Below are positions 1 through 64,000 of a stretch of 64,000 nucleotides of DNA, in pieces. Position numbers and translations under genes: made by a program. The notes beneath the pieces were generated by a model. It saw nothing but the letters and a program-made list of their open reading frames with translations. It did not search any database and was not told where the DNA came from. This DNA comes from Saccostrea echinata. Taxonomy: Eukaryota. Positions within the stretch are counted from its first letter, which is position 1; each line of letters begins with the position of its first letter. The DNA lies in the NCBI RefSeq assembly GCF_033153115.1, contig NW_026889779.1, positions 16,988,001 through 17,052,000 on the forward strand, given 5' to 3'.

Positions 1-81
1 AATGAGCACCCTTGCTGCTTTGATCAAGTTATAATGCACAACAGGGATCCAAAATAGCTACAAAAGCAGATTGTTACTCAC

Positions 82-176
82 CGCTTTGGCCAATGTTGGC
101 CGCCGTACATAACTGGGCATCTTCATCTGTGTGTAGGCCGGCCTTCTTCCTTCCGCGTCGTCCCTGCTCCGAGTCC
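82..176 (-). other. Array cassette e7 (95 nt)
   Basis: Branch-like TACTAAT (201-207); acceptor gtatatttTCAG|G; donor GCG|GTGAGT. The following intron (109 nt) crosses the unit boundary to the next e1. Confidence 0.78.
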
Positions 177-257
177 CTGAAAATATACAACTGACACAAA
201 ATTAGTACAAATTCAAAACAATGAAACAAATCGAAGAAATTCATCAACACTACATAC

Positions 258-530
258 AACAAATTTAGTGGAAAAAGAAGCTAGTAGGTGAAGACAGTTA
301 CATGGGGAAAGGGCATAAGGGAGTTAAGGGGGTGGGGATGGTTAGTCATGTTAGATTAGGGGGAGTGGATAGGAGACAGGAAAGAGAGAGAACAGAATCA
401 ATAGAATTAATTCAAAATGCTTCTCTATTAGGCTTCCTGGTTGCGGAATTGGATCCTGCTTGCTTCCACTTCTGCTGGGCTGTGCTGGGCTCAGGTGGGC
501 TCTGCTGGGCTGTGCTGCTTGCTGTGCATC
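258..530 (-). other. Array cassette e6 (acceptor fairly clear, 3' end uncertain)
   Basis: Acceptor ctctcgactctcaattgaCAG|G at 531-533. Candidate donors are GTAACT (296-301) or GTATGT (252-257). Contains a 17-nt internal duplication (471-487 and 501-517). Confidence 0.5.
304..337 (+). other. Potential G-quadruplex motif, one per array unit
   Basis: GGGGaaaGGGcataaGGGagttaaGGGGGtGGGG fits the G3+N1-7 x4 pattern. Confidence 0.55.
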
Positions 531-633
531 CTGTCAATTGAGAGTCGAGAGGTCCAAGACTGATACGGTCAACATTAATCGCTAGCGAGGAAAAGATCAA
601 GAAAGGCTACAAGAAGTCGAGTCTGAATCTTAC

Positions 634-699
634 CGCATCTTCTCATGATGGCTGCTGTTGGCATCCGGGTCGGCCAGGAACGAAAAACCTCCTCTCCTG
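634..699 (-). other. Array cassette e5 (63 or 66 nt, NAGNAG acceptor)
   Basis: Acceptor tttgatgtcttggttttgctttgtTAGCAG|G; donor GCG|GTAAGA. Confidence 0.72.
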
Positions 700-844
700 C
701 TAACAAAGCAAAACCAAGACATCAAAGTTACTGCATAGAGTTATCAGAATTCAGCATATGCAAAGAGCAAAGTTAAGATGTCCGTAACACAGGCACAAAG
801 TAATGAAAGTGGACAGAGTGCAATGTGTGCACGTTGCGACTTAC

Positions 845-942
845 CCTCACGTCTGGGATTGGCCGCAGTCCATCACAGAACTCCTGCCGGCAGGTGACGG
901 TCTGCTCTCTCTTCTGCGGAACCAGGCCAGTCTAACCCGTAC
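845..942 (-). other. Array cassette e4 (98 nt)
   Basis: Acceptor tttgacctgtaaacttctttgttaaCAG|G; donor AGG|GTAAGT; stops in all three frames. Confidence 0.75.
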
Positions 943-1051
943 CTGTTAACAAAGAAGTTTACAGGTCAAAACCAAAGTAACACTCCCCCAACACAGAATG
1001 AGTAACAAAAGTCCACAGAGTGCAAGATGTACAGATGGCATGTCTCATTAC

Positions 1052-1158
1052 CTTCAATGCTTGGGTGGGCTGCAGTACATCCCTGAACTCTTTGCACTCC
1101 CTCTGGCAGGCCGAAGTGCGCACTTCATCTCGGAATCCACAACAGCCTAATCCGGAAC
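1052..1158 (-). other. Array cassette e3 (107 nt)
   Basis: Acceptor tttgacttctgcacctttggtgtttaCAG|G; donor AAG|GTAATG. Confidence 0.75.
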
Positions 1159-1264
1159 CTGTAAACACCAAAGGTGCAGAAGTCAAAGAACTGTGCAAAG
1201 TCTGATGAAAAGACTAGACATAGAGACAGTGCACAGAGTGCAGGGCGTGCACAATGTATCTTAC

Positions 1265-1372
1265 CAACCTTGGCTCTGCCGCAGTTGACCTCTGAACTCT
1301 CAGCACTCTTGCTTTTCAGCTGAGGGTCTCCTCTTCAGAGCTGGAGGTAGAGGGCTGCACTACGCTGCATCT
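1265..1372 (-). other. Array cassette e2 (108 nt)
   Basis: Acceptor cttgatgtcttgtctttctaccgTAG|A; donor TTG|GTAAGA; stops in all three frames. Confidence 0.7.
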
Positions 1373-1475
1373 CTACGGTAGAAAGACAAGACATCAAGAG
1401 AGGTGGCGATCTTCATGTGGTGAGAATCAGAACACAAATCAAAGCAGTTAGTACAGGTTTAAACTTCAATCTTAC

Positions 1476-1565
1476 CCTCTCTTCGATGGTTGGCTGCAGT
1501 CGATCCCTGCTCACCAGAATGCTGCTGTACGTCACAGTGGGACTGACGCTTGCCTAACCATTTTC
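1476..1565 (-). other. Array cassette e1 (90 nt; unit-1 coordinates, repeats every 1593 bp)
   Basis: Acceptor tttgacctcccgactttctgtgtgtttCAG|G; donor AGG|GTAAGA. Confidence 0.75.
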
Positions 1566-4500
1566 CTGAAACACACAGAAAGTCGGGAGGTCAAATGAGC
1601 ACCCTTGCTGCTTTGATCAAGTTATAATGCACAACAGGGATCCAAAATAGCTACAAAAGCAGATTGTTACTCACCGCTTTGGCCAATGTTGGCCGCCGTA
1701 CATAACTGGGCATCTTCATCTGTGTGTAGGCCGGCCTTCTTCCTTCCGCGTCGTCCCTGCTCCGAGTCCCTGAAAATATACAACTGACACAAAATTAGTA
1801 CAAATTCAAAACAATGAAACAAATCGAAGAAATTCATCAACACTACATACAACAAATTTAGTGGAAAAAGAAGCTAGTAGGTGAAGACAGTTACATGGGG
1901 AAAGGGCATAAGGGAGTTAAGGGGGTGGGGATGGTTAGTCATGTTAGATTAGGGGGAGTGGATAGGAGACAGGAAAGAGAGAGAACAGAATCAATAGAAT
2001 TAATTCAAAATGCTTCTCTATTAGGCTTCCTGGTTGCGGAATTGGATCCTGCTTGCTTCCACTTCTGCTGGGCTGTGCTGGGCTCAGGTGGGCTCTGCTG
2101 GGCTGTGCTGCTTGCTGTGCATCCTGTCAATTGAGAGTCGAGAGGTCCAAGACTGATACGGTCAACATTAATCGCTAGCGAGGAAAAGATCAAGAAAGGC
2201 TACAAGAAGTCGAGTCTGAATCTTACCGCATCTTCTCATGATGGCTGCTGTTGGCATCCGGGTCGGCCAGGAACGAAAAACCTCCTCTCCTGCTAACAAA
2301 GCAAAACCAAGACATCAAAGTTACTGCATAGAGTTATCAGAATTCAGCATATGCAAAGAGCAAAGTTAAGATGTCCGTAACACAGGCACAAAGTAATGAA
2401 AGTGGACAGAGTGCAATGTGTGCACGTTGCGACTTACCCTCACGTCTGGGATTGGCCGCAGTCCATCACAGAACTCCTGCCGGCAGGTGACGGTCTGCTC
2501 TCTCTTCTGCGGAACCAGGCCAGTCTAACCCGTACCTGTTAACAAAGAAGTTTACAGGTCAAAACCAAAGTAACACTCCCCCAACACAGAATGAGTAACA
2601 AAAGTCCACAGAGTGCAAGATGTACAGATGGCATGTCTCATTACCTTCAATGCTTGGGTGGGCTGCAGTACATCCCTGAACTCTTTGCACTCCCTCTGGC
2701 AGGCCGAAGTGCGCACTTCATCTCGGAATCCACAACAGCCTAATCCGGAACCTGTAAACACCAAAGGTGCAGAAGTCAAAGAACTGTGCAAAGGCTGATG
2801 AAAAGACTAGACATAGAGACAGTGCACAGAGTGCAGGGCGTGCACAATGTATCTTACCAACCTTGGCTCTGCCGCAGTTGACCTCTGAACTCTCAGCACT
2901 CTTGCTTTTCAGCTGAGGGTCTCCTCTTCAGAGCTGGAGGTAGAGGGCTGCACTACGCTGCATCTCTACGGTAGAAAGACAAGACATCAAGAGAGGTGGC
3001 GATCTTCATGCGGTGAGAATCAGAACACAAATCAAAGCAGTTAGTACAGGTTTAAACTTCAATCTTACCCTCTCTTCGATGGTTGGCTGCAGTCGATCCC
3101 TGCTCACCAGAATGCTGCTGTACGTCACAGTGGGACTGACGCTTGCCTAACCATTTTCCTGAAACACACAGAAAGTCGGGAGGTCAAATGAGCACCCTTG
3201 CTGCTTTGATCAAGTTATAATGCACAACAGGGATCCAAAATAGCTACAAAAGCAGATTGTTACTCACCGCTTTGGCCAATGTTGGCCGCCGTACATAACT
3301 GGGCATCTTCATCTGTGTGTAGGCCGGCCTTCTTCCTTCCGCGTCGTCCCTGCTCCGAGTCCCTGAAAATATACAACTGACACAAAATTAGTACAAATTC
3401 AAAACAATGAAACAAATCGAAGAAATTCATCAACACTACATACAACAAATTTAGTGGAAAAAGAAGCTAGTAGGTGAAGACAGTTACATGGGGAAAGGGC
3501 ATAAGGGAGTTAAGGGGGTGGGGATGGTTAGTCATGTTAGATTAGGGGGAGTGGATAGGAGACAGGAAAGAGAGAGAACAGAATCAATAGAATTAATTCA
3601 AAATGCTTCTCTATTAGGCTTCCTGGTTGCGGAATTGGATCCTGCTTGCTTCCACTTCTGCTGGGCTGTGCTGGGCTCAGGTGGGCTCTGCTGGGCTGTG
3701 CTGCTTGCTGTGCATCCTGTCAATTGAGAGTCGAGAGGTCCAAGACTGATACGGTCAACATTAATCGCTAGCGAGGAAAAGATCAAGAAAGGCTACAAGA
3801 AGTCGAGTCTGAATCTTACCGCATCTTCTCATGATGGCTGCTGTTGGCATCCGGGTCGGCCAGGAACGAAAAACCTCCTCTCCTGCTAACAAAGCAAAAC
3901 CAAGACATCAAAGTTACTGCATAGAGTTATCAGAATTCAGCATATGCAAAGAGCAAAGTTAAGATGTCCGTAACACAGGCACAAAGTAATGAAAGTGGAC
4001 AGAGTGCAATGTGTGCACGTTGCGACTTACCCTCACGTCTGGGATTGGCCGCAGTCCATCACAGAACTCCTGCCGGCAGGTGACGGTCTGCTCTCTCTTC
4101 TGCGGAACCAGGCCAGTCTAACCCGTACCTGTTAACAAAGAAGTTTACAGGTCAAAACCAAAGTAACACTCCCCCAACACAGAATGAGTAACAAAAGTCC
4201 ACAGAGTGCAAGATGTACAGATGGCATGTCTCATTACCTTCAATGCTTGGGTGGGCTGCAGTACATCCCTGAACTCTTTGCACTCCCTCTGGCAGGCCGA
4301 AGTGCGCACTTCATCTCGGAATCCACAACAGCCTAATCCGGAACCTGTAAACACCAAAGGTGCAGAAGTCAAAGAACTGTGCAAAGGCTGATGAAAAGAC
4401 TAGACATAGAGACAGTGCACAGAGTGCAGGGCGTGCACAATGTATCTTACCAACCTTGGCTCTGCCGCAGTTGACCTCTGAACTCTCAGCACTCTTGCTT

Positions 4501-7500
4501 TTCAGCTGAGGGTCTCCTCTTCAGAGCTGGAGGTAGAGGGCTGCACTACGCTGCATCTCTACGGTAGAAAGACAAGACATCAAGAGAGGTGGCGATCTTC
4601 ATGCGGTGAGAATCAGAACACAAATCAAAGCAGTTAGTACAGGTTTAAACTTCAATCTTACCCTCTCTTCGATGGTTGGCTGCAGTCGATCCCTGCTCAC
4701 CAGAATGCTGCTGTACGTCACAGTGGGACTGACGCTTGCCTAACCATTTTCCTGAAACACACAGAAAGTCGGGAGGTCAAATGAGCACCCTTGCTGCTTT
4801 GATCAAGTTATAATGCACAACAGGGATCCAAAATAGCTACAAAAGCAGATTGTTACTCACCGCTTTGGCCAATGTTGGCCGCCGTACATAACTGGGCATC
4901 TTCATCTGTGTGTAGGCCGGCCTTCTTCCTTCCGCGTCGTCCCTGCTCCGAGTCCCTGAAAATATACAACTGACACAAAATTAGTACAAATTCAAAACAA
5001 TGAAACAAATCGAAGAAATTCATCAACACTACATACAACAAATTTAGTGGAAAAAGAAGCTAGTAGGTGAAGACAGTTACATGGGGAAAGGGCATAAGGG
5101 AGTTAAGGGGGTGGGGATGGTTAGTCATGTTAGATTAGGGGGAGTGGATAGGAGACAGGAAAGAGAGAGAACAGAATCAATAGAATTAATTCAAAATGCT
5201 TCTCTATTAGGCTTCCTGGTTGCGGAATTGGATCCTGCTTGCTTCCACTTCTGCTGGGCTGTGCTGGGCTCAGGTGGGCTCTGCTGGGCTGTGCTGCTTG
5301 CTGTGCATCCTGTCAATTGAGAGTCGAGAGGTCCAAGACTGATACGGTCAACATTAATCGCTAGCGAGGAAAAGATCAAGAAAGGCTACAAGAAGTCGAG
5401 TCTGAATCTTACCGCATCTTCTCATGATGGCTGCTGTTGGCATCCGGGTCGGCCAGGAACGAAAAACCTCCTCTCCTGCTAACAAAGCAAAACCAAGACA
5501 TCAAAGTTACTGCATAGAGTTATCAGAATTCAGCATATGCAAAGAGCAAAGTTAAGATGTCCGTAACACAGGCACAAAGTAATGAAAGTGGACAGAGTGC
5601 AATGTGTGCACGTTGCGACTTACCCTCACGTCTGGGATTGGCCGCAGTCCATCACAGAACTCCTGCCGGCAGGTGACGGTCTGCTCTCTCTTCTGCGGAA
5701 CCAGGCCAGTCTAACCCGTACCTGTTAACAAAGAAGTTTACAGGTCAAAACCAAAGTAACACTCCCCCAACACAGAATGAGTAACAAAAGTCCACAGAGT
5801 GCAAGATGTACAGATGGCATGTCTCATTACCTTCAATGCTTGGGTGGGCTGCAGTACATCCCTGAACTCTTTGCACTCCCTCTGGCAGGCCGAAGTGCGC
5901 ACTTCATCTCGGAATCCACAACAGCCTAATCCGGAACCTGTAAACACCAAAGGTGCAGAAGTCAAAGAACTGTGCAAAGGCTGATGAAAAGACTAGACAT
6001 AGAGACAGTGCACAGAGTGCAGGGCGTGCACAATGTATCTTACCAACCTTGGCTCTGCCGCAGTTGACCTCTGAACTCTCAGCACTCTTGCTTTTCAGCT
6101 GAGGGTCTCCTCTTCAGAGCTGGAGGTAGAGGGCTGCACTACGCTGCATCTCTACGGTAGAAAGACAAGACATCAAGAGAGGTGGCGATCTTCATGCGGT
6201 GAGAATCAGAACACAAATCAAAGCAGTTAGTACAGGTTTAAACTTCAATCTTACCCTCTCTTCGATGGTTGGCTGCAGTCGATCCCTGCTCACCAGAATG
6301 CTGCTGTACGTCACAGTGGGACTGACGCTTGCCTAACCATTTTCCTGAAACACACAGAAAGTCGGGAGGTCAAATGAGCACCCTTGCTGCTTTGATCAAG
6401 TTATAATGCACAACAGGGATCCAAAATAGCTACAAAAGCAGATTGTTACTCACCGCTTTGGCCAATGTTGGCCGCCGTACATAACTGGGCATCTTCATCT
6501 GTGTGTAGGCCGGCCTTCTTCCTTCCGCGTCGTCCCTGCTCCGAGTCCCTGAAAATATACAACTGACACAAAATTAGTACAAATTCAAAACAATGAAACA
6601 AATCGAAGAAATTCATCAACACTACATACAACAAATTTAGTGGAAAAAGAAGCTAGTAGGTGAAGACAGTTACATGGGGAAAGGGCATAAGGGAGTTAAG
6701 GGGGTGGGGATGGTTAGTCATGTTAGATTAGGGGGAGTGGATAGGAGACAGGAAAGAGAGAGAACAGAATCAATAGAATTAATTCAAAATGCTTCTCTAT
6801 TAGGCTTCCTGGTTGCGGAATTGGATCCTGCTTGCTTCCACTTCTGCTGGGCTGTGCTGGGCTCAGGTGGGCTCTGCTGGGCTGTGCTGCTTGCTGTGCA
6901 TCCTGTCAATTGAGAGTCGAGAGGTCCAAGACTGATACGGTCAACATTAATCGCTAGCGAGGAAAAGATCAAGAAAGGCTACAAGAAGTCGAGTCTGAAT
7001 CTTACCGCATCTTCTCATGATGGCTGCTGTTGGCATCCGGGTCGGCCAGGAACGAAAAACCTCCTCTCCTGCTAACAAAGCAAAACCAAGACATCAAAGT
7101 TACTGCATAGAGTTATCAGAATTCAGCATATGCAAAGAGCAAAGTTAAGATGTCCGTAACACAGGCACAAAGTAATGAAAGTGGACAGAGTGCAATGTGT
7201 GCACGTTGCGACTTACCCTCACGTCTGGGATTGGCCGCAGTCCATCACAGAACTCCTGCCGGCAGGTGACGGTCTGCTCTCTCTTCTGCGGAACCAGGCC
7301 AGTCTAACCCGTACCTGTTAACAAAGAAGTTTACAGGTCAAAACCAAAGTAACACTCCCCCAACACAGAATGAGTAACAAAAGTCCACAGAGTGCAAGAT
7401 GTACAGATGGCATGTCTCATTACCTTCAATGCTTGGGTGGGCTGCAGTACATCCCTGAACTCTTTGCACTCCCTCTGGCAGGCCGAAGTGCGCACTTCAT

Positions 7501-10500
7501 CTCGGAATCCACAACAGCCTAATCCGGAACCTGTAAACACCAAAGGTGCAGAAGTCAAAGAACTGTGCAAAGGCTGATGAAAAGACTAGACATAGAGACA
7601 GTGCACAGAGTGCAGGGCGTGCACAATGTATCTTACCAACCTTGGCTCTGCCGCAGTTGACCTCTGAACTCTCAGCACTCTTGCTTTTCAGCTGAGGGTC
7701 TCCTCTTCAGAGCTGGAGGTAGAGGGCTGCACTACGCTGCATCTCTACGGTAGAAAGACAAGACATCAAGAGAGGTGGCGATCTTCATGCGGTGAGAATC
7801 AGAACACAAATCAAAGCAGTTAGTACAGGTTTAAACTTCAATCTTACCCTCTCTTCGATGGTTGGCTGCAGTCGATCCCTGCTCACCAGAATGCTGCTGT
7901 ACGTCACAGTGGGACTGACGCTTGCCTAACCATTTTCCTGAAACACACAGAAAGTCGGGAGGTCAAATGAGCACCCTTGCTGCTTTGATCAAGTTATAAT
8001 GCACAACAGGGATCCAAAATAGCTACAAAAGCAGATTGTTACTCACCGCTTTGGCCAATGTTGGCCGCCGTACATAACTGGGCATCTTCATCTGTGTGTA
8101 GGCCGGCCTTCTTCCTTCCGCGTCGTCCCTGCTCCGAGTCCCTGAAAATATACAACTGACACAAAATTAGTACAAATTCAAAACAATGAAACAAATCGAA
8201 GAAATTCATCAACACTACATACAACAAATTTAGTGGAAAAAGAAGCTAGTAGGTGAAGACAGTTACATGGGGAAAGGGCATAAGGGAGTTAAGGGGGTGG
8301 GGATGGTTAGTCATGTTAGATTAGGGGGAGTGGATAGGAGACAGGAAAGAGAGAGAACAGAATCAATAGAATTAATTCAAAATGCTTCTCTATTAGGCTT
8401 CCTGGTTGCGGAATTGGATCCTGCTTGCTTCCACTTCTGCTGGGCTGTGCTGGGCTCAGGTGGGCTCTGCTGGGCTGTGCTGCTTGCTGTGCATCCTGTC
8501 AATTGAGAGTCGAGAGGTCCAAGACTGATACGGTCAACATTAATCGCTAGCGAGGAAAAGATCAAGAAAGGCTACAAGAAGTCGAGTCTGAATCTTACCG
8601 CATCTTCTCATGATGGCTGCTGTTGGCATCCGGGTCGGCCAGGAACGAAAAACCTCCTCTCCTGCTAACAAAGCAAAACCAAGACATCAAAGTTACTGCA
8701 TAGAGTTATCAGAATTCAGCATATGCAAAGAGCAAAGTTAAGATGTCCGTAACACAGGCACAAAGTAATGAAAGTGGACAGAGTGCAATGTGTGCACGTT
8801 GCGACTTACCCTCACGTCTGGGATTGGCCGCAGTCCATCACAGAACTCCTGCCGGCAGGTGACGGTCTGCTCTCTCTTCTGCGGAACCAGGCCAGTCTAA
8901 CCCGTACCTGTTAACAAAGAAGTTTACAGGTCAAAACCAAAGTAACACTCCCCCAACACAGAATGAGTAACAAAAGTCCACAGAGTGCAAGATGTACAGA
9001 TGGCATGTCTCATTACCTTCAATGCTTGGGTGGGCTGCAGTACATCCCTGAACTCTTTGCACTCCCTCTGGCAGGCCGAAGTGCGCACTTCATCTCGGAA
9101 TCCACAACAGCCTAATCCGGAACCTGTAAACACCAAAGGTGCAGAAGTCAAAGAACTGTGCAAAGGCTGATGAAAAGACTAGACATAGAGACAGTGCACA
9201 GAGTGCAGGGCGTGCACAATGTATCTTACCAACCTTGGCTCTGCCGCAGTTGACCTCTGAACTCTCAGCACTCTTGCTTTTCAGCTGAGGGTCTCCTCTT
9301 CAGAGCTGGAGGTAGAGGGCTGCACTACGCTGCATCTCTACGGTAGAAAGACAAGACATCAAGAGAGGTGGCGATCTTCATGCGGTGAGAATCAGAACAC
9401 AAATCAAAGCAGTTAGTACAGGTTTAAACTTCAATCTTACCCTCTCTTCGATGGTTGGCTGCAGTCGATCCCTGCTCACCAGAATGCTGCTGTACGTCAC
9501 AGTGGGACTGACGCTTGCCTAACCATTTTCCTGAAACACACAGAAAGTCGGGAGGTCAAATGAGCACCCTTGCTGCTTTGATCAAGTTATAATGCACAAC
9601 AGGGATCCAAAATAGCTACAAAAGCAGATTGTTACTCACCGCTTTGGCCAATGTTGGCCGCCGTACATAACTGGGCATCTTCATCTGTGTGTAGGCCGGC
9701 CTTCTTCCTTCCGCGTCGTCCCTGCTCCGAGTCCCTGAAAATATACAACTGACACAAAATTAGTACAAATTCAAAACAATGAAACAAATCGAAGAAATTC
9801 ATCAACACTACATACAACAAATTTAGTGGAAAAAGAAGCTAGTAGGTGAAGACAGTTACGTGGGGAAAGGGCATAAGGGAGTTAAGGGGGTGGGGATGGT
9901 TAGTCATGTTAGATTAGGGGGAGTGGATAGGAGACAGGAAAGAGAGAGAACAGAATCAATAGAATTAATTCAAAATGCTTCTCTATTAGGCTTCCTGGTT
10001 GCGGAATTGGATCCTGCTTGCTTCCACTTCTGCTGGGCTGTGCTGGGCTCAGGTGGGCTCTGCTGGGCTGTGCTGCTTGCTGTGCATCCTGTCAATTGAG
10101 AGTCGAGAGGTCCAAGACTGATACGGTCAACATTAATCGCTAGCGAGGAAAAGATCAAGAAAGGCTACAAGAAGTCGAGTCTGAATCTTACCGCATCTTC
10201 TCATGATGGCTGCTGTTGGCATCCGGGTCGGCCAGGAACGAAAAACCTCCTCTCCTGCTAACAAAGCAAAACCAAGACATCAAAGTTACTGCATAGAGTT
10301 ATCAGAATTCAGCATATGCAAAGAGCAAAGTTAAGATGTCCGTAACACAGGCACAAAGTAATGAAAGTGGACAGAGTGCAATGTGTGCACGTTGCGACTT
10401 ACCCTCACGTCTGGGATTGGCCGCAGTCCATCACAGAACTCCTGCCGGCAGGTGACGGTCTGCTCTCTCTTCTGCGGAACCAGGCCAGTCTAACCCGTAC

Positions 10501-13500
10501 CTGTTAACAAAGAAGTTTACAGGTCAAAACCAAAGTAACACTCCCCCAACACAGAATGAGTAACAAAAGTCCACAGAGTGCAAGATGTACAGATGGCATG
10601 TCTCATTACCTTCAATGCTTGGGTGGGCTGCAGTACATCCCTGAACTCTTTGCACTCCCTCTGGCAGGCCGAAGTGCGCACTTCATCTCGGAATCCACAA
10701 CAGCCTAATCCGGAACCTGTAAACACCAAAGGTGCAGAAGTCAAAGAACTGTGCAAAGGCTGATGAAAAGACTAGACATAGAGACAGTGCACAGAGTGCA
10801 GGGCGTGCACAATGTATCTTACCAACCTTGGCTCTGCCGCAGTTGACCTCTGAACTCTCAGCACTCTTGCTTTTCAGCTGAGGGTCTCCTCTTCAGAGCT
10901 GGAGGTAGAGGGCTGCACTACGCTGCATCTCTACGGTAGAAAGACAAGACATCAAGAGAGGTGGCGATCTTCATGCGGTGAGAATCAGAACACAAATCAA
11001 AGCAGTTAGTACAGGTTTAAACTTCAATCTTACCCTCTCTTCGATGGTTGGCTGCAGTCGATCCCTGCTCACCAGAATGCTGCTGTACGTCACAGTGGGA
11101 CTGACGCTTGCCTAACCATTTTCCTGAAACACACAGAAAGTCGGGAGGTCAAATGAGCACCCTTGCTGCTTTGATCAAGTTATAATGCACAACAGGGATC
11201 CAAAATAGCTACAAAAGCAGATTGTTACTCACCGCTTTGGCCAATGTTGGCCGCCGTACATAACTGGGCATCTTCATCTGTGTGTAGGCCGGCCTTCTTC
11301 CTTCCGCGTCGTCCCTGCTCCGAGTCCCTGAAAATATACAACTGACACAAAATTAGTACAAATTCAAAACAATGAAACAAATCGAAGAAATTCATCAACA
11401 CTACATACAACAAATTTAGTGGAAAAAGAAGCTAGTAGGTGAAGACAGTTACATGGGGAAAGGGCATAAGGGAGTTAAGGGGGTGGGGATGGTTAGTCAT
11501 GTTAGATTAGGGGGAGTGGATAGGAGACAGGAAAGAGAGAGAACAGAATCAATAGAATTAATTCAAAATGCTTCTCTATTAGGCTTCCTGGTTGCGGAAT
11601 TGGATCCTGCTTGCTTCCACTTCTGCTGGGCTGTGCTGGGCTCAGGTGGGCTCTGCTGGGCTGTGCTGCTTGCTGTGCATCCTGTCAATTGAGAGTCGAG
11701 AGGTCCAAGACTGATACGGTCAACATTAATCGCTAGCGAGGAAAAGATCAAGAAAGGCTACAAGAAGTCGAGTCTGAATCTTACCGCATCTTCTCATGAT
11801 GGCTGCTGTTGGCATCCGGGTCGGCCAGGAACGAAAAACCTCCTCTCCTGCTAACAAAGCAAAACCAAGACATCAAAGTTACTGCATAGAGTTATCAGAA
11901 TTCAGCATATGCAAAGAGCAAAGTTAAGATGTCCGTAACACAGGCACAAAGTAATGAAAGTGGACAGAGTGCAATGTGTGCACGTTGCGACTTACCCTCA
12001 CGTCTGGGATTGGCCGCAGTCCATCACAGAACTCCTGCCGGCAGGTGACGGTCTGCTCTCTCTTCTGCGGAACCAGGCCAGTCTAACCCGTACCTGTTAA
12101 CAAAGAAGTTTACAGGTCAAAACCAAAGTAACACTCCCCCAACACAGAATGAGTAACAAAAGTCCACAGAGTGCAAGATGTACAGATGGCATGTCTCATT
12201 ACCTTCAATGCTTGGGTGGGCTGCAGTACATCCCTGAACTCTTTGCACTCCCTCTGGCAGGCCGAAGTGCGCACTTCATCTCGGAATCCACAACAGCCTA
12301 ATCCGGAACCTGTAAACACCAAAGGTGCAGAAGTCAAAGAACTGTGCAAAGGCTGATGAAAAGACTAGACATAGAGACAGTGCACAGAGTGCAGGGCGTG
12401 CACAATGTATCTTACCAACCTTGGCTCTGCCGCAGTTGACCTCTGAACTCTCAGCACTCTTGCTTTTCAGCTGAGGGTCTCCTCTTCAGAGCTGGAGGTA
12501 GAGGGCTGCACTACGCTGCATCTCTACGGTAGAAAGACAAGACATCAAGAGAGGTGGCGATCTTCATGCGGTGAGAATCAGAACACAAATCAAAGCAGTT
12601 AGTACAGGTTTAAACTTCAATCTTACCCTCTCTTCGATGGTTGGCTGCAGTCGATCCCTGCTCACCAGAATGCTGCTGTACGTCACAGTGGGACTGACGC
12701 TTGCCTAACCATTTTCCTGAAACACACAGAAAGTCGGGAGGTCAAATGAGCACCCTTGCTGCTTTGATCAAGTTATAATGCACAACAGGGATCCAAAATA
12801 GCTACAAAAGCAGATTGTTACTCACCGCTTTGGCCAATGTTGGCCGCCGTACATAACTGGGCATCTTCATCTGTGTGTAGGCCGGCCTTCTTCCTTCCGC
12901 GTCGTCCCTGCTCCGAGTCCCTGAAAATATACAACTGACACAAAATTAGTACAAATTCAAAACAATGAAACAAATCGAAGAAATTCATCAACACTACATA
13001 CAACAAATTTAGTGGAAAAAGAAGCTAGTAGGTGAAGACAGTTACATGGGGAAAGGGCATAAGGGAGTTAAGGGGGTGGGGATGGTTACTCATGTTAGAT
13101 TAGGGGGAGTGGATAGGAGACAGGAAAGAGAGAGAACAGAATCAATAGAATTAATTCAAAATGCTTCTCTATTAGGCTTCCTGGTTGCGGAATTGGATCC
13201 TGCTTGCTTCCACTTCTGCTGGGCTGTGCTGGGCTCAGGTGGGCTCTGCTGGGCTGTGCTGCTTGCTGTGCATCCTGTCAATTGAGAGTCGAGAGGTCCA
13301 AGACTGATACGGTCAACATTAATCGCTAGCGAGGAAAAGATCAAGAAAGGCTACAAGAAGTCGAGTCTGAATCTTACCGCATCTTCTCATGATGGCTGCT
13401 GTTGGCATCCGGGTCGGCCAGGAACGAAAAACCTCCTCTCCTGCTAACAAAGCAAAACCAAGACATCAAAGTTACTGCATAGAGTTATCAGAATTCAGCA

Positions 13501-16500
13501 TATGCAAAGAGCAAAGTTAAGATGTCCGTAACACAGGCACAAAGTAATGAAAGTGGACAGAGTGCAATGTGTGCACGTTGCGACTTACCCTCACGTCTGG
13601 GATTGGCCGCAGTCCATCACAGAACTCCTGCCGGCAGGTGACGGTCTGCTCTCTCTTCTGCGGAACCAGGCCAGTCTAACCCGTACCTGTTAACAAAGAA
13701 GTTTACAGGTCAAAACCAAAGTAACACTCCCCCAACACAGAATGAGTAACAAAAGTCCACAGAGTGCAAGATGTACAGATGGCATGTCTCATTACCTTCA
13801 ATGCTTGGGTGGGCTGCAGTACATCCCTGAACTCTTTGCACTCCCTCTGGCAGGCCGAAGTGCGCACTTCATCTCGGAATCCACAACAGCCTAATCCGGA
13901 ACCTGTAAACACCAAAGGTGCAGAAGTCAAAGAACTGTGCAAAGTCTGATGAAAAGACTAGACATAGAGACAGTGCACAGAGTGCAGGGCGTGCACAATG
14001 TATCTTACCAACCTTGGCTCTGCCGCAGTTGACCTCTGAACTCTCAGCACTCTTGCTTTTCAGCTGAGGGTCTCCTCTTCAGAGCTGGAGGTAGAGGGCT
14101 GCACTACGCTGCATCTCTACGGTAGAAAGACAAGACATCAAGAGAGGTGGCGATCTTCATGTGGTGAGAATCAGAACACAAATCAAAGCAGTTAGTACAG
14201 GTTTAAACTTCAATCTTACCCTCTCTTCGATGGTTGGCTGCAGTCGATCCCTGCTCACCAGAATGCTGCTGTACGTCACAGTGGGACTGACGCTTGCCTA
14301 ACCATTTTCCTGAAACACACAGAAAGTCGGGAGGTCAAATGAGCACCCTTGCTGCTTTGATCAAGTTATAATGCACAACAGGGATCCAAAATAGCTACAA
14401 AAGCAGATTGTTACTCACCGCTTTGGCCAATGTTGGCCGCCGTACATAACTGGGCATCTTCATCTGTGTGTAGGCCGGCCTTCTTCCTTCCGCGTCGTCC
14501 CTGCTCCGAGTCCCTGAAAATATACAACTGACACAAAATTAGTACAAATTCAAAACAATGAAACAAATCGAAGAAATTCATCAACACTACATACAACAAA
14601 TTTAGTGGAAAAAGAAGCTAGTAGGTGAAGACAGTTACATGGGGAAAGGGCATAAGGGAGTTAAGGGGGTGGGGATGGTTAGTCATGTTAGATTAGGGGG
14701 AGTGGATAGGAGACAGGAAAGAGAGAGAACAGAATCAATAGAATTAATTCAAAATGCTTCTCTATTAGGCTTCCTGGTTGCGGAATTGGATCCTGCTTGC
14801 TTCCACTTCTGCTGGGCTGTGCTGGGCTCAGGTGGGCTCTGCTGGGCTGTGCTGCTTGCTGTGCATCCTGTCAATTGAGAGTCGAGAGGTCCAAGACTGA
14901 TACGGTCAACATTAATCGCTAGCGAGGAAAAGATCAAGAAAGGCTACAAGAAGTCGAGTCTGAATCTTACCGCATCTTCTCATGATGGCTGCTGTTGGCA
15001 TCCGGGTCGGCCAGGAACGAAAAACCTCCTCTCCTGCTAACAAAGCAAAACCAAGACATCAAAGTTACTGCATAGAGTTATCAGAATTCAGCATATGCAA
15101 AGAGCAAAGTTAAGATGTCCGTAACACAGGCACAAAGTAATGAAAGTGGACAGAGTGCAATGTGTGCACGTTGCGACTTACCCTCACGTCTGGGATTGGC
15201 CGCAGTCCATCACAGAACTCCTGCCGGCAGGTGACGGTCTGCTCTCTCTTCTGCGGAACCAGGCCAGTCTAACCCGTACCTGTTAACAAAGAAGTTTACA
15301 GGTCAAAACCAAAGTAACACTCCCCCAACACAGAATGAGTAACAAAAGTCCACAGAGTGCAAGATGTACAGATGGCATGTCTCATTACCTTCAATGCTTG
15401 GGTGGGCTGCAGTACATCCCTGAACTCTTTGCACTCCCTCTGGCAGGCCGAAGTGCGCACTTCATCTCGGAATCCACAACAGCCTAATCCGGAACCTGTA
15501 AACACCAAAGGTGCAGAAGTCAAAGAACTGTGCAAAGGCTGATGAAAAGACTAGACATAGAGACAGTGCACAGAGTGCAGGGCGTGCACAATGTATCTTA
15601 CCAACCTTGGCTCTGCCGCAGTTGACCTCTGAACTCTCAGCACTCTTGCTTTTCAGCTGAGGGTCTCCTCTTCAGAGCTGGAGGTAGAGGGCTGCACTAC
15701 GCTGCATCTCTACGGTAGAAAGACAAGACATCAAGAGAGGTGGCGATCTTCATGCGGTGAGAATCAGAACACAAATCAAAGCAGTTAGTACAGGTTTAAA
15801 CTTCAATCTTACCCTCTCTTCGATGGTTGGCTGCAGTCGATCCCTGCTCACCAGAATGCTGCTGTACGTCACAGTGGGACTGACGCTTGCCTAACCATTT
15901 TCCTGAAACACACAGAAAGTCGGGAGGTCAAATGAGCACCCTTGCTGCTTTGATCAAGTTATAATGCACAACAGGGATCCAAAATAGCTACAAAAGCAGA
16001 TTGTTACTCACCGCTTTGGCCAATGTTGGCCGCCGTACATAACTGGGCATCTTCATCTGTGTGTAGGCCGGCCTTCTTCCTTCCGCGTCGTCCCTGCTCC
16101 GAGTCCCTGAAAATATACAACTGACACAAAATTAGTACAAATTCAAAACAATGAAACAAATCGAAGAAATTCATCAACACTACATACAACAAATTTAGTG
16201 GAAAAAGAAGCTAGTAGGTGAAGACAGTTACATGGGGAAAGGGCATAAGGGAGTTAAGGGGGTGGGGATGGTTAGTCATGTTAGATTAGGGGGAGTGGAT
16301 AGGAGACAGGAAAGAGAGAGAACAGAATCAATAGAATTAATTCAAAATGCTTCTCTATTAGGCTTCCTGGTTGCGGAATTGGATCCTGCTTGCTTCCACT
16401 TCTGCTGGGCTGTGCTGGGCTCAGGTGGGCTCTGCTGGGCTGTGCTGCTTGCTGTGCATCCTGTCAATTGAGAGTCGAGAGGTCCAAGACTGATACGGTC

Positions 16501-19500
16501 AACATTAATCGCTAGCGAGGAAAAGATCAAGAAAGGCTACAAGAAGTCGAGTCTGAATCTTACCGCATCTTCTCATGATGGCTGCTGTTGGCATCCGGGT
16601 CGGCCAGGAACGAAAAACCTCCTCTCCTGCTAACAAAGCAAAACCAAGACATCAAAGTTACTGCATAGAGTTATCAGAATTCAGCATATGCAAAGAGCAA
16701 AGTTAAGATGTCCGTAACACAGGCACAAAGTAATGAAAGTGGACAGAGTGCAATGTGTGCACGTTGCGACTTACCCTCACGTCTGGGATTGGCCGCAGTC
16801 CATCACAGAACTCCTGCCGGCAGGTGACGGTCTGCTCTCTCTTCTGCGGAACCAGGCCAGTCTAACCCGTACCTGTTAACAAAGAAGTTTACAGGTCAAA
16901 ACCAAAGTAACACTCCCCCAACACAGAATGAGTAACAAAAGTCCACAGAGTGCAAGATGTACAGATGGCATGTCTCATTACCTTCAATGCTTGGGTGGGC
17001 TGCAGTACATCCCTGAACTCTTTGCACTCCCTCTGGCAGGCCGAAGTGCGCACTTCATCTCGGAATCCACAACAGCCTAATCCGGAACCTGTAAACACCA
17101 AAGGTGCAGAAGTCAAAGAACTGTGCAAAGGCTGATGAAAAGACTAGACATAGAGACAGTGCACAGAGTGCAGGGCGTGCACAATGTATCTTACCAACCT
17201 TGGCTCTGCCGCAGTTGACCTCTGAACTCTCAGCACTCTTGCTTTTCAGCTGAGGGTCTCCTCTTCAGAGCTGGAGGTAGAGGGCTGCACTACGCTGCAT
17301 CTCTACGGTAGAAAGACAAGACATCAAGAGAGGTGGCGATCTTCATGCGGTGAGAATCAGAACACAAATCAAAGCAGTTAGTACAGGTTTAAACTTCAAT
17401 CTTACCCTCTCTTCGATGGTTGGCTGCAGTCGATCCCTGCTCACCAGAATGCTGCTGTACGTCACAGTGGGACTGACGCTTGCCTAACCATTTTCCTGAA
17501 ACACACAGAAAGTCGGGAGGTCAAATGAGCACCCTTGCTGCTTTGATCAAGTCATAATGCACAACAGGGATCCAAAATAGCTACAAAAGCAGATTGTTAC
17601 TCACCGCTTTGGCCAATGTTGGCCGCCGTACATAACTGGGCATCTTCATCTGTGTGTAGGCCGGCCTTCTTCCTTCCGCGTCGTCCCTGCTCCGAGTCCC
17701 TGAAAATATACAACTGACACAAAATTAGTACAAATTCAAAACAATGAAACAAATCGAAGAAATTCATCAACACTACATACAACAAATTTAGTGGAAAAAG
17801 AAGCTAGTAGGTGAAGACAGTTACATGGGGAAAGGGCATAAGGGAGTTAAGGGGGTGGGGATGGTTACTCATGTTAGATTAGGGGGAGTGGATAGGAGAC
17901 AGGAAAGAGAGAGAACAGAATCAATAGAATTAATTCAAAATGCTTCTCTATTAGGCTTCCTGGTTGCGGAATTGGATCCTGCTTGCTTCCACTTCTGCTG
18001 GGCTGTGCTGGGCTCAGGTGGGCTCTGCTGGGCTGTGCTGCTTGCTGTGCATCCTGTCAATTGAGAGTCGAGAGGTCCAAGACTGATACGGTCAACATTA
18101 ATCGCTAGCGAGGAAAAGATCAAGAAAGGCTACAAGAAGTCGAGTCTGAATCTTACCGCATCTTCTCATGATGGCTGCTGTTGGCATCCGGGTCGGCCAG
18201 GAACGAAAAACCTCCTCTCCTGCTAACAAAGCAAAACCAAGACATCAAAGTTACTGCATAGAGTTATCAGAATTCAGCATATGCAAAGAGCAAAGTTAAG
18301 ATGTCCGTAACACAGGCACAAAGTAATGAAAGTGGACAGAGTGCAATGTGTGCACGTTGCGACTTACCCTCACGTCTGGGATTGGCCGCAGTCCATCACA
18401 GAACTCCTGCCGGCAGGTGACGGTCTGCTCTCTCTTCTGCGGAACCAGGCCAGTCTAACCCGTACCTGTTAACAAAGAAGTTTACAGGTCAAAACCAAAG
18501 TAACACTCCCCCAACACAGAATGAGTAACAAAAGTCCACAGAGTGCAAGATGTACAGATGGCATGTCTCATTACCTTCAATGCTTGGGTGGGCTGCAGTA
18601 CATCCCTGAACTCTTTGCACTCCCTCTGGCAGGCCGAAGTGCGCACTTCATCTCGGAATCCACAACAGCCTAATCCGGAACCTGTAAACACCAAAGGTGC
18701 AGAAGTCAAAGAACTGTGCAAAGGCTGATGAAAAGACTAGACATAGAGACAGTGCACAGAGTGCAGGGCGTGCACAATGTATCTTACCAACCTTGGCTCT
18801 GCCGCAGTTGACCTCTGAACTCTCAGCACTCTTGCTTTTCAGCTGAGGGTCTCCTCTTCAGAGCTGGAGGTAGAGGGCTGCACTACGCTGCATCTCTACG
18901 GTAGAAAGACAAGACATCAAGAGAGGTGGCGATCTTCATGCGGTGAGAATCAGAACACAAATCAAAGCAGTTAGTACAGGTTTAAACTTCAATCTTACCC
19001 TCTCTTCGATGGTTGGCTGCAGTCGATCCCTGCTCACCAGAATGCTGCTGTACGTCACAGTGGGACTGACGCTTGCCTAACCATTTTCCTGAAACACACA
19101 GAAAGTCGGGAGGTCAAATGAGCACCCTTGCTGCTTTGATCAAGTTATAATGCACAACAGGGATCCAAAATAGCTACAAAAGCAGATTGTTACTCACCGC
19201 TTTGGCCAATGTTGGCCGCCGTACATAACTGGGCATCTTCATCTGTGTGTAGGCCGGCCTTCTTCCTTCCGCGTCGTCCCTGCTCCGAGTCCCTGAAAAT
19301 ATACAACTGACACAAAATTAGTACAAATTCAAAACAATGAAACAAATCGAAGAAATTCATCAACACTACATACAACAAATTTAGTGGAAAAAGAAGCTAG
19401 TAGGTGAAGACAGTTACATGGGGAAAGGGCATAAGGGAGTTAAGGGGGTGGGGATGGTTACTCATGTTAGATTAGGGGGAGTGGATAGGAGACAGGAAAG

Positions 19501-22500
19501 AGAGAGAACAGAATCAATAGAATTAATTCAAAATGCTTCTCTATTAGGCTTCCTGGTTGCGGAATTGGATCCTGCTTGCTTCCACTTCTGCTGGGCTGTG
19601 CTGGGCTCAGGTGGGCTCTGCTGGGCTGTGCTGCTTGCTGTGCATCCTGTCAATTGAGAGTCGAGAGGTCCAAGACTGATACGGTCAACATTAATCGCTA
19701 GCGAGGAAAAGATCAAGAAAGGCTACAAGAAGTCGAGTCTGAATCTTACCGCATCTTCTCATGATGGCTGCTGTTGGCATCCGGGTCGGCCAGGAACGAA
19801 AAACCTCCTCTCCTGCTAACAAAGCAAAACCAAGACATCAAAGTTACTGCATAGAGTTATCAGAATTCAGCATATGCAAAGAGCAAAGTTAAGATGTCCG
19901 TAACACAGGCACAAAGTAATGAAAGTGGACAGAGTGCAATGTGTGCACGTTGCGACTTACCCTCACGTCTGGGATTGGCCGCAGTCCATCACAGAACTCC
20001 TGCCGGCAGGTGACGGTCTGCTCTCTCTTCTGCGGAACCAGGCCAGTCTAACCCGTACCTGTTAACAAAGAAGTTTACAGGTCAAAACCAAAGTAACACT
20101 CCCCCAACACAGAATGAGTAACAAAAGTCCACAGAGTGCAAGATGTACAGATGGCATGTCTCATTACCTTCAATGCTTGGGTGGGCTGCAGTACATCCCT
20201 GAACTCTTTGCACTCCCTCTGGCAGGCCGAAGTGCGCACTTCATCTCGGAATCCACAACAGCCTAATCCGGAACCTGTAAACACCAAAGGTGCAGAAGTC
20301 AAAGAACTGTGCAAAGGCTGATGAAAAGACTAGACATAGAGACAGTGCACAGAGTGCAGGGCGTGCACAATGTATCTTACCAACCTTGGCTCTGCCGCAG
20401 TTGACCTCTGAACTCTCAGCACTCTTGCTTTTCAGCTGAGGGTCTCCTCTTCAGAGCTGGAGGTAGAGGGCTGCACTACGCTGCATCTCTACGGTAGAAA
20501 GACAAGACATCAAGAGAGGTGGCGATCTTCATGCGGTGAGAATCAGAACACAAATCAAAGCAGTTAGTACAGGTTTAAACTTCAATCTTACCCTCTCTTC
20601 GATGGTTGGCTGCAGTCGATCCCTGCTCACCAGAATGCTGCTGTACGTCACAGTGGGACTGACGCTTGCCTAACCATTTTCCTGAAACACACAGAAAGTC
20701 GGGAGGTCAAATGAGCACCCTTGCTGCTTTGATCAAGTTATAATGCACAACAGGGATCCAAAATAGCTACAAAAGCAGATTGTTACTCACCGCTTTGGCC
20801 AATGTTGGCCGCCGTACATAACTGGGCATCTTCATCTGTGTGTAGGCCGGCCTTCTTCCTTCCGCGTCGTCCCTGCTCCGAGTCCCTGAAAATATACAAC
20901 TGACACAAAATTAGTACAAATTCAAAACAATGAAACAAATCGAAGAAATTCATCAACACTACATACAACAAATTTAGTGGAAAAAGAAGCTAGTAGGTGA
21001 AGACAGTTACATGGGGAAAGGGCATAAGGGAGTTAAGGGGGTGGGGATGGTTAGTCATGTTAGATTAGGGGGAGTGGATAGGAGACAGGAAAGAGAGAGA
21101 ACAGAATCAATAGAATTAATTCAAAATGCTTCTCTATTAGGCTTCCTGGTTGCGGAATTGGATCCTGCTTGCTTCCACTTCTGCTGGGCTGTGCTGGGCT
21201 CAGGTGGGCTCTGCTGGGCTGTGCTGCTTGCTGTGCATCCTGTCAATTGAGAGTCGAGAGGTCCAAGACTGATACGGTCAACATTAATCGCTAGCGAGGA
21301 AAAGATCAAGAAAGGCTACAAGAAGTCGAGTCTGAATCTTACCGCATCTTCTCATGATGGCTGCTGTTGGCATCCGGGTCGGCCAGGAACGAAAAACCTC
21401 CTCTCCTGCTAACAAAGCAAAACCAAGACATCAAAGTTACTGCATAGAGTTATCAGAATTCAGCATATGCAAAGAGCAAAGTTAAGATGTCCGTAACACA
21501 GGCACAAAGTAATGAAAGTGGACAGAGTGCAATGTGTGCACGTTGCGACTTACCCTCACGTCTGGGATTGGCCGCAGTCCATCACAGAACTCCTGCCGGC
21601 AGGTGACGGTCTGCTCTCTCTTCTGCGGAACCAGGCCAGTCTAACCCGTACCTGTTAACAAAGAAGTTTACAGGTCAAAACCAAAGTAACACTCCCCCAA
21701 CACAGAATGAGTAACAAAAGTCCACAGAGTGCAAGATGTACAGATGGCATGTCTCATTACCTTCAATGCTTGGGTGGGCTGCAGTACATCCCTGAACTCT
21801 TTGCACTCCCTCTGGCAGGCCGAAGTGCGCACTTCATCTCGGAATCCACAACAGCCTAATCCGGAACCTGTAAACACCAAAGGTGCAGAAGTCAAAGAAC
21901 TGTGCAAAGGCTGATGAAAAGACTAGACATAGAGACAGTGCACAGAGTGCAGGGCGTGCACAATGTATCTTACCAACCTTGGCTCTGCCGCAGTTGACCT
22001 CTGAACTCTCAGCACTCTTGCTTTTCAGCTGAGGGTCTCCTCTTCAGAGCTGGAGGTAGAGGGCTGCACTACGCTGCATCTCTACGGTAGAAAGACAAGA
22101 CATCAAGAGAGGTGGCGATCTTCATGCGGTGAGAATCAGAACACAAATCAAAGCAGTTAGTACAGGTTTAAACTTCAATCTTACCCTCTCTTCGATGGTT
22201 GGCTGCAGTCGATCCCTGCTCACCAGAATGCTGCTGTACGTCACAGTGGGACTGACGCTTGCCTAACCATTTTCCTGAAACACACAGAAAGTCGGGAGGT
22301 CAAATGAGCACCCTTGCTGCTTTGATCAAGTCATAATGCACAACAGGGATCCAAAATAGCTACAAAAGCAGATTGTTACTCACCGCTTTGGCCAATGTTG
22401 GCCGCCGTACATAACTGGGCATCTTCATCTGTGTGTAGGCCGGCCTTCTTCCTTCCGCGTCGTCCTTGCTCCGAGTCCCTGAAAATATACAACTGACACA

Positions 22501-25500
22501 AAATTAGTACAAATTCAAAACAATGAAACAAATCGAAGAAATTCATCAACACTACATACAACAAATTTAGTGGAAAAAGAAGCTAGTAGGTGAAGACAGT
22601 TACATGGGGAAAGGGCATAAGGGAGTTAAGGGGGTGGGGATGGTTACTCATGTTAGATTAGGGGGAGTGGATAGGAGACAGGAAAGAGAGAGAACAGAAT
22701 CAATAGAATTAATTCAAAATGCTTCTCTATTAGGCTTCCTGGTTGCGGAATTGGATCCTGCTTGCTTCCACTTCTGCTGGGCTGTGCTGGGCTCAGGTGG
22801 GCTCTGCTGGGCTGTGCTGCTTGCTGTGCATCCTGTCAATTGAGAGTCGAGAGGTCCAAGACTGATACGGTCAACATTAATCGCTAGCGAGGAAAAGATC
22901 AAGAAAGGCTACAAGAAGTCGAGTCTGAATCTTACCGCATCTTCTCATGATGGCTGATGTTGGCATCCGGGTCGGCCAGGAACGAAAAACCTCCTCTCCT
23001 GCTAACAAAGCAAAACCAAGACATCAAAGTTACTGCATAGAGTTATCAGAATTCAGCATATGCAAAGAGCAAAGTTAAGATGTCCGTAACACAGGCACAA
23101 AGTAATGAAAGTGGACAGAGTGCAATGTGTGCACGTTGCGACTTACCCTCACGTCTGGGATTGGCCGCAGTCCATCACAGAACTCCTGCCGGCAGGTGAC
23201 GGTCTGCTCTCTCTTCTGCGGAACCAGGCCAGTCTAACCCGTACCTGTTAACAAAGAAGTTTACAGGTCAAAACCAAAGTAACACTCCCCCAACACAGAA
23301 TGAGTAACAAAAGTCCACAGAGTGCAAGATGTACAGATGGCATGTCTCATTACCTTCAATGCTTGGGTGGGCTGCAGTACATCCCTGAACTCTTTGCACT
23401 CCCTCTGGCAGGCCGAAGTGCGCACTTCATCTCGGAATCCACAACAGCCTAATCCGGAACCTGTAAACACCAAAGGTGCAGAAGTCAAAGAACTGTGCAA
23501 AGGCTGATGAAAAGACTAGACATAGAGACAGTGCACAGAGTGCAGGGCGTGCACAATGTATCTTACCAACCTTGGCTCTGCCGCAGTTGACCTCTGAACT
23601 CTCAGCACTCTTGCTTTTCAGCTGAGGGTCTCCTCTTCAGAGCTGGAGGTAGAGGGCTGCACTACGCTGCATCTCTACGGTAGAAAGACAAGACATCAAG
23701 AGAGGTGGCGATCTTCATGCGGTGAGAATCAGAACACAAATCAAAGCAGTTAGTACAGGTTTAAACTTCAATCTTACCCTCTCTTCGATGGTTGGCTGCA
23801 GTCGATCCCTGCTCACCAGAATGCTGCTGTACGTCACAGTGGGACTGACGCTTGCCTAACCATTTTCCTGAAACACACAGAAAGTCGGGAGGTCAAATGA
23901 GCACCCTTGCTGCTTTGATCAAGTTATAATGCACAACAGGGATCCAAAATAGCTACAAAAGCAGATTGTTACTCACCGCTTTGGCCAATGTTGGCCGCCG
24001 TACATAACTGGGCATCTTCATCTGTGTGTAGGCCGGCCTTCTTCCTTCCGCGTCGTCCCTGCTCCGAGTCCCTGAAAATATACAACTGACACAAAATTAG
24101 TACAAATTCAAAACAATGAAACAAATCGAAGAAATTCATCAACACTACATACAACAAATTTAGTGGAAAAAGAAGCTAGTAGGTGAAGACAGTTACATGG
24201 GGAAAGGGCATAAGGGAGTTAAGGGGGTGGGGATGGTTAGTCATGTTAGATTAGGGGGAGTGGATAGGAGACAGGAAAGAGAGAGAACAGAATCAATAGA
24301 ATTAATTCAAAATGCTTCTCTATTAGGCTTCCTGGTTGCGGAATTGGATCCTGCTTGCTTCCACTTCTGCTGGGCTGTGCTGGGCTCAGGTGGGCTCTGC
24401 TGGGCTGTGCTGCTTGCTGTGCATCCTGTCAATTGAGAGTCGAGAGGTCCAAGACTGATACGGTCAACATTAATCGCTAGCGAGGAAAAGATCAAGAAAG
24501 GCTACAAGAAGTCGAGTCTGAATCTTACCGCATCTTCTCATGATGGCTGCTGTTGGCATCCGGGTCGGCCAGGAACGAAAAACCTCCTCTCCTGCTAACA
24601 AAGCAAAACCAAGACATCAAAGTTACTGCATAGAGTTATCAGAATTCAGCATATGCAAAGAGCAAAGTTAAGATGTCCGTAACACAGGCACAAAGTAATG
24701 AAAGTGGACAGAGTGCAATGTGTGCACGTTGCGACTTACCCTCACGTCTGGGATTGGCCGCAGTCCATCACAGAACTCCTGCCGGCAGGTGACGGTCTGC
24801 TCTCTCTTCTGCGGAACCAGGCCAGTCTAACCCGTACCTGTTAACAAAGAAGTTTACAGGTCAAAACCAAAGTAACACTCCCCCAACACAGAATGAGTAA
24901 CAAAAGTCCACAGAGTGCAAGATGTACAGATGGCATGTCTCATTACCTTCAATGCTTGGGTGGGCTGCAGTACATCCCTGAACTCTTTGCACTCCCTCTG
25001 GCAGGCCGAAGTGCGCACTTCATCTCGGAATCCACAACAGCCTAATCCGGAACCTGTAAACACCAAAGGTGCAGAAGTCAAAGAACTGTGCAAAGGCTGA
25101 TGAAAAGACTAGACATAGAGACAGTGCACAGAGTGCAGGGCGTGCACAATGTATCTTACCAACCTTGGCTCTGCCGCAGTTGACCTCTGAACTCTCAGCA
25201 CTCTTGCTTTTCAGCTGAGGGTCTCCTCTTCAGAGCTGGAGGTAGAGGGCTGCACTACGCTGCATCTCTATGGTAGAAAGACAAGACATCAAGAGAGGTG
25301 GCGATCTTCATGCGGTGAGAATCAGAACACAAATCAAAGCAGTTAGTACAGGTTTAAACTTCAATCTTACCCTCTCTTCGATGGTTGGCTGCAGTCGATC
25401 CCTGCTCACCAGAATGCTGCTGTACGTCACAGTGGGACTGACGCTTGCCTAACCATTTTCCTGAAACACACAGAAAGTCGGGAGGTCAAATGAGCACCCT

Positions 25501-28500
25501 TGCTGCTTTGATCAAGTTATAATGCACAACAGGGATCCAAAATAGCTACAAAAGCAGATTGTTACTCACCGCTTTGGCCAATGTTGGCCGCCGTACATAA
25601 CTGGGCATCTTCATCTGTGTGTAGGCCGGCCTTCTTCCTTCCGCGTCGTCCCTGCTCCGAGTCCCTGAAAATATACAACTGACACAAAATTAGTACAAAT
25701 TCAAAACAATGAAACAAATCGAAGAAATTCATCAACACTACATACAACAAATTTAGTGGAAAAAGAAGCTAGTAGGTGAAGACAGTTACATGGGGAAAGG
25801 GCATAAGGGAGTTAAGGGGGTGGGGATGGTTAGTCATGTTAGATTAGGGGGAGTGGATAGGAGACAGGAAAGAGAGAGAACAGAATCAATAGAATTAATT
25901 CAAAATGCTTCTCTATTAGGCTTCCTGGTTGCGGAATTGGATCCTGCTTGCTTCCACTTCTGCTGGGCTGTGCTGGGCTCAGGTGGGCTCTGCTGGGCTG
26001 TGCTGCTTGCTGTGCATCCTGTCAATTGAGAGTCGAGAGGTCCAAGACTGATACGGTCAACATTAATCGCTAGCGAGGAAAAGATCAAGAAAGGCTACAA
26101 GAAGTCGAGTCTGAATCTTACCGCATCTTCTCATGATGGCTGCTGTTGGCATCCGGGTCGGCCAGGAACGAAAAACCTCCTCTCCTGCTAACAAAGCAAA
26201 ACCAAGACATCAAAGTTACTGCATAGAGTTATCAGAATTCAGCATATGCAAAGAGCAAAGTTAAGATGTCCGTAACACAGGCACAAAGTAATGAAAGTGG
26301 ACAGAGTGCAATGTGTGCACGTTGCAACTTACCCTCACGTCTGGGATTGGCCGCAGTCCATCACAGAACTCCTGCCGGCAGGTGACGGTCTGCTCTCTCT
26401 TCTGCGGAACCAGGCCAGTCTAACCCGTACCTGTTAACAAAGAAGTTTACAGGTCAAAACCAAAGTAACACTCCCCCAACACAGAATGAGTAACAAAAGT
26501 CCACAGAGTGCAAGATGTACAGATGGCATGTCTCATTACCTTCAATGCTTGGGTGGGCTGCAGTACATCCCTGAACTCTTTGCACTCCCTCTGGCAGGCC
26601 GAAGTGCGCACTTCATCTCGGAATCCACAACAGCCTAATCCGGAACCTGTAAACACCAAAGGTGCAGAAGTCAAAGAACTGTGCAAAGGCTGATGAAAAG
26701 ACTAGACATAGAGACAGTGCACAGAGTGCAGGGCGTGCACAATGTATCTTACCAACCTTGGCTCTGCCGCAGTTGACCTCTGAACTCTCAGCACTCTTGC
26801 TTTTCAGCTGAGGGTCTCCTCTTCAGAGCTGGAGGTAGAGGGCTGCACTACGCTGCATCTCTACGGTAGAAAGACAAGACATCAAGAGAGGTGGCGATCT
26901 TCATGCGGTGAGAATCAGAACACAAATCAAAGCAGTTAGTACAGGTTTAAACTTCAATCTTACCCTCTCTTCGATGGTTGGCTGCAGTCGATCCCTGCTC
27001 ACCAGAATGCTGCTGTACGTCACAGTGGGACTGACGCTTGCCTAACCATTTTCCTGAAACACACAGAAAGTCGGGAGGTCAAATGAGCACCCTTGCTGCT
27101 TTGATCAAGTTATAATGCACAACAGGGATCCAAAATAGCTACAAAAGCAGATTGTTACTCACCGCTTTGGCCAATGTTGGCCGCCGTACATAACTGGGCA
27201 TCTTCATCTGTGTGTAGGCCGGCCTTCTTCCTTCCGCGTCGTCCCTGCTCCGAGTCCCTGAAAATATACAACTGACACAAAATTAGTACAAATTCAAAAC
27301 AATGAAACAAATCGAAGAAATTCATCAACACTACATACAACAAATTTAGTGGAAAAAGAAGCTAGTAGGTGAAGACAGTTACATGGGGAAAGGGCATAAG
27401 GGAGTTAAGGGGGTGGGGATGGTTACTCATGTTAGATTAGGGGGAGTGGATAGGAGACAGGAAAGAGAGAGAACAGAATCAATAGAATTAATTCAAAATG
27501 CTTCTCTATTAGGCTTCCTGGTTGCGGAATTGGATCCTGCTTGCTTCCACTTCTGCTGGGCTGTGCTGGGCTCAGGTGGGCTCTGCTGGGCTGTGCTGCT
27601 TGCTGTGCATCCTGTCAATTGAGAGTCGAGAGGTCCAAGACTGATACGGTCAACATTAATTGCTAGCGAGGAAAAGATCAAGAAAGGCTACAAGAAGTCG
27701 AGTCTGAATCTTACCGCATCTTCTCATGATGGCTGCTGTTGGCATCCGGGTCGGCCAGGAACGAAAAACCTCCTCTCCTGCTAACAAAGCAAAACCAAGA
27801 CATCAAAGTTACTGCATAGAGTTATCAGAATTCAGCATATGCAAAGAGCAAAGTTAAGATGTCCGTAACACAGGCACAAAGTAATGAAAGTGGACAGAGT
27901 GCAATGTGTGCACGTTGCGACTTACCCTCACGTCTGGGATTGGCCGCAGTCCATCACAGAACTCCTGCCGGCAGGTGACGGTCTGCTCTCTCTTCTGCGG
28001 AACCAGGCCAGTCTAACCCGTACCTGTTAACAAAGAAGTTTACAGGTCAAAACCAAAGTAACACTCCCCCAACACAGAATGAGTAACAAAAGTCCACAGA
28101 GTGCAAGATGTACAGATGGCATGTCTCATTACCTTCAATGCTTGGGTGGGCTGCAGTACATCCCTGAACTCTTTGCACTCCCTCTGGCAGGCCGAAGTGC
28201 GCACTTCATCTCGGAATCCACAACAGCCTAATCCGGAACCTGTAAACACCAAAGGTGCAGAAGTCAAAGAACTGTGCAAAGGCTGATGAAAAGACTAGAC
28301 ATAGAGACAGTGCACAGAGTGCAGGGCGTGCACAATGTATCTTACCAACCTTGGCTCTGCCGCAGTTGACCTCTGAACTCTCAGCACTCTTGCTTTTCAG
28401 CTGAGGGTCTCCTCTTCAGAGCTGGAGGTAGAGGGCTGCACTACGCTGCATCTCTACGGTAGAAAGACAAGACATCAAGAGAGGTGGCGATCTTCATGCG

Positions 28501-29904
28501 GTGAGAATCAGAACACAAATCAAAGCAGTTAGTACAGGTTTAAACTTCAATCTTACCCTCTCTTCGATGGTTGGCTGCAGTCGATCCCTGCTCACCAGAA
28601 TGCTGCTGTACGTCACAGTGGGACTGACGCTTGCCTAACCATTTTCCTGAAACACACAGAAAGTCGGGAGGTCAAATGAGCACCCTTGCTGCTTTGATCA
28701 AGTTATAATGCACAACAGGGATCCAAAATAGCTACAAAAGCAGATTGTTACTCACCGCTTTGGCCAATGTTGGCCGCCGTACATAACTGGGCATCTTCAT
28801 CTGTGTGTAGGCCGGCCTTCTTCCTTCCGCGTCGTCCCTGCTCCGAGTCCCTGAAAATATACAACTGACACAAAATTAGTACAAATTCAAAACAATGAAA
28901 CAAATCGAAGAAATTCATCAACACTACATACAACAAATTTAGTGGAAAAAGAAGCTAGTAGGTGAAGACAGTTACATGGGGAAAGGGCATAAGGGAGTTA
29001 AGGGGGTGGGGATGGTTAGTCATGTTAGATTAGGGGGAGTGGATAGGAGACAGGAAAGAGAGAGAACAGAATCAATAGAATTAATTCAAAATGCTTCTCT
29101 ATTAGGCTTCCTGGTTGCGGAATTGGATCCTGCTTGCTTCCACTTCTGCTGGGCTGTGCTGGGCTCAGGTGGGCTCTGCTGGGCTGTGCTGCTTGCTGTG
29201 CATCCTGTCAATTGAGAGTCGAGAGGTCCAAGACTGATACGGTCAACATTAATCGCTAGCGAGGAAAAGATCAAGAAAGGCTACAAGAAGTCGAGTCTGA
29301 ATCTTACCGCATCTTCTCATGATGGCTGCTGTTGGCATCCGGGTCGGCCAGGAACGAAAAACCTCCTCTCCTGCTAACAAAGCAAAACCAAGACATCAAA
29401 GTTACTGCATAGAGTTATCAGAATTCAGCATATGCAAAGAGCAAAGTTAAGATGTCCGTAACACAGGCACAAAGTAATGAAAGTGGACAGAGTGCAATGT
29501 GTGCACGTTGCGACTTACCCTCACGTCTGGGATTGGCCGCAGTCCATCACAGAACTCCTGCCGGCAGGTGACGGTCTGCTCTCTCTTCTGCGGAACCAGG
29601 CCAGTCTAACCCGTACCTGTTAACAAAGAAGTTTACAGGTCAAAACCAAAGTAACACTCCCCCAACACAGAATGAGTAACAAAAGTCCACAGAGTGCAAG
29701 ATGTACAGATGGCATGTCTCATTACCTTCAATGCTTGGGTGGGCTGCAGTACATCCCTGAACTCTTTGCACTCCCTCTGGCAGGCCGAAGTGCGCACTTC
29801 ATCTCGGAACCCACAACAGCCTAATCCGGAACCTGTAAACACCAAAGGTGCAGAAGTCAAAGAGCTGTGACCTAACAGAAGAATGAAGTTGGAAGTCACT
29901 CGGA

Positions 29905-30350
29905 AGGAAAGTCAGAAAATTAGGACACATTTAAAAAGCTCCTGCTAATTTGAAATAATGTTTAGAGAAAAAATTACAAACAGATTCATCTTCTCTCTGC
30001 TAAACATAAAACAATTAGAGATATGAAGGTTAGAATTTTAATACAGTTGAATAGGTCTCATAAAGTTGTACCTGTTTTGAAGTTTAATAAAAATATGAAC
30101 ATTTTCTTTGAATCTAAGTTAAATGAAAATGGAGAATATTTTGGACAAGGTTATAGGGAATGTCAAAGTCAGAAAATTATGACACAGGTTAATAAAATTT
30201 AATAAAATGGGGAATATTGAAGTGAAGGCCATGGGAAAGGTCGAAGTTCAGAAAATAATGAGTTTAATAAAATGGGAAATATTGAGGTCAAGGCAGTAAA
30301 AGTCAAAGTTCAGAAAATAATAACACAATTCAATAAAATTGGGAAAAGCT
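29905..30350. repeat. Degenerate AT-rich short repeats next to the array end
   Basis: Recurring gtcaaagt(t)cagaaaat-a--acaca ... aataaaatggg-aatattga near 29908, 30162, 30240 and 30302. Confidence 0.6.
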
Positions 30351-30878
30351 GCTACTAATATGTATTAGTTTATGATATGATAAAAAAAAAAATTTAAAGA
30401 GTTACTTTGAAGCTGAGCTTAACACACACACACACACACAAAATGAAATGACTTTGCTCTTCTCCCTCAAAAAAAAAACCCCTCTTGTATGTTCTTAAGA
30501 GTCATTTATGAATAGAAATATATATGAAGGATTTTTTTCAGCTTCGCAAAAAAGCCCGAATCTGAAATATTTTTAGTGAGCATGAAACACTCCCGCCCTT
30601 CTGAGAAAAAAGAAATTCTGTATCTCTTCATTTTTGCTTTTTGATATTGCATGGGGATTTTGAGAAAAGGAGACATAGAAAGAGAGAAAACTAAAGTGTT
30701 GATAACATCACTTAAACACCTATTGTTATCCACTTACAGGAAAAGGTACTTTTCACAAACAAGTGGTTTTAAACTGTTTGGTCAACTGATTGTTCGCTTA
30801 ACTTTACTGTTAAACCCCACTGTAGGTTTTCCTCTTGCAACACATTTCACAGGAATAGCAAGGACTTATAATATAGAT

Positions 30879-31000
30879 ACTCACTAAAAAGAATTCCTCC
30901 GCTTTATAAGTAATTTACATCTTAAAATCTCCAAAATCAGTGAGTTAAATACTGCCCGCCATTACATTGAGAACACTGCTCAGGGTATACACCGGAAGTG
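30879..31000 (-). promoter_or_regulatory. Candidate Pol II promoter and non-coding first exon, module 1
   Basis: ETS consensus ACCGGAAGTG at 30991-31000; YY1-like ATGGCG on the minus strand at 30956-30963; donor GTGAGT at 30879-30884. Confidence 0.5.
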
Positions 31001-31306
31001 TGTTCAAATGACTTGATGAATACATTAGGGGTTAGATAGAAAAAATGAAATCTAGAATGAATATTCTTAGATATGTCAACTGTTACTCATAAAATAAGTG
31101 ATTTTTTGTTTGGGTGTGATTTTTTTTTAAATTTTGTGATCGTTGAGAGAGAGAGAGAGATTTTACAGCTGATGAAATCTTGCTTCTATGACCTTGAGTA
31201 GTAACATTGGGTACTTTTGCTTCTGTTACCTTACGGTCTCTTTTGAAGGATTGTCCTATTATTTATTCACACGAAAGATGAATATATTTAAAAAAAAAAG
31301 GGGGGG

Positions 31307-31375
31307 GTCGCATAATATTTCGTCCGCCTCGTTTAAAGGTCCGGGGGGACCTAATACGATAACACATAAGGTCCA
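31307..31375 (+). mobile_element. Solo copy of the terminal repeat of the 34038-37273 element
   Basis: gtcgcataatatttcgtccgcctcgtttaaaggtccggggggacctaatacgata matches 34044 onward. Confidence 0.7.
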
Positions 31376-31954
31376 CCAGGATATTATGTGCCTGTCAATA
31401 CATTTGAAAACATATCAATACATTTTATAATCTTTATTTACAACAATGATCAAATATGTTTAAAGATATTATTAATAAAATATTATCAATGGTTTTATGT
31501 AGACATTGGCTCTGCAAAATACAATGAAATCAGTTCAGATTCACCGGCTAAAAGATTGAATTTTTGGCGATTCATGTTTTAAAATCTTATTGACCCAGCA
31601 ACTACTAAACGCACTACCAGCATTTTGTAATTCGCTTTAAAATGAAAAGAGAAAAATGAACAGCGATTGTTTTTTTTGCCGTCTAAAACAAAAAATGTAT
31701 GTGAACTAAAAAAAAAAGAAAAGAAAAAAGAAGTTAAAAGTGTCAACATGAGAATCCACAAAACTATTCCATCAAAGCGTTAATTTGAAACTTTGGACAA
31801 ATCTCAGTTATTATCTTTATCTATAAACCGTTTACACATAAACGATCGAGCTTTCTTTACAATTTTCAATGACCACTCGTATGATTGTTCGTTTTATTTT
31901 ACGGTTAAGCCCACTAGGTTTTCTCTGTTAGCATGAAAAAAAAAATTATAAAAT

Positions 31955-32089
31955 GATTACTCAAAAAACTTTCACTTATTTTTTTTTTTTAGAAGTTAGT
32001 ATCTTGAAATCTTCAGAATAAGTGAAAACTGAAAAAAAGAAGCCCTGCTCAAATATGTAATAAGTCTACTGTTCACGATACTGGAAGTG
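31955..32089 (-). promoter_or_regulatory. Decayed paralog of the promoter module (module 2)
   Basis: ACTGGAAGTG at 32080-32089 (CpG lost); actcaa in place of actcac; shares ttagtatcttgaaa with module 3. Confidence 0.35.
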
Positions 32090-33011
32090 TACGTACGAAT
32101 GCGCATTTTGAAATAGACTTTGAGGTTAACAACATGACTTAAAATAATAAAATTACATATTTTTTTCTCTTATTAAATTTTTTTTTGGATAGGAGTTATT
32201 TGTAACTAAATCATTATAATTTTTATTAAAACCAGTCTATAAAAACGAATTCGATGTGGAGATCGACCAATATCCACAATGTAATATTGATAACTTTGTA
32301 TTTTTTTTTAAAACCTGCCACTGTAAAATACACTAAAATCCACTTAGATTCAGTAGTTGCATTGACACGCTTGAATGATTCTAGACATAATCAGATCTCG
32401 GTGTTTGGTAAACCCGCGGCAAGCTTCTGAATTCACTACTGATATTTGTAAATTGATGCAATGTTTAACATTCATAACATTCTACATGTATAAGAAAAAT
32501 AACAAAGTTGTTTTAATCTTCTACCAAAAAAAAAACAAACAAAAAAACAAAAAAAATCAAACTTTTGTGATAATAAAAGATACACGAATTGATGGCAGAA
32601 ATTCTTTCTGAAAATGTTTCTCTAGCTGACCAATGAAAACCCTTACAAGTCTTTGAAAACCACAAGAATTCTTCGATTCCAGTTTAATGTATGATTCTTT
32701 GTTAATTTCCTTGCCAGGCCCACGGTCGTACGCTGGATTACACCCCTAGCTCCCCACTTTTCTTCTGATATAATCTTTTTGCCGTTCATTTAGTTTGGAC
32801 GTTGAAAATTAATGCGAGTCCATTCCGTGAGCGTGAGCGTATTCCGTGAAGTTTATTTCAAGTACCTTTTTTAAAATTTGTTTTTCAATTTTATATATAT
32901 ATATTTCACCCGTCCATGGAACTGGCCACTCCTATATATGATTATATCATTATTATCATTTCCTATTTTACAATACATTTCATATGTAAAACAACAAATT
33001 TTACTTTAAAT

Positions 33012-33144
33012 ACTCACAAAGAATTATGTTTCTCCCCTTTATGTGCAATTAGTATCTTGAAAGAAACACATGTATCTTGAAAAGGACTGCGCGCCATTTA
33101 TACAAATATTTACTAAGAGTAGTGTTCACAACTTACCGGAAGTG
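33012..33144 (-). promoter_or_regulatory. Candidate Pol II promoter and first exon, module 3
   Basis: ACCGGAAGTG at 33135-33144; CGCCATTT (YY1-like) at 33092-33099; donor GTGAGT at 33012-33017. Confidence 0.5.
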
Positions 33145-34037
33145 TGTACGAACCTTTTAATATTATAAGATAAAATAATAAGCAAATCTGTGGCGAATAT
33201 TTGAAATTAATAAGTCATTTGTACCTTAAATAAAAATATATAAATTAATGTTTTCTTCTGTGTAAGTTTTAAGTACTGTTGTGATCAACCCGGAGAGAGA
33301 GAGAAGTACAATTAGGCCGATAGGTTACATATATACATATGTATACCTTTTATCTTAATTAAATGATGGTATTTTGACTACTTATTGTTTACTTTAAGTG
33401 TGTACAACAAACAAATGCAAGGAAAATTTCGGTCTGACGACATTTGTTCATTCAACGAATTATCTGATTTTGTAACAGACTAAAAATATTTATAATTATT
33501 ACTGATTATCTTATGATCAAAACTGTTTATATTAATGTCCTAAAAGAAAAAAAAATCACCATTGTGATAAAAGCAATCCCAATGTTACCCAATAGTAGGC
33601 CCATTCTAACGCTTAGGGGGCAAGTGGGGCGCCCCAACTTTTTTTTTTGAATATACATGTAGTCTTTTGCTATCATTTTTATATTATTTTTTTTCAATGA
33701 CGATCCCCTCCCCCTTTTTTTTTGCTGCTGCATTGTTAGAACCTCAAATTCCAGCAATTAGGGAAAATGTAACCCCCCCCCACACACACACACACAATAG
33801 GATTTTCGAGTTCGAGAAGGTAAGTTTCTTTTTTCGGCATCCCCCCTCCCCACTTTTCAAATTGATGTACGGACTTGGACATAATTTTAAAGGAAATACC
33901 CTCATTGGGATCTTGCACAATTATAACTCAATTTTTGTGAGGAAATTTAATTGTTTAAGTACCAATTAAAACCCCAAACACAAGTTCCTGTGTAAAATTC
34001 AAGTCAAGTTCTTTATTATTATCGGCTGCATGAGAGA

Positions 34038-37000
34038 CCGGTGTCGCATAATATTTGGTCCGCCTCGTTTAAAGGTCCGAGGGGACCTAATACGATAACG
34101 TATAAGGTCCGGCCTGCCTCTATAATAAAAGGTCCGCCTTCGGTTTAATATGCAGATTTTTCTCCTTTATTGATTCGAAATTAATTTGCTTTATTAATCT
34201 TTTTAAATTATTTAAGGTATAGTTGTAAGAAAAGTGTCCCTCCCAGCAAAATGGAGTTCCAGGGACGTACATGAATGTACATTGTATATATATTAAAAGG
34301 ATCAAGTCCTTTGCTGGATTTCGTTAGCCAATTTTAATTAATTATATTTCTAATACTATGATATATTTCAGTACAAAACCTCAAATTATCTATCAAAAAA
34401 TTATTCAAAATTTGATGTTAGCACTGATTAACTGTTAGCTCCTTATCGTAGTACATACCTCCCAGGTAGTGCACAAAACAAAAAATATAAAGATGCAAAG
34501 ATCTGTTGATCGAGTTACCTTATGGGAAAATCATGTACGACATGTGTCTTTTATAGTTTAAGTGATATCAATATTATCATTGCAAAATTAAAAAAAAAAT
34601 ACATATATATAATACGCATACCTTCACTGGCACATTGTTCAGTATATGGTGTTCGTAAGTCCAACAATGATCATTTCAGTACAGTCTCTTTCCTAACAAC
34701 GTTCGACTTCCACTTCCCAAAAAGAATTTTCATATCTTTCGGAAGATATTTCATTATATCATTAATAATAATTATGCATAATTCTTACGATTCATATTGT
34801 ACCTAACTATAAAATAATTGGAGGGTCACTTTGACAGGGACTTGTGTTACGGTGTACTAGCCTATCCCGTTGTTGTTAAAACAACATGTCTGTGCTTTGG
34901 GGGGTAGGCCTATTGTCTCACCTGACGAAACTTGAAGTCGCATATCCCCCGTGTTTTTATAACCATCGTTTCTTATCCAGTTAAAGACCAACGATTATTT
35001 CATTCTACTTGATATTACCCCGGGGCGGGGTTAACACTGGTTAAGGAAGATGTGCATTAATTGGCAAAATCAAACCAAAGTCAATCGAGTTGAACATTTT
35101 AAGCAATAAAACACCCCCTCCCCAAAAAAGGAAAAGATTATAAATGGTGTTGTTGTATTTTTGGTGGGTGGGGTATAGCAAAATTATGCTGATATATGTC
35201 AAATAGTTTAAAAAGTACTGATGTTGTAGACTTTCCTCCCGCATTAATATTTTTTCCCGGAAAAACGAGCTTGGGTTTAAAGACCCCTCCCCTTTTGGAA
35301 AATGAGCCTAGCATAGGTTTATTTCCGGAATTTTTTTTTTAAATATTGTTTATTTCATTCCCTACATTTTGTAGTTTTCATTTCTGACGTTTTAAAATTT
35401 TCATCTCTGACATTTATCATCATAAAGTACTTTTCCGGCAATGAAAACAAAATTGAAATTTCCCTTATAAAAAAATTAAAGAATAAATCAAGAATAATTC
35501 ATTGATTTCCAGATAATAAGTTCTGCTTATATTTAAAAGAATCTTATGACGATTTTGTCCTCGGACACATGTAAGTGTAAGTTGTGAATTTTTGTTCATC
35601 TTTTCAAATCAAGATAATCAGACTGAATTTGAGATCAGGAAGGTTTAGATAGAATTTATGACATACAGAAACTATGTTTGACGGAATAAAGTAATCAAAG
35701 TTGAGGAGATTCTGTTTTTCGGGGCTTTCAAACACATATAATTCAGTGGGCATTAAAATTTGGTGATCAAAAATTGCATGTTTTATTATTGAAATTATTG
35801 CATTTTATTACTAAACTTCGTATTTTTACTAGATTTAGTGTTGATTGTATTGTAAAATGAAAACAAAAAATGTCGGAAATGCAATGCAAAATTTCGGAAA
35901 TGACATGCAGCGAGCTTGGAAGAAACAACCCCGGCTTTATTATCCACCATAGGAAATACTCAGTACGCTTCAGTACAGAATTTTCTCCTTTTCCACCTTC
36001 TTACTAGGGAGAATCTTATCCACCCATACTGTTTACAGAGGGGTTTTACAGAGCAACTTGACATGTATTTCCCCCTAAAATAAAAAGGAAAGTGTTTGTT
36101 GAGATCGTGACTGATATAAAAATTCATAAAACACCACCAAGTCGTGTTCTTTTGTTAATATTTTTTATATTTATTTTGATTTTGGTTTAAATTAGATTTT
36201 TTTACGACTTTAAGCGGCTATTTCTTTTTTATTTATGTGTGTGTGATGGGGGGGGGGGGGGTTATTGCAGCCCGGAGAACCGGGCTGCTCTGTACATATA
36301 AGTTTAAGTGTTGGTATATGGGGATTTAGGTGGGAGAAGTTATTCAGAATTAAAGGTTTTCTAAACATTAAAAAGATTGTTAATCAGAATGTTCTTTCCC
36401 TTTATAAATTACGAGATACACAATATATTTACTTCCATAAAGTGAATCTGTAAAAATATATATGTTTTTTCATATTTAATAAATAAAGTTGCTTATAATT
36501 TACTATCGAAAAAACGACAGGTCCCTTTTTTTTTTAGAACATCGAATTTTACTTATCGCATAAAAACGTAAAAATGTACTTTACACAGTTCGTGTTTTAT
36601 ATTCTTAAAGTGAAAGACATTTTTTAAAATAGGTGATGCATGTGTCTGGTTTCAAATTATATTTTATGCAGCCAACATTTACTTGAGGAATTGATAAAGT
36701 TTAAAAGGGTATCGTTTTTGTTCGATTTTCATCCGACTACAAGTTTTCAAAATTTTCTCGACTATCGTCTCCATCATTTAGACGCATGCCTTTTTCACAT
36801 ATATCGAAGCGGTTTGATGATCAAGACTCATTTCCATTGTTTACTTTATTTATTTCCCGGGCGACAATTGATGGTTACATCAATGTTTTCTTGTAGTTCT
36901 CTTGTTGCACGTCATCAACATTACTAATTAAATGGTAATATATATCCTTGGTCCCTTCAGACAGATGTTTATGGTTGCATATAGATATACAATACAGTAG

Positions 37001-37156
37001 ACACATCTCCTGCAAACGTACATAGAGAGGATAATAAACACAACAGCTAGGGTAAATCCTTAATCTTTCTTCATATGATGTAAACAAACTCTCTTTAATT
37101 TTATGTGTTTAAGTCAAGATTAAAACATTTTGCACCACCCGGACCTATAAACTTCG

Positions 37157-37195
<39 letters not shown>

Positions 37196-37273
37196 AAGGC
37201 GGACCTTATATGATATCGTATTAGGTCCCCCCGGACCTTTAAACGAGGCGGACCTAATATTATGCGACACCGG
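34038..37273. mobile_element. Probable non-autonomous DNA transposon bounded by long inverted repeats with AAGGTCCG subrepeats
   Basis: ccggtgtcgcataatatt(t/a)ggtccgcctcgtttaaaggtccg at 34038 and its reverse complement ending at 37273. No TSD or transposase was seen. Confidence 0.55.
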
Positions 37274-39679
37274 CCTATTTGGGGTTGCGTTACAAAGTGC
37301 ACATGGAGAAATGAGAAGTTTTATTACTCCGATAAAATTATTTGTCAATGATAAGATGAATAAAATAATGAGTAAAAATTTTTAAAACTTGCTCTTTACT
37401 AAAAGTTAATTAATGCTGTGATGTTCAATCTAAAGTAAAAACTTCTTTGAATGTGCTACAGCTACACTGTGCATTTATTGAGTGTAGTCCATTATCGCAC
37501 CGTGCAGTTCGACCATCGGCATCATCACGTGACAAAGATCCAGGGTATCAGCAAGTGGTTCGGGATCATTTTGGTGACAATACATTTGTATCATTTTAAT
37601 ATATTAATATTACTGTGTATCGATGAATCAGTTTCACTATTAAATGCCGAATATTCATTGTGATGAAATGCACATTAAGCTTTTTAAAGTATACATCAAA
37701 ATGCTGGGAGCGTTTTATTTGCTACACCTTGTACACTATAATATACCATCAATACAGTTAGTATATAGGTCCCTGGTTGAACTCTTGGATATTAAGCTTT
37801 TTTTTTTTTTTTTTTTGATTGGCTTCAAAAATGTTCATTTTGTCGGACCCGATAACCAGACAGCATTCTGTCCAAGAACTCAGTCAATAAACGTGTTATT
37901 ATACCTTTTAAAAACTCTTGCCCTGGCGTCCATGTTTGAGATGCTCCGGGTTGCAGATGCCAAATTTTTGATGTAAATTTCATTTACCCGCAATGCGTTT
38001 TTTACTCGGTCAATTCCGTAACTGTCGAAAAGTAACGAAAGAAATTTGACATTAACACGATGTTCTTCTCATAGTCTGCAGTTTACTTAGATCCTTGTAT
38101 ATACATGTATGTAGTCAAAAGAATGATATAATTTACTGTTGCTTTTTAGGTCTATTTGATGTTTTAGTCACTTAAGTTCACCGAGGTCGAAGGGCGAGGT
38201 GGATACCGTACTTCGAGGGTTAATTAATAGGACTTGAAGCAACCATGATATCTTTCCTTACATTTGTTGAAGTCAGGGTTTAAAAAATATAACCAGTTGT
38301 GTTAATTTAAATTTTTTGTATCCTGTTTTGGTGCGTTATAGAAAAAATACAAATAAATAACATCTATATTGAAAAACGGGGAGGGGGGCTTCCTTAACAC
38401 ATTTGACATAACACCCCCCCCCCCCTCAAAAAGAGAACTCTCCAAACTCCAAAATCTTATTACGAAAGGGGGTAGGATCAATAAATATGGGGGCGATTTT
38501 ATTGCTCTGGATAAAAAAGAGAGGACAGCTTTTCAATGAATATTTTCATACCAAATTAAAAGTAAAAATTTACTTTCAGAAATAAGATGGAGGACACATC
38601 CCCATACTACCTGTCTGAGTGTTTATGTTCACCTGGAAGTTGGATGGAGATAAATAACTCTTCGTTACTGGTTGTATCAGTCCAGAAGTTCTCAATCTAT
38701 TTTTAGTCAAACATAGAAAAAACAATATCTTATATTCACCTGGAAAGTCGCATGGACAATGTTGGATCTCTGTCAGAGAGCTAGGAATTATTGAGACATA
38801 TACCAGTAATAAAACCATTGCCCTATTACATGTTTGATGTTTTATATATAGTCTGTTACGTTGTACTTAGTGAACGTTGGCTAAAAGCAATTCTTTTTCT
38901 TATCTCATTTCAAAGACCCCCCCCCCCCTTTTCAAAAAAAAAAAAACAAAAACAAAAACAAAAACAAAGCAAACAAACGGAAAAAAAACATAGGATATTA
39001 TTTCATGATTACTGAACCATATAATTTCTAGTATATTTTGCGCTATTATGTACATGTTAATAGATTTTTTGGGGGGCGTGGCATTTTTTTTTCTGATTTT
39101 GGAAAATCAAAAAAAAAACTTGTTGTATTACACTGTACCTGCATAGCAGAAGGGACACTTAGGGATCACTTCACCCGGCATCTTTCTGTCTGTCTAGTAC
39201 ATGTACAATCAAATAGTTAAATTTTCACCTTTTTTAATGATGCTATGAAGCATGTGACACATACATTTCTTGGAACACTTAAATTTAAAATATCTGTGAT
39301 AAAGTTACTCTTAAGACAAGGACTAATCTAGGTCATATCTAATTTACTGCCGATTGCTAATATTTTTCCCAAGGGACCCCCTTTAAATAACTCGTCTTTT
39401 AACTTTTAATGAGTCAAATACCTTCCAACTCCCTTTAACAGAGTTGTAGATAAAAAAAATATTTTCAATTACATTTACCCTTGCTTTAATTGATACATGT
39501 TTACTACTATTAATTCAGATTTGTAAAAAGTGATATTTTGCAAACTTTTAACAAACAGAAAGGTTTACATATAACATATCGTTGAAAAATTAGAGCTTTC
39601 GATGCCATGCCAGTAATTTCATAAAATGAGTAACTAACAATTTTCTTGTTCAAAACTCAAATATCTCTCAAAAATATAA

Positions 39680-40285
39680 AGAACAGAGTAGTCAAGGTTC
39701 TTTGATATAACCAATATAGAGTAGTCTAGGATCTTTGACATAACCAGGATAGATAAGAAATTATCAGTTCAGAAAAATCAGAGTGCTTTGATATAGTCAG
39801 CACAGAGCTGCTATGCATATTTATCTGTACCAGGAGAACCTTCACTAATCTGTATATTTTAGAGCCTAATTAGCTACTCCAATATTGGTAATATCCAAGA
39901 ATCATGATTTCTATACCCTGAACTATATTCATCTAAGAACCAAGACTATATATCTAAGTAGCTTGACTACACTGAACTGGTCATATCCAAGAACCTTGAC
40001 TATGCTGTACTAGTAATATCTTAGAACCTTGACTTCTCTTTACTGAATATATCTAAGAACTTGACTACTGTCTACTGATTATATCTAAGAACACTGAATA
40101 CTCTGTACTGGTTATATCCAAGAACCTTGACTACTCTTTACTGGTTATATCTAAGAACCTTGACATCTCCATACTAATTAAACCCAAGAACCTTGACGAC
40201 TCTGTCTTGGTTAAACCCAAGAACCTTGACAACTCTGTCTTGGTTAAACCCAAGAACCTTGACAACTCTGTACTGGCTATATCTA
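39680..40285. repeat. ~33-bp degenerate minisatellite with an inverted block
   Basis: ccaagaaccttgacaactctgtcttggttaaac-like units at ~39880-40285; reverse-complement copies (agagtagtcaaggttctttgatataacca) at ~39680-39810. Confidence 0.8.
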
Positions 40286-40576
40286 CCCTGTACTGGTGTG
40301 TAAAATATGGGAATTCATTATAAAAGATAAAAACAAGTGTTAGTTGATAAATATCTGCAAAATTCTTAAATGTGACATTCATGCAATGTTTTAAAGAGAT
40401 GCATGCAAACTAAAATTTGATAAAAAGTCAAATTGATTTACAATTCTTTGCAGGGCCAACTTTTGTTTTACTCTCATTTTTCATTACTCTCATTCAAAAA
40501 ACAAGCAATTACATAGAGTACTAAATAAACAAAAAGTTTATGTCCAAGGACTGAATGCAACATCAAATTAATATAT

Positions 40577-41424
40577 AAACGAGAGACCCATGGGCCACAT
40601 CGCTCACCTGAGCACTTTGGAAAAAGAAGAAATCGGTTCAGTATTGAAAAGTTTAAATATAAAAGTGGTCCCAACATATTTGATCTGCTATTGAGGCCTT
40701 GCCCTACCACCAGGAATTAATTCTACACTACCTGAGGATGCTTCCATATCAATATGAATAATAATGGATTTGCTGTTCTTGATCCCCAATTGTGGCCACA
40801 CCCTACCCCCTAGGGTCATGATTTGAACAAACCTGAATCTATATCACCTGAGGATGCCTCCATATTAATATGACTAAACACAGCTGTGCTGTTCTTGAGA
40901 AGCTGTTTAAAGATTTTTTTTCTATATATTCCTATGTAAAACTTTGATCCCCCATTGTTGCCCATCCAACCCCTGGGGGTCATGATTTGAAAAAAAAACT
41001 TGAATCTACACTACCTGAGAATGCTTCCATATCAATATGGATAATAATGGCTTTGCTGTTCTTGAGAAGAAGATTTTTAAAGATTTTTTCCTTTATACTC
41101 CTATGTAAAACTTTGATCCCTCATTGTGTCCCCACCCAACCCCGGGGTCATGATTAGAACAAACTTTTATCTTCACTATGTAAAGAAGGTATCTTTTAAG
41201 TTTCAACTTTTTTGACCAAGTACTTCTTGAGAAAAAAGATTTTTTTACAATTGAACTTCCCTTCACCCAAGGATGCTTTGTGGCAAGTTTGGTTAAAATT
41301 GGCCCAGTGGTTCTGGATTAAAAGTTGAAAATTTGAAAAGTTTACAGACGGACACACAGACAGACAATGGACAAAATGTGATCAGAAAAGCTCATTTGAG
41401 CTTTCAGCTCAGGTGAGCTAAAAA
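40577..41424. mobile_element. Helentron-associated non-autonomous element (HINE/pearl-like) with internal ~167-bp satellite monomers
   Basis: Subterminal inverted repeats gctcacctgagc (40602-40613) and gctcaggtgagc (41407-41418); palindrome aagctcatttgagctt; GACA microsatellite; internal repeats tctacactacctgaggatgcttccat spaced 167 bp (40838, 41005). The layout matches oyster Helentron-derived elements as I recall them. Confidence 0.8.
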
Positions 41425-41710
41425 TACAATATTCATGAAAAACTATGCTCTCTGTAATGTAAACAATACTATGCCAAACTGTCTTGTACTGAGTTTAGAT
41501 GAAAATATATATATATGCATATATTTTGTTCAAAAAACAGACTGCTTTACAGGATCAATTATCATAAGATTATGATTTATGACTGTCTTGAAACAAAATT
41601 TCACTACACTGGTTTAAATTTGTGTTCTGTAAACTTTACAAGTTTTAACATTTTACATTCAAGAGATGCATGATACATATACATAGGATAAAAGTATATG
41701 ACAGTAATTA

Positions 41711-44291
41711 TTATTGAAAATAAGTATGGTATAAGAACTGTTTGTTGATAATGTTTCTTGCACATGCATGGATTGGCTTTGGTTTGGTGTTATTTCGAGG
41801 GGTCACAATCTCGGCCCTCATTGGTGACTTCCGCATGTCAATTTGTATCATCTGAGAAAACGCATCCTTCTTTTTCTGGTCAGCAGAGAGAAGCAATATT
41901 CTGCCTCTATAGTGTGTGAACCCTAAAATGGGCAAATATGAAGGCGACAATTTGGTCAAAGGCACAAACCTACATTTATAGTCATCTTCTCTTCTTTCAA
42001 TATCAAACTTGATAATGTCACCTTTGGCATTTATTATGAAGTTCAGATGTCCAAAGGATGATACAGTCACAGGCTGTTCTAAATCCAGTTGACCTATGAC
42101 CTTGCATTCTCTTGTCCGGATTTCAAACACCTGAATGTCTCTGACAAATTGTCCACTCTGGTCAATTCCTCCAAAAATGAAAATTCTTTCTCCCACAACT
42201 GTGGAAGCTGCAGAATGAACAGGGCTCATCAGTTCTCCCAAAGCTCTCCATTTTTTTCCTCTGATACTATATTCTTCTATGGAACTTAAAACATTCTTTC
42301 CTTCCTTTGCTTTGGGATTTTTACCACCAATGATATAGATTGATTCTCTCACAGCTGCCATGACATGACAGGTACGTCCTCTCTTCATCAAAGCTTCACA
42401 TAAGTTCCATTCATTTCTCTCTGAATCATAATGAAGCAAGTTTTTGGAATTGTTTGTCCCCCCTGCCAAATAAATGTCACTTCTGTAGGTGACCATCTGG
42501 AAGTTTAAACCTGGGTTTTTGTCCAGTGGTATTGGGGCTAAGGTGTACCAACGATTCTGGTGAAAACTGAAGGCCCACAGACACTTGCCATCCTGATAGA
42601 ATGATCCAGATCTCTCCATATCATATTCTGTAATCACCATAGTTACTTCCTCAAATTCATCACTGTTGCGCAAGTGAAATCTGGTTGAGCAGTACTCTTG
42701 CTGTCGAGCTGGTAGCATGTGGTAATCTCTAGCTTCATTCAGGAATTTACTACAGTTTTCATCCTCTATCAACAAGTCTTCCCTGTACAATTCACTCAGT
42801 AAATACTCTGGACTGATGTTTATCAATCTCACATGCCGAAAAAGTTTGTCAATGTTATCTTCTCTGTTCCTTTTGTCTGCTTTAACCCAGCGCAAGACCG
42901 CCTCACAAATTTGTTCTTCATCCACAGGAACCAAATCGTCATCTTTGACAATGCTCAAAACATCATCAATATCCAGCTCATCAAATTCTTTAGTCTTCCA
43001 CAGTCCGTTGAAGCCTTCCATCACATATGGTCGGCATTTCTCTAAAAGTATACTGCAGCCAAACTGCCGAGCCAGTTTGAAAATTTCAAGACAATTTTCA
43101 GTGTCCATTTCTTTGCCAAGAAATTCCTCACATGATTCTTGCAGAGCCTGCACCTATATTTCCAAAGAAAGAAAATAATGCAGCATTATCATTTAAGATT
43201 TCATATACCAATAGACCTAATAATACTACATCCTGTATATCATTTATTAATAACATGAAAACTTTTTTTTAAACAATTTATACTTTTACTTCCCAAATTT
43301 ATGAGTCAGACAGAACTCATGGTTTTTCTTTTTCGACTGGATATCGCAGAATGTTAAAATCAAAGAAATAAAAGCTTTTTCCCTTTCGTTTTTTTAACTT
43401 TTTATGTTCAAATTGTAATTGAAGCTCTAAAAGTTACTGCAAAAACTAAATTAAATATTAAATGAATGCAAGCTATGAGCATTTTGACAGTGTACTTGGA
43501 ATAATGCAGCTGCTCGGAGAAGTTCCACGACATTGTCCCTGCTAATATCCTCTTGTCCTGTGTATATATATGTCCTGAAAGCCTCAAAGGTAGCCTTTTG
43601 TATATCAGGTAACTCCAGCCTGTTACTGGTGGACTCTAGCATTCCAGAGCTAAACATAGACTTGAAATATGGTGAACCTTTAAGAATAAAATCACTATTG
43701 ATAAAAATATTACATTAAATACACAATACGCTTGATTTTTTTTTTTTTTTGATCATTAAATTTGAAATAGTTATTCCTGAGATTAAGTGTTGTAATGTTA
43801 ATTACTTTGTACTTAATTTCCAATTCTTACATGTAAAGTTCCTTAATGTTCTTAATAAATTTCATATTTAATTAAACTTGAACTGGTTACCAAAAGAGTA
43901 GTTATCTGAAACAATGGACTCTTACATTATGATATCAACAATAAAGCCATGCCTTATTTACCTGGTAAAATAAAATAAGTTAATCTTTATTTTTACAACA
44001 GGGCAAAGATTTTATTAAGAAGCACTATATGAAGGAATTAATGAACAAGTGCAAATAGTTCTTATCTATTTCTGAAAAAATACCTGCTGCAAGTAGAAGT
44101 TTGTGGCAGGGGAAGCTCTGCCCCTCCACAATGATCTCCACGTCTGAGTTTTCTCCTCCCATCCCCATCTCCATGATACCACTCATCATGCTCTCTAGGT
44201 ACCGCTGACGAGCACTGTCAGACATACTGTTAAGGAAGCTCTGCCCCATGTTTGACTTGCTGCTCTTATTAGGAGGCTCGGACTTTGCCAT
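41711..44291 (-). CDS. Kelch-like BTB-BACK-Kelch protein, paralog 1 (~610 aa, 3 coding exons)
   Basis: Exons 44084-44291, 43496-43677 and 41711-43153 splice in frame (phases 1 and 0). BTB motif SDVEIIVEGQSFPCHKLLLAAGSPYFKSMF; BACK motif EEQICEAVLRWV; Kelch repeats with IYLAGG, IYIIGG and IFIFGG. Confidence 0.95.
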
Positions 44292-46684
44292 GTTGTTTTT
44301 ACTTTGTTACTTCACCATCAACCTTGAATGATTCGAAAATGTTAATAAAACAGTCCTTTACGGGTATTCCCAGTTGATTTTTACATTATCACTACAAATG
44401 CAACATTTTTTAAAATTCATGGAAAGTTTATGAGTTAAATTGTTTGTCATCATGATAAAAGAGTTAACTTTCTAATTTCTAACCTTCACTAGGGTTATTT
44501 TTAGACCACTGTTTGGATATTGAAGGTTATTACTGTACAACTGGAATCATACCCTACATATGCATAATTGTCAAATCTGTTGAACAACAACACTGTAACT
44601 ATGGAAATATTCTAATTGCTTATGGTTTTTATAGGTAGAGAAACATGCATGAGAGGAGATTTCCTTCACTATTTTGAAATACTTATTACACTCCCTTCCA
44701 CACCTTGTCACAACTGTGAACATACTTATTTTAATGGTACTTGTAATACATTTAATGCGTTTTGCACCGCTCCATGTCCACTTATTCATGTACATGCTAA
44801 AAAATAACTTAAACTCCTCATTTTCAAAACTCAAGTTCACTAAGTTACATTTAGTACCATTGCACTAATAGGCTGAAGATGAAAATTGCACTAAATTTTG
44901 AGTGCACTAATTTATGTAGGTTAAAAGTTTCTTCTTTTACAATATGGTCATCTATCTGTACTTTTTTTTACACATATTTCATGTCAATTTTTTGACATGA
45001 CCACTTTCAAAAATTATCTTACAGCAATCAGTATATGGTGCACATTTCTCTCTCAATTTAATATATCCTACCTAAGTTTATCGCAAAGATCAAAGAGATG
45101 TGGCAGCCATTATTCTCCAATTAATCACAAATGTTATTAACAAATTATCGATAATTTTAAATTGGTTTCCTCTAATTTTGATTGCCTTCACTAGGAAAAG
45201 GATAGAAGTATCCTTTGATTGTGATGCAAATTGGTGGGAAAAAATTTACTTTAGGTTTAGATTACATCACACTTTTTCTAATCCTTAAGATACAAATGAA
45301 TGAGGATAGCATTCAATTGTGACGTCATAAGACACTTATGATGACATCCAAATCTAGCGTCTGTATTTCTCTATTTATAAATTTTCTTAAATATTCACCA
45401 GTGATTCATTTCGGTCTGCGTCCTGCGTAAATCATGCATGGATATTGCTCAGGATGCATTAATTCAATAAATGTCCATCCCAATGGATGCAATAAATTTG
45501 CAATAGGACATATCATATATACTTGCCTATAATTCGGTTTTTTGGGAGTTAAACTTTCGTTCCAAACTCCTTATTTGACTTATACGCAAGTTATAAAAAG
45601 ATAGGTATTTCAGCGGGTCAATCCCTCTAATTGAAGCTTTAAAAATACAACCGACTTATAGGCGGACCAACTTATAGGCGAGTATATACGGTTTATATAA
45701 TTTTAAATTTTTTCTGTATAATCCAATTCAAAATTGGGTCAATTGCATCATATCCACATGCAAAGCGATATGCATGAGTGATTTCGACAGGTATAAGGTT
45801 ACCAACCACAGGTCAGATTTAACACTTCACTGTTAAATTGCAGTTAACAAGCAATTATCAGAAAATATTTGAAAGTTAGATAGCATTGTTCGATTCTGAA
45901 GCACTCATACTATTATAATATGTTTGTATTTTAGCTGTATTAACATGTATCTGAGTGTATCATTTTATTTTTTTTCCTTAGAAGCTAAAAAGTATTTGAT
46001 CATTCTTCTTTCAAGCTACTTTAATTTCTTTTTTTCTTTTAAATTTCTTTACTTCATTCAATAGATCTGTATATTTTATGACTGATACAATGTTTGAGAT
46101 TGTAGTTATGATCTAAAAATAGAACCAATTGAAAGTGCACAGTTGACAATATATTATTTTTAATGTCACAAAATTACGTATTCTTACTTCCTATTGACAG
46201 TAATAGTATAAACAACTCACAGCTACAAAAAACTTTGCAAATTTGCAAATGTCCTCGTACCCTTGGATTTGGACGCATTGATTTTGGCATGGGACGCATT
46301 GTTGTAATTAAGAGGGGTCCTTTTGACCCATGAAAAACATTTCCAAAATGAATCACTGTATTCACCGTAGCAGAATAGAAATAATTCCCTCTTCGTCAGA
46401 ATTGTTATATATAAAAGAACAAGTACATTTATATTTTTACTTTCCTTTTCTTACACATCAAATTATGATGAAAGGAAGCACAGCTAGGATAACAACCGAA
46501 AGCAAAACCAGGATATATTTTGAACTAGTTAGAATATTCTAACTGTGTCTCGGGACAGGCCCTCACCACAGTTAGAATACATCTTATATACTTGCAATGT
46601 AGCAAATCGGAGTGGATCCACTCTGAAATGATTCTGAAGAATACAAAATGAGTAGCACTGAAAATAACTACCAAATTAATCATA

Positions 46685-46802
46685 ACAAACCTTTTTGAGA
46701 TTGTATATGCCTTTTAACCTAAAAATTAATCCATATATATATACGAAAATTCAACTCATTTTCTCAACGTTTTTTCCTCGCTTCAAATTTAACGCCATGT
46801 TG
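46685..46802 (-). promoter_or_regulatory. Possible 5' UTR exon and promoter of Kelch paralog 1
   Basis: YY1-type CAACATGGCG on the minus strand at 46793-46802; donor AAG|GTTTGT at 46685-46690. Confidence 0.3.
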
Positions 46803-47972
46803 ACTTTCGGAACTCTCTGGATTCTTCATAGAAAATCCACAGAGTTCGAGTTATCGCCCGTGTTTATTTTGCTACATTGCGAATACACGGAACGAATTCT
46901 ATCGTTAAACCGGGTCCGTAGGACAATATCATTTTAACGATAGAACATTCTATCTAATTTTGAACCTAAAGGAATATTCTTTTTGAATTCCAAAAGTTTA
47001 CTCAAAGGGCCATAATGACTCTTGGTTTTCAAAATCAGCGAGAATACTGTTTGTTATCATTATATTTATAATTTCAGCATCTACTATTCGTAATTGAATG
47101 GCTTTTAATTTCACTAACGTATGTCAATTAGTGTAAATTGATTTTGTTTTACTTCCTGGATATGGTACTGCTCCCGTTACAGTAAATTTGTTGTCATATT
47201 TAAACGTACATTGTATACACACTTATTTATATACTACCGTAAAAGTATATTTAAATTCCTTGAATACCGACATAAAAAAAAAATACCTGTCATTCTGGCA
47301 TCTTTTGAAAATGAAAGTAGGCCTGAACGCTTTCTTTTTAAATAATTTGTTCTAATAGATTTCGTGTTCATGATTTTAACTCAGTCACGAATAATATACG
47401 TATAAAGATATAAATTAGACAGTGTGTTAATAATATTAATGTTATGCTCTTTCTGAAATTATTCAAATTGAATTCTATTTGATTCAGATTGTTTCGTCAA
47501 TTAATGTCGAATCAACAATGGTACAACTCTTCCATAATTTTTAGCGTTAACGGCACGCTGCAAGTGGCAACGTAATATATTGACGTAACAGCTGTAAAGT
47601 AAGGTACACGGCTGACGTACAGGTATACACAACACTCACTGCTTACGCTTTTTAATAACAAAATTTTGCAGATGAAAATCATAAGCAGATAGGTGTTCCC
47701 TATTTAATTTTGTAAACAATATCGATATATCCTGGTCTCAGGATGGTGTGTTTTGTGTAGTGTATGGTTTCCTTATATGACTGTCAAATAGTGAAGTACA
47801 TTAATTAAAATAAAAATCTAAAATAGCTGATTCAGAAGTTAGTGGTTTAAAAAAATCTCATTTTATGTACATAAAAAAACACAAGGTTTGCCACTCACCA
47901 TCTTGGATTCTAGGGGGTACCTGGATTCACACTTGATTTTAATCAATATGCCTATCTACATTTTTCTTACTG

Positions 47973-48952
47973 CATCTTTGCTAGCCAAGGGTTTCTGATC
48001 CACTACTCTCCTCGTAAACCCTTGGCCTATGGTGCTGTCAAAAGTTGGAAATGTTTACGTCACATCATCTTGAATATTACCACATAAGCACAGATTGCAT
48101 CATTGACAGAAATAAAAAAACTCACTTAGAATAAAAGTATTTAAAGAATAATTAACAGGTAGGTATGGAGCTTTATTTCCTATGTAGCTTGTAACATGAG
48201 CTTTGGTTGGATACATAGTAGGGTGTAAATTTCTGTACACCCGACTTGAGCCGGAGGTAAAAAAAAACGTGACGTCATAATGCATAGTTTCTCTATGATA
48301 AAATGCAAATAACATGACGTCACGATGCATTGTAGGATGTAGTAAATCTTATTGATAGCTAGAAGCACAGCTGATTGGACTTGTTTACAAAGAATTTATT
48401 TAAGTACATAGGAAATAAATTTGTTATCCAGGTTCAATCAAGGGTGTACGGGGATTTACCCCGTGTTTTATTCCATACACCCTGAGGCCAAAGGGTGTAA
48501 ATCCCCATCGGCCTCAGGGTGTGTGGAATAAAACCCGGGGTAAATTCCTGTACACCCTTGATTGAACCTGGATAACTAATAATGTTTATTTGTTATGTAG
48601 GTCACAAATCTATATCTGCAATATAGATTTCTGATCACACTTACCGGTATGTGTACATCTGCTTAAAGTTGGATGACACCATAATTATTTATAGAATGGC
48701 ACATTATCTTATGGAACATTGTTTACTAGTGCTTTTTTATTCCCAAGACTAAAGACTTGAAGAGTCAAGATATATCCCGAACAGATATATCGTCATTAAT
48801 TATTTTTATTACAAAATAATTCGCTGATTGGTCAAACAATATCAATTGACTCCAATCACAACCCATGAAAAAAATCCTGACTTTTGATAGCACCATAGGC
48901 CAAGGGTTTGTGAGGAGAGTAGCGGATCAGAAACCCTTGGCATGCTAAGATG
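47973..48952. mobile_element. Non-autonomous element with ~72-bp terminal inverted repeats
   Basis: 47973-48044 (gccaagggtttctgatccactactctcctcgtaaacccttggcctatggtgct) is the near reverse complement of 48880-48952. Confidence 0.8.
48423..48576. mobile_element. Near-perfect 154-bp palindrome (MITE/foldback-like)
   Basis: gttatccaggttcaatcaagggtgtac ... gtacacccttgattgaacctggataac; arms ~65 bp. Confidence 0.85.
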
Positions 48953-49209
48953 TTTCTACTGATGTTAGGGGAGATCTCGCTTTGAAAATGATTGAGTGAC
49001 TCCCATCTATCATCTGCCAATTTTCACATCCTGCTTAAAACATGCAGTGAACCAAAACAGAAGTGATGATTTCTATTTAAAATGTAGTAGAGGTGTCCCA
49101 GAATTGCATGAACAAGAGAACAAGTTTGACATGGTTTCTGTTCTCTCTAGATATTCCCTAGCAAATATAAGCCCTACTGGGATCAAATTTGCTTAAATGA
49201 TGCAAAAAG

Positions 49210-50330
49210 GGGTGAACACTAAAAGACTTGCTTTGGATGCTGAATCTGACTTATATTCTCAAAATTTTTGGAGCCAGTCCATTCCAAAGTAACAATCAAA
49301 CCTATTAGGACCAAGCTTGCATGGATGATACATCTAAGGACTGACACTACGAGACATGCCTCGGATGCTGATTCTGACCTACATTTTCCAGATAAATGAC
49401 CGGGTAAAAGTTTTTGGAGCAGGTCCATTGCCAAGTAAGTTTGAATGGATGATGCATCTAGGGATAAACACCATCTGACTTGCTTTGGAATTGGATGCTG
49501 GACCTGATCTACATTTTCCACATAAATATTTGGAGCAGTTCCATTCCCAAGTAACTATAACCCTTACTTGGGCCAAACTTGCTTTGATGATGCAAGTAGA
49601 AATGAACACTACCAGACTTGCTTCAGATGCTGAATTTGACTTACCTGGGTACATTTCCCAGATGAGTGACCAAGTTAAAGTTTTTAGAGCAGATCCATTC
49701 CCAAATATCTATAAGCCCCACTGGGGCCAAACTTGCATGAATGATCCACACTACTAGTCCAAAATATCTGATGTTTTCCTGGCTTTTTTACAATTTGATA
49801 TTTTACTTGCCAGGAAAACTTCAGAATCCGTGACAACCTCTGGTTGGAGGCGGTGAATTCCTAGTTTTCGTAATGGCGCCGATTCTGAAGTTTTCCTGGC
49901 ACGTAAAATATCAAATCATAAAAATGCCAGGAAAACGTCAGATATTTCGAACTACCACACTACCAGACCTGCATCAAATGCTGAATCCAACCTACATTTT
50001 CCAGATAAGTGACTATTAGCCCTACCTTGACCAAACTTATGTAGGTGATGCATCTGGGAATGGACAGTATTAAACTTGCTTCGGATGCTGGATCTGACCC
50101 ATCTGACCAAATTAATGTTTTTAGAGCAGATCTATTTCCAAGTAACTATAAGCTTTACCTTGACAAGACTTGCTTGAATGATGCATCAAGGGATGGATAC
50201 CTCAGATGCTTGAGATGCTAGATCTGACCTACATTTTCTGGATGAGTTAAATTTGTGGAACCATTCCCAAGTAACTTTACATTATACTGAAACCAAACTT
50301 GCATGGATATTGCTTTTGAGATGCTCACTA
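49210..50330. repeat. Degenerate ~125-135-bp tandem repeat
   Basis: acact---agacttgct-tggatgctgaatctgac-tacattttcca recurs near 49216, 49344, 49469, 49606, 49957, 50064 and 50197. Confidence 0.8.
49755..49954. mobile_element. 200-bp foldback MITE with 9-bp TSD (Mutator-like)
   Basis: Arms of ~75 bp (tagtccaaaatatctga ... tcagatatttcgaacta) flanked by the exact direct repeat CCACACTAC (49746-49754 and 49955-49963). Confidence 0.9.
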
Positions 50331-51244
50331 ACTAAAAAAAAAAATTGTTGTGAGATTTGCCTTATAAATGGACAAAATTTGTCAAGGTGGGCTTTGTAAT
50401 CTTTGATTACCTGTGTTTTTGTGAGGGGATCAACTGATGTAACCTTTTTTTTGAATGGAAATATGAAATAATGAATAAGAAATTTCAGACATTAAAAACT
50501 GTCTAATACAACACCTCTGCAATCCGTTTCACTGTGAATTCCGACCTTTCTTTTGATTTCTACTTTGTTATTCTCTATGTTCTTCACCCTGTGCAATCTG
50601 ACACTTTGTCTATTCTGACACAAAATGTCTCTCCCAATGCATTTGGGATTAGACAGATTTTATTGAATTATAAGAGGCTATAACAGAGAAAAAATTGACA
50701 ATTTGCTCACATGACTGTATTGACTATTTCAAAGGAAGGAAAATTGCAATACACTGTACTTGATTGTAGAAACCAAAGACAAATATTACATTATTTTATC
50801 CTAAAGGATTATAATTATCTATCTACTGCTGCATTACATGTAAGATAGTTATCTGTCATATAGAAAGTCAATTAAATGGTCAAGCCATTTCAAGCGAACT
50901 GAATTATCACTGTGTTTTACATGTATATGAATGGACGATCATGGTATCTGAGTGGTTAGGGTGCCAGATTCAAATATATTTTTGAACATTGGAGTAGGTC
51001 TAATACAGTGGAGATTGAAATTTAAAGACCCCTGAAATTAAAGGGTATATATGCGTTAAAAATTGGCAAACATTTTTGGCCATGGTAAGGAGATTCAGAT
51101 CTTTAAGATAGTAATGTTGCTGTGCTGTGTCTGCGTATTTAAACAAAAAGTTTAGTGCAACCTGTAAAAAGCATTTTATATGCATAATTTGTCTTTGGTA
51201 TTCTTTAACAACATTCATCACCTGCATAACACAGTTGTAAATAA

Positions 51245-51505
51245 AATTTTGTTATAGAGTCATAAAGAAATGATCCTTAAGTCTAGGGTTTAAATCCCAC
51301 TGTGGGACATGGAGACCAGTCCTTTGGATGAGACAGTATAAATAAAGGCCCCATTTCAAAGTAGATGCTGGCATTGAAAAAAAATCCTGCGTTACTCAAT
51401 GCCTATAAGAGCCAAGTACAGGATCTAAATTTGCAGTGTTGGTGTCCTAACATGAGTGAAAATTTCTCAAAGGGATCTAAAGCAAACAACCCACCTACCA
51501 ACTAA
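51245..51505 (+). mobile_element. Degenerate tRNA-derived SINE-like remnant
   Basis: B-box-like ggtttaaatccc; 3' catgagtgaaaatttctc followed by a degenerate aac/caac tail, resembling mollusc SINE ends from memory. Confidence 0.4.
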
Positions 51506-52551
51506 TCCCACAACTACATACCCCCCCCCCAAAAAAAAAAAATGGGACAACATTTAATTTCAGTTTCCAATCCAGCCTTGCATGAAAAACAGACATTAGT
51601 GGGTATATTTACCATACATTTCACAAATTTTACTAGTATTAGGAATATATACTTACAATCTGCTATTCTAGTCTGTGTGTTAACCAGTAGGTTGGGTTGA
51701 TGTAGTGCAGATGATTCCACTAGTTGTTTTGACTGATTACTTAGTTTAAGGAAGTGTAAAACTCACCCAGTTTATCATCCTTTTTCCTGTGCATAAACTA
51801 ATATATTCAATTACAGTGAGCACTTCAGTATCCTTAAGCAAAGACTAGCTCTGCATATCTGTTATAATAAGATATTAAGCATGTATAAAATAGGCAAGGC
51901 TAGTCTTCCTGTTAGCACTTACAACCAAAGCAGACCAAAATTTCCCCATCCAATTCTAAGTTGCCAACCAAATTTGTATATTAAAAAAAATTCATAGTTA
52001 TTTTTTAGTGGGAATATTGTTTTTGAATATGGTTTGATAAATTATTAATCATAAAATCCCTCTCAAAAATCAGACCTCAGAAGCATCCCTTTCACCCCTC
52101 CTTTCCAATTTTTTGAGAGTCCCAGATATAGCTCATTTGGTTCAATATATACACTATTTGAGATACAAATTAATCTTAAGAATCAAGATTTCCGTATGGT
52201 GTTCTTAAAATGGAATTTGTTGAGTATGTTCTGACATGACTTATACTTCCTGCATCGCTAATCTTAATCTGCCACACATTGTCAAAATAACACAGTAGAA
52301 GATCCCATAAGAAGCATTTAATGTAAACAAAAGTCAGTGCAAGCATACAATCAGATAACTAGAGGAAAAAACAACTTAACAGAATAGTGATAAGATTTAA
52401 AAGTGCTAAGTTTTATAATAAAGATGATTTACGGTAAACAAACTGAATAAAGTGGGTATTATATTCAGCCAAATACGGTAAACCTTTTCTTTGCATATGA
52501 AAGCAATCATAAAAAAAAGTATCAAGTTAATTAACTAGTTATTTAAAATCA

Positions 52552-55113
52552 TCACTGATAATAAGTATGGTACATGTACTGTTTATCTATAATTCCCTTG
52601 TGACAGGATAGAATTAGTTTGGGAATTGTCATATTTTTAGAGCTCAGACTGACTGGTGTTTCTTTCTTGCTACTTAAATCTACAAGTGTCATTTTGGAGT
52701 AAGCATCTGGTTTCTGTTCACTGCCAGTTAACACCACCATGTTTCCTCTAAAGTTTGCTATATCTATTACAGGACGCAAGGCTTTGGACAGAGTATGATC
52801 TAGAAATTTTATCTTAACCCTTACTTCTTCATCTTTTTTGCTTTTGATTTCTACATTATGAATTTTACAATCAGATGATAGGAGGATGTTTTCACTGCCT
52901 ATTTTTAGTAACTTAAATGGAGGAGAAATGTCACTTGGAATTTGGCCCACTGTTGAAGATTCTCTTCTTCTGGTGTCAAAAACTTGAATATCACTTGACC
53001 ATGTTCCATCCTGCTGAAAACCTCCAAAAATGTAAATTTTCTCCCCAATTACAAAGGAAGCTGCGGAATGAACAGCAGTTGAAATTTCTCCAATGCTTTC
53101 CCATTTACGACTTCTGATGTTGTAAGACTCAACAGAACTCAGTACATGTGTCCTGCTGTCAGCCCTTGATTTGGGGTTCCTGCCTGCTACCACAAAGATG
53201 GACTCCCTGACAGCAGCCATAATGTGTCCACTTCTTCCTCTCTTCATCTGGGCCTCACACAACACCCATTCATTTCTATCACTGTCAAAATGAAGCAGGC
53301 TCTTTGAGTTATTGGTTCCTCCAGCAAGATAGAGATCATTCCGGAAAGAAACCATTCGAAAATCTGTTCCAGGATTGTCTTTTATTGGAATTGGACAGAT
53401 GGTATACCACCGAGCCTGCTGGAAGCTGAAAGCCCAGAGACACTTGCCATCCTGATACATCTGAGCTGTTCTCTCCATGTCAAATTCTGTCACGATCAGG
53501 ATTACTTCCTCAAGGTCATCGCTGTTGCGGAGATGGAACCTCGGGGAACAGTATTCCTGCTGTCTTGCGGGAAGCATATGGAAATTTCTGGCTTCATCCA
53601 AATATCTTTTACAGTTTGCATCTTCAGTTAAGAGATCATCAGTATATAGTTCATTGATGAGATACTCTGGACTAATCTGTATCATTCTGATGTGTTTGAA
53701 AAGTTTTCCAATGTATTGTTTTCTGTTTGCTTCATCTCCTCGTACCCAGCGTAAAACTGCTTCACATATTTCTTCTTCACTTACGGGAACTAAGTCATCA
53801 TCCTTAACAATGCTCTGGAATTCATCAAATTCTAGGTCCACAAATTCTTGAGTTTTCCAGAGGCCATTGAATCCTTCCAAGACATATGGCTTGCATTTCT
53901 CAAAGAGAGTATTGCATCCAAATGCTCTGGAAATTTTAAACAGTTCCAAGCAATTTTCATTATCCATTCCAGTCCCTAGGAATTGCTCACAGCTCTTTTG
54001 CAGTTCCTCAACCTAAAAATAAATACATATAGATCTCAGTAATTCATGGAATCAATTACATTTTAGACATTGGCATAGTTTTTATTATGTCAGTTTTAAG
54101 TGCACTTAAATCTGAAATGCCGAAAAATTAAGATAGAAGATAAGTAGACCAGAATAGTATAGATCTCACCTGAAATATGGCAGCTGCCCTCAGTAATTGT
54201 ACAACATTATCTTGGGTTATATTTTCTATTCCTGTGTATATGTACTCTCTGAATGCAGCAAATATTTCTTTCTCAATGTCTGGAAGCTCAAGGCGACTTC
54301 CATGTTGTTCCATCATGCCTGAGCTGAACATGGACTTGAAATATGGAGAACCTGCAAGGAGAATGATGGTCAATTGATTCACATATATTTGCAAGACATA
54401 ATTAATACATGTACTACCATTATAATACCCTTATAGTTATACATTTAATTTAACTTTTAATGTGTCTTGGCAAGACATACATATTTTACCTGTATTAGAA
54501 CTATTTTAACAATGAAAAAAGGAAGTTTGTTCTCTTGATCGACCGACCGATTGAAAAATAATAATTAAAAAAAAATAGACTGAAAGGTTTTTACCCTCTT
54601 CAATTTTTTTTAATAGTTCTACCAATATCAATATATGCAATCTTTCAATTTTAGGGTCAAGAAAGGTGAACTACAGAGAAGATATTTCTGTCATCGATTC
54701 TTTTGTCTAGCACTATCTGGCAAACAGCCGTCAGTGTCTCACAGATAAATAATCAAAAATGAAAGTAGAATATTTGCTAGTTCAGCGAAAGCATTATTTT
54801 TTTGCAAATTTGCATTTACATGCATGAAAGCCCTACCTGCAGACAGGAGGAGTTTGTGACAAGGAAAGCTCTGGCCCTCCACAATGATCTCAATGTCCGA
54901 GTTCTGTCCCTCCATCCCCATCTCCATGATCCCCTTCATCATGCTCTCTAGGTACCTCTGTCTGGCACTGTCTGACAAGTCCTTACCCCAACTGGAGGAA
55001 AAACTCACCCCTCCACTGGCCCCAGCCTGCTCTGCCATGCTGCCGTGAGATGAGGATGTCCTTGGTGTAAAGTCTCTTTGTCCTATAGCATTAACAGTGC
55101 AGGCTGTGCCCAT
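52552..55113 (-). CDS. Kelch-like BTB-BACK-Kelch protein, paralog 2 (~614 aa from ATG 55038 or ~639 aa from ATG 55113)
   Basis: Exons 54837-55038 (or to 55113), 54170-54351 and 52552-54012. Same intron phases and same 182-nt middle exon as paralog 1; the proteins align along their full length. Confidence 0.95.
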
Positions 55114-57329
55114 AATTCATATTTAAACTACTTCCTTGTTAGTGCTATTCAGAATGCTTTACTTGAGTGACGTGTCTAATCTTGATGATCGATTTAAATT
55201 TGACCTGACAGGGCTTGTTTTGCCTCCCTTTTTTATGTTTGTAAATTAAAATTCATTAAAAAAGATTCAAAAATACTTAAAATGATTTTTCAGACTTCAA
55301 GGAATTATATTTATTATTTATAGGTTTCCTTTGAATAAGTTCCTTCCTTGAATTACTGAATAATCAATATTCAGTTTTCCAGGAAAAACTATGTGGTGGT
55401 ACTACACAGAAATGGAAGTGTATATATATATATACATTTAAAATCATGTTTGTGAGTCAGATTAATGGTTACTGAAATAATTTTTATATACTAAAAATGT
55501 TACTTTCATTTAAAAATTAATCAGTGGCATACATGGTTATAGGAGTTTTATTATTATTTTTTTACAAACTTTTTAAGAGATTGAGCTTTTATTTAAGGAA
55601 GTTAAGACCAGCCATCATGAGGAAAGTTGAAGAAAGATCAAGTTTTCATTCCGATATTTCAAATGATTAGTTACAAATTAATTTTAAAAAATGTTTATAA
55701 TTTTATTAAGCATATAGATAGAAATTCTCCTAGAATGGATTTTGTTTTAGCATTGTGTAAACAAGTTGTCAGCATAAACAGATTATTAATAAGAATATAA
55801 AAAAATTGGACTATGCACATTTTCCAAAAAGTCAAGTTAAATGTTGGTCAACACTTGGATAGACCAACCTTGAGGCATTTGACTTTGTGGTCATATTTGC
55901 TAGTCTAAGTCTGTCACGAATCATTAGTTCGTAAACTTTAAAGAAAATAGTAATTATGGAAAATTTATAGGATATATTTATGAAATATAATTACATTTTC
56001 AAATAAATAGGAAAAAATTTGAATCTAAGGAATAATTTCAGCCCATATATGAATTTCCAACAGGCCTGCCCCCCTCCCCCCCCCCCCCTTCCAAAAAAAC
56101 ACCAAACAAACAAATAAAACAAACACAACAAAGAACAATGGTATTCCATAAGTAGACACTGGAAAATTATTCATGTAGCATAGCTCTGATATATAATGAA
56201 TATGCTGTACCGTTTGAATGATAAAGTCTATGTATTACTAAGTGTACACCCTCTACAATTTATCAAGATAAAGTTAATTCATAGTTTAGACTTTAAGATG
56301 ATAGTTTGACCTAGCACCAAAGTCATTACATTGAGGTCAAATTTAGTGTTATAGCTCAATTACAGAAAACTTAATCAGCAGCTGGTTTTAAAAAATTATT
56401 TTTTTGCCTGTATAATACACAAGAAAAAAAAACAAATTATACTTGGTATATTGTGTTAATTTGAAAAGAAGAAAGAACTTGCCAGATCTGTGTACTTAAC
56501 ATCTTCACTCGACCTCAATTATAATTGTCTCATGGCTTACCAATAACTTTAATTTTTATCTTATCATTTTGACCCAGCTATAACTTGTTTTGTAGTACTC
56601 CACACATGATAACAGAGCAACTCTAAGTAAATACCGGTATTCTCCATAGATACTTACGATTTAGAATGTCTGGAAATCTCCTGTATCTAATAGACTGAGA
56701 AAAACTGCGTGGATTAGGTGAGACATAATCCTCTGACTCCTCATAATCTCGTGAGTAGCTCATCTTAATTAATCAGCCTCTTGGTCTAGACGATCTTTTT
56801 TATGACTAGTCTTGTAACTTTACCACCTGATGAAGTTAATGATATAACCAAAGTCCAGCACATATGATGTGATTTGTAGTTCAGTTATCAGCATTTTATA
56901 TTTTATATCCTCTAGTGATTTGATAAAGCAAAAGCCAATGTTCAATTTGTTTGCTTTAGACTAAAGCAAGGCAATTAGTTATATTTTGAACTGGGAAGTA
57001 TAAATCACTTTCATTAAGCTGTACGTACCATTGATATGAGACTCTGAGTTTTAATGGGAAATTTTTAATATAAATTTATGTTTATTATGATAGGGACTAA
57101 TTTTTTATATTTTTCCAAACTGTGCAGTACATACGTAAATTGGCCAAAAGTGTAGTACCTCTTAAGTTTGAAGTGTTTCAAAGTCCTAATTATTTTGCAC
57201 ATTATAATGAGAAGTAAACAAGTTGAAGTCATTGTAACATGACCTTTGTGATGATGTAATACATTTGTAACAATTCTATTCAAGGTAACATAATGGTTAG
57301 TTAACCTACTGCTGACCTTATTATCCAAG

Positions 57330-60300
57330 ATGGCAGAAAAGGAGAATACTTCAAAGAAAAGCAAAATCACTGGACCATGTCCTTTTGGAAAAGCCAACTG
57401 GCTGTCCAAATTCACTTTCTGGTATGTCCTAAGTAAACCATTTGCTACTGAATTTTCTGGTTCAACTTTTCTACTTTGGTGGCATCATCTAGACTTAACA
57501 CTAACAAATTTAAGGGTCATTGTTGATCTGATAAGAGAGATAACTCTTGGATATATGACTATAAGTCTATTTTTCCTTTACAAAATTGTCAAGTTAAGTG
57601 ATACTGTGTGCTGCACAGTGCATTTTAATTACAGATTTGATTTCTTTTGGAAAATCATTAGTGTTAAGGTCTGACGACACGTTGCTCAAATATCTGTTTT
57701 GTATCTCTTCGTAATATACAACAAGTTAATCATAATTATCATTGTCTTGTGATTTTTAAACTGTTTTCAAAATGTTTAAGTAGATAAAGCCACAAAAAAT
57801 TGTGACATTGGCAATGCTAGTGATTTCCAATAGGATTAAATAGTAAATAGCATCCTCTGGTATTTTGCACAAATGCCTGGTGAGGTACCTTAATTTTTTG
57901 TGAGGAAACTTGTTAAAGTAGCAATACTTCAATGACAAATTCTTGGGGAAAATTATATATTATTGAGGAATGAGGAATGTGTCATCTGACCTTAAAGTAA
58001 AATTTTATATGAGTGAACAGAAGGACAGTACACCCCCCTCCCCTTTTTGATGTTTCTAGGAATTCTGGTATAATGTTTGATATAACTCTATGTATAGGTG
58101 GATGTTCCCAGTGTTCCGCTATGGCTTCAGACACCCGCTGACACAGGATCACCTCTATGATGTTCTACAGGAGGATGAATCTGGTGTGTTAGGGGATCGC
58201 ATGGAAAAGTAAGGAATAGGCTATATCCAACAAGAAGTTTCTTCATACCTTTAACATCATATGAACCTAGAAAATCACAAGTGATAAAAAGATATTCAAA
58301 GTTTTTACACAGCATCTTTCTGTATATTTACTTTTTCCAGTTTAAGATGACTGTTTAAGAAACCAAAGGTGTAAAATTGGCAGGTGTGGCCATGGAAGAA
58401 TCCAAAGGAGGGTTAAGGAGGTCTGGCACCCTCCTGGAACTTGCAATGTTTTAAATTCCCCTCCCAAAAAAAGTCCCTTGAACCCCTAAAATTCCCTGTG
58501 CCTGCATAAGACAAAGTTCCCCCATGAAAAAAAAAGTAATTTGGTAATTTAATTGGGAAAATAATTTGTGTCACTCATAAAGAAGTTGAAGCCCTTTCCT
58601 CCACCCCCAGCCAATGTTTGGTGACTCATAACTTTTTTAAGGAACATGTGCTATTATACTTTTTATTTTCTTTATCTTATTCACTATCTTCTTTTTCTCT
58701 TAGATCATGGGATGCCCATGTAAAGAGATGTGGGGAGAAGAACAAGAAGCCAAGTCTTTACTGGGCAGTGATTCTGGAGTTCAAATGGGAGTGGGGCATT
58801 AATGGCATATTCCTAGTAATCTCCGTGAGTCTAGTGGCATATTCCTAGTAATAATGTCTGTCTGCATATGACATATTTCTAGTAATGCTGGTGAGTCTAT
58901 AGTAGTACATGTATTTTCCTTCTAATCTCTGTTAATCTAGTGACTTATTCCTGGTAATCTCTGCAAGTCTAGTGGCATATTGCTAGTAATCCCTGTGAGT
59001 CTGCAGGATATGTCTGAGAGCTAGTATCATATTCTTAGTAATCTCTGTAAGTCTAGTGGCATATTCCTAGTAATCTCCACGAGTCAAGAGGCATATTCCT
59101 AGTACTCTCTGCAAGTCTAGTGGCATATTCCTAGTAATCTCCTTGAGTCTAGTGGGATATTCCTAGTACTCTCTGCAAGTCTAGTGGCATATTCCTTGTA
59201 ATCTCCATTAGTCTAGTGGCATATTCCTAGTAATCTCTGTATGTCTAGTGGCATATTCCTTGTAATCTCTGTATGTCTAGTGGCATATTCCTAGTGATCC
59301 CTATGAGACTAGCATACTAAAAATACTGCTTAATATGTTTGATGATGTGGTATTTATTTTCAACAACTACAGTGTATAGAAATACCAATTCTGTGTACTA
59401 GTACCATACATGTATATAGTATTAGCTTTATCCCTCTCATACTTCCTGTCCCTTCTTTCTTCTAGCTGTTACACTTTTAATTCCATGCATATGTAGAAAT
59501 TGATTATATTTGCTTTTGTGTTCATTGCTTTTCATGTGTTTTCTTTTTCAAAGCTTAAGACCATGGTTTTTTTTTGGTAATGTGATCAATTTTTTTGAAA
59601 AGGTTTACAAGAATATGTTTTAAATCAGACCAGAAATTTTTTTTTGTTTGTAAAAATTATCCTTGATGAACAAAGTTTCAATTTTTTGCATATGTATGAA
59701 CTTTATCCAAACTCCATCAAAATACATTTTTTTAGGAAGCAATTAGGATTTTACAGCCATTTCTGGCAGGGCAGATTGTGTCCTACTTCCAGCCGGGCTC
59801 CACCCTGTCCAAGACTGAGGTGTACATTTACGCTACTGTGATGGGGGTCAGCACCATGATAGAGCTTCTTGTCAATCCAAAATATTTTTTCACCTGTCAC
59901 CATCTTGCTCTGAAAATGAAAGTAGCTGTCGCTAGTCTTATATACAGAAAGGCAAGTTTGCTCTTTTGATATCAGAATCATGTGAAAGTATGTTTTTATT
60001 TTTTTCTCTGATATGGTTACATTTTCATGTGTTTTGATTTGTTTTTGTGTATTTATTTGTTTATGCATCAGAAATTAAATATTTCAGATCTTGAAAATGA
60101 GCAGCTGGTCAAAACATGCAACAACATCAGGAAAGATTATCAACCATTTATCAACTGATTTAGAAAAATTCACATATGTAAGTAAGATAATATTTGCAGA
60201 TGATGATCTTTTTCTGGAAACAGAAAAGGGGAGGGTTGGGTGAGATGGGGGGGGGGGGGGTTAGGAACTGTAGGTTTAATATGTGTACCTACATCTGTCT

Positions 60301-63300
60301 TTCCTGCTGTCCAACAGAAGATTTTGGGGCTCAACGTGAAATGGGCCCATAGTTTTCAGCGATGGACGATGGTACAGGGTGTCCGAAAAGAAAGGTAACA
60401 CTTTAATATTTTGATAACTTCGCTAAATCTGGGGCTATTTCTTTGAAACTGATATCATTCGAAAGGTCTCAAACGAAAGTTTTTACTATTTGAAAAAATA
60501 ATGCGCCAAAACATACGATGTTCCGACACTTTGACATCTTTCAATTAAACGTTATATGGATATGGTGCGACTCACGTCAGAACAGCATATTTTTATCGTC
60601 AAACAATTTTATGAAACAAAATGTGTAACAGACGTTAAGCGAAAGTTTAGAATTGTAATGTAAGCAGAAAACATGTCTACAAGATTATATGTAAATTCGA
60701 GCGACAAGGATCAGTAGCAGATGCTCCAAAAGCAGGTCGGCCGAGGTCAAGTCGGAGCTACGAAAATGTGAGTACGCTTCGAGAAATGCTAACAGTCCAG
60801 AGAAATCAGTGAGACGTTCCTCCTCAGAGACTGGAATCCCTAAAACTTGTGTTCATGACATATTTAGGAAAGATCTCAAACTTTTTCATGCAAGATGGTG
60901 CAACAGCACATTCATCTAATATTGTATTAGATTATCTCAATGAAATCATCAGTGATAAGGTGATTTCCCGACGATACCCTGAAGTGAAGGATTGTGGACA
61001 ATCTTGGCCTGCGCACAGTCCTGATTTGAACCCGTGCGATTACTTTCTCTGGGGTACCTCATGTCTTCTGACCAAAACCGATGGACACAAAATGCTTTTG
61101 TCTAACATCAAACGGGAAGTTAAGAAGATCAGTGAAGAAATGTGTAAAAATGTTATTAACAATTTCAAAGTGCGAGTTAGGGAAGGGTAGCTGATAATAG
61201 GACGTCATTTAGAGAACGTCATTAATTATTGAAATGACAAATATGTACTCTGTACTTTAAACGCTGTTAAAATAACATTATTTGACATATTAACTAAATT
61301 ATGCTACCAGAAAAAACTTACGTCTTTGTTTTATAGGTGTACATATTTTGATATAAATTTTTCAACATTAAATCTGCATTCCAAAAGTATGAAAGTGTTA
61401 CCTTTCTTTTCGGACACCCTGTATCATTGATATTCTAGTAATTGTTCTGGTCTCTAAATCAATATTCCTCAACAAAGTAGTAGCATGGTCTAGTGAAAAC
61501 AATGTCCATAATAATTTTTAAAGAAATATCCTTACCAAATTGTGTTAAGACGGCGATCCAGTTGCTCATTGTTGTCAAATTCATCCTCGCTTTCCTCGCT
61601 ACTTTCTTGGGTATTTACATTATTATTTATACACACTGGTGGCTCAAACGTACAGTTGAAAATCAAGATTTTCTGGAATTTCATCAACATCAGAAGTCCA
61701 TGGTGAATAAATCCCAATTTTTTGAATATCGGTCTCTGATCTAACACTGTTTTTACAATCAGCTGATCGAAGAAGGTCGCACATGGCATCACAGTACCAT
61801 GTGACTCTGTATCTAATGAAATGAACAATTCTTAAATCGGGGCGTAAATTTTGATGGATTAAATGGCTAATCATTGCTAATTTTTTTTTGCAAACTAACT
61901 ACGGGAATTAATTACAGTATGCATAAGGAAGGTTAATTGTGCATAATTTTGAGTAGTTTGGACACATGCGATAAGTCCTTTAATAAAGCTATAACCTAGT
62001 CATAAAGTATCCCAGAAGTGGTGAATGGAATAATTAACCCAAATATAATCATTTAATTATTTGAGCAGTTTAATATTTTGTAAGCAAAGCATTTCATCCT
62101 GAGTAATGTTCTCTATCTTCAGACTCTGGAGAGCTTCCATTTCTGCTGGTTGGGTCCCCTGGAGATAGGTATCATTATGTATCTATTATACAGACAGATC
62201 GGGTACATCGGTCTCCTGATTCTGGTGGTCATTGTTGTTCTTCTACCTCTCCAGGTCGTCTTAGGCTGGCTGTACGGAAAACTTAGGTCTGAACATTACT
62301 ACCTCTATATCCACTGATAGGACACATTTTAAATGTACATGAAATTAGGGTATTGAGTAGTCATTTGGAAGGGGGTTTTTTTTGTTAGTGTGTGTATTTT
62401 TTCAGGATGACAATAGGGGCAGCAGGAGATAAAAGGATTCATTTGATGAACCAGATCATTGCTGGAATGAGGGTCATCAAAATGTACTGCTGGGAAAAAC
62501 CATTCAGTGAAATCATCTTTAAACTCAGAAGGTAATGCAGATATCACAAAAACCATTCAGTGAAATCATATTTAAACTCAGAAGGTAATGCAAATATCAC
62601 AAAAACCATTCAGTGAAATCATATTTAAACTCAGAAGGTAATTCAAATATCACAAAAACTATTCAGTAAAATCATATTTAAACTCAGAAGGTAATTCAAA
62701 TATCACAAAAAACATTCAATGAAATCATATTTAAGAGCCCTCTATACACTGCACACTAAAGAGTTCTGATTTTGTGGTATTTTTATGCAGATAGAGTGAT
62801 CTGCCCTTTGATCAAGAGTAAAGTAAATTGGAATGTACAGTTTATTACTTAATTTGTGATCAAATCAAGCATTCACAACACTTTAATAGGCCAAGAGGAA
62901 TAGATAGAACACTTCATTTGCAGGTATTTTGTCCACTGAAGTAAACAACAGTGATTTCTGTTCATCAGTACTTCATTGTCTTTGAACATTTTTCCTGGGG
63001 GTAAATGCAAGGCACCCTATGATAAAAATGTGATAGATAAGCTCAATATTAACACCTTTACACACTGTAATTTTCTCAATGCCCAAAAAATATTTTCTTC
63101 TAGTGTATAGAGGGTCCTTAAACTCAGAAGGTAATTTCAAATATTGAAAAATAATATCCATACCTTACTTGTAAAGAAGATATCATAATCTCTTAAACAG
63201 TTGAACTTTATTGGTATCTTGAACATCAATCTCAAATACCATGGCTATGTCAAAGTGATTTGGAAGTCCACTTCTTATTTTTTAAGTATTTTACCCTCAA

Positions 63301-63832
63301 TATCTCAAATCATTAGATATCTAAAAGTTTTTTCTTGGTCCCAATGAGTTTGAGATAACGAGATTTGACTGTAATTTGATAGGGTGCTTTGACAAAGAGA
63401 GAATATTATTTCACTCATTGTGGTAATATTAGAAAAATACTTAGATTTTTGGTTCGAGAAGTTTATTTCCAGCATTAAGCTAATCCATACTTACTGGTAA
63501 ACTGAATGTTGGTAAATTATAATTTAGGACCATCATATTGGGATTTTTAAAAAAGGCATAGCTACATAAATGTTGATTTCAGGGCAGAGATGGCCCAGAT
63601 ATGGAAAGCTTACATCTGGAAGGCTATCAACATAGGGGTTTTCCAAACAGCCACCATGATAATTGTCATGTTTGTATTTGGATTGGCTTGGTACATGGGG
63701 GTTCCGCTCTCCACACGGAAGATCTACAGTGCCCTAGGATGGATCTTCTGTCTCCGATTGACCATCTTCTTGTTTATGATGTACATGGTGGAAGATAACA
63801 AGCAACTGTCATCAGCACTTAAACGAATACAG
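57330..63832 (+). CDS. ABCC4: ABC transporter subfamily C, MRP4/ABCC4-like; first 8 coding exons (lasso + TMD1), continuing beyond the window
   Basis: Exons 57330-57421, 58098-58208, 58704-58824, 59736-59951, 60088-60177, 62123-62286, 62406-62531 and 63583-63832 splice in frame. Motifs ANWLSKFTFWWMFPVFRYG, SLIYRK, GKIINHLSTD, HFCWLGP, GMRVIKMYCWE. No TMD0. Exon sizes 111/121/216/90/164/126/250 resemble the ABCC4/CFTR layout as I recall it. The symbol is family-level; orthology is untested. Confidence 0.92.
58803..59311 (+). repeat. 32-bp minisatellite starting inside ABCC exon 3 and spanning its donor
   Basis: gtctagtggcatattcctagtaatctct---- units at 59051, 59083, 59115, 59147, 59179, 59211, 59243 and 59275; the first copy overlaps codons GIFLVIS|gtgagt. 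Confidence 0.92.
60375..61421 (+). mobile_element. Tc1/mariner-superfamily transposon (rosa/Visitor-like), internally deleted, in ABCC intron 5
   Basis: 30-bp TIRs cagggtgtccgaaaagaaaggtaacacttt with TA on both sides. Transposase remnants: MVRLTSEQHIFIVKQF (from 60562), FMQDGATAH and WPAHSPDLNPCDYFLWG; broken by stops and frameshifts. Confidence 0.95.
62495..62733 (+). repeat. 53-bp tandem repeat duplicating the 3' end and donor of ABCC exon 7
   Basis: aaactcagaagGTAAT at 62521, 62574, 62627 and 62680; an orphan copy near 63120. Confidence 0.92.
63198..63371. mobile_element. Degenerate small MITE (Tc1/pogo-like ends)
   Basis: Imperfect TIRs cagttgaact ... gagataacgagatttgactg|ta. Confidence 0.4.
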
Positions 63833-64000
63833 GTAGAGTTTTACATAATTCCTCTAATGAATACAGTAAATCATCCATCTGAATAATAAGGCAAACACTC
63901 ACATCATCCCTCAAAAAGATGTACTTAAGACAAGATTTTATGTCATTCTTCTAAAATAAAGACTTTTAGATCATCCCTCTTATGAGTTATGAATACAGAG

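Follow-up and report, generated by a model that had tools for sequence, protein, structure and literature searches.

Is the tandem satellite at this locus of the oyster Saccostrea echinata an array of exons and introns that is spliced into RNA, and if so, what kind of RNA is produced? We examined this question in a window of 64,000 nucleotides, this being the whole stretch of DNA analyzed (contig NW_026889779.1, positions 16,988,001 to 17,052,000; this contig is abbreviated C30 below). An earlier note, based on the sequence alone, had described positions 1-31000 as a satellite of 1593-bp units with six splice donors and seven acceptors per unit on the minus strand. It proposed that some 131 exons belong to one read-through non-coding transcript that starts outside the array. 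The observation of an exon-intron array proved correct, albeit with corrections to its extent, one donor, one acceptor, and the exon count. The interpretation was supported only in part.

The array and its repeat unit

We first determined the period and extent of the array. The period is 1593 bp, with 97% self-identity at that lag over positions 1-31000 and 99.6-100% inside the array. TRF did not detect the array, as its longest period is 500. The array ends at window position 29878, not 31000, and continues for 23,085 bp before the window start. The whole array thus spans C30:16,964,915-17,017,878 (53 kb) and comprises 33.25 units with no indels, about 17 variable interior positions, and about 99.9% identity between units. 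It therefore has the head-to-tail, kilobase-sized, highly identical units of a macrosatellite. No stretch of N was encountered. No copy at this identity exists elsewhere in the genome, the next best being 81%. The features are as follows, with coordinates for the upstream-most unit in the window.

1-29878, minus strand: window part of the 1593-bp tandem array; on this strand the array begins in the intron before exon E3 and ends in the intron after E4
29726-29832, minus strand: exon E3 (107 nt), repeated every 1593 bp down to 1052-1158; supported by joints 29613/29723 and back-joint 29829/28347
29617-29725, minus strand: GT..AG intron of 109 nt, removed in all four runs
29519-29616, minus strand: exon E4 (98 nt), closed in all three frames
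29371-29518, minus strand: GT..AG intron of 148 nt
29308-29370, minus strand: exon E5 (63 nt)
29205-29307, minus strand: GT..AG intron of 103 nt
28756-29204, minus strand: long exon E6/7 (449 nt), comprising the e6 and e7 of the earlier note and a T-rich middle part; contiguous in the RNA contigs (pieces 28755-29122 and 29103-29203 with 0-1 mismatches)
29093-29127, minus strand: 35-nt island TCCAATTCCGCAACCAGGAAGCCTAATAGAGAAGC, containing CCAAT-like and GGAA motifs
28835-28869, minus strand: conserved TATATTTTCAG|GGAC segment, the unused seventh acceptor
28746-28777, minus strand: 32-nt island across the E6/7 donor, GCGGCCAACATTGGCCAAAGCG|GTGAGTAACA
28647-28755, minus strand: GT..AG intron of 109 nt
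28557-28646, minus strand: exon E1 (90 nt)
28454-28556, minus strand: GT..AG intron of 103 nt
28350-28453, minus strand: exon E2 (104 nt), closed in all frames; donor AAG|GTTGGT; supported by the back-joint 29829 to 28347 (shift +3)
28240-28349, minus strand: intron of 110 nt, joining E2 to E3 of the next unit

Based on sequence alone, the splice signals were of modest significance. We counted 8 donor-like sites against 3.1 expected (P about 0.01), and acceptor-like sites were not enriched. It is the RNA evidence that makes the structure more than chance.

Splicing of the unit in RNA-derived contigs

The junctions listed by the earlier note were next compared with assembled contigs from four public runs belonging to two studies. 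All six predicted donor/acceptor pairs occur on the minus strand of every copy in the window, and the contigs carry all six junctions. Five of these, 1476/1372, 1052/942, 845/696, 634/530, and 1675/1565, were exactly as predicted. For the sixth, the donor used was AAG|GTTGGT at 1269, 4 nt upstream of the predicted G|GTAAGA at 1265. The seventh acceptor (ttttcag|GGACTCGG, 28850 in the last unit) was not used in the contigs. Each unit thus contains six exons of 90, 104, 107, 98, 63, and 449 nt, or 911 nt when spliced, and introns of 103, 110, 109, 148, 103, and 109 nt. This corresponds to 112 exons in the window and 200 in the whole array, not about 131. As the units are near-identical by descent, the 200 splice-site pairs amount to only 6 independent observations.

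Contigs of 910-932 nt matched the array at 99.9-100%, with all six introns precisely removed. On the plus strand, the removed stretches end in CT..AC, corresponding to GT..AG on the minus strand. K-mer depth was 52-328 on the array and about 0 on the 4.4-kb upstream flank. The run type was assigned by an automated guess, with no record of tissue or library. Nevertheless, the share of sampled words held by the runs (0.16-0.21) equals the exon fraction of the query, indicating that the runs hold mature RNA and not DNA. Variants in the RNA at 28882, 28907, and 29552 did not match those between genomic units and therefore could not be used to show that many units are expressed.

The exon chain crosses the unit boundary, from E2 to E3 of the next unit, and runs straight through the long exon. 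The two ends of each contig overlap by 20 nt, such that the chain closes a 911-nt cycle with no break where a unit-length gene would end. This back-joint is the best-supported joint. On a one-unit reference, however, it is identical for a linear multi-unit RNA and for a 911-nt circular RNA made by back-splicing the E2 donor to the E3 acceptor of the same unit. Tandem repeats provide flanking complementary or identical introns, and the contigs do not tell the two products apart. Nonetheless, we consider a mainly circular product unlikely, as in a head-to-tail array the same junction arises by ordinary forward splicing, which needs no special mechanism.

An alternative reading is that the locus is a tandem array of separate lncRNA genes. 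In this view, each unit would carry its own promoter inside the long exon, comprising the conserved CCAAT/GGAA 35-mer and a putative TATATTTT box about 15 nt before the e7 of the earlier note, and would make a spliced RNA of about 0.7-0.9 kb. Continuity across units would then be leaky read-through. Indeed, the long exon looks like a 3' end, a spacer, and a 5' end, and its two flanking elements are the best-conserved parts of the family. Moreover, no first exon or promoter was found upstream: the 4.4 kb upstream had essentially no colinear RNA depth, including the 'ETS+YY1 promoter modules' at 30780-33310. Absence of depth in the contigs is no proof of absence, but an internal start in every unit is possible. 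The T-rich middle of the long exon sits in a contig of depth 231, against 328 for the other exons, in one run (X1). However, this spacer was present at roughly half or more of exon depth and was contiguous with both sides in all four runs, indicating that most molecules read through it. In addition, the unit contains no AATAAA or ATTAAA on the sense strand, in agreement with the earlier note. The motif readings are conjectural, and we regard separate genes as a rather unlikely alternative.

Coding potential and the search for hosted small RNAs

To evaluate whether the spliced product could encode protein, stops were counted over three joined units. There were 34 stops per frame, or about 11 per frame per unit, and the longest open stretch was 108 codons. 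The 911-nt period is not a multiple of 3. As claimed in the earlier note, two cassettes (E2 and E4) are closed in all frames. The paralogue on contig C9 is also closed, its frames being broken differently, with large exon indels. A Pfam search with the open pieces of every exon and a protein database search with the 79-aa antisense ORF of the long exon returned nothing, and no convincing ORF was found in the downstream flank. Alternative TTAG acceptors opened some cassettes, but the RNA uses the CAG acceptors. Several cassettes do share an open frame ending in phase 0 with a repeated D-x-L-Q-P-like motif, and the long exon ends one frame with TAATAG. In the C9 copy, a 33-codon ATG ORF ends at that TAATAG, as read from the alignment, while in C30 it stops after 12 codons. 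Overall, the product has no usable ORF, and a protein-coding gene with repeated exons, a polycistronic small-ORF RNA, or a Stellate-like array with an ORF per unit is very unlikely.

Repeated exon-intron units with introns of 103-148 nt are the architecture of snoRNA host arrays, raising the possibility that the transcript hosts intronic snoRNAs or miRNAs, as in SNHG14 and C19MC, or is a piRNA precursor. No Rfam family was detected at the gathering score or at E<5, the one hit, ST7-OT4_3 (13.8 bits, E 2.2), being due to chance. No tRNA genes were found, no C/D-box arrangement was found on either strand, and no intron folded better than its shuffles (z +0.1 to +2.5), so that no intron hairpin (mirtron) was detected. 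These results, which bear on snoRNAs and miRNAs rather than on piRNAs, agree with the earlier note, which recognized no hosted snoRNA or miRNA, and a small-RNA host is very unlikely.

A family of arrays and its interpretation

At least seven other arrays of the same family exist in this genome, each homogenized internally, together with dispersed copies. They lie at C9:47.32-47.38, 48.98-49.00, 50.75-50.78, and 36.135 Mb, at C10:7.29-7.31 Mb, on C265, and at C1:33.96 Mb (C numbers denote contigs). The survey relied on pattern searches, used for counts and pattern-length matches only, and reversed-pattern controls gave 0.

We then compared exons and introns between arrays. Exons were no better conserved than introns (82.5% with 93 gap columns versus 83.3% with 10) and took more indels, which argues against a sequence-specific exon function. 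Retention of splice dinucleotides between C30 and the C9 paralogue (10 of 12) and at dispersed copies (23 of 26) was no better than the neutral expectation. Thus, most of the RNA sequence looks unconstrained, and the transcript could be a by-product: an amplified piece of an old multi-exon locus that happens to be transcribed and whose splice sites survive only because the copies are very young and homogenized. Consistent with this reading, the diverged copies downstream of the array are decaying, with CpG o/e of 0.14-0.18 and one donor lost.

Two stretches are nevertheless identical across arrays that are only 80-87% alike in that exon. The 35-nt island (293 hits; reversed control 0) is identical in arrays on C9 (three sites), C10, and C30, and the 32-nt island across the E6/7 donor (158 hits; GT in all 100 listed) is identical in six arrays. 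By a rough estimate, this is expected well under 0.01 times by chance over the unit. Interior E3 controls were found only in C30 and the C9 array at 36 Mb. AG or GT was kept in all listed copies at three tested sites, and the conserved segment at the unused seventh acceptor is also present in arrays of about 550-bp period on C54 (36.78 Mb) and C62 (7.95 Mb). Finally, all six roughly 200-bp exon+intron monomers of the unit, only 37-66% alike, keep a used GT and AG. The islands could be DNA-level elements or products of gene conversion. Together with the maintenance of several large arrays and what appears from contig depth to be high expression, these data weigh against a functionless by-product, which remains a tentative possibility.

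Taken together, the data are best explained by a transcribed, constitutively spliced macrosatellite, a reading in which we are fairly confident. The analysis itself establishes that the minus strand is the transcribed one, judged from the GT-AG orientation of the removed introns, as contigs do not report strand; that the spliceosome removes six canonical GT-AG introns of 103-148 nt from the unit and joins its six exons; that the exon chain continues from the last exon of one unit to the first of the next, subject to the ambiguity of the back-joint; and that the product is a non-coding RNA of repeated exons. The rest is inferred, as assembled contigs cannot show molecule length, ends, or level. 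Given the lack of an AATAAA or ATTAAA signal, the polymerase probably runs from unit to unit, in which case molecules would span several units. A full run would be a primary transcript of about 53 kb and a spliced RNA of about 30 kb with up to 200 exons. Termination probably occurs in the AT-rich, diverged copies downstream. The earlier note's single giant molecule, its start outside the array, and its suggestion that splicing itself is the selected property are likewise hypotheses on present evidence. Any function is also conjectural. Our best guess is a repeat-built lncRNA whose bulk sequence is free to drift, with only a few short elements constrained, namely the splice sites and the two islands, and which would act, if at all, through its many repeats or through the act of transcription and splicing.

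The locus can be compared with several described systems. In SNHG14 (the SNORD116/SNORD115 host) and the related tandem snoRNA host arrays at 14q32 and in rat, the unit has one or two exons, as opposed to six here. In the present array, no snoRNA or other known small RNA was found in the introns, the units are 99.9% identical, and the same design recurs at several loci as a satellite family. Transcribed macrosatellites such as human DXZ4, D4Z4, and NBL2/TNBL likewise have highly homogenized, kilobase-sized tandem units giving non-coding RNA (NBL2, PMC6009586; macrosatellites in general, PMC3599962). Their units are not known to be regular multi-exon modules spliced end to end, whereas here the whole unit is exon-intron structured. 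In Firre, function rests on many copies of a short element in one RNA (PMC4391730). The same holds for the Xist repeats, hsr-omega, and Sat III architectural RNAs. By analogy only, this is a plausible model for about 200 copies of the exon motifs, although here the repeats are whole spliced exons rather than repeats inside exons. The Stellate/Su(Ste) arrays of Drosophila consist of gene-derived, homogenized tandem units of 1-3 kb with introns, present at several loci. Those units are separate genes with their own promoters and, in Stellate, an ORF, whereas here there is no ORF and the exon chain runs across units. Oyster satellitomes include long monomers, up to 3.3 kb in C. gigas and 8.6 kb in C. 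angulata, scattered at many loci (PMC8268682, PMC11136912). Those papers discuss no transcripts, exons, or introns of satellites, as judged from a word search of their main text outside the reference list, which gave one hit for 'transcri' and none for 'intron' or 'exon'. Literature searches found no description of a spliced satellite in oysters.

A more far-reaching reading, which we consider improbable but which is not excluded, is that a whole family of satellites in this oyster has evolved as self-contained exon-intron modules. Each array would be a gene for a lncRNA of tens to hundreds of near-identical exons. Its selected properties would be the splice sites, the two invariant islands, and perhaps an exon-closing stem between the 5' GGUUAGGC and 3' GCAGCC-AACC motifs. 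The RNA would act as a multivalent scaffold or sink for splicing factors, exon-junction complexes, or another RNA-binding protein, rather than through its bulk sequence.

If multi-unit molecules exist, this would, by our own comparison, be among the most exon-rich non-coding RNAs described. It would also be a natural system of 200 identical splicing events in a row, useful for studying how splicing and exon definition cope with perfect repeats, how concerted evolution maintains functional signals, and whether repeat number tunes an RNA's function. For annotation, the locus warns that such arrays can produce real spliced RNA that repeat masking and the discarding of multi-mapping reads would hide. 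Satellites are usually treated as unspliced, mostly silent DNA, and repeat-exon lncRNAs are known mainly as hosts of snoRNAs or miRNAs. Here, a satellite unit is itself a complete six-exon, six-intron module that is spliced with full precision and, as far as contig depth indicates, abundantly. The design recurs at several loci in this oyster, with short elements kept invariant while the rest drifts.

Structure and splicing of the repeat array

Autocorrelation of the window revealed a single sharp period of 1593 bp. Using neighbouring DNA of the same contig (C30), the array was found to run from C30:16,964,915 to 17,017,878, or -23,085 to 29,878 in window coordinates, a total of 33.25 units. 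The period is exact, with no indel, and only about 17 interior positions vary among units. The array has a G+C content of 47-48%, as compared to 31-35% in the flanks. Scans of Rfam and for tRNA genes gave no hit. Small tandem repeats of 33, 32, and 53 bp were detected with TRF at 39949-40283, 59021-59299, and 62495-62734, respectively.

We next evaluated whether the array is represented in public RNA data. A search using a query that was 40% array returned five small runs that held 16-21% of the sampled words. This share equals the exon fraction of the query. Contigs from four of these runs, derived from two studies and bearing two organism labels, were aligned to one unit plus 4.4 kb of upstream flank. 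In all four runs, contigs of 910-932 nt (in run X1 split into two of 470 and 450 nt) matched the array with 0-1 mismatches and lacked six stretches. On the plus strand, the missing stretches are bounded by CT..AC, corresponding to GT..AG on the minus strand. Their positions in the window were as follows:

28454-28556, minus strand: intron of 103 nt
28647-28755, minus strand: intron of 109 nt
29205-29307, minus strand: intron of 103 nt
29371-29518, minus strand: intron of 148 nt
29617-29725, minus strand: intron of 109 nt
28350 back to 29832, minus strand: sixth joint, linking the last exon of a unit to the first exon of the next

The two ends of each contig overlap by 20 nt, such that the exon chain closes a cycle of 911 nt. 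This is the sum of six exons of 90, 104, 107, 98, 63, and 449 nt. Depth was 52-328 on the array and practically zero on the flank. No spliced or near-identical copy exists elsewhere in the genome, the next best match being 81%. The contigs therefore come from mature RNA of this array.

The splice sites were then compared with those that the earlier note had predicted from the sequence. Of its six junction pairs, five are exact. For the sixth, the donor of exon E2 is AAG/GTTGGT, 4 nt upstream of the predicted G/GTAAGA. A seventh acceptor proposed in the note, at 28850, is not used. Rather, the stretch from 29204 to 28756, including its T-rich middle, is one exon. In run X1, this stretch sits in a contig of depth 231, as compared to 328 for the other exons. 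Every copy in the window has intact GT and AG. The window holds 112 exons and the array 200.

Coding potential, small RNAs, and flanks

To evaluate coding potential, the exons were read singly and joined in order. Two cassettes are closed in all frames. In the joined order, there are about 11 stops per frame per unit, the longest open stretch is 108 codons, and the 911-nt cycle is not a multiple of three. The paralogue on contig C9 is equally closed. Open pieces of each exon had no hit to any Pfam family, and the largest ORF of the long exon had no hit in the protein collection searched. In dispersed or other-array copies on contigs C1, C2, C12, C28, C56, C70, and C126, the end of exon E1 reads GCCAACCATGGAAGAAAGG/GTAAG, which places a Kozak-like ATG 9 nt before the donor. 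The corresponding triplet is ATC in the C30 array and ATT in the flank copies. This is a possible trace of a coding ancestor.

None of the introns folds better than its shuffles, and none has a C/D-box arrangement on either strand. The sense strand of the unit contains no AATAAA or ATTAAA.

On the minus strand, the array begins about 46 nt before an E3 acceptor and ends just after an E4 donor. Unrelated, CpG-rich DNA lies upstream. No first exon was seen in the 4.4 kb upstream. Downstream lie two copies of a diverged 2-kb unit that are 89% alike, about 71% identical to the array, and AT-rich. These copies still show exon-like blocks bounded by AG and GT, although one donor is lost. Each is closed by a short tandem repeat of about 32 bp (AAGGATCTGTGACCCTGTTTT...) on the minus strand, at C30:16,960,900-16,963,220 (positions 2900-3260 and 4860-5220 of the neighbouring stretch L009). 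They are followed by AT-rich sequence with AATAAA motifs. Inferred from sequence alone, this arrangement fits a transcription unit that ends beyond the array. Across C30:16,956,001-17,028,000, CpG depletion changes in sharp steps: CpG o/e is 0.14-0.18 in the downstream flank, 0.47-0.49 in the array, and 0.73-0.87 in the 10 kb upstream. This suggests different germline methylation histories for the three parts.

Additional features were identified on the upstream side of the array within the window:

30100-30340, minus strand: three copies of a roughly 60-bp motif (ttattttctgaac...tttcccattttattaaa) just upstream of the array; a 38-nt piece, 30157-30194, matches RNA contigs that diverge on both sides
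34036-34300: RNA contigs of high depth in run X3 (up to 389), with 3-6 mismatches and loose ends, which probably come from a repeated element expressed elsewhere
41711-43153 and 52552-53967, minus strand: two paralogous single-exon ORFs of 480 and 471 aa, BACK/Kelch-like as judged by eye; they are on the same strand as the array RNA, and the nearer one ends 11.8 kb upstream of it
54739-55113: a BTB-like ORF upstream of the second of these
60849-61190, plus strand: an ORF fragment with HSPDLNPCDYFLWG, typical of Tc1/mariner transposases

Internal structure and the family of arrays

The unit is a higher-order repeat of six exon+intron monomers of about 200 bp, the sixth being carried by the long exon. 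The monomers are only 37-66% alike, and their exon and intron parts diverge equally. Nevertheless, all six keep a used GT and AG, and five of six keep AC[N]GC[R]GCC exactly 16 nt before the donor. This 3' motif is complementary to a 5' motif, GGUUAGGC. The cassette exons (28557-28646, 29519-29616, and 29726-29832, minus strand) may close on themselves, with GGUUAGGC pairing with the 3' GC(A/G)GCC-AACC motif. In an alignment of ten homologous exons, a nine-pair exon-closing stem is paired in 89% of cells, as compared to 79% in shuffles (1 of 500) and 22-51% when slid. Three pairs are changed on both sides. The ACNGCRGCC motif may be one half of this stem. As the sequences are paralogues and the energy is weak, the stem is only a lead.

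Searches of the same genome identified further arrays. Reversed-pattern controls always gave 0 hits.

Further arrays of the family in this genome (place; units; period)
C9:36.135 Mb; 2.7; about 1535 bp
C9:47.316-47.382 Mb; about 44; about 1.5 kb
C9:48.978-48.998 Mb; 14; about 1.5 kb
C9:50.753-50.776 Mb; 18; 1.33 kb
C10:7.286-7.311 Mb; 17; about 1.5 kb
C265; at least 19; about 1.49 kb
C1:33.96 Mb; 4; about 1.5 kb

Dispersed copies were also found. In addition, arrays with a period of about 550 bp at C62:7,952,422-7,972,284 and C54:36,782,520-36,791,428 carry the TATATTTTCAGGGAC segment of the long exon, sharing the start of its e7 part. As 449 nt of exon plus 109 nt of intron is 558 bp, these arrays may be the long-exon monomer repeated alone.

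To investigate constraint, the C30 array was aligned with a single paralogue, that at C9:36.135 Mb. Exons are 82.5% identical with 93 gap columns, and introns are 83.3% identical with 10. Ten of twelve splice dinucleotides are kept, which is about the neutral expectation. The bulk of the RNA sequence is therefore not under detectable constraint.

Two islands are different. A 35-mer in the long exon had 293 hits and is exact in C30, C10, and three C9 arrays. A 32-mer across the donor of the long exon had 158 hits, is exact in six arrays, and has GT in all 100 listed copies. By contrast, the arrays are only 80-87% alike in that exon. Based on a divergence of 13-20% between arrays, we estimate roughly that an invariant 32-35-mer is expected well under 0.01 times over the unit. 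Two acceptor regions are also kept, with 1-2 mismatches and AG in all listed copies. Of the control segments, two from the interior of E3 occur only in C30 and C9:36, while one from an intron interior is kept at 30 of 33 positions. All tested segments were chosen from the C30/C9 alignment, and the other arrays were sampled only through such segments. Conservation specific to splice sites is therefore no more than suggested.

Interpretation and related systems

The nearest known design is SNHG14, with its tandem snoRNA-bearing units (PMC8789076). Its defining feature, an intronic small RNA, was looked for in the present array and not found. Transcribed macrosatellites (PMC6009586) and repeat-based lncRNAs such as Firre (PMC4391730) are looser analogues. 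The oyster satellitome papers report long monomers and say nothing on transcripts or splicing.

The observation made in the earlier note, that the repeat is an array of exons and introns, is real. Its interpretation, a read-through non-coding transcript starting outside the array, was supported in part, namely in its core. The start site may lie outside the array or, alternatively, in each unit near the conserved CCAAT/GGAA and TATA-like elements, and the product may be linear or circular. Molecule length, the start and end of transcription, and any function are at the level of inference. The contigs establish the splicing of the unit and the continuity of the exons from one unit to the next, and the sequence shows no coding capacity: the array gives rise to a spliced, non-coding, repeat-exon RNA whose exon chain crosses unit boundaries.

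What the first reader, a model, noticed from the sequence alone, without database searches (positions are those of the whole stretch)
531..1770. The 1593-bp unit is a higher-order repeat of diverged ~210-bp exon+intron monomers that kept their splice signals
Seen: donors fall at 633, 844, 1051, 1264, 1475 and 1674 (spacing 211, 207, 213, 211, 199). Paralogy shows in introns (cagagtgca ... ttacc near 814, 1016, 1234) and exon starts (ggttaggc, gattaggc, ggttagac). The monomers are otherwise hard to align, yet all keep GT and AG, and five keep a YTTGAY branch-like motif ending 20-24 nt before the intron end. Inference: an old round of exon-intron duplication under selection for splicing, then recent amplification of the whole block.
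Basis: partly seen in the sequence, partly recalled or inferred. Interest (0 to 1): 0.8.

Follow-up and report, generated by a model that had tools for sequence, protein, structure and literature searches.

The report
Spliced exon-intron satellite array, non-coding
A 53-kb tandem repeat in this (reportedly oyster) genome is built from about 210-bp exon-plus-intron modules; it is transcribed and spliced at every module into a repetitive RNA that codes for no protein, so only its splice signals, not its exon text, are being kept.

Summary
On the minus strand each 1593-bp unit carries G|GTRAG donors at 633, 844, 1051, 1475 and 1674. The sixth donor actually used is at 1268, not 1264.

Assembled contigs from four public runs (two studies) contain only exon words. 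They show all six GT..AG introns removed, giving a circular 911-nt spliced unit.

The exon ending at 1675 is not a 95-nt exon. It is the tail of a 449-nt exon that includes an intron-like, unspliced stretch, probably a seventh module whose donor decayed.

Module paralogy is strong for two modules and three intron starts. It is moderate for two more exons and weak for the remaining modules, which share only in-register motifs.

The array has 33 copies (52.9 kb, about 99.9% identical). It belongs to a family of about 790 units, of which six further arrays were examined (unit lengths about 550 to 1593 bp), some also expressed.

Between arrays, exons diverge as fast as introns and collect more indels, with no codon-position bias. 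This array has stops in every frame. Donors (30/30 columns) and the TTGA branch core (20/20) are invariant against a 72% background.

Verdict: a spliced, non-coding higher-order macrosatellite, a new variant of a known kind. The scan had noted this stretch before, on this same window only.

The parts
1..29868 (-). Window part of the tandem array: 18.75 of 33 copies of the 1593-bp unit. The array continues upstream of the window to G000:C30:~16964920.
   Evidence: Identity at lag 1593 is 0.996-1.0 per kb with 30 substitutions and no indels. The upstream extent comes, and the 33 copies.
1675..2123 (-). The 449-nt exon, with the same phase as window 82-530. It has three parts: E7 (2030-2123), an intron-like CU-rich middle (1770-2029), and E1 (1675-1769). 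The E1 part lies inside the finding.
   Evidence: Contigs lie continuously over the equivalent copy at 28755-29203. The middle has GC 0.365 and pyrimidine fraction 0.67, like the introns.
1566..1674 (-). Intron I1 (109 nt), GTGAGT...TTTCAG. TTTGAC at 1590-1595 ends 24 nt before the exon.
   Evidence: Joint skipping 109 with CT..AC ends in 4 runs; motif position.
1476..1565 (-). Exon E2 (90 nt). Its first 15 nt are specific to this array lineage.
1373..1475 (-). Intron I2 (103 nt). CTTGAT at 1393-1398 ends 20 nt before the exon.
   Evidence: Joint skipping 103.
1269..1372 (-). Exon E3 (104 nt).
   Evidence: Joint skipping 110 with CT..AC ends in 4 runs. The sister arrays lack this GT and keep GTAAG.
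1159..1268 (-). Intron I3 (110 nt). TGCACTCTGT lies near its 5' end. TTTGAC at 1182-1187 ends 23 nt before the exon.
1052..1158 (-). Exon E4 (107 nt).
   Evidence: The module is paralogous to the E5 module (nhmmer E 1e-18).
943..1051 (-). Intron I4 (109 nt). TTTGAC at 965-970 ends 22 nt before the exon.
   Evidence: The 'goes back 1484' joint equals 1593-109.
845..942 (-). Exon E5 (98 nt).
697..844 (-). Intron I5 (148 nt). TTTGAT at 721-726 ends 24 nt before the exon.
   Evidence: Joint skipping 148.
634..696 (-). Exon E6 (63 nt). Its acceptor GCAG| is specific to this array; sister arrays have TTAG| 3 nt upstream.
531..633 (-). Intron I6 (103 nt). The YTTGAY motif is lost here (CTTGGAC) but present in sister arrays (CCTTTGACC).
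   Evidence: Joint skipping 103.
650..658 (-). One of six in-register ACNGCRGCC motifs. The others are at 861-869, 1068-1076, 1277-1285, 1492-1500 and 1691-1699. Five of the six end exactly 16 nt before the exon end.
   Evidence: 7 hits per unit against 0.13 expected. The motif is no more conserved between arrays than background (34/54 columns).

Best explanation
SHOWN. The stretch is one unit of a 33-copy, 52.9-kb macrosatellite. The unit is a block of exon+intron modules of about 200-220 bp. The array is transcribed on the minus strand. Every module is recognised by a strong donor (G|GTRAG), a TTGAY branch-like site 20-24 nt upstream of a pyrimidine tract, and a CAG or TAG acceptor. Six short introns (103-148 nt) per unit are removed, leaving a 911-nt spliced repeat that runs from unit to unit. 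That RNA has stops in all frames, and 911 is not a multiple of 3, so it is non-coding.

INFERRED. The modules arose by serial duplication of one exon+intron module, possibly once coding for a Cys-containing peptide of about 33 residues. One module lost its donor (CAG|GAAGCC), and its intron is now retained inside the 449-nt exon. The whole block then spread as a family of arrays that are kept homogeneous by unequal crossing-over and gene conversion. Mispairing between paralogous introns adds or removes whole modules.

What is maintained is the ability to be spliced, not the exon text. I cannot decide whether the spliced RNA itself has a job or whether splicing is kept only because a long, unspliced repetitive transcript would be harmful.
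For: RNA evidence.
- Circular contigs of 931-932 letters (a 911-912-nt circle once the 20-nt end overlap is removed) in runs X1, X2, X3 and X5, from two studies, match with 0-1 mismatches. They lie only on exons and join them across six GT..AG introns of 109, 103, 110, 109, 148 and 103 nt.
- These runs hold 0.39-0.42 of the unit's 31-letter words. About 0.46 of such words lie wholly inside exons (my arithmetic from the exon lengths). So intron sequence is absent and the material is RNA.

No coding capacity.
- The longest open frame in the spliced unit is 108 codons.
- E3 and E5 have stops in all frames as first modelled.
- This array carries a TGA in E7, two compensating frameshifts in E5 and a TAG in the E2 insertion, relative to sister arrays.
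- Substitutions between arrays fall evenly on codon positions: 19/19/20 and 34/33/32.
- Exon identity equals intron identity (0.82 against 0.82-0.83; 0.89 against 0.89). Exons carry 38-115 gap columns against 3-10 in introns, counting the array pairs not affected by the C9b module loss.

Splice signals conserved. Donor 5-mers are invariant in 30/30 columns (P 4.5e-5). The TTGA core is invariant in 20/20 (P 0.0013) and YTTGAY in 28/30 (P 0.004), against a background of 0.716.

Module paralogy.

Module-wise change. Array C9b (1330-bp unit) lacks exactly the E4 module, with the junction inside the paralogous introns I3 and I4.

Retained intron. The middle of the long exon has intron-like composition, CTAAC-type motifs, a pyrimidine tract and a conserved TTTYCAG.
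Against: - The runs are only guessed to be RNA by the tool, and they are contigs. They cannot show starts, ends, strand or full length, so one transcript through all 33 units is inferred, not seen.
- A promoter inside each unit is not excluded. The most conserved 26-mer contains TATATTT.
- One sister array (C9c) keeps a 233-codon open frame ending at a conserved TAATAG, so a coding past, or a coding present elsewhere in the family, is possible.
- Conservation of splice sites rests on four arrays that are not independent lineages. The acceptor trinucleotides alone are not significant (16/18, P 0.08).
- Paralogy of the E1, E6 and E7 exons is weak.
Confidence: 0.72

Rival explanations
1. This is transcribed junk. 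A satellite derived from a pseudogene happens to lie in a transcribed locus. Its splice sites are intact only because the arrays are young and homogenised, not because splicing is selected. The spliced RNA has no role.
For: Exons evolve like introns and collect more indels. There is no codon signal. The ACNGCRGCC motif is no better conserved than background. In a decayed relic copy beside the array, the E1 donor is lost.
Against: Donor 5-mers are invariant in 30/30 columns and the TTGA core in 20/20, across arrays that differ at 18-25% of sites. Where a site moved, a working replacement sits within 2-4 nt: the E3 donor and E6 acceptor in this array, and the E3 acceptor in C9b. At least two array types are expressed; the joint skipping 123 fits the sister-type E2 and has higher depth.
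Confidence: 0.3
2. The array is a host gene for small RNAs. As in the SNORD116, SNORD115 or C19MC arrays, the non-coding exons only serve to release a snoRNA or miRNA from each intron.
For: The architecture is the same: tandem non-coding exon-intron units, with exons no better conserved than introns. Introns I1 and I6 are among the best conserved parts between sister arrays (0.94-0.97).
Against: There is no Rfam match at E up to 1 on either strand. No intron folds better than its shuffles (z -1.0 to +2.5). No C-box to D-box arrangement lies inside an intron. Introns of 103-148 nt leave little room once the splice signals are counted.
Confidence: 0.07
3. It is a protein-coding repeat: either a giant repetitive protein, or tandem copies of a small gene for a Cys-containing protein of about 190 residues.
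For: Array C9c has an open frame through E1-E7 ending at a conserved double stop, TAATAG. E4 and E5 are in the same frame there, with a shared G-[LF]-x-[WC]-S-G-S...T-x-x-C-R-x-x-x-C-x-G-x-R pattern. Indels in E4 between sister arrays are multiples of 3.
Against: This array has stops in every frame, and its spliced unit of 911 nt is not a multiple of 3. No ATG precedes E3 in C9c. Substitutions are even over codon positions, and 38 of 52 changed codons are non-synonymous. Pfam finds nothing on any exon peptide. Arrays C9a, C9b and C10 break the frame.
Confidence: 0.05
4. The ~210-bp period is not common descent. It comes from convergent constraints of splicing (exon and intron size, donor, branch, acceptor) on unrelated sequence.
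For: Several module pairs are not significantly alike once intron and exon composition is kept in the null (E1-E2, E1-E3, E2-E6, E6-E7 and others). Autocorrelation is weak.
Against: The E4 and E5 modules align over their full length (E 1e-18). The starts of I3, I4 and I5 match (E 4e-6 to 4e-5). E2 and the 3' end of E3 match E4 (E 3.5e-4 and 5.5e-4). A 9-mer that plays no known part in splicing sits exactly 16 nt from the exon end in five exons. A sister array has lost exactly one module by intron-intron recombination.
Confidence: 0.06

Closest known systems
Mouse Dxz4 macrosatellite transcript (PMC3491370)
   Same: A tandem array is transcribed through. The RNA splices to the same exon in every monomer, giving a non-coding RNA with repeated exons (RT-PCR ladders in that paper).
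   Different: Dxz4 has one 163-nt exon per monomer and few monomers (the paper's RT-PCR across the array runs from exon 1 to exon 9/10), at one locus with an external promoter shown by reporter assay. Here there are six exons per 1.6-kb unit, 33 units, a unit that is itself a repeat of exon-intron modules, and a family of about 790 units on several contigs. The promoter was not tested.
SNORD116/SNORD115 host-gene arrays (IPW-A exons; PMC4742849, PMC12429941) and C19MC (own knowledge)
   Same: Tandemly repeated non-coding exon-intron units are spliced into a long RNA. The exon text is poorly constrained.
   Different: Those arrays exist to release one snoRNA or miRNA per intron. Here no small-RNA gene could be found in the introns.
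Higher-order repeats of alpha satellite (own knowledge)
   Same: The hierarchy is the same: diverged monomers form a multi-monomer unit, and nearly identical copies of the unit are maintained by unequal exchange. Variants gain or lose whole monomers.
   Different: Alpha-satellite monomers are 171 bp and are not exons. Here each monomer is an exon plus an intron with working splice signals.
Coding exon-block repeats: nebulin super-repeats, NBPF Olduvai triplets, DAZ repeat (own knowledge)
   Same: Exon+intron blocks are duplicated in tandem with higher-order periodicity and concerted evolution.
   Different: Those keep an open reading frame and show protein-level constraint. This array has neither.
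Splice-junction 'mirage' minisatellites, noted elsewhere in this genome by earlier follow-ups (s1-803023 and others; not checked here)
   Same: Tandem copies of splice signals in the same genome.
   Different: Mirages are short copies of an exon edge sitting unused in an intron. Here complete exons and introns are repeated, and every copy is used.

Membership tests
Higher-order-repeat satellite / macrosatellite | Head-to-tail array of a long unit, with very high identity between units | tested here: met
   33 copies of 1593 bp, identity 0.996-1.0 per kb, no indels.
Higher-order-repeat satellite / macrosatellite | The unit is composed of several diverged monomers of common origin | tested here: inconclusive
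   Met for the E4 and E5 modules, the starts of I3, I4 and I5, E2, the 3' end of E3, and I1 with I6. For the E1, E6 and E7 exons only the in-register motif is shared.
Higher-order-repeat satellite / macrosatellite | Variants that differ by whole monomers | tested here: met
   The C9b unit of 1330 bp lacks the E4 module. The C62 array repeats only about 550 bp of the unit.
Spliced macrosatellite non-coding RNA (Dxz4 type) | The same exon(s) are spliced in every unit of the array | tested here: met
   The circular spliced contig carries all six junctions in 4 runs.
Spliced macrosatellite non-coding RNA (Dxz4 type) | No coding capacity | tested here: met
   The longest open frame is 108 codons, with stops in all frames. 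There is no codon-position bias.
Spliced macrosatellite non-coding RNA (Dxz4 type) | One promoter outside the array drives a transcript through it | not testable with these tools
   Contigs show no starts or ends. A 5' flank conserved upstream of five array loci is suggestive only.
Small-RNA host-gene array (SNORD116/115, C19MC) | Each intron carries a snoRNA or miRNA gene | tested here: not met
   Rfam finds nothing. Intron folds score z -1.0 to +2.5. No C-box to D-box arrangement lies inside an intron. An unknown class of small RNA is not excluded.
Protein-coding exon-repeat gene | An open reading frame through the repeated exons, and protein-level constraint | tested here: not met
Splice-junction 'mirage' minisatellite | Short unit consisting of an exon edge plus splice site, lying inside an intron, with the copies unused | tested here: not met
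   The unit holds whole exons and introns, and all copies are spliced.

The most novel reading that the evidence does not exclude
The genome carries a family of about 790 exon-intron satellite units. They are made into very long, multi-exon non-coding RNAs: up to about 200 exons and about 30 kb after splicing for this array. Their only selected property would be that they are spliced. Such an RNA could work by engaging the splicing machinery or by carrying its deposits (for example exon-junction complexes, or CU-tract binding proteins on the retained intron) in bulk, rather than through its sequence.
Probability: 0.12. Interest if true: 0.85.

Novelty: new variant of a known kind. Interest (0 to 1): 0.6.

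Why it matters
Satellite DNA and spliced genes are usually treated as opposites. Here a macrosatellite is an array of working exons and introns, and its unit records two rounds of amplification: module, then block.

Many near-identical and many diverged copies exist in one genome. The family is therefore a natural experiment on what a splice site needs. Donors and the TTGAY branch site stay fixed, shifted sites are replaced within a few bases, and exon text drifts freely.

It is also a candidate for a very long repetitive non-coding RNA in a mollusc. In addition, it warns genome annotators that such arrays will be called either as 'satellite' or as strange multi-exon genes.

Tried and rejected
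- Ungapped autocorrelation of the unit gave only z 3-4 at lags 199-218, too blunt for modules of unequal length. I replaced it with local alignment and profile searches.
- A first null that shuffled whole modules inflated the scores, because it destroyed the GC-rich-exon and AT-rich-intron layout. I redid it with introns and exons shuffled separately.
- Pairwise 'identity' from cheap-gap global alignments is not meaningful, and I do not use it.
- Rfam on two units, both strands, E up to 1: nothing.
- Pfam on six exon peptides: nothing.
- Intron folding, C/D-box and poly(A)-signal scans: nothing.
- The idea that the ACNGCRGCC motif is a selected signal at the exon-junction-complex position: it is in register within this unit, but no better conserved between arrays than background. 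I read it as a relic of common descent.
- I considered and rejected a giant repetitive protein, and separate small genes per unit. There is no ATG, no poly(A) signal in the unit, contigs run through the long exon, and the frames are broken.
- The immediate flanks of the C9 arrays (last 700-800 nt before the arrays) showed no unit-related sequence and looked like dispersed repeats by eye.
- The big protein searches were not used. The non-coding verdict rests on frames and substitution patterns, not on the absence of relatives.
Full report
WHAT IS THERE

The window opens inside a tandem array with a period of exactly 1593 bp. Identity between successive copies is 0.996-1.0 per kb, with 30 substitutions and no indel. 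The repeat stops at about window 29868. Fetching the contig upstream shows that the array starts near G000:C30:16964920. It is therefore 52.9 kb long with 33 copies. GC is 47% in the array and 31-35% beside it.

- All six donor positions read G|GTAAG, G|GTAAT or G|GTGAG on the minus strand.
- Each is preceded, about 100 nt upstream, by a pyrimidine tract ending in CAG or TAG.
- YTTGAY occurs 8 times per unit against 2.1 expected, always in introns. Five copies end 20-24 nt before the exon.
- The intron motif TGCACTCTGT and the exon starts GGTTAGGC, GATTAGGC and GGTTAGAC are present.

RNA EVIDENCE

The single run search found five runs (two studies, two organism labels) that hold 0.39-0.42 of the unit's sampled words. 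By my arithmetic from the exon lengths, about 0.46 of all 31-letter words lie wholly inside exons. These runs therefore hold the exons and not the introns, which argues that they are RNA although the tool only guesses so.

I laid four of them on window 28100-33400. Each gave a contig of 910-932 letters with 0-1 mismatches, lying only on exons and closing on itself. The joints skip 109, 103, 110, 148 and 103 nt with CT..AC ends (GT..AG on the minus strand). One 'goes back 1484' joint equals 1593-109.

In unit coordinates the exons are:

- 530..82 (that is, 2123..1675), 449 nt
- 1565-1476
- 1372-1269
- 1158-1052
- 942-845
- 696-634

Their sum is 911 nt.

Two corrections follow. First, the donor used after E3 is AAG|GTTGGT, so the intron starts at 1268. 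This is a GT that only this array has. The GTAAG at 1264 is the ancestral site kept by all sister arrays. Second, the acceptor-like ttttcag at 1769 is not used. The exon that ends at 1675 is the tail of a 449-nt exon.

A second, deeper joint skipping 123 nt fits the shorter E2 of the sister arrays, so other arrays of the family are expressed too.

Contigs cannot show starts, ends or full length. That one RNA runs through all 33 units is inference.

NOT CODING

- E3 and E5 have stops in all three frames.
- The spliced unit is 911 nt, not a multiple of 3, and its longest open frame is 108 codons.
- Against the sister arrays, this array carries a TGA in E7 where the others read CGG, GCG or GCC. 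It also has a -1 and a +1 indel in E5 and a TAG in a 15-nt E2 insertion.
- One sister array (C9c) does keep a 233-codon open frame through all exons, ending at a conserved TAATAG. There E4 and E5 share a Cys-containing pattern in the same frame. A coding ancestor is therefore plausible.
- Substitutions between arrays in that frame fall evenly on codon positions (19/19/20 and 34/33/32). Most changed codons change the residue: 38 of 52, and 63 of 76.
- No ATG precedes E3 in C9c, and the other arrays break the frame.
- Pfam finds nothing on the exon peptides.

Reading frames across junctions were only counted inside scripts, and translations were printed exon by exon. No joined exon sequence was printed, typed or sent to any search tool.

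ARE THE MODULES RELATED?

With a null that shuffles introns and exons separately, these pairs stand out:

- E4 and E5 modules: z 11.8
- the three introns before E4, E5 and E6: z 5.6-7.5
- exons E2, E3, E4 and E5: z 3.6-9.1 in five of their six pairings (E2-E3 only 1.8)
- I1 with I6: z 5.3

Profiles built from five arrays give the following:

- E4 module against E5 module: E 1e-18, over nearly the full length
- starts of I3, I4 and I5: E 4e-6 to 4e-5
- E4 against E2: E 3.5e-4
- E4 against the 3' end of E3: E 5.5e-4
- I6 against I1: E 1.3e-3
- E1: only E 0.06-0.09
- the E6 and E7 exons: nothing

ACNGCRGC occurs 7 times per unit against 0.13 expected. That is one copy per exon plus a second copy in E2, and in five exons the motif ends exactly 16 nt before the exon end.

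The unit is therefore a higher-order repeat for at least four modules. For the rest, common descent is likely but shown only by in-register motifs.

The middle of the long exon has intron-like composition: GC 0.365 and pyrimidines 0.67, against 0.54-0.61 and 0.36-0.44 in exons. It also has CTAAC-type motifs, a long pyrimidine tract and a conserved TTTYCAG. E7 ends in CAG|GAAGCC, one base from a donor. I infer a seventh module whose donor decayed, leaving its intron retained.

THE FAMILY

A 26-mer from the unit (up to 2 mismatches) occurs 787 times in the genome and never in the reversed control. The arrays examined are:

- C9:36.135 Mb: about 1.7 units of 1535 bp
- C9:50.753-50.776 Mb: about 17 units of 1330 bp
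- C9:47.316-47.382 Mb: about 44 units of about 1505 bp
- C10:7.286 Mb: units of about 1498 bp
- contig C265
- C62:7.95 Mb: a unit of about 550 bp that holds only the long exon

The 1330-bp unit lacks exactly the E4 module, with the junction inside the paralogous introns I3 and I4. The C9 arrays share both flanks. Pieces of this array's 5' flank (window 29879-30261, 30728-31073, 32435-32630) recur in the same order upstream of five other array loci. Beside this array lie two AT-rich decayed copies of part of the unit.

WHAT IS CONSERVED

Between arrays, exon identity equals intron identity (0.82 against 0.82-0.83, and 0.89 against 0.89). Exons carry far more gap columns.

Of all columns, 71.6% are invariant in four arrays. 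Against that background:

- donor 5-mers: 30/30 invariant, P 4.5e-5
- TTGA core of the branch-like motif: 20/20, P 0.0013
- YTTGAY: 28/30, P 0.004
- acceptor trinucleotides: 16/18, P 0.08
- ACNGCRGCC: 34/54, no better than background

Where a site has moved, a usable one lies within 2-4 nt. The motif at the exon-junction-complex position looks like a relic, not a selected signal.

HOW IT MOST LIKELY WORKS

Shown: minus-strand transcription and removal of six short introns per unit, giving a non-coding repeat of 911 nt that continues from unit to unit.

Inferred:

- intron-definition splicing, helped by the sharp contrast between purine- and GC-rich exons and pyrimidine- and AT-rich introns
- growth and homogenisation by unequal exchange
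- module gain and loss by exchange between paralogous introns
- maintenance of splice competence rather than of exon text

I cannot separate 'the spliced RNA has a role' from 'splicing is kept because an unspliced 50-kb repetitive transcript is harmful'. The plain neutral reading keeps about 0.3. No small-RNA gene was found in the introns.

COMPARISON WITH WHAT IS KNOWN

- The nearest precedent is mouse Dxz4, where a transcript splices to the same 163-nt exon in each macrosatellite monomer (PMC3491370).
- The SNORD116/115 arrays have the same exon-intron architecture but exist for their intronic snoRNAs (PMC4742849, PMC12429941).
- Alpha-satellite higher-order repeats share the hierarchy but not the splicing. 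This rests on my own knowledge.
- Nebulin, NBPF and DAZ share exon-block repeats but are coding. This also rests on my own knowledge.
- I found no report of such a family in molluscs. That search is limited to the held library.

Earlier notes of this scan call the genome an oyster; I did not verify this.

LIMITS

There was one read-laying run only, so I have no evidence on the transcript's start, end, strand-specific depth or tissue. The family was sampled, not catalogued.

Noticed in passing
G000:C9:50752800-50776046 (L033-L036): A sister array of about 17 units of 1330 bp, 75-79% identical to this unit. It lacks exactly the E4 exon+intron module; the junction lies inside the paralogous introns I3 and I4.
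   Followed up: partly
G000:C62:7947001-7957000 (L041, minus strand): At least nine tandem copies of a unit of about 550 bp, made only of the long exon (unit positions 45-487). They are followed by fragments of E4-E5, E2 and E6, so a sub-block of the unit has been re-amplified on its own.
   Followed up: partly
G000:C9:47315844-47382009 (L037, L039, L040): The largest array seen: about 44 units of about 1505 bp. Its spliced model keeps a 233-codon open frame from E1 to a conserved TAATAG, but has no ATG before E3 and no codon-position bias.
   Followed up: partly
L010:4097-4494 and L010:6091-6499 (G000:C30:16962097-16964499): Two AT-rich, decayed partial copies of the unit (E1-I1-E2-I2-E3) lie just beyond the 3' end of the array. 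In one, the E1 donor is lost while the E2 donor and acceptor survive.
   Followed up: partly
window 29879-30261, 30728-31073, 32435-32630: Three pieces of the 5' flank recur in the same order upstream of the arrays at C9:36.13, 47.31, 48.97 and 50.75 Mb and at C10:7.28 Mb. They may hold the shared promoter or first exons. C9:48.97 Mb points to a further array that I did not fetch.
   Followed up: partly
window 31304-31377: A segment of about 74 bp matches dozens of places genome-wide at 92-97% identity and is present in RNA contigs. It is probably a short dispersed element.
   Followed up: no
window 471-517 and every 1593 bp after: The 5' part of exon E7 is a 10-bp minisatellite (GCCCAGCAGA on the minus strand, 4.7 copies). 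Sister arrays C9c and C10 have about two copies fewer.
   Followed up: partly
window 1-29868 versus 29869-64000: There is a sharp GC step: 47% in the array against 31-38% outside. The decayed relic copies beside the array are AT-rich, as if homogenised copies are held at high GC.
   Followed up: no
window 39949-40283, 59021-59299, 62495-62734: Unrelated tandem repeats with periods of 33, 32 and 53 bp lie in the single-copy part of the window.
   Followed up: no
window 28447-28454 (exon E3), run X1: One run's contig carries one extra letter in E3, giving a 912-nt spliced unit instead of 911. It is likely a copy or allele variant.
   Followed up: no

Follow-up and report, generated by a model that had tools for sequence, protein, structure and literature searches.

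An upstream GABP/ETS site combined with a downstream YY1 site is a documented promoter layout, for example of mammalian ribosomal-protein genes (PMC554972, in its accessible part), and the initial annotation was right to call this arrangement a common one for TATA-less promoters. Among non-coding RNAs, Gomafu carries exonic UACUAAC repeats that bind SF1, and the binding weakens with variants of UACUAAC (PMC3116199, in part). SF1 and QKI compete for ACUAA (PMC13004596, in part). In the window, i.e. the whole 64-kb stretch of DNA analysed (C30:16988001-17052000), three related modules stand ahead of a tandem exon-intron array on the minus strand. As a promoter, the layout is nothing out of the ordinary; the gene family is unusual. 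Our comparison makes it likely that a multi-locus family of repeat-exon lncRNA genes heads from these promoters, and Gomafu/MIAT-like action of its RNAs is predicted. We know of next to no functional lncRNAs in molluscs.

Three modules upstream of an exon-intron array

Features of the window:
32930..33310, minus strand: module 3 (array-distal), delimited by sequence comparison; (TC)n, ETS site CACTTCCGGT at 33144-33135, TGAACA box, YY1 word ATGGCG at 33097-33092
33114, minus strand: predicted start of module 3, the A of an initiator-like TTAGT
33018, minus strand: position down to which the predicted first exon of module 3 runs; donor GTGAGT at 33017-33012
31860..32240, minus strand: module 2 (decayed), delimited by sequence comparison; ETS site altered to CACTTCCAGT, YY1 word gone, donor reading TTGAGT
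30780..31160, minus strand: module 1 (array-proximal), delimited by sequence comparison; (TC)n, ETS site at 31000-30991, TGAGCA box, YY1 word ATGGCG at 30962-30957
30968, minus strand: predicted start of module 1, the A of an initiator-like TCAAT
30885, minus strand: position down to which the predicted first exon of module 1 runs; donor GTGAGT at 30884-30879
30788..30817, minus strand: element of the first intron, conserved in the family with the majority sequence TAACGGTAAA...AACAAT
29833..30884, minus strand: predicted first intron linking module 1 with the array, its junction likewise predicted
1..29869, minus strand: tandem exon-intron array with a 1593-bp unit, 19 units within the window
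28346..29832, minus strand: unit 19, with exons 29832-29726, 29616-29519, 29370-29308, 29204-28756, 28646-28557 and 28453-28346
28851..29094, minus strand: donor-less intron-like segment inside the 449-nt exon, retained in contigs presumed to be RNA

The initial annotation had described three diverged copies spaced by about 1.07 kb, with ETS sites at 30991, 32080 and 33135. The modules are indeed homologous and lie 1089 bp and 1055 bp apart; the window holds ACCGGAAGTG at exactly two positions, 30991 and 33135, and the module 2 counterpart at 32080 is the altered ACTGGAAGTG. Copies 1 and 3 had been said to keep a GTGAGT donor and to be followed by ttgtgatc...(GA)n, and both statements hold: ACTCAC, the minus-strand GTGAGT, is at 30879 and 33012, and TTGTGATC is at 31134 and 33279, followed by (GA)n in both cases. 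The minus-strand ATGGCG claimed for these two copies is also present (CGCCAT at 30957 and 33092), but the distance of 30-35 bp past the ETS site does not apply to module 3, where it is 38-43 bp. The ATG of module 1 gives only MAGSI and a stop, as had been read. In modules 1 and 3 alike, an initiator-like site is preceded by an ETS site and followed by a YY1 word in sense orientation. Copy 2 is decayed as described, having lost the ETS site, the YY1 word and the GTGAGT donor; what it retains is the TGAACA box, the core of the exon and the intronic element. Module 3 is without the intronic TAAC.GTAAA element.

Only about 350 bp can be aligned among the three modules, with an identity of 59-62%. 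BLAST gives an E value of 1.5e-14 for modules 1 and 3 (61% over 360), 1.2e-7 for modules 1 and 2 and 2.3e-6 for modules 2 and 3. Pairwise local scores of 145, 124 and 102 compare with maxima of 61, 57 and 62 from 300 dinucleotide shuffles each, i.e. they are at least twice the best shuffle for two of the module pairs, the remaining pair reaching 1.6 times, and with maxima of 54, 54 and 68 from 300 random pieces of the window. The likeness of the modules is therefore beyond chance. Between the modules, only one of six spacer pairs aligns, and weakly (78 versus a shuffle maximum of 58). Tree distances among modules 1-3 amount to 1.0-1.1 substitutions per site, and each of them is nearer to modules of other loci than to its own neighbours. 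The nearest relatives of module 1 sit on contigs C9 and C10, at loci that also retain a remnant of the upstream module and flank. Since the spacers barely align and the modules are closer to other loci, the multiplication is old, and the 1.07-kb triplication should not be read as a recent tandem event. Judged by sequence, a single ETS-initiator-YY1-donor cassette was duplicated long ago to give all three modules.

The module family across the genome

Searches of the same genome with the modules as queries and with the ETS..YY1 pattern led to 47 loci on 13 contigs that were examined. Apparent haplotype duplicates (C54:29.47M, C62:8.15M and C62:6.42M) and a non-family pattern match (C36) were excluded, and seven near-identical locus pairs are still among the 47. 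A profile search finds 78 module copies at these loci and zero matches in 1.0 Mb of control DNA, made up of reversed and of flanking sequence; two to four modules are present at 24 of the 47 loci. A related exon-intron array lies downstream on the same strand at 45/47 loci and on the opposite strand at none, the loci being paralogues and so not independent (35 of the 47 downstream pieces fall in one homology cluster). The median gap between module and array is 3.2 kb. The loci without an array are C30:4.55M and C22:16.61M, the latter sitting about 40 kb upstream of a different family locus. None of ten non-family ETS-YY1 matches examined has an array, and two of them open at least 100 codons from the YY1 ATG, like ordinary gene starts. 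The pairing of modules with arrays suggests that the modules are likely promoters of an lncRNA gene family.

The combination ACTTCCGG N15-45 AATGGCGG is found 34 times genome-wide and once in the reversed control, and 23 of the 34 are family modules. Among the 78 modules TTCCGG (ETS) is kept in 41 (background 1.0%), the TGA(A/G)CA box in 60 (2.5%), ATGGCG (YY1) in 35 (0.3%) and a GTRAG donor in 61 (6.1%), counts that are inflated because part of the loci were found via the ETS-YY1 pattern. ETS, YY1 and donor are jointly present in only 25/78 modules, at 24/47 loci; modules 1 and 3 belong to these 25. ATGGCG is missing at nine single-module loci. An initiator-like word, TCAGT, lies between the box and YY1 in 19/58 cases (background 1.9%) and leads to predicted starts at ~30968 and ~33114, in agreement with the earlier guesses.

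The first-intron element is presumably Myb- and Sox-like, as we take it from its consensus, and TAACGG lies within 26/39 such elements. A small exon at ~30807-30738, which the initial annotation had suggested as a possible intermediate, is unlikely: its AG lies in this conserved intronic element, where an acceptor AG is found in only 5 of the 39 modules carrying the element and GG in 28. We therefore rejected it as a conserved feature.

A prospective test that started from the array side failed: none of three arrays (C22:14.0M, C25:9.7M and C10:5.24M) has a module within 30-50 kb upstream, which means that the module is not needed by every array. These three belong to a single subfamily, whose members have another upstream sequence in common and a CpG step of their own. 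Module distances correlate weakly with those of the array core (Mantel 0.12, 60/2000 permutations; 0.28 and 86/2000 for 20 representatives), and the closest relatives of the window's core are the C9/C10 loci, as for module 1. A transposable element carrying the cassette, which would be recognised by coding domains, terminal repeats or sharply defined common ends, was considered and rejected. Upstream homology stops at scattered distances, 3' flanks are common to only some of the family loci, and no end is sharp.

Germline methylation depletes CpG. At and upstream of the array-proximal modules the CpG observed/expected ratio is 0.7-0.9; it falls to 0.39 in the 500 bp behind the module and is 0.33-0.52 thereafter. 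CpG is higher upstream than downstream at 44/47 loci, compared with 28/47 in the GpC control, and the drop is seen in 8/10 mutually non-homologous clusters. Module 1 alone is a weak case, with a ratio of 0.50 on 7 CpGs; across 29870-30780, within the predicted first intron, the ratio is 0.24. A CpG-rich zone at 31.3-38 kb of the window (0.85-1.15) separates the array (0.48) from an upstream kelch gene, which argues against read-through. In the Pacific oyster methylation is chiefly intragenic and increases with expression (PMC3840415, in part). The CpG step behind the modules is what the beginning of a methylated gene body would leave, if CpG depletion is taken as the trace of methylation. A bidirectional promoter for a plus-strand gene was also considered and set aside: on the upstream side the closest genes encode kelch proteins on the minus strand, and the first plus-strand gene is about 24 kb off.

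The array RNA and its CUAAY-rich segment

The full array extends over C30:16964911-17017869 and comprises 33 full units with 16 variable columns among them. Its homology starts at 29869, 37 nt ahead of the exon start at 29832, so that the array does begin just before an intact acceptor, as had been pointed out; a second acceptor-like AG, an alternative acceptor, is at 29872 on the array edge. The array is followed by degenerate exons of like kind, then by a 21-nt repeat region, common to 4 of 11 compared array ends, and AATAAA words.

All six GT-AG introns of the 1593-bp unit are joined on the minus strand in public contigs (four runs from at most two samples and two studies, presumed to be RNA, none being recorded as such). 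Five junctions are joined in 4/4 runs and the sixth in 3/4, the unit-to-unit junction included, with CT..AC at the contig joints wherever ends are reported. The spliced unit is 915 nt long, and 29204-28756 stays one 449-nt exon. Contig bins over the predicted first exons have no cover or nearly none, and joints from 30885 or 33018 are absent from the assembled contigs, which drop rare 5' ends (expected at 1/33 of the unit depth) and cannot show starts. The array RNA is non-coding: every frame of exon 29616-29519 is interrupted by stops, the longest sense stop-to-stop run is 108 codons, frames are not kept among paralogues, those opened by the YY1 ATG have 5-58 aa, and two exon frames gave no Pfam match. 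For these reasons a protein-coding array was rejected.

The same-strand position of modules and arrays, the CpG step and the splicing on the minus strand are three independent lines that point to minus-strand promoters and first exons feeding the array. This was the proposal of the initial annotation, which our results support indirectly, and we consider the promoter/first-exon role of the modules probable. That the module belongs to a genome-wide family had escaped the initial annotation. Modules 1 and 3 probably serve as alternative RNA polymerase II promoters of the TATA-less kind. Transcripts begun at the two predicted starts would have non-coding first exons of ~85-95 nt, and these would be joined by splicing to the exons of the 33-unit array.

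Within the 449-nt exon the core segment of ~245 nt is intron-like, with a strong acceptor, no donor consensus, pyrimidine tracts and clustered CTAAY/ACTAAY branch-point motifs. No other part of the family is as constant: the segment is found at 44/47 loci, with 394 sense matches versus one antisense match. There are 4.86 CTAAY words per segment versus 0.71 after shuffling, ACTAAY is present in 35/35 parsed segments versus 0/42 adjoining spliced introns, and TACTAAY in 91% of 35 family segments. Motif columns are conserved at 0.92 versus 0.76 elsewhere (20 representatives, mean identity 69%), the columns having been set from the majority line, which favours them. The motif cluster has 639 exact matches genome-wide versus 0 for the control. 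In the window's own exon there are 5 CTAAY, 2 ACTAAY and 0 TACTAAC. No conserved RNA fold was detected in 14 windows of the core in 20 representatives, which indicates that sequence words are kept and not structure. One loose end suggests that the retained segment can be skipped; the paralogue behind it was not found among the examined loci, nor was a genomic copy without the T-run.

Taken together with the precedent of Gomafu and SF1, the retention of the segment, its conservation and its CUAAY richness lead to a working model of a site-displaying RNA. The product of a housekeeping-type promoter would be a long, heavily spliced non-coding RNA showing dozens of CUAAY-type sites. This RNA is predicted to be a multivalent platform or decoy that would act in the nucleus by binding branch-point/STAR proteins (SF1, Quaking). 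The decoy or scaffold role of the RNA is put forward tentatively. The explanation as a whole, i.e. old duplicate promoters heading a 33-unit lncRNA as a predicted SF1/Quaking platform or decoy, is the one we favour, with moderate confidence.

Alternative readings and related systems

The array may instead be an exon satellite that amplifies itself and has no function. In this reading a gene decayed but retained its housekeeping-type promoter, unequal crossing-over multiplied its exon-intron unit, segmental duplication spread the whole, and the motifs are owed to descent. The units in the window are 99.7-100% identical to one another, the unit length differs by locus (515-1593 bp), many modules are decayed, and exons, introns and the segment are about equally conserved on average (0.74-0.77), all as such a history predicts. 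Against it, donors, acceptors and CTAAY words are conserved despite 59-83% overall identity, the same core occurs in every amplified unit examined (some arrays consist of little else), and module and array strands agree strictly. Because the paralogues are not independent and average conservation is similar, neutral amplification stays a real rival, if a somewhat unlikely one. The same promoters could also make precursors of piRNAs or other small RNAs, of the genic, transposon-poor type. Dozens of dispersed, promoter-driven, single-strand non-coding loci would fit this, and so would TAACGG in 26/39 intronic elements, a word that agrees with the Myb consensus and might act as a Myb site, in parallel to A-MYB and pachytene piRNAs. 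Numerous piRNA clusters of oysters are tissue- and stage-specific, but the mollusc clusters described in the same source are marked by transposon content, and the arrays are self-derived exon repeats (PMC6128900). Moreover, piRNA production needs neither precise splicing nor a conserved branch-point cluster, and five family motifs are absent from the supplementary data of PMC6128900, a weak test in which the species is likely different. We regard a precursor role as unlikely.

It is improbable that the modules of the window are no longer active and that the array is transcribed by read-through or from another start. The subfamily of arrays without a module and the decay seen in module 2 speak for such a state; modules 1 and 3, however, are among the 25/78 copies with all three motifs, there is a CpG step at module 1, and the CpG-rich gap lies between the array and the upstream kelch gene. 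Very improbable is a host gene for intronic microRNAs or snoRNAs, for which the resemblance of tandem short non-coding exon-intron units behind one Pol II promoter to C19MC speaks (PMC2691840, in part). Rfam has 0 matches at E<=1 in 9.5 kb and 0 in six paralogous loci, 107 windows and six introns contain no long pre-miRNA-like stem, four paralogues lack a 43-nt stretch with which the best hairpin (z -4.3) overlaps, and no consensus fold was obtained. These results give no support to a C19MC-like host cluster, which would have conserved intronic hairpins or box motifs.

In literature that included work on oyster arrays, lncRNAs, piRNA clusters and satellites, searched with most subscription papers outside its scope, we found no description of this family, although an annotation may exist; the accessible part of PMC12506671 has none either. 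The repeat-exon lncRNA gene family is apparently undescribed. It is possible, though doubtful, that in an oyster lineage at least 50 housekeeping-promoter-driven lncRNA genes of tens of kilobases form an invertebrate, multi-locus, copy-number-tunable splicing-factor sponge or nuclear-body scaffold, evolved independently of Gomafu. If this is true, the amplified unit is a donor-less intron full of branch points, with hundreds of SF1/Quaking landing sites per genome, and the tandem promoter cassettes are a second dosage dial. The 47 or more paralogues let motif-level constraint be read within one genome, and with this family one can test directly whether RNAs acting as branch-point decoys arose repeatedly in evolution. 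Loci of this kind would be masked as satellite DNA.

The modules resemble TATA-less GABP/ETS-YY1 housekeeping promoters in the upstream ETS site, the ATGGCG just past the predicted start, the short first exon and the CpG-retaining region. They differ in heading a non-coding array and in forming a 78-copy paralogous cassette, often with 2-4 copies in tandem. The modules also have a TGAACA box and an intronic TAACGG element as extras, and no TCT-type initiator. As in the C19MC host transcript (PMC2691840, in part), the exon-intron units of the array follow one another within a single long non-coding Pol II transcript, but no intronic hairpins or Rfam matches were found in it. FIRRE with its RRD local repeats is likewise a repeat-built multi-exon lncRNA whose repeats have been proposed as RNA elements; those repeats are local to one locus (PMC4820808, in part), whereas here there is a dispersed family with homogenised arrays. 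With Gomafu/MIAT the array shares a spliced non-coding RNA with tandem branch-point-like words in an exon (PMC3116199, in part), a likeness of description with no sequence homology claimed. Membership in Gomafu/MIAT was rejected, the window's exon having no exact UACUAAC. Gomafu/MIAT is a single-copy vertebrate gene with exact UACUAAC repeats (PMC3116199, in part), whereas the array family has ACUAAY/CUAAY clusters in a donor-less intron-like segment, in every unit and at about 50 loci.

Splicing within and between units

The segment at window positions 28851 to 29094 (minus strand) is donor-less, intron-like and retained inside a 449-nt exon of the array unit. At its would-be donor the dinucleotide is GC or GT in 25 of the 27 parsed copies, minus one GG. 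In one contig of run X4, a public run taken by guess to be RNA, the purine-rich part of the exon stops at a loose end corresponding to window position 29094 and is joined there directly to the next exon part. This contig comes from some paralogue of the array, and hints that splicing can leave out the retained segment. As for the unit-to-unit junction from 28346 to 29832, a back-splice is expected to have the same appearance, and circular RNA may be an alternative source of it.

Arrays without the predicted promoter module and array ends

One subfamily of arrays, with a unit of ~690 bp, lacks the predicted promoter/first-exon module:
contig C22, 13.99-14.01 Mb
contig C25, 9.67-9.715 Mb
contig C10, 5.23-5.241 Mb

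CpG o/e is very low in these arrays (0.02-0.2). Upstream of them, another sequence common to the subfamily stands in the module's place; the promoter has probably been replaced.

Four of the 11 array ends compared share a terminal region with 21-nt repeats:
contig C30, 16961240-16960960; also in three paralogues

Neighbouring genes and other repeats

Other features of the window are:
41711-44306 and 52552-55116, minus strand, two BTB-BACK-Kelch genes in tandem (Pfam BACK and Kelch)
57300-64000, plus strand, a gene resembling ABC transporters, whose match to ABC_membrane is weak (E 2e-4)
39666-40283, 33-bp minisatellite in inverted arrangement
58800-59340, 32-bp minisatellite
31295-31377, 34035-34136 and 37179-37280, short dispersed repeat

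One copy of the dispersed repeat sits between modules 1 and 2. At 60369-61427, 44-nt inverted repeats lie on both sides of a reading frame, which presumably resembles a Tc1/mariner-type transposase remnant.
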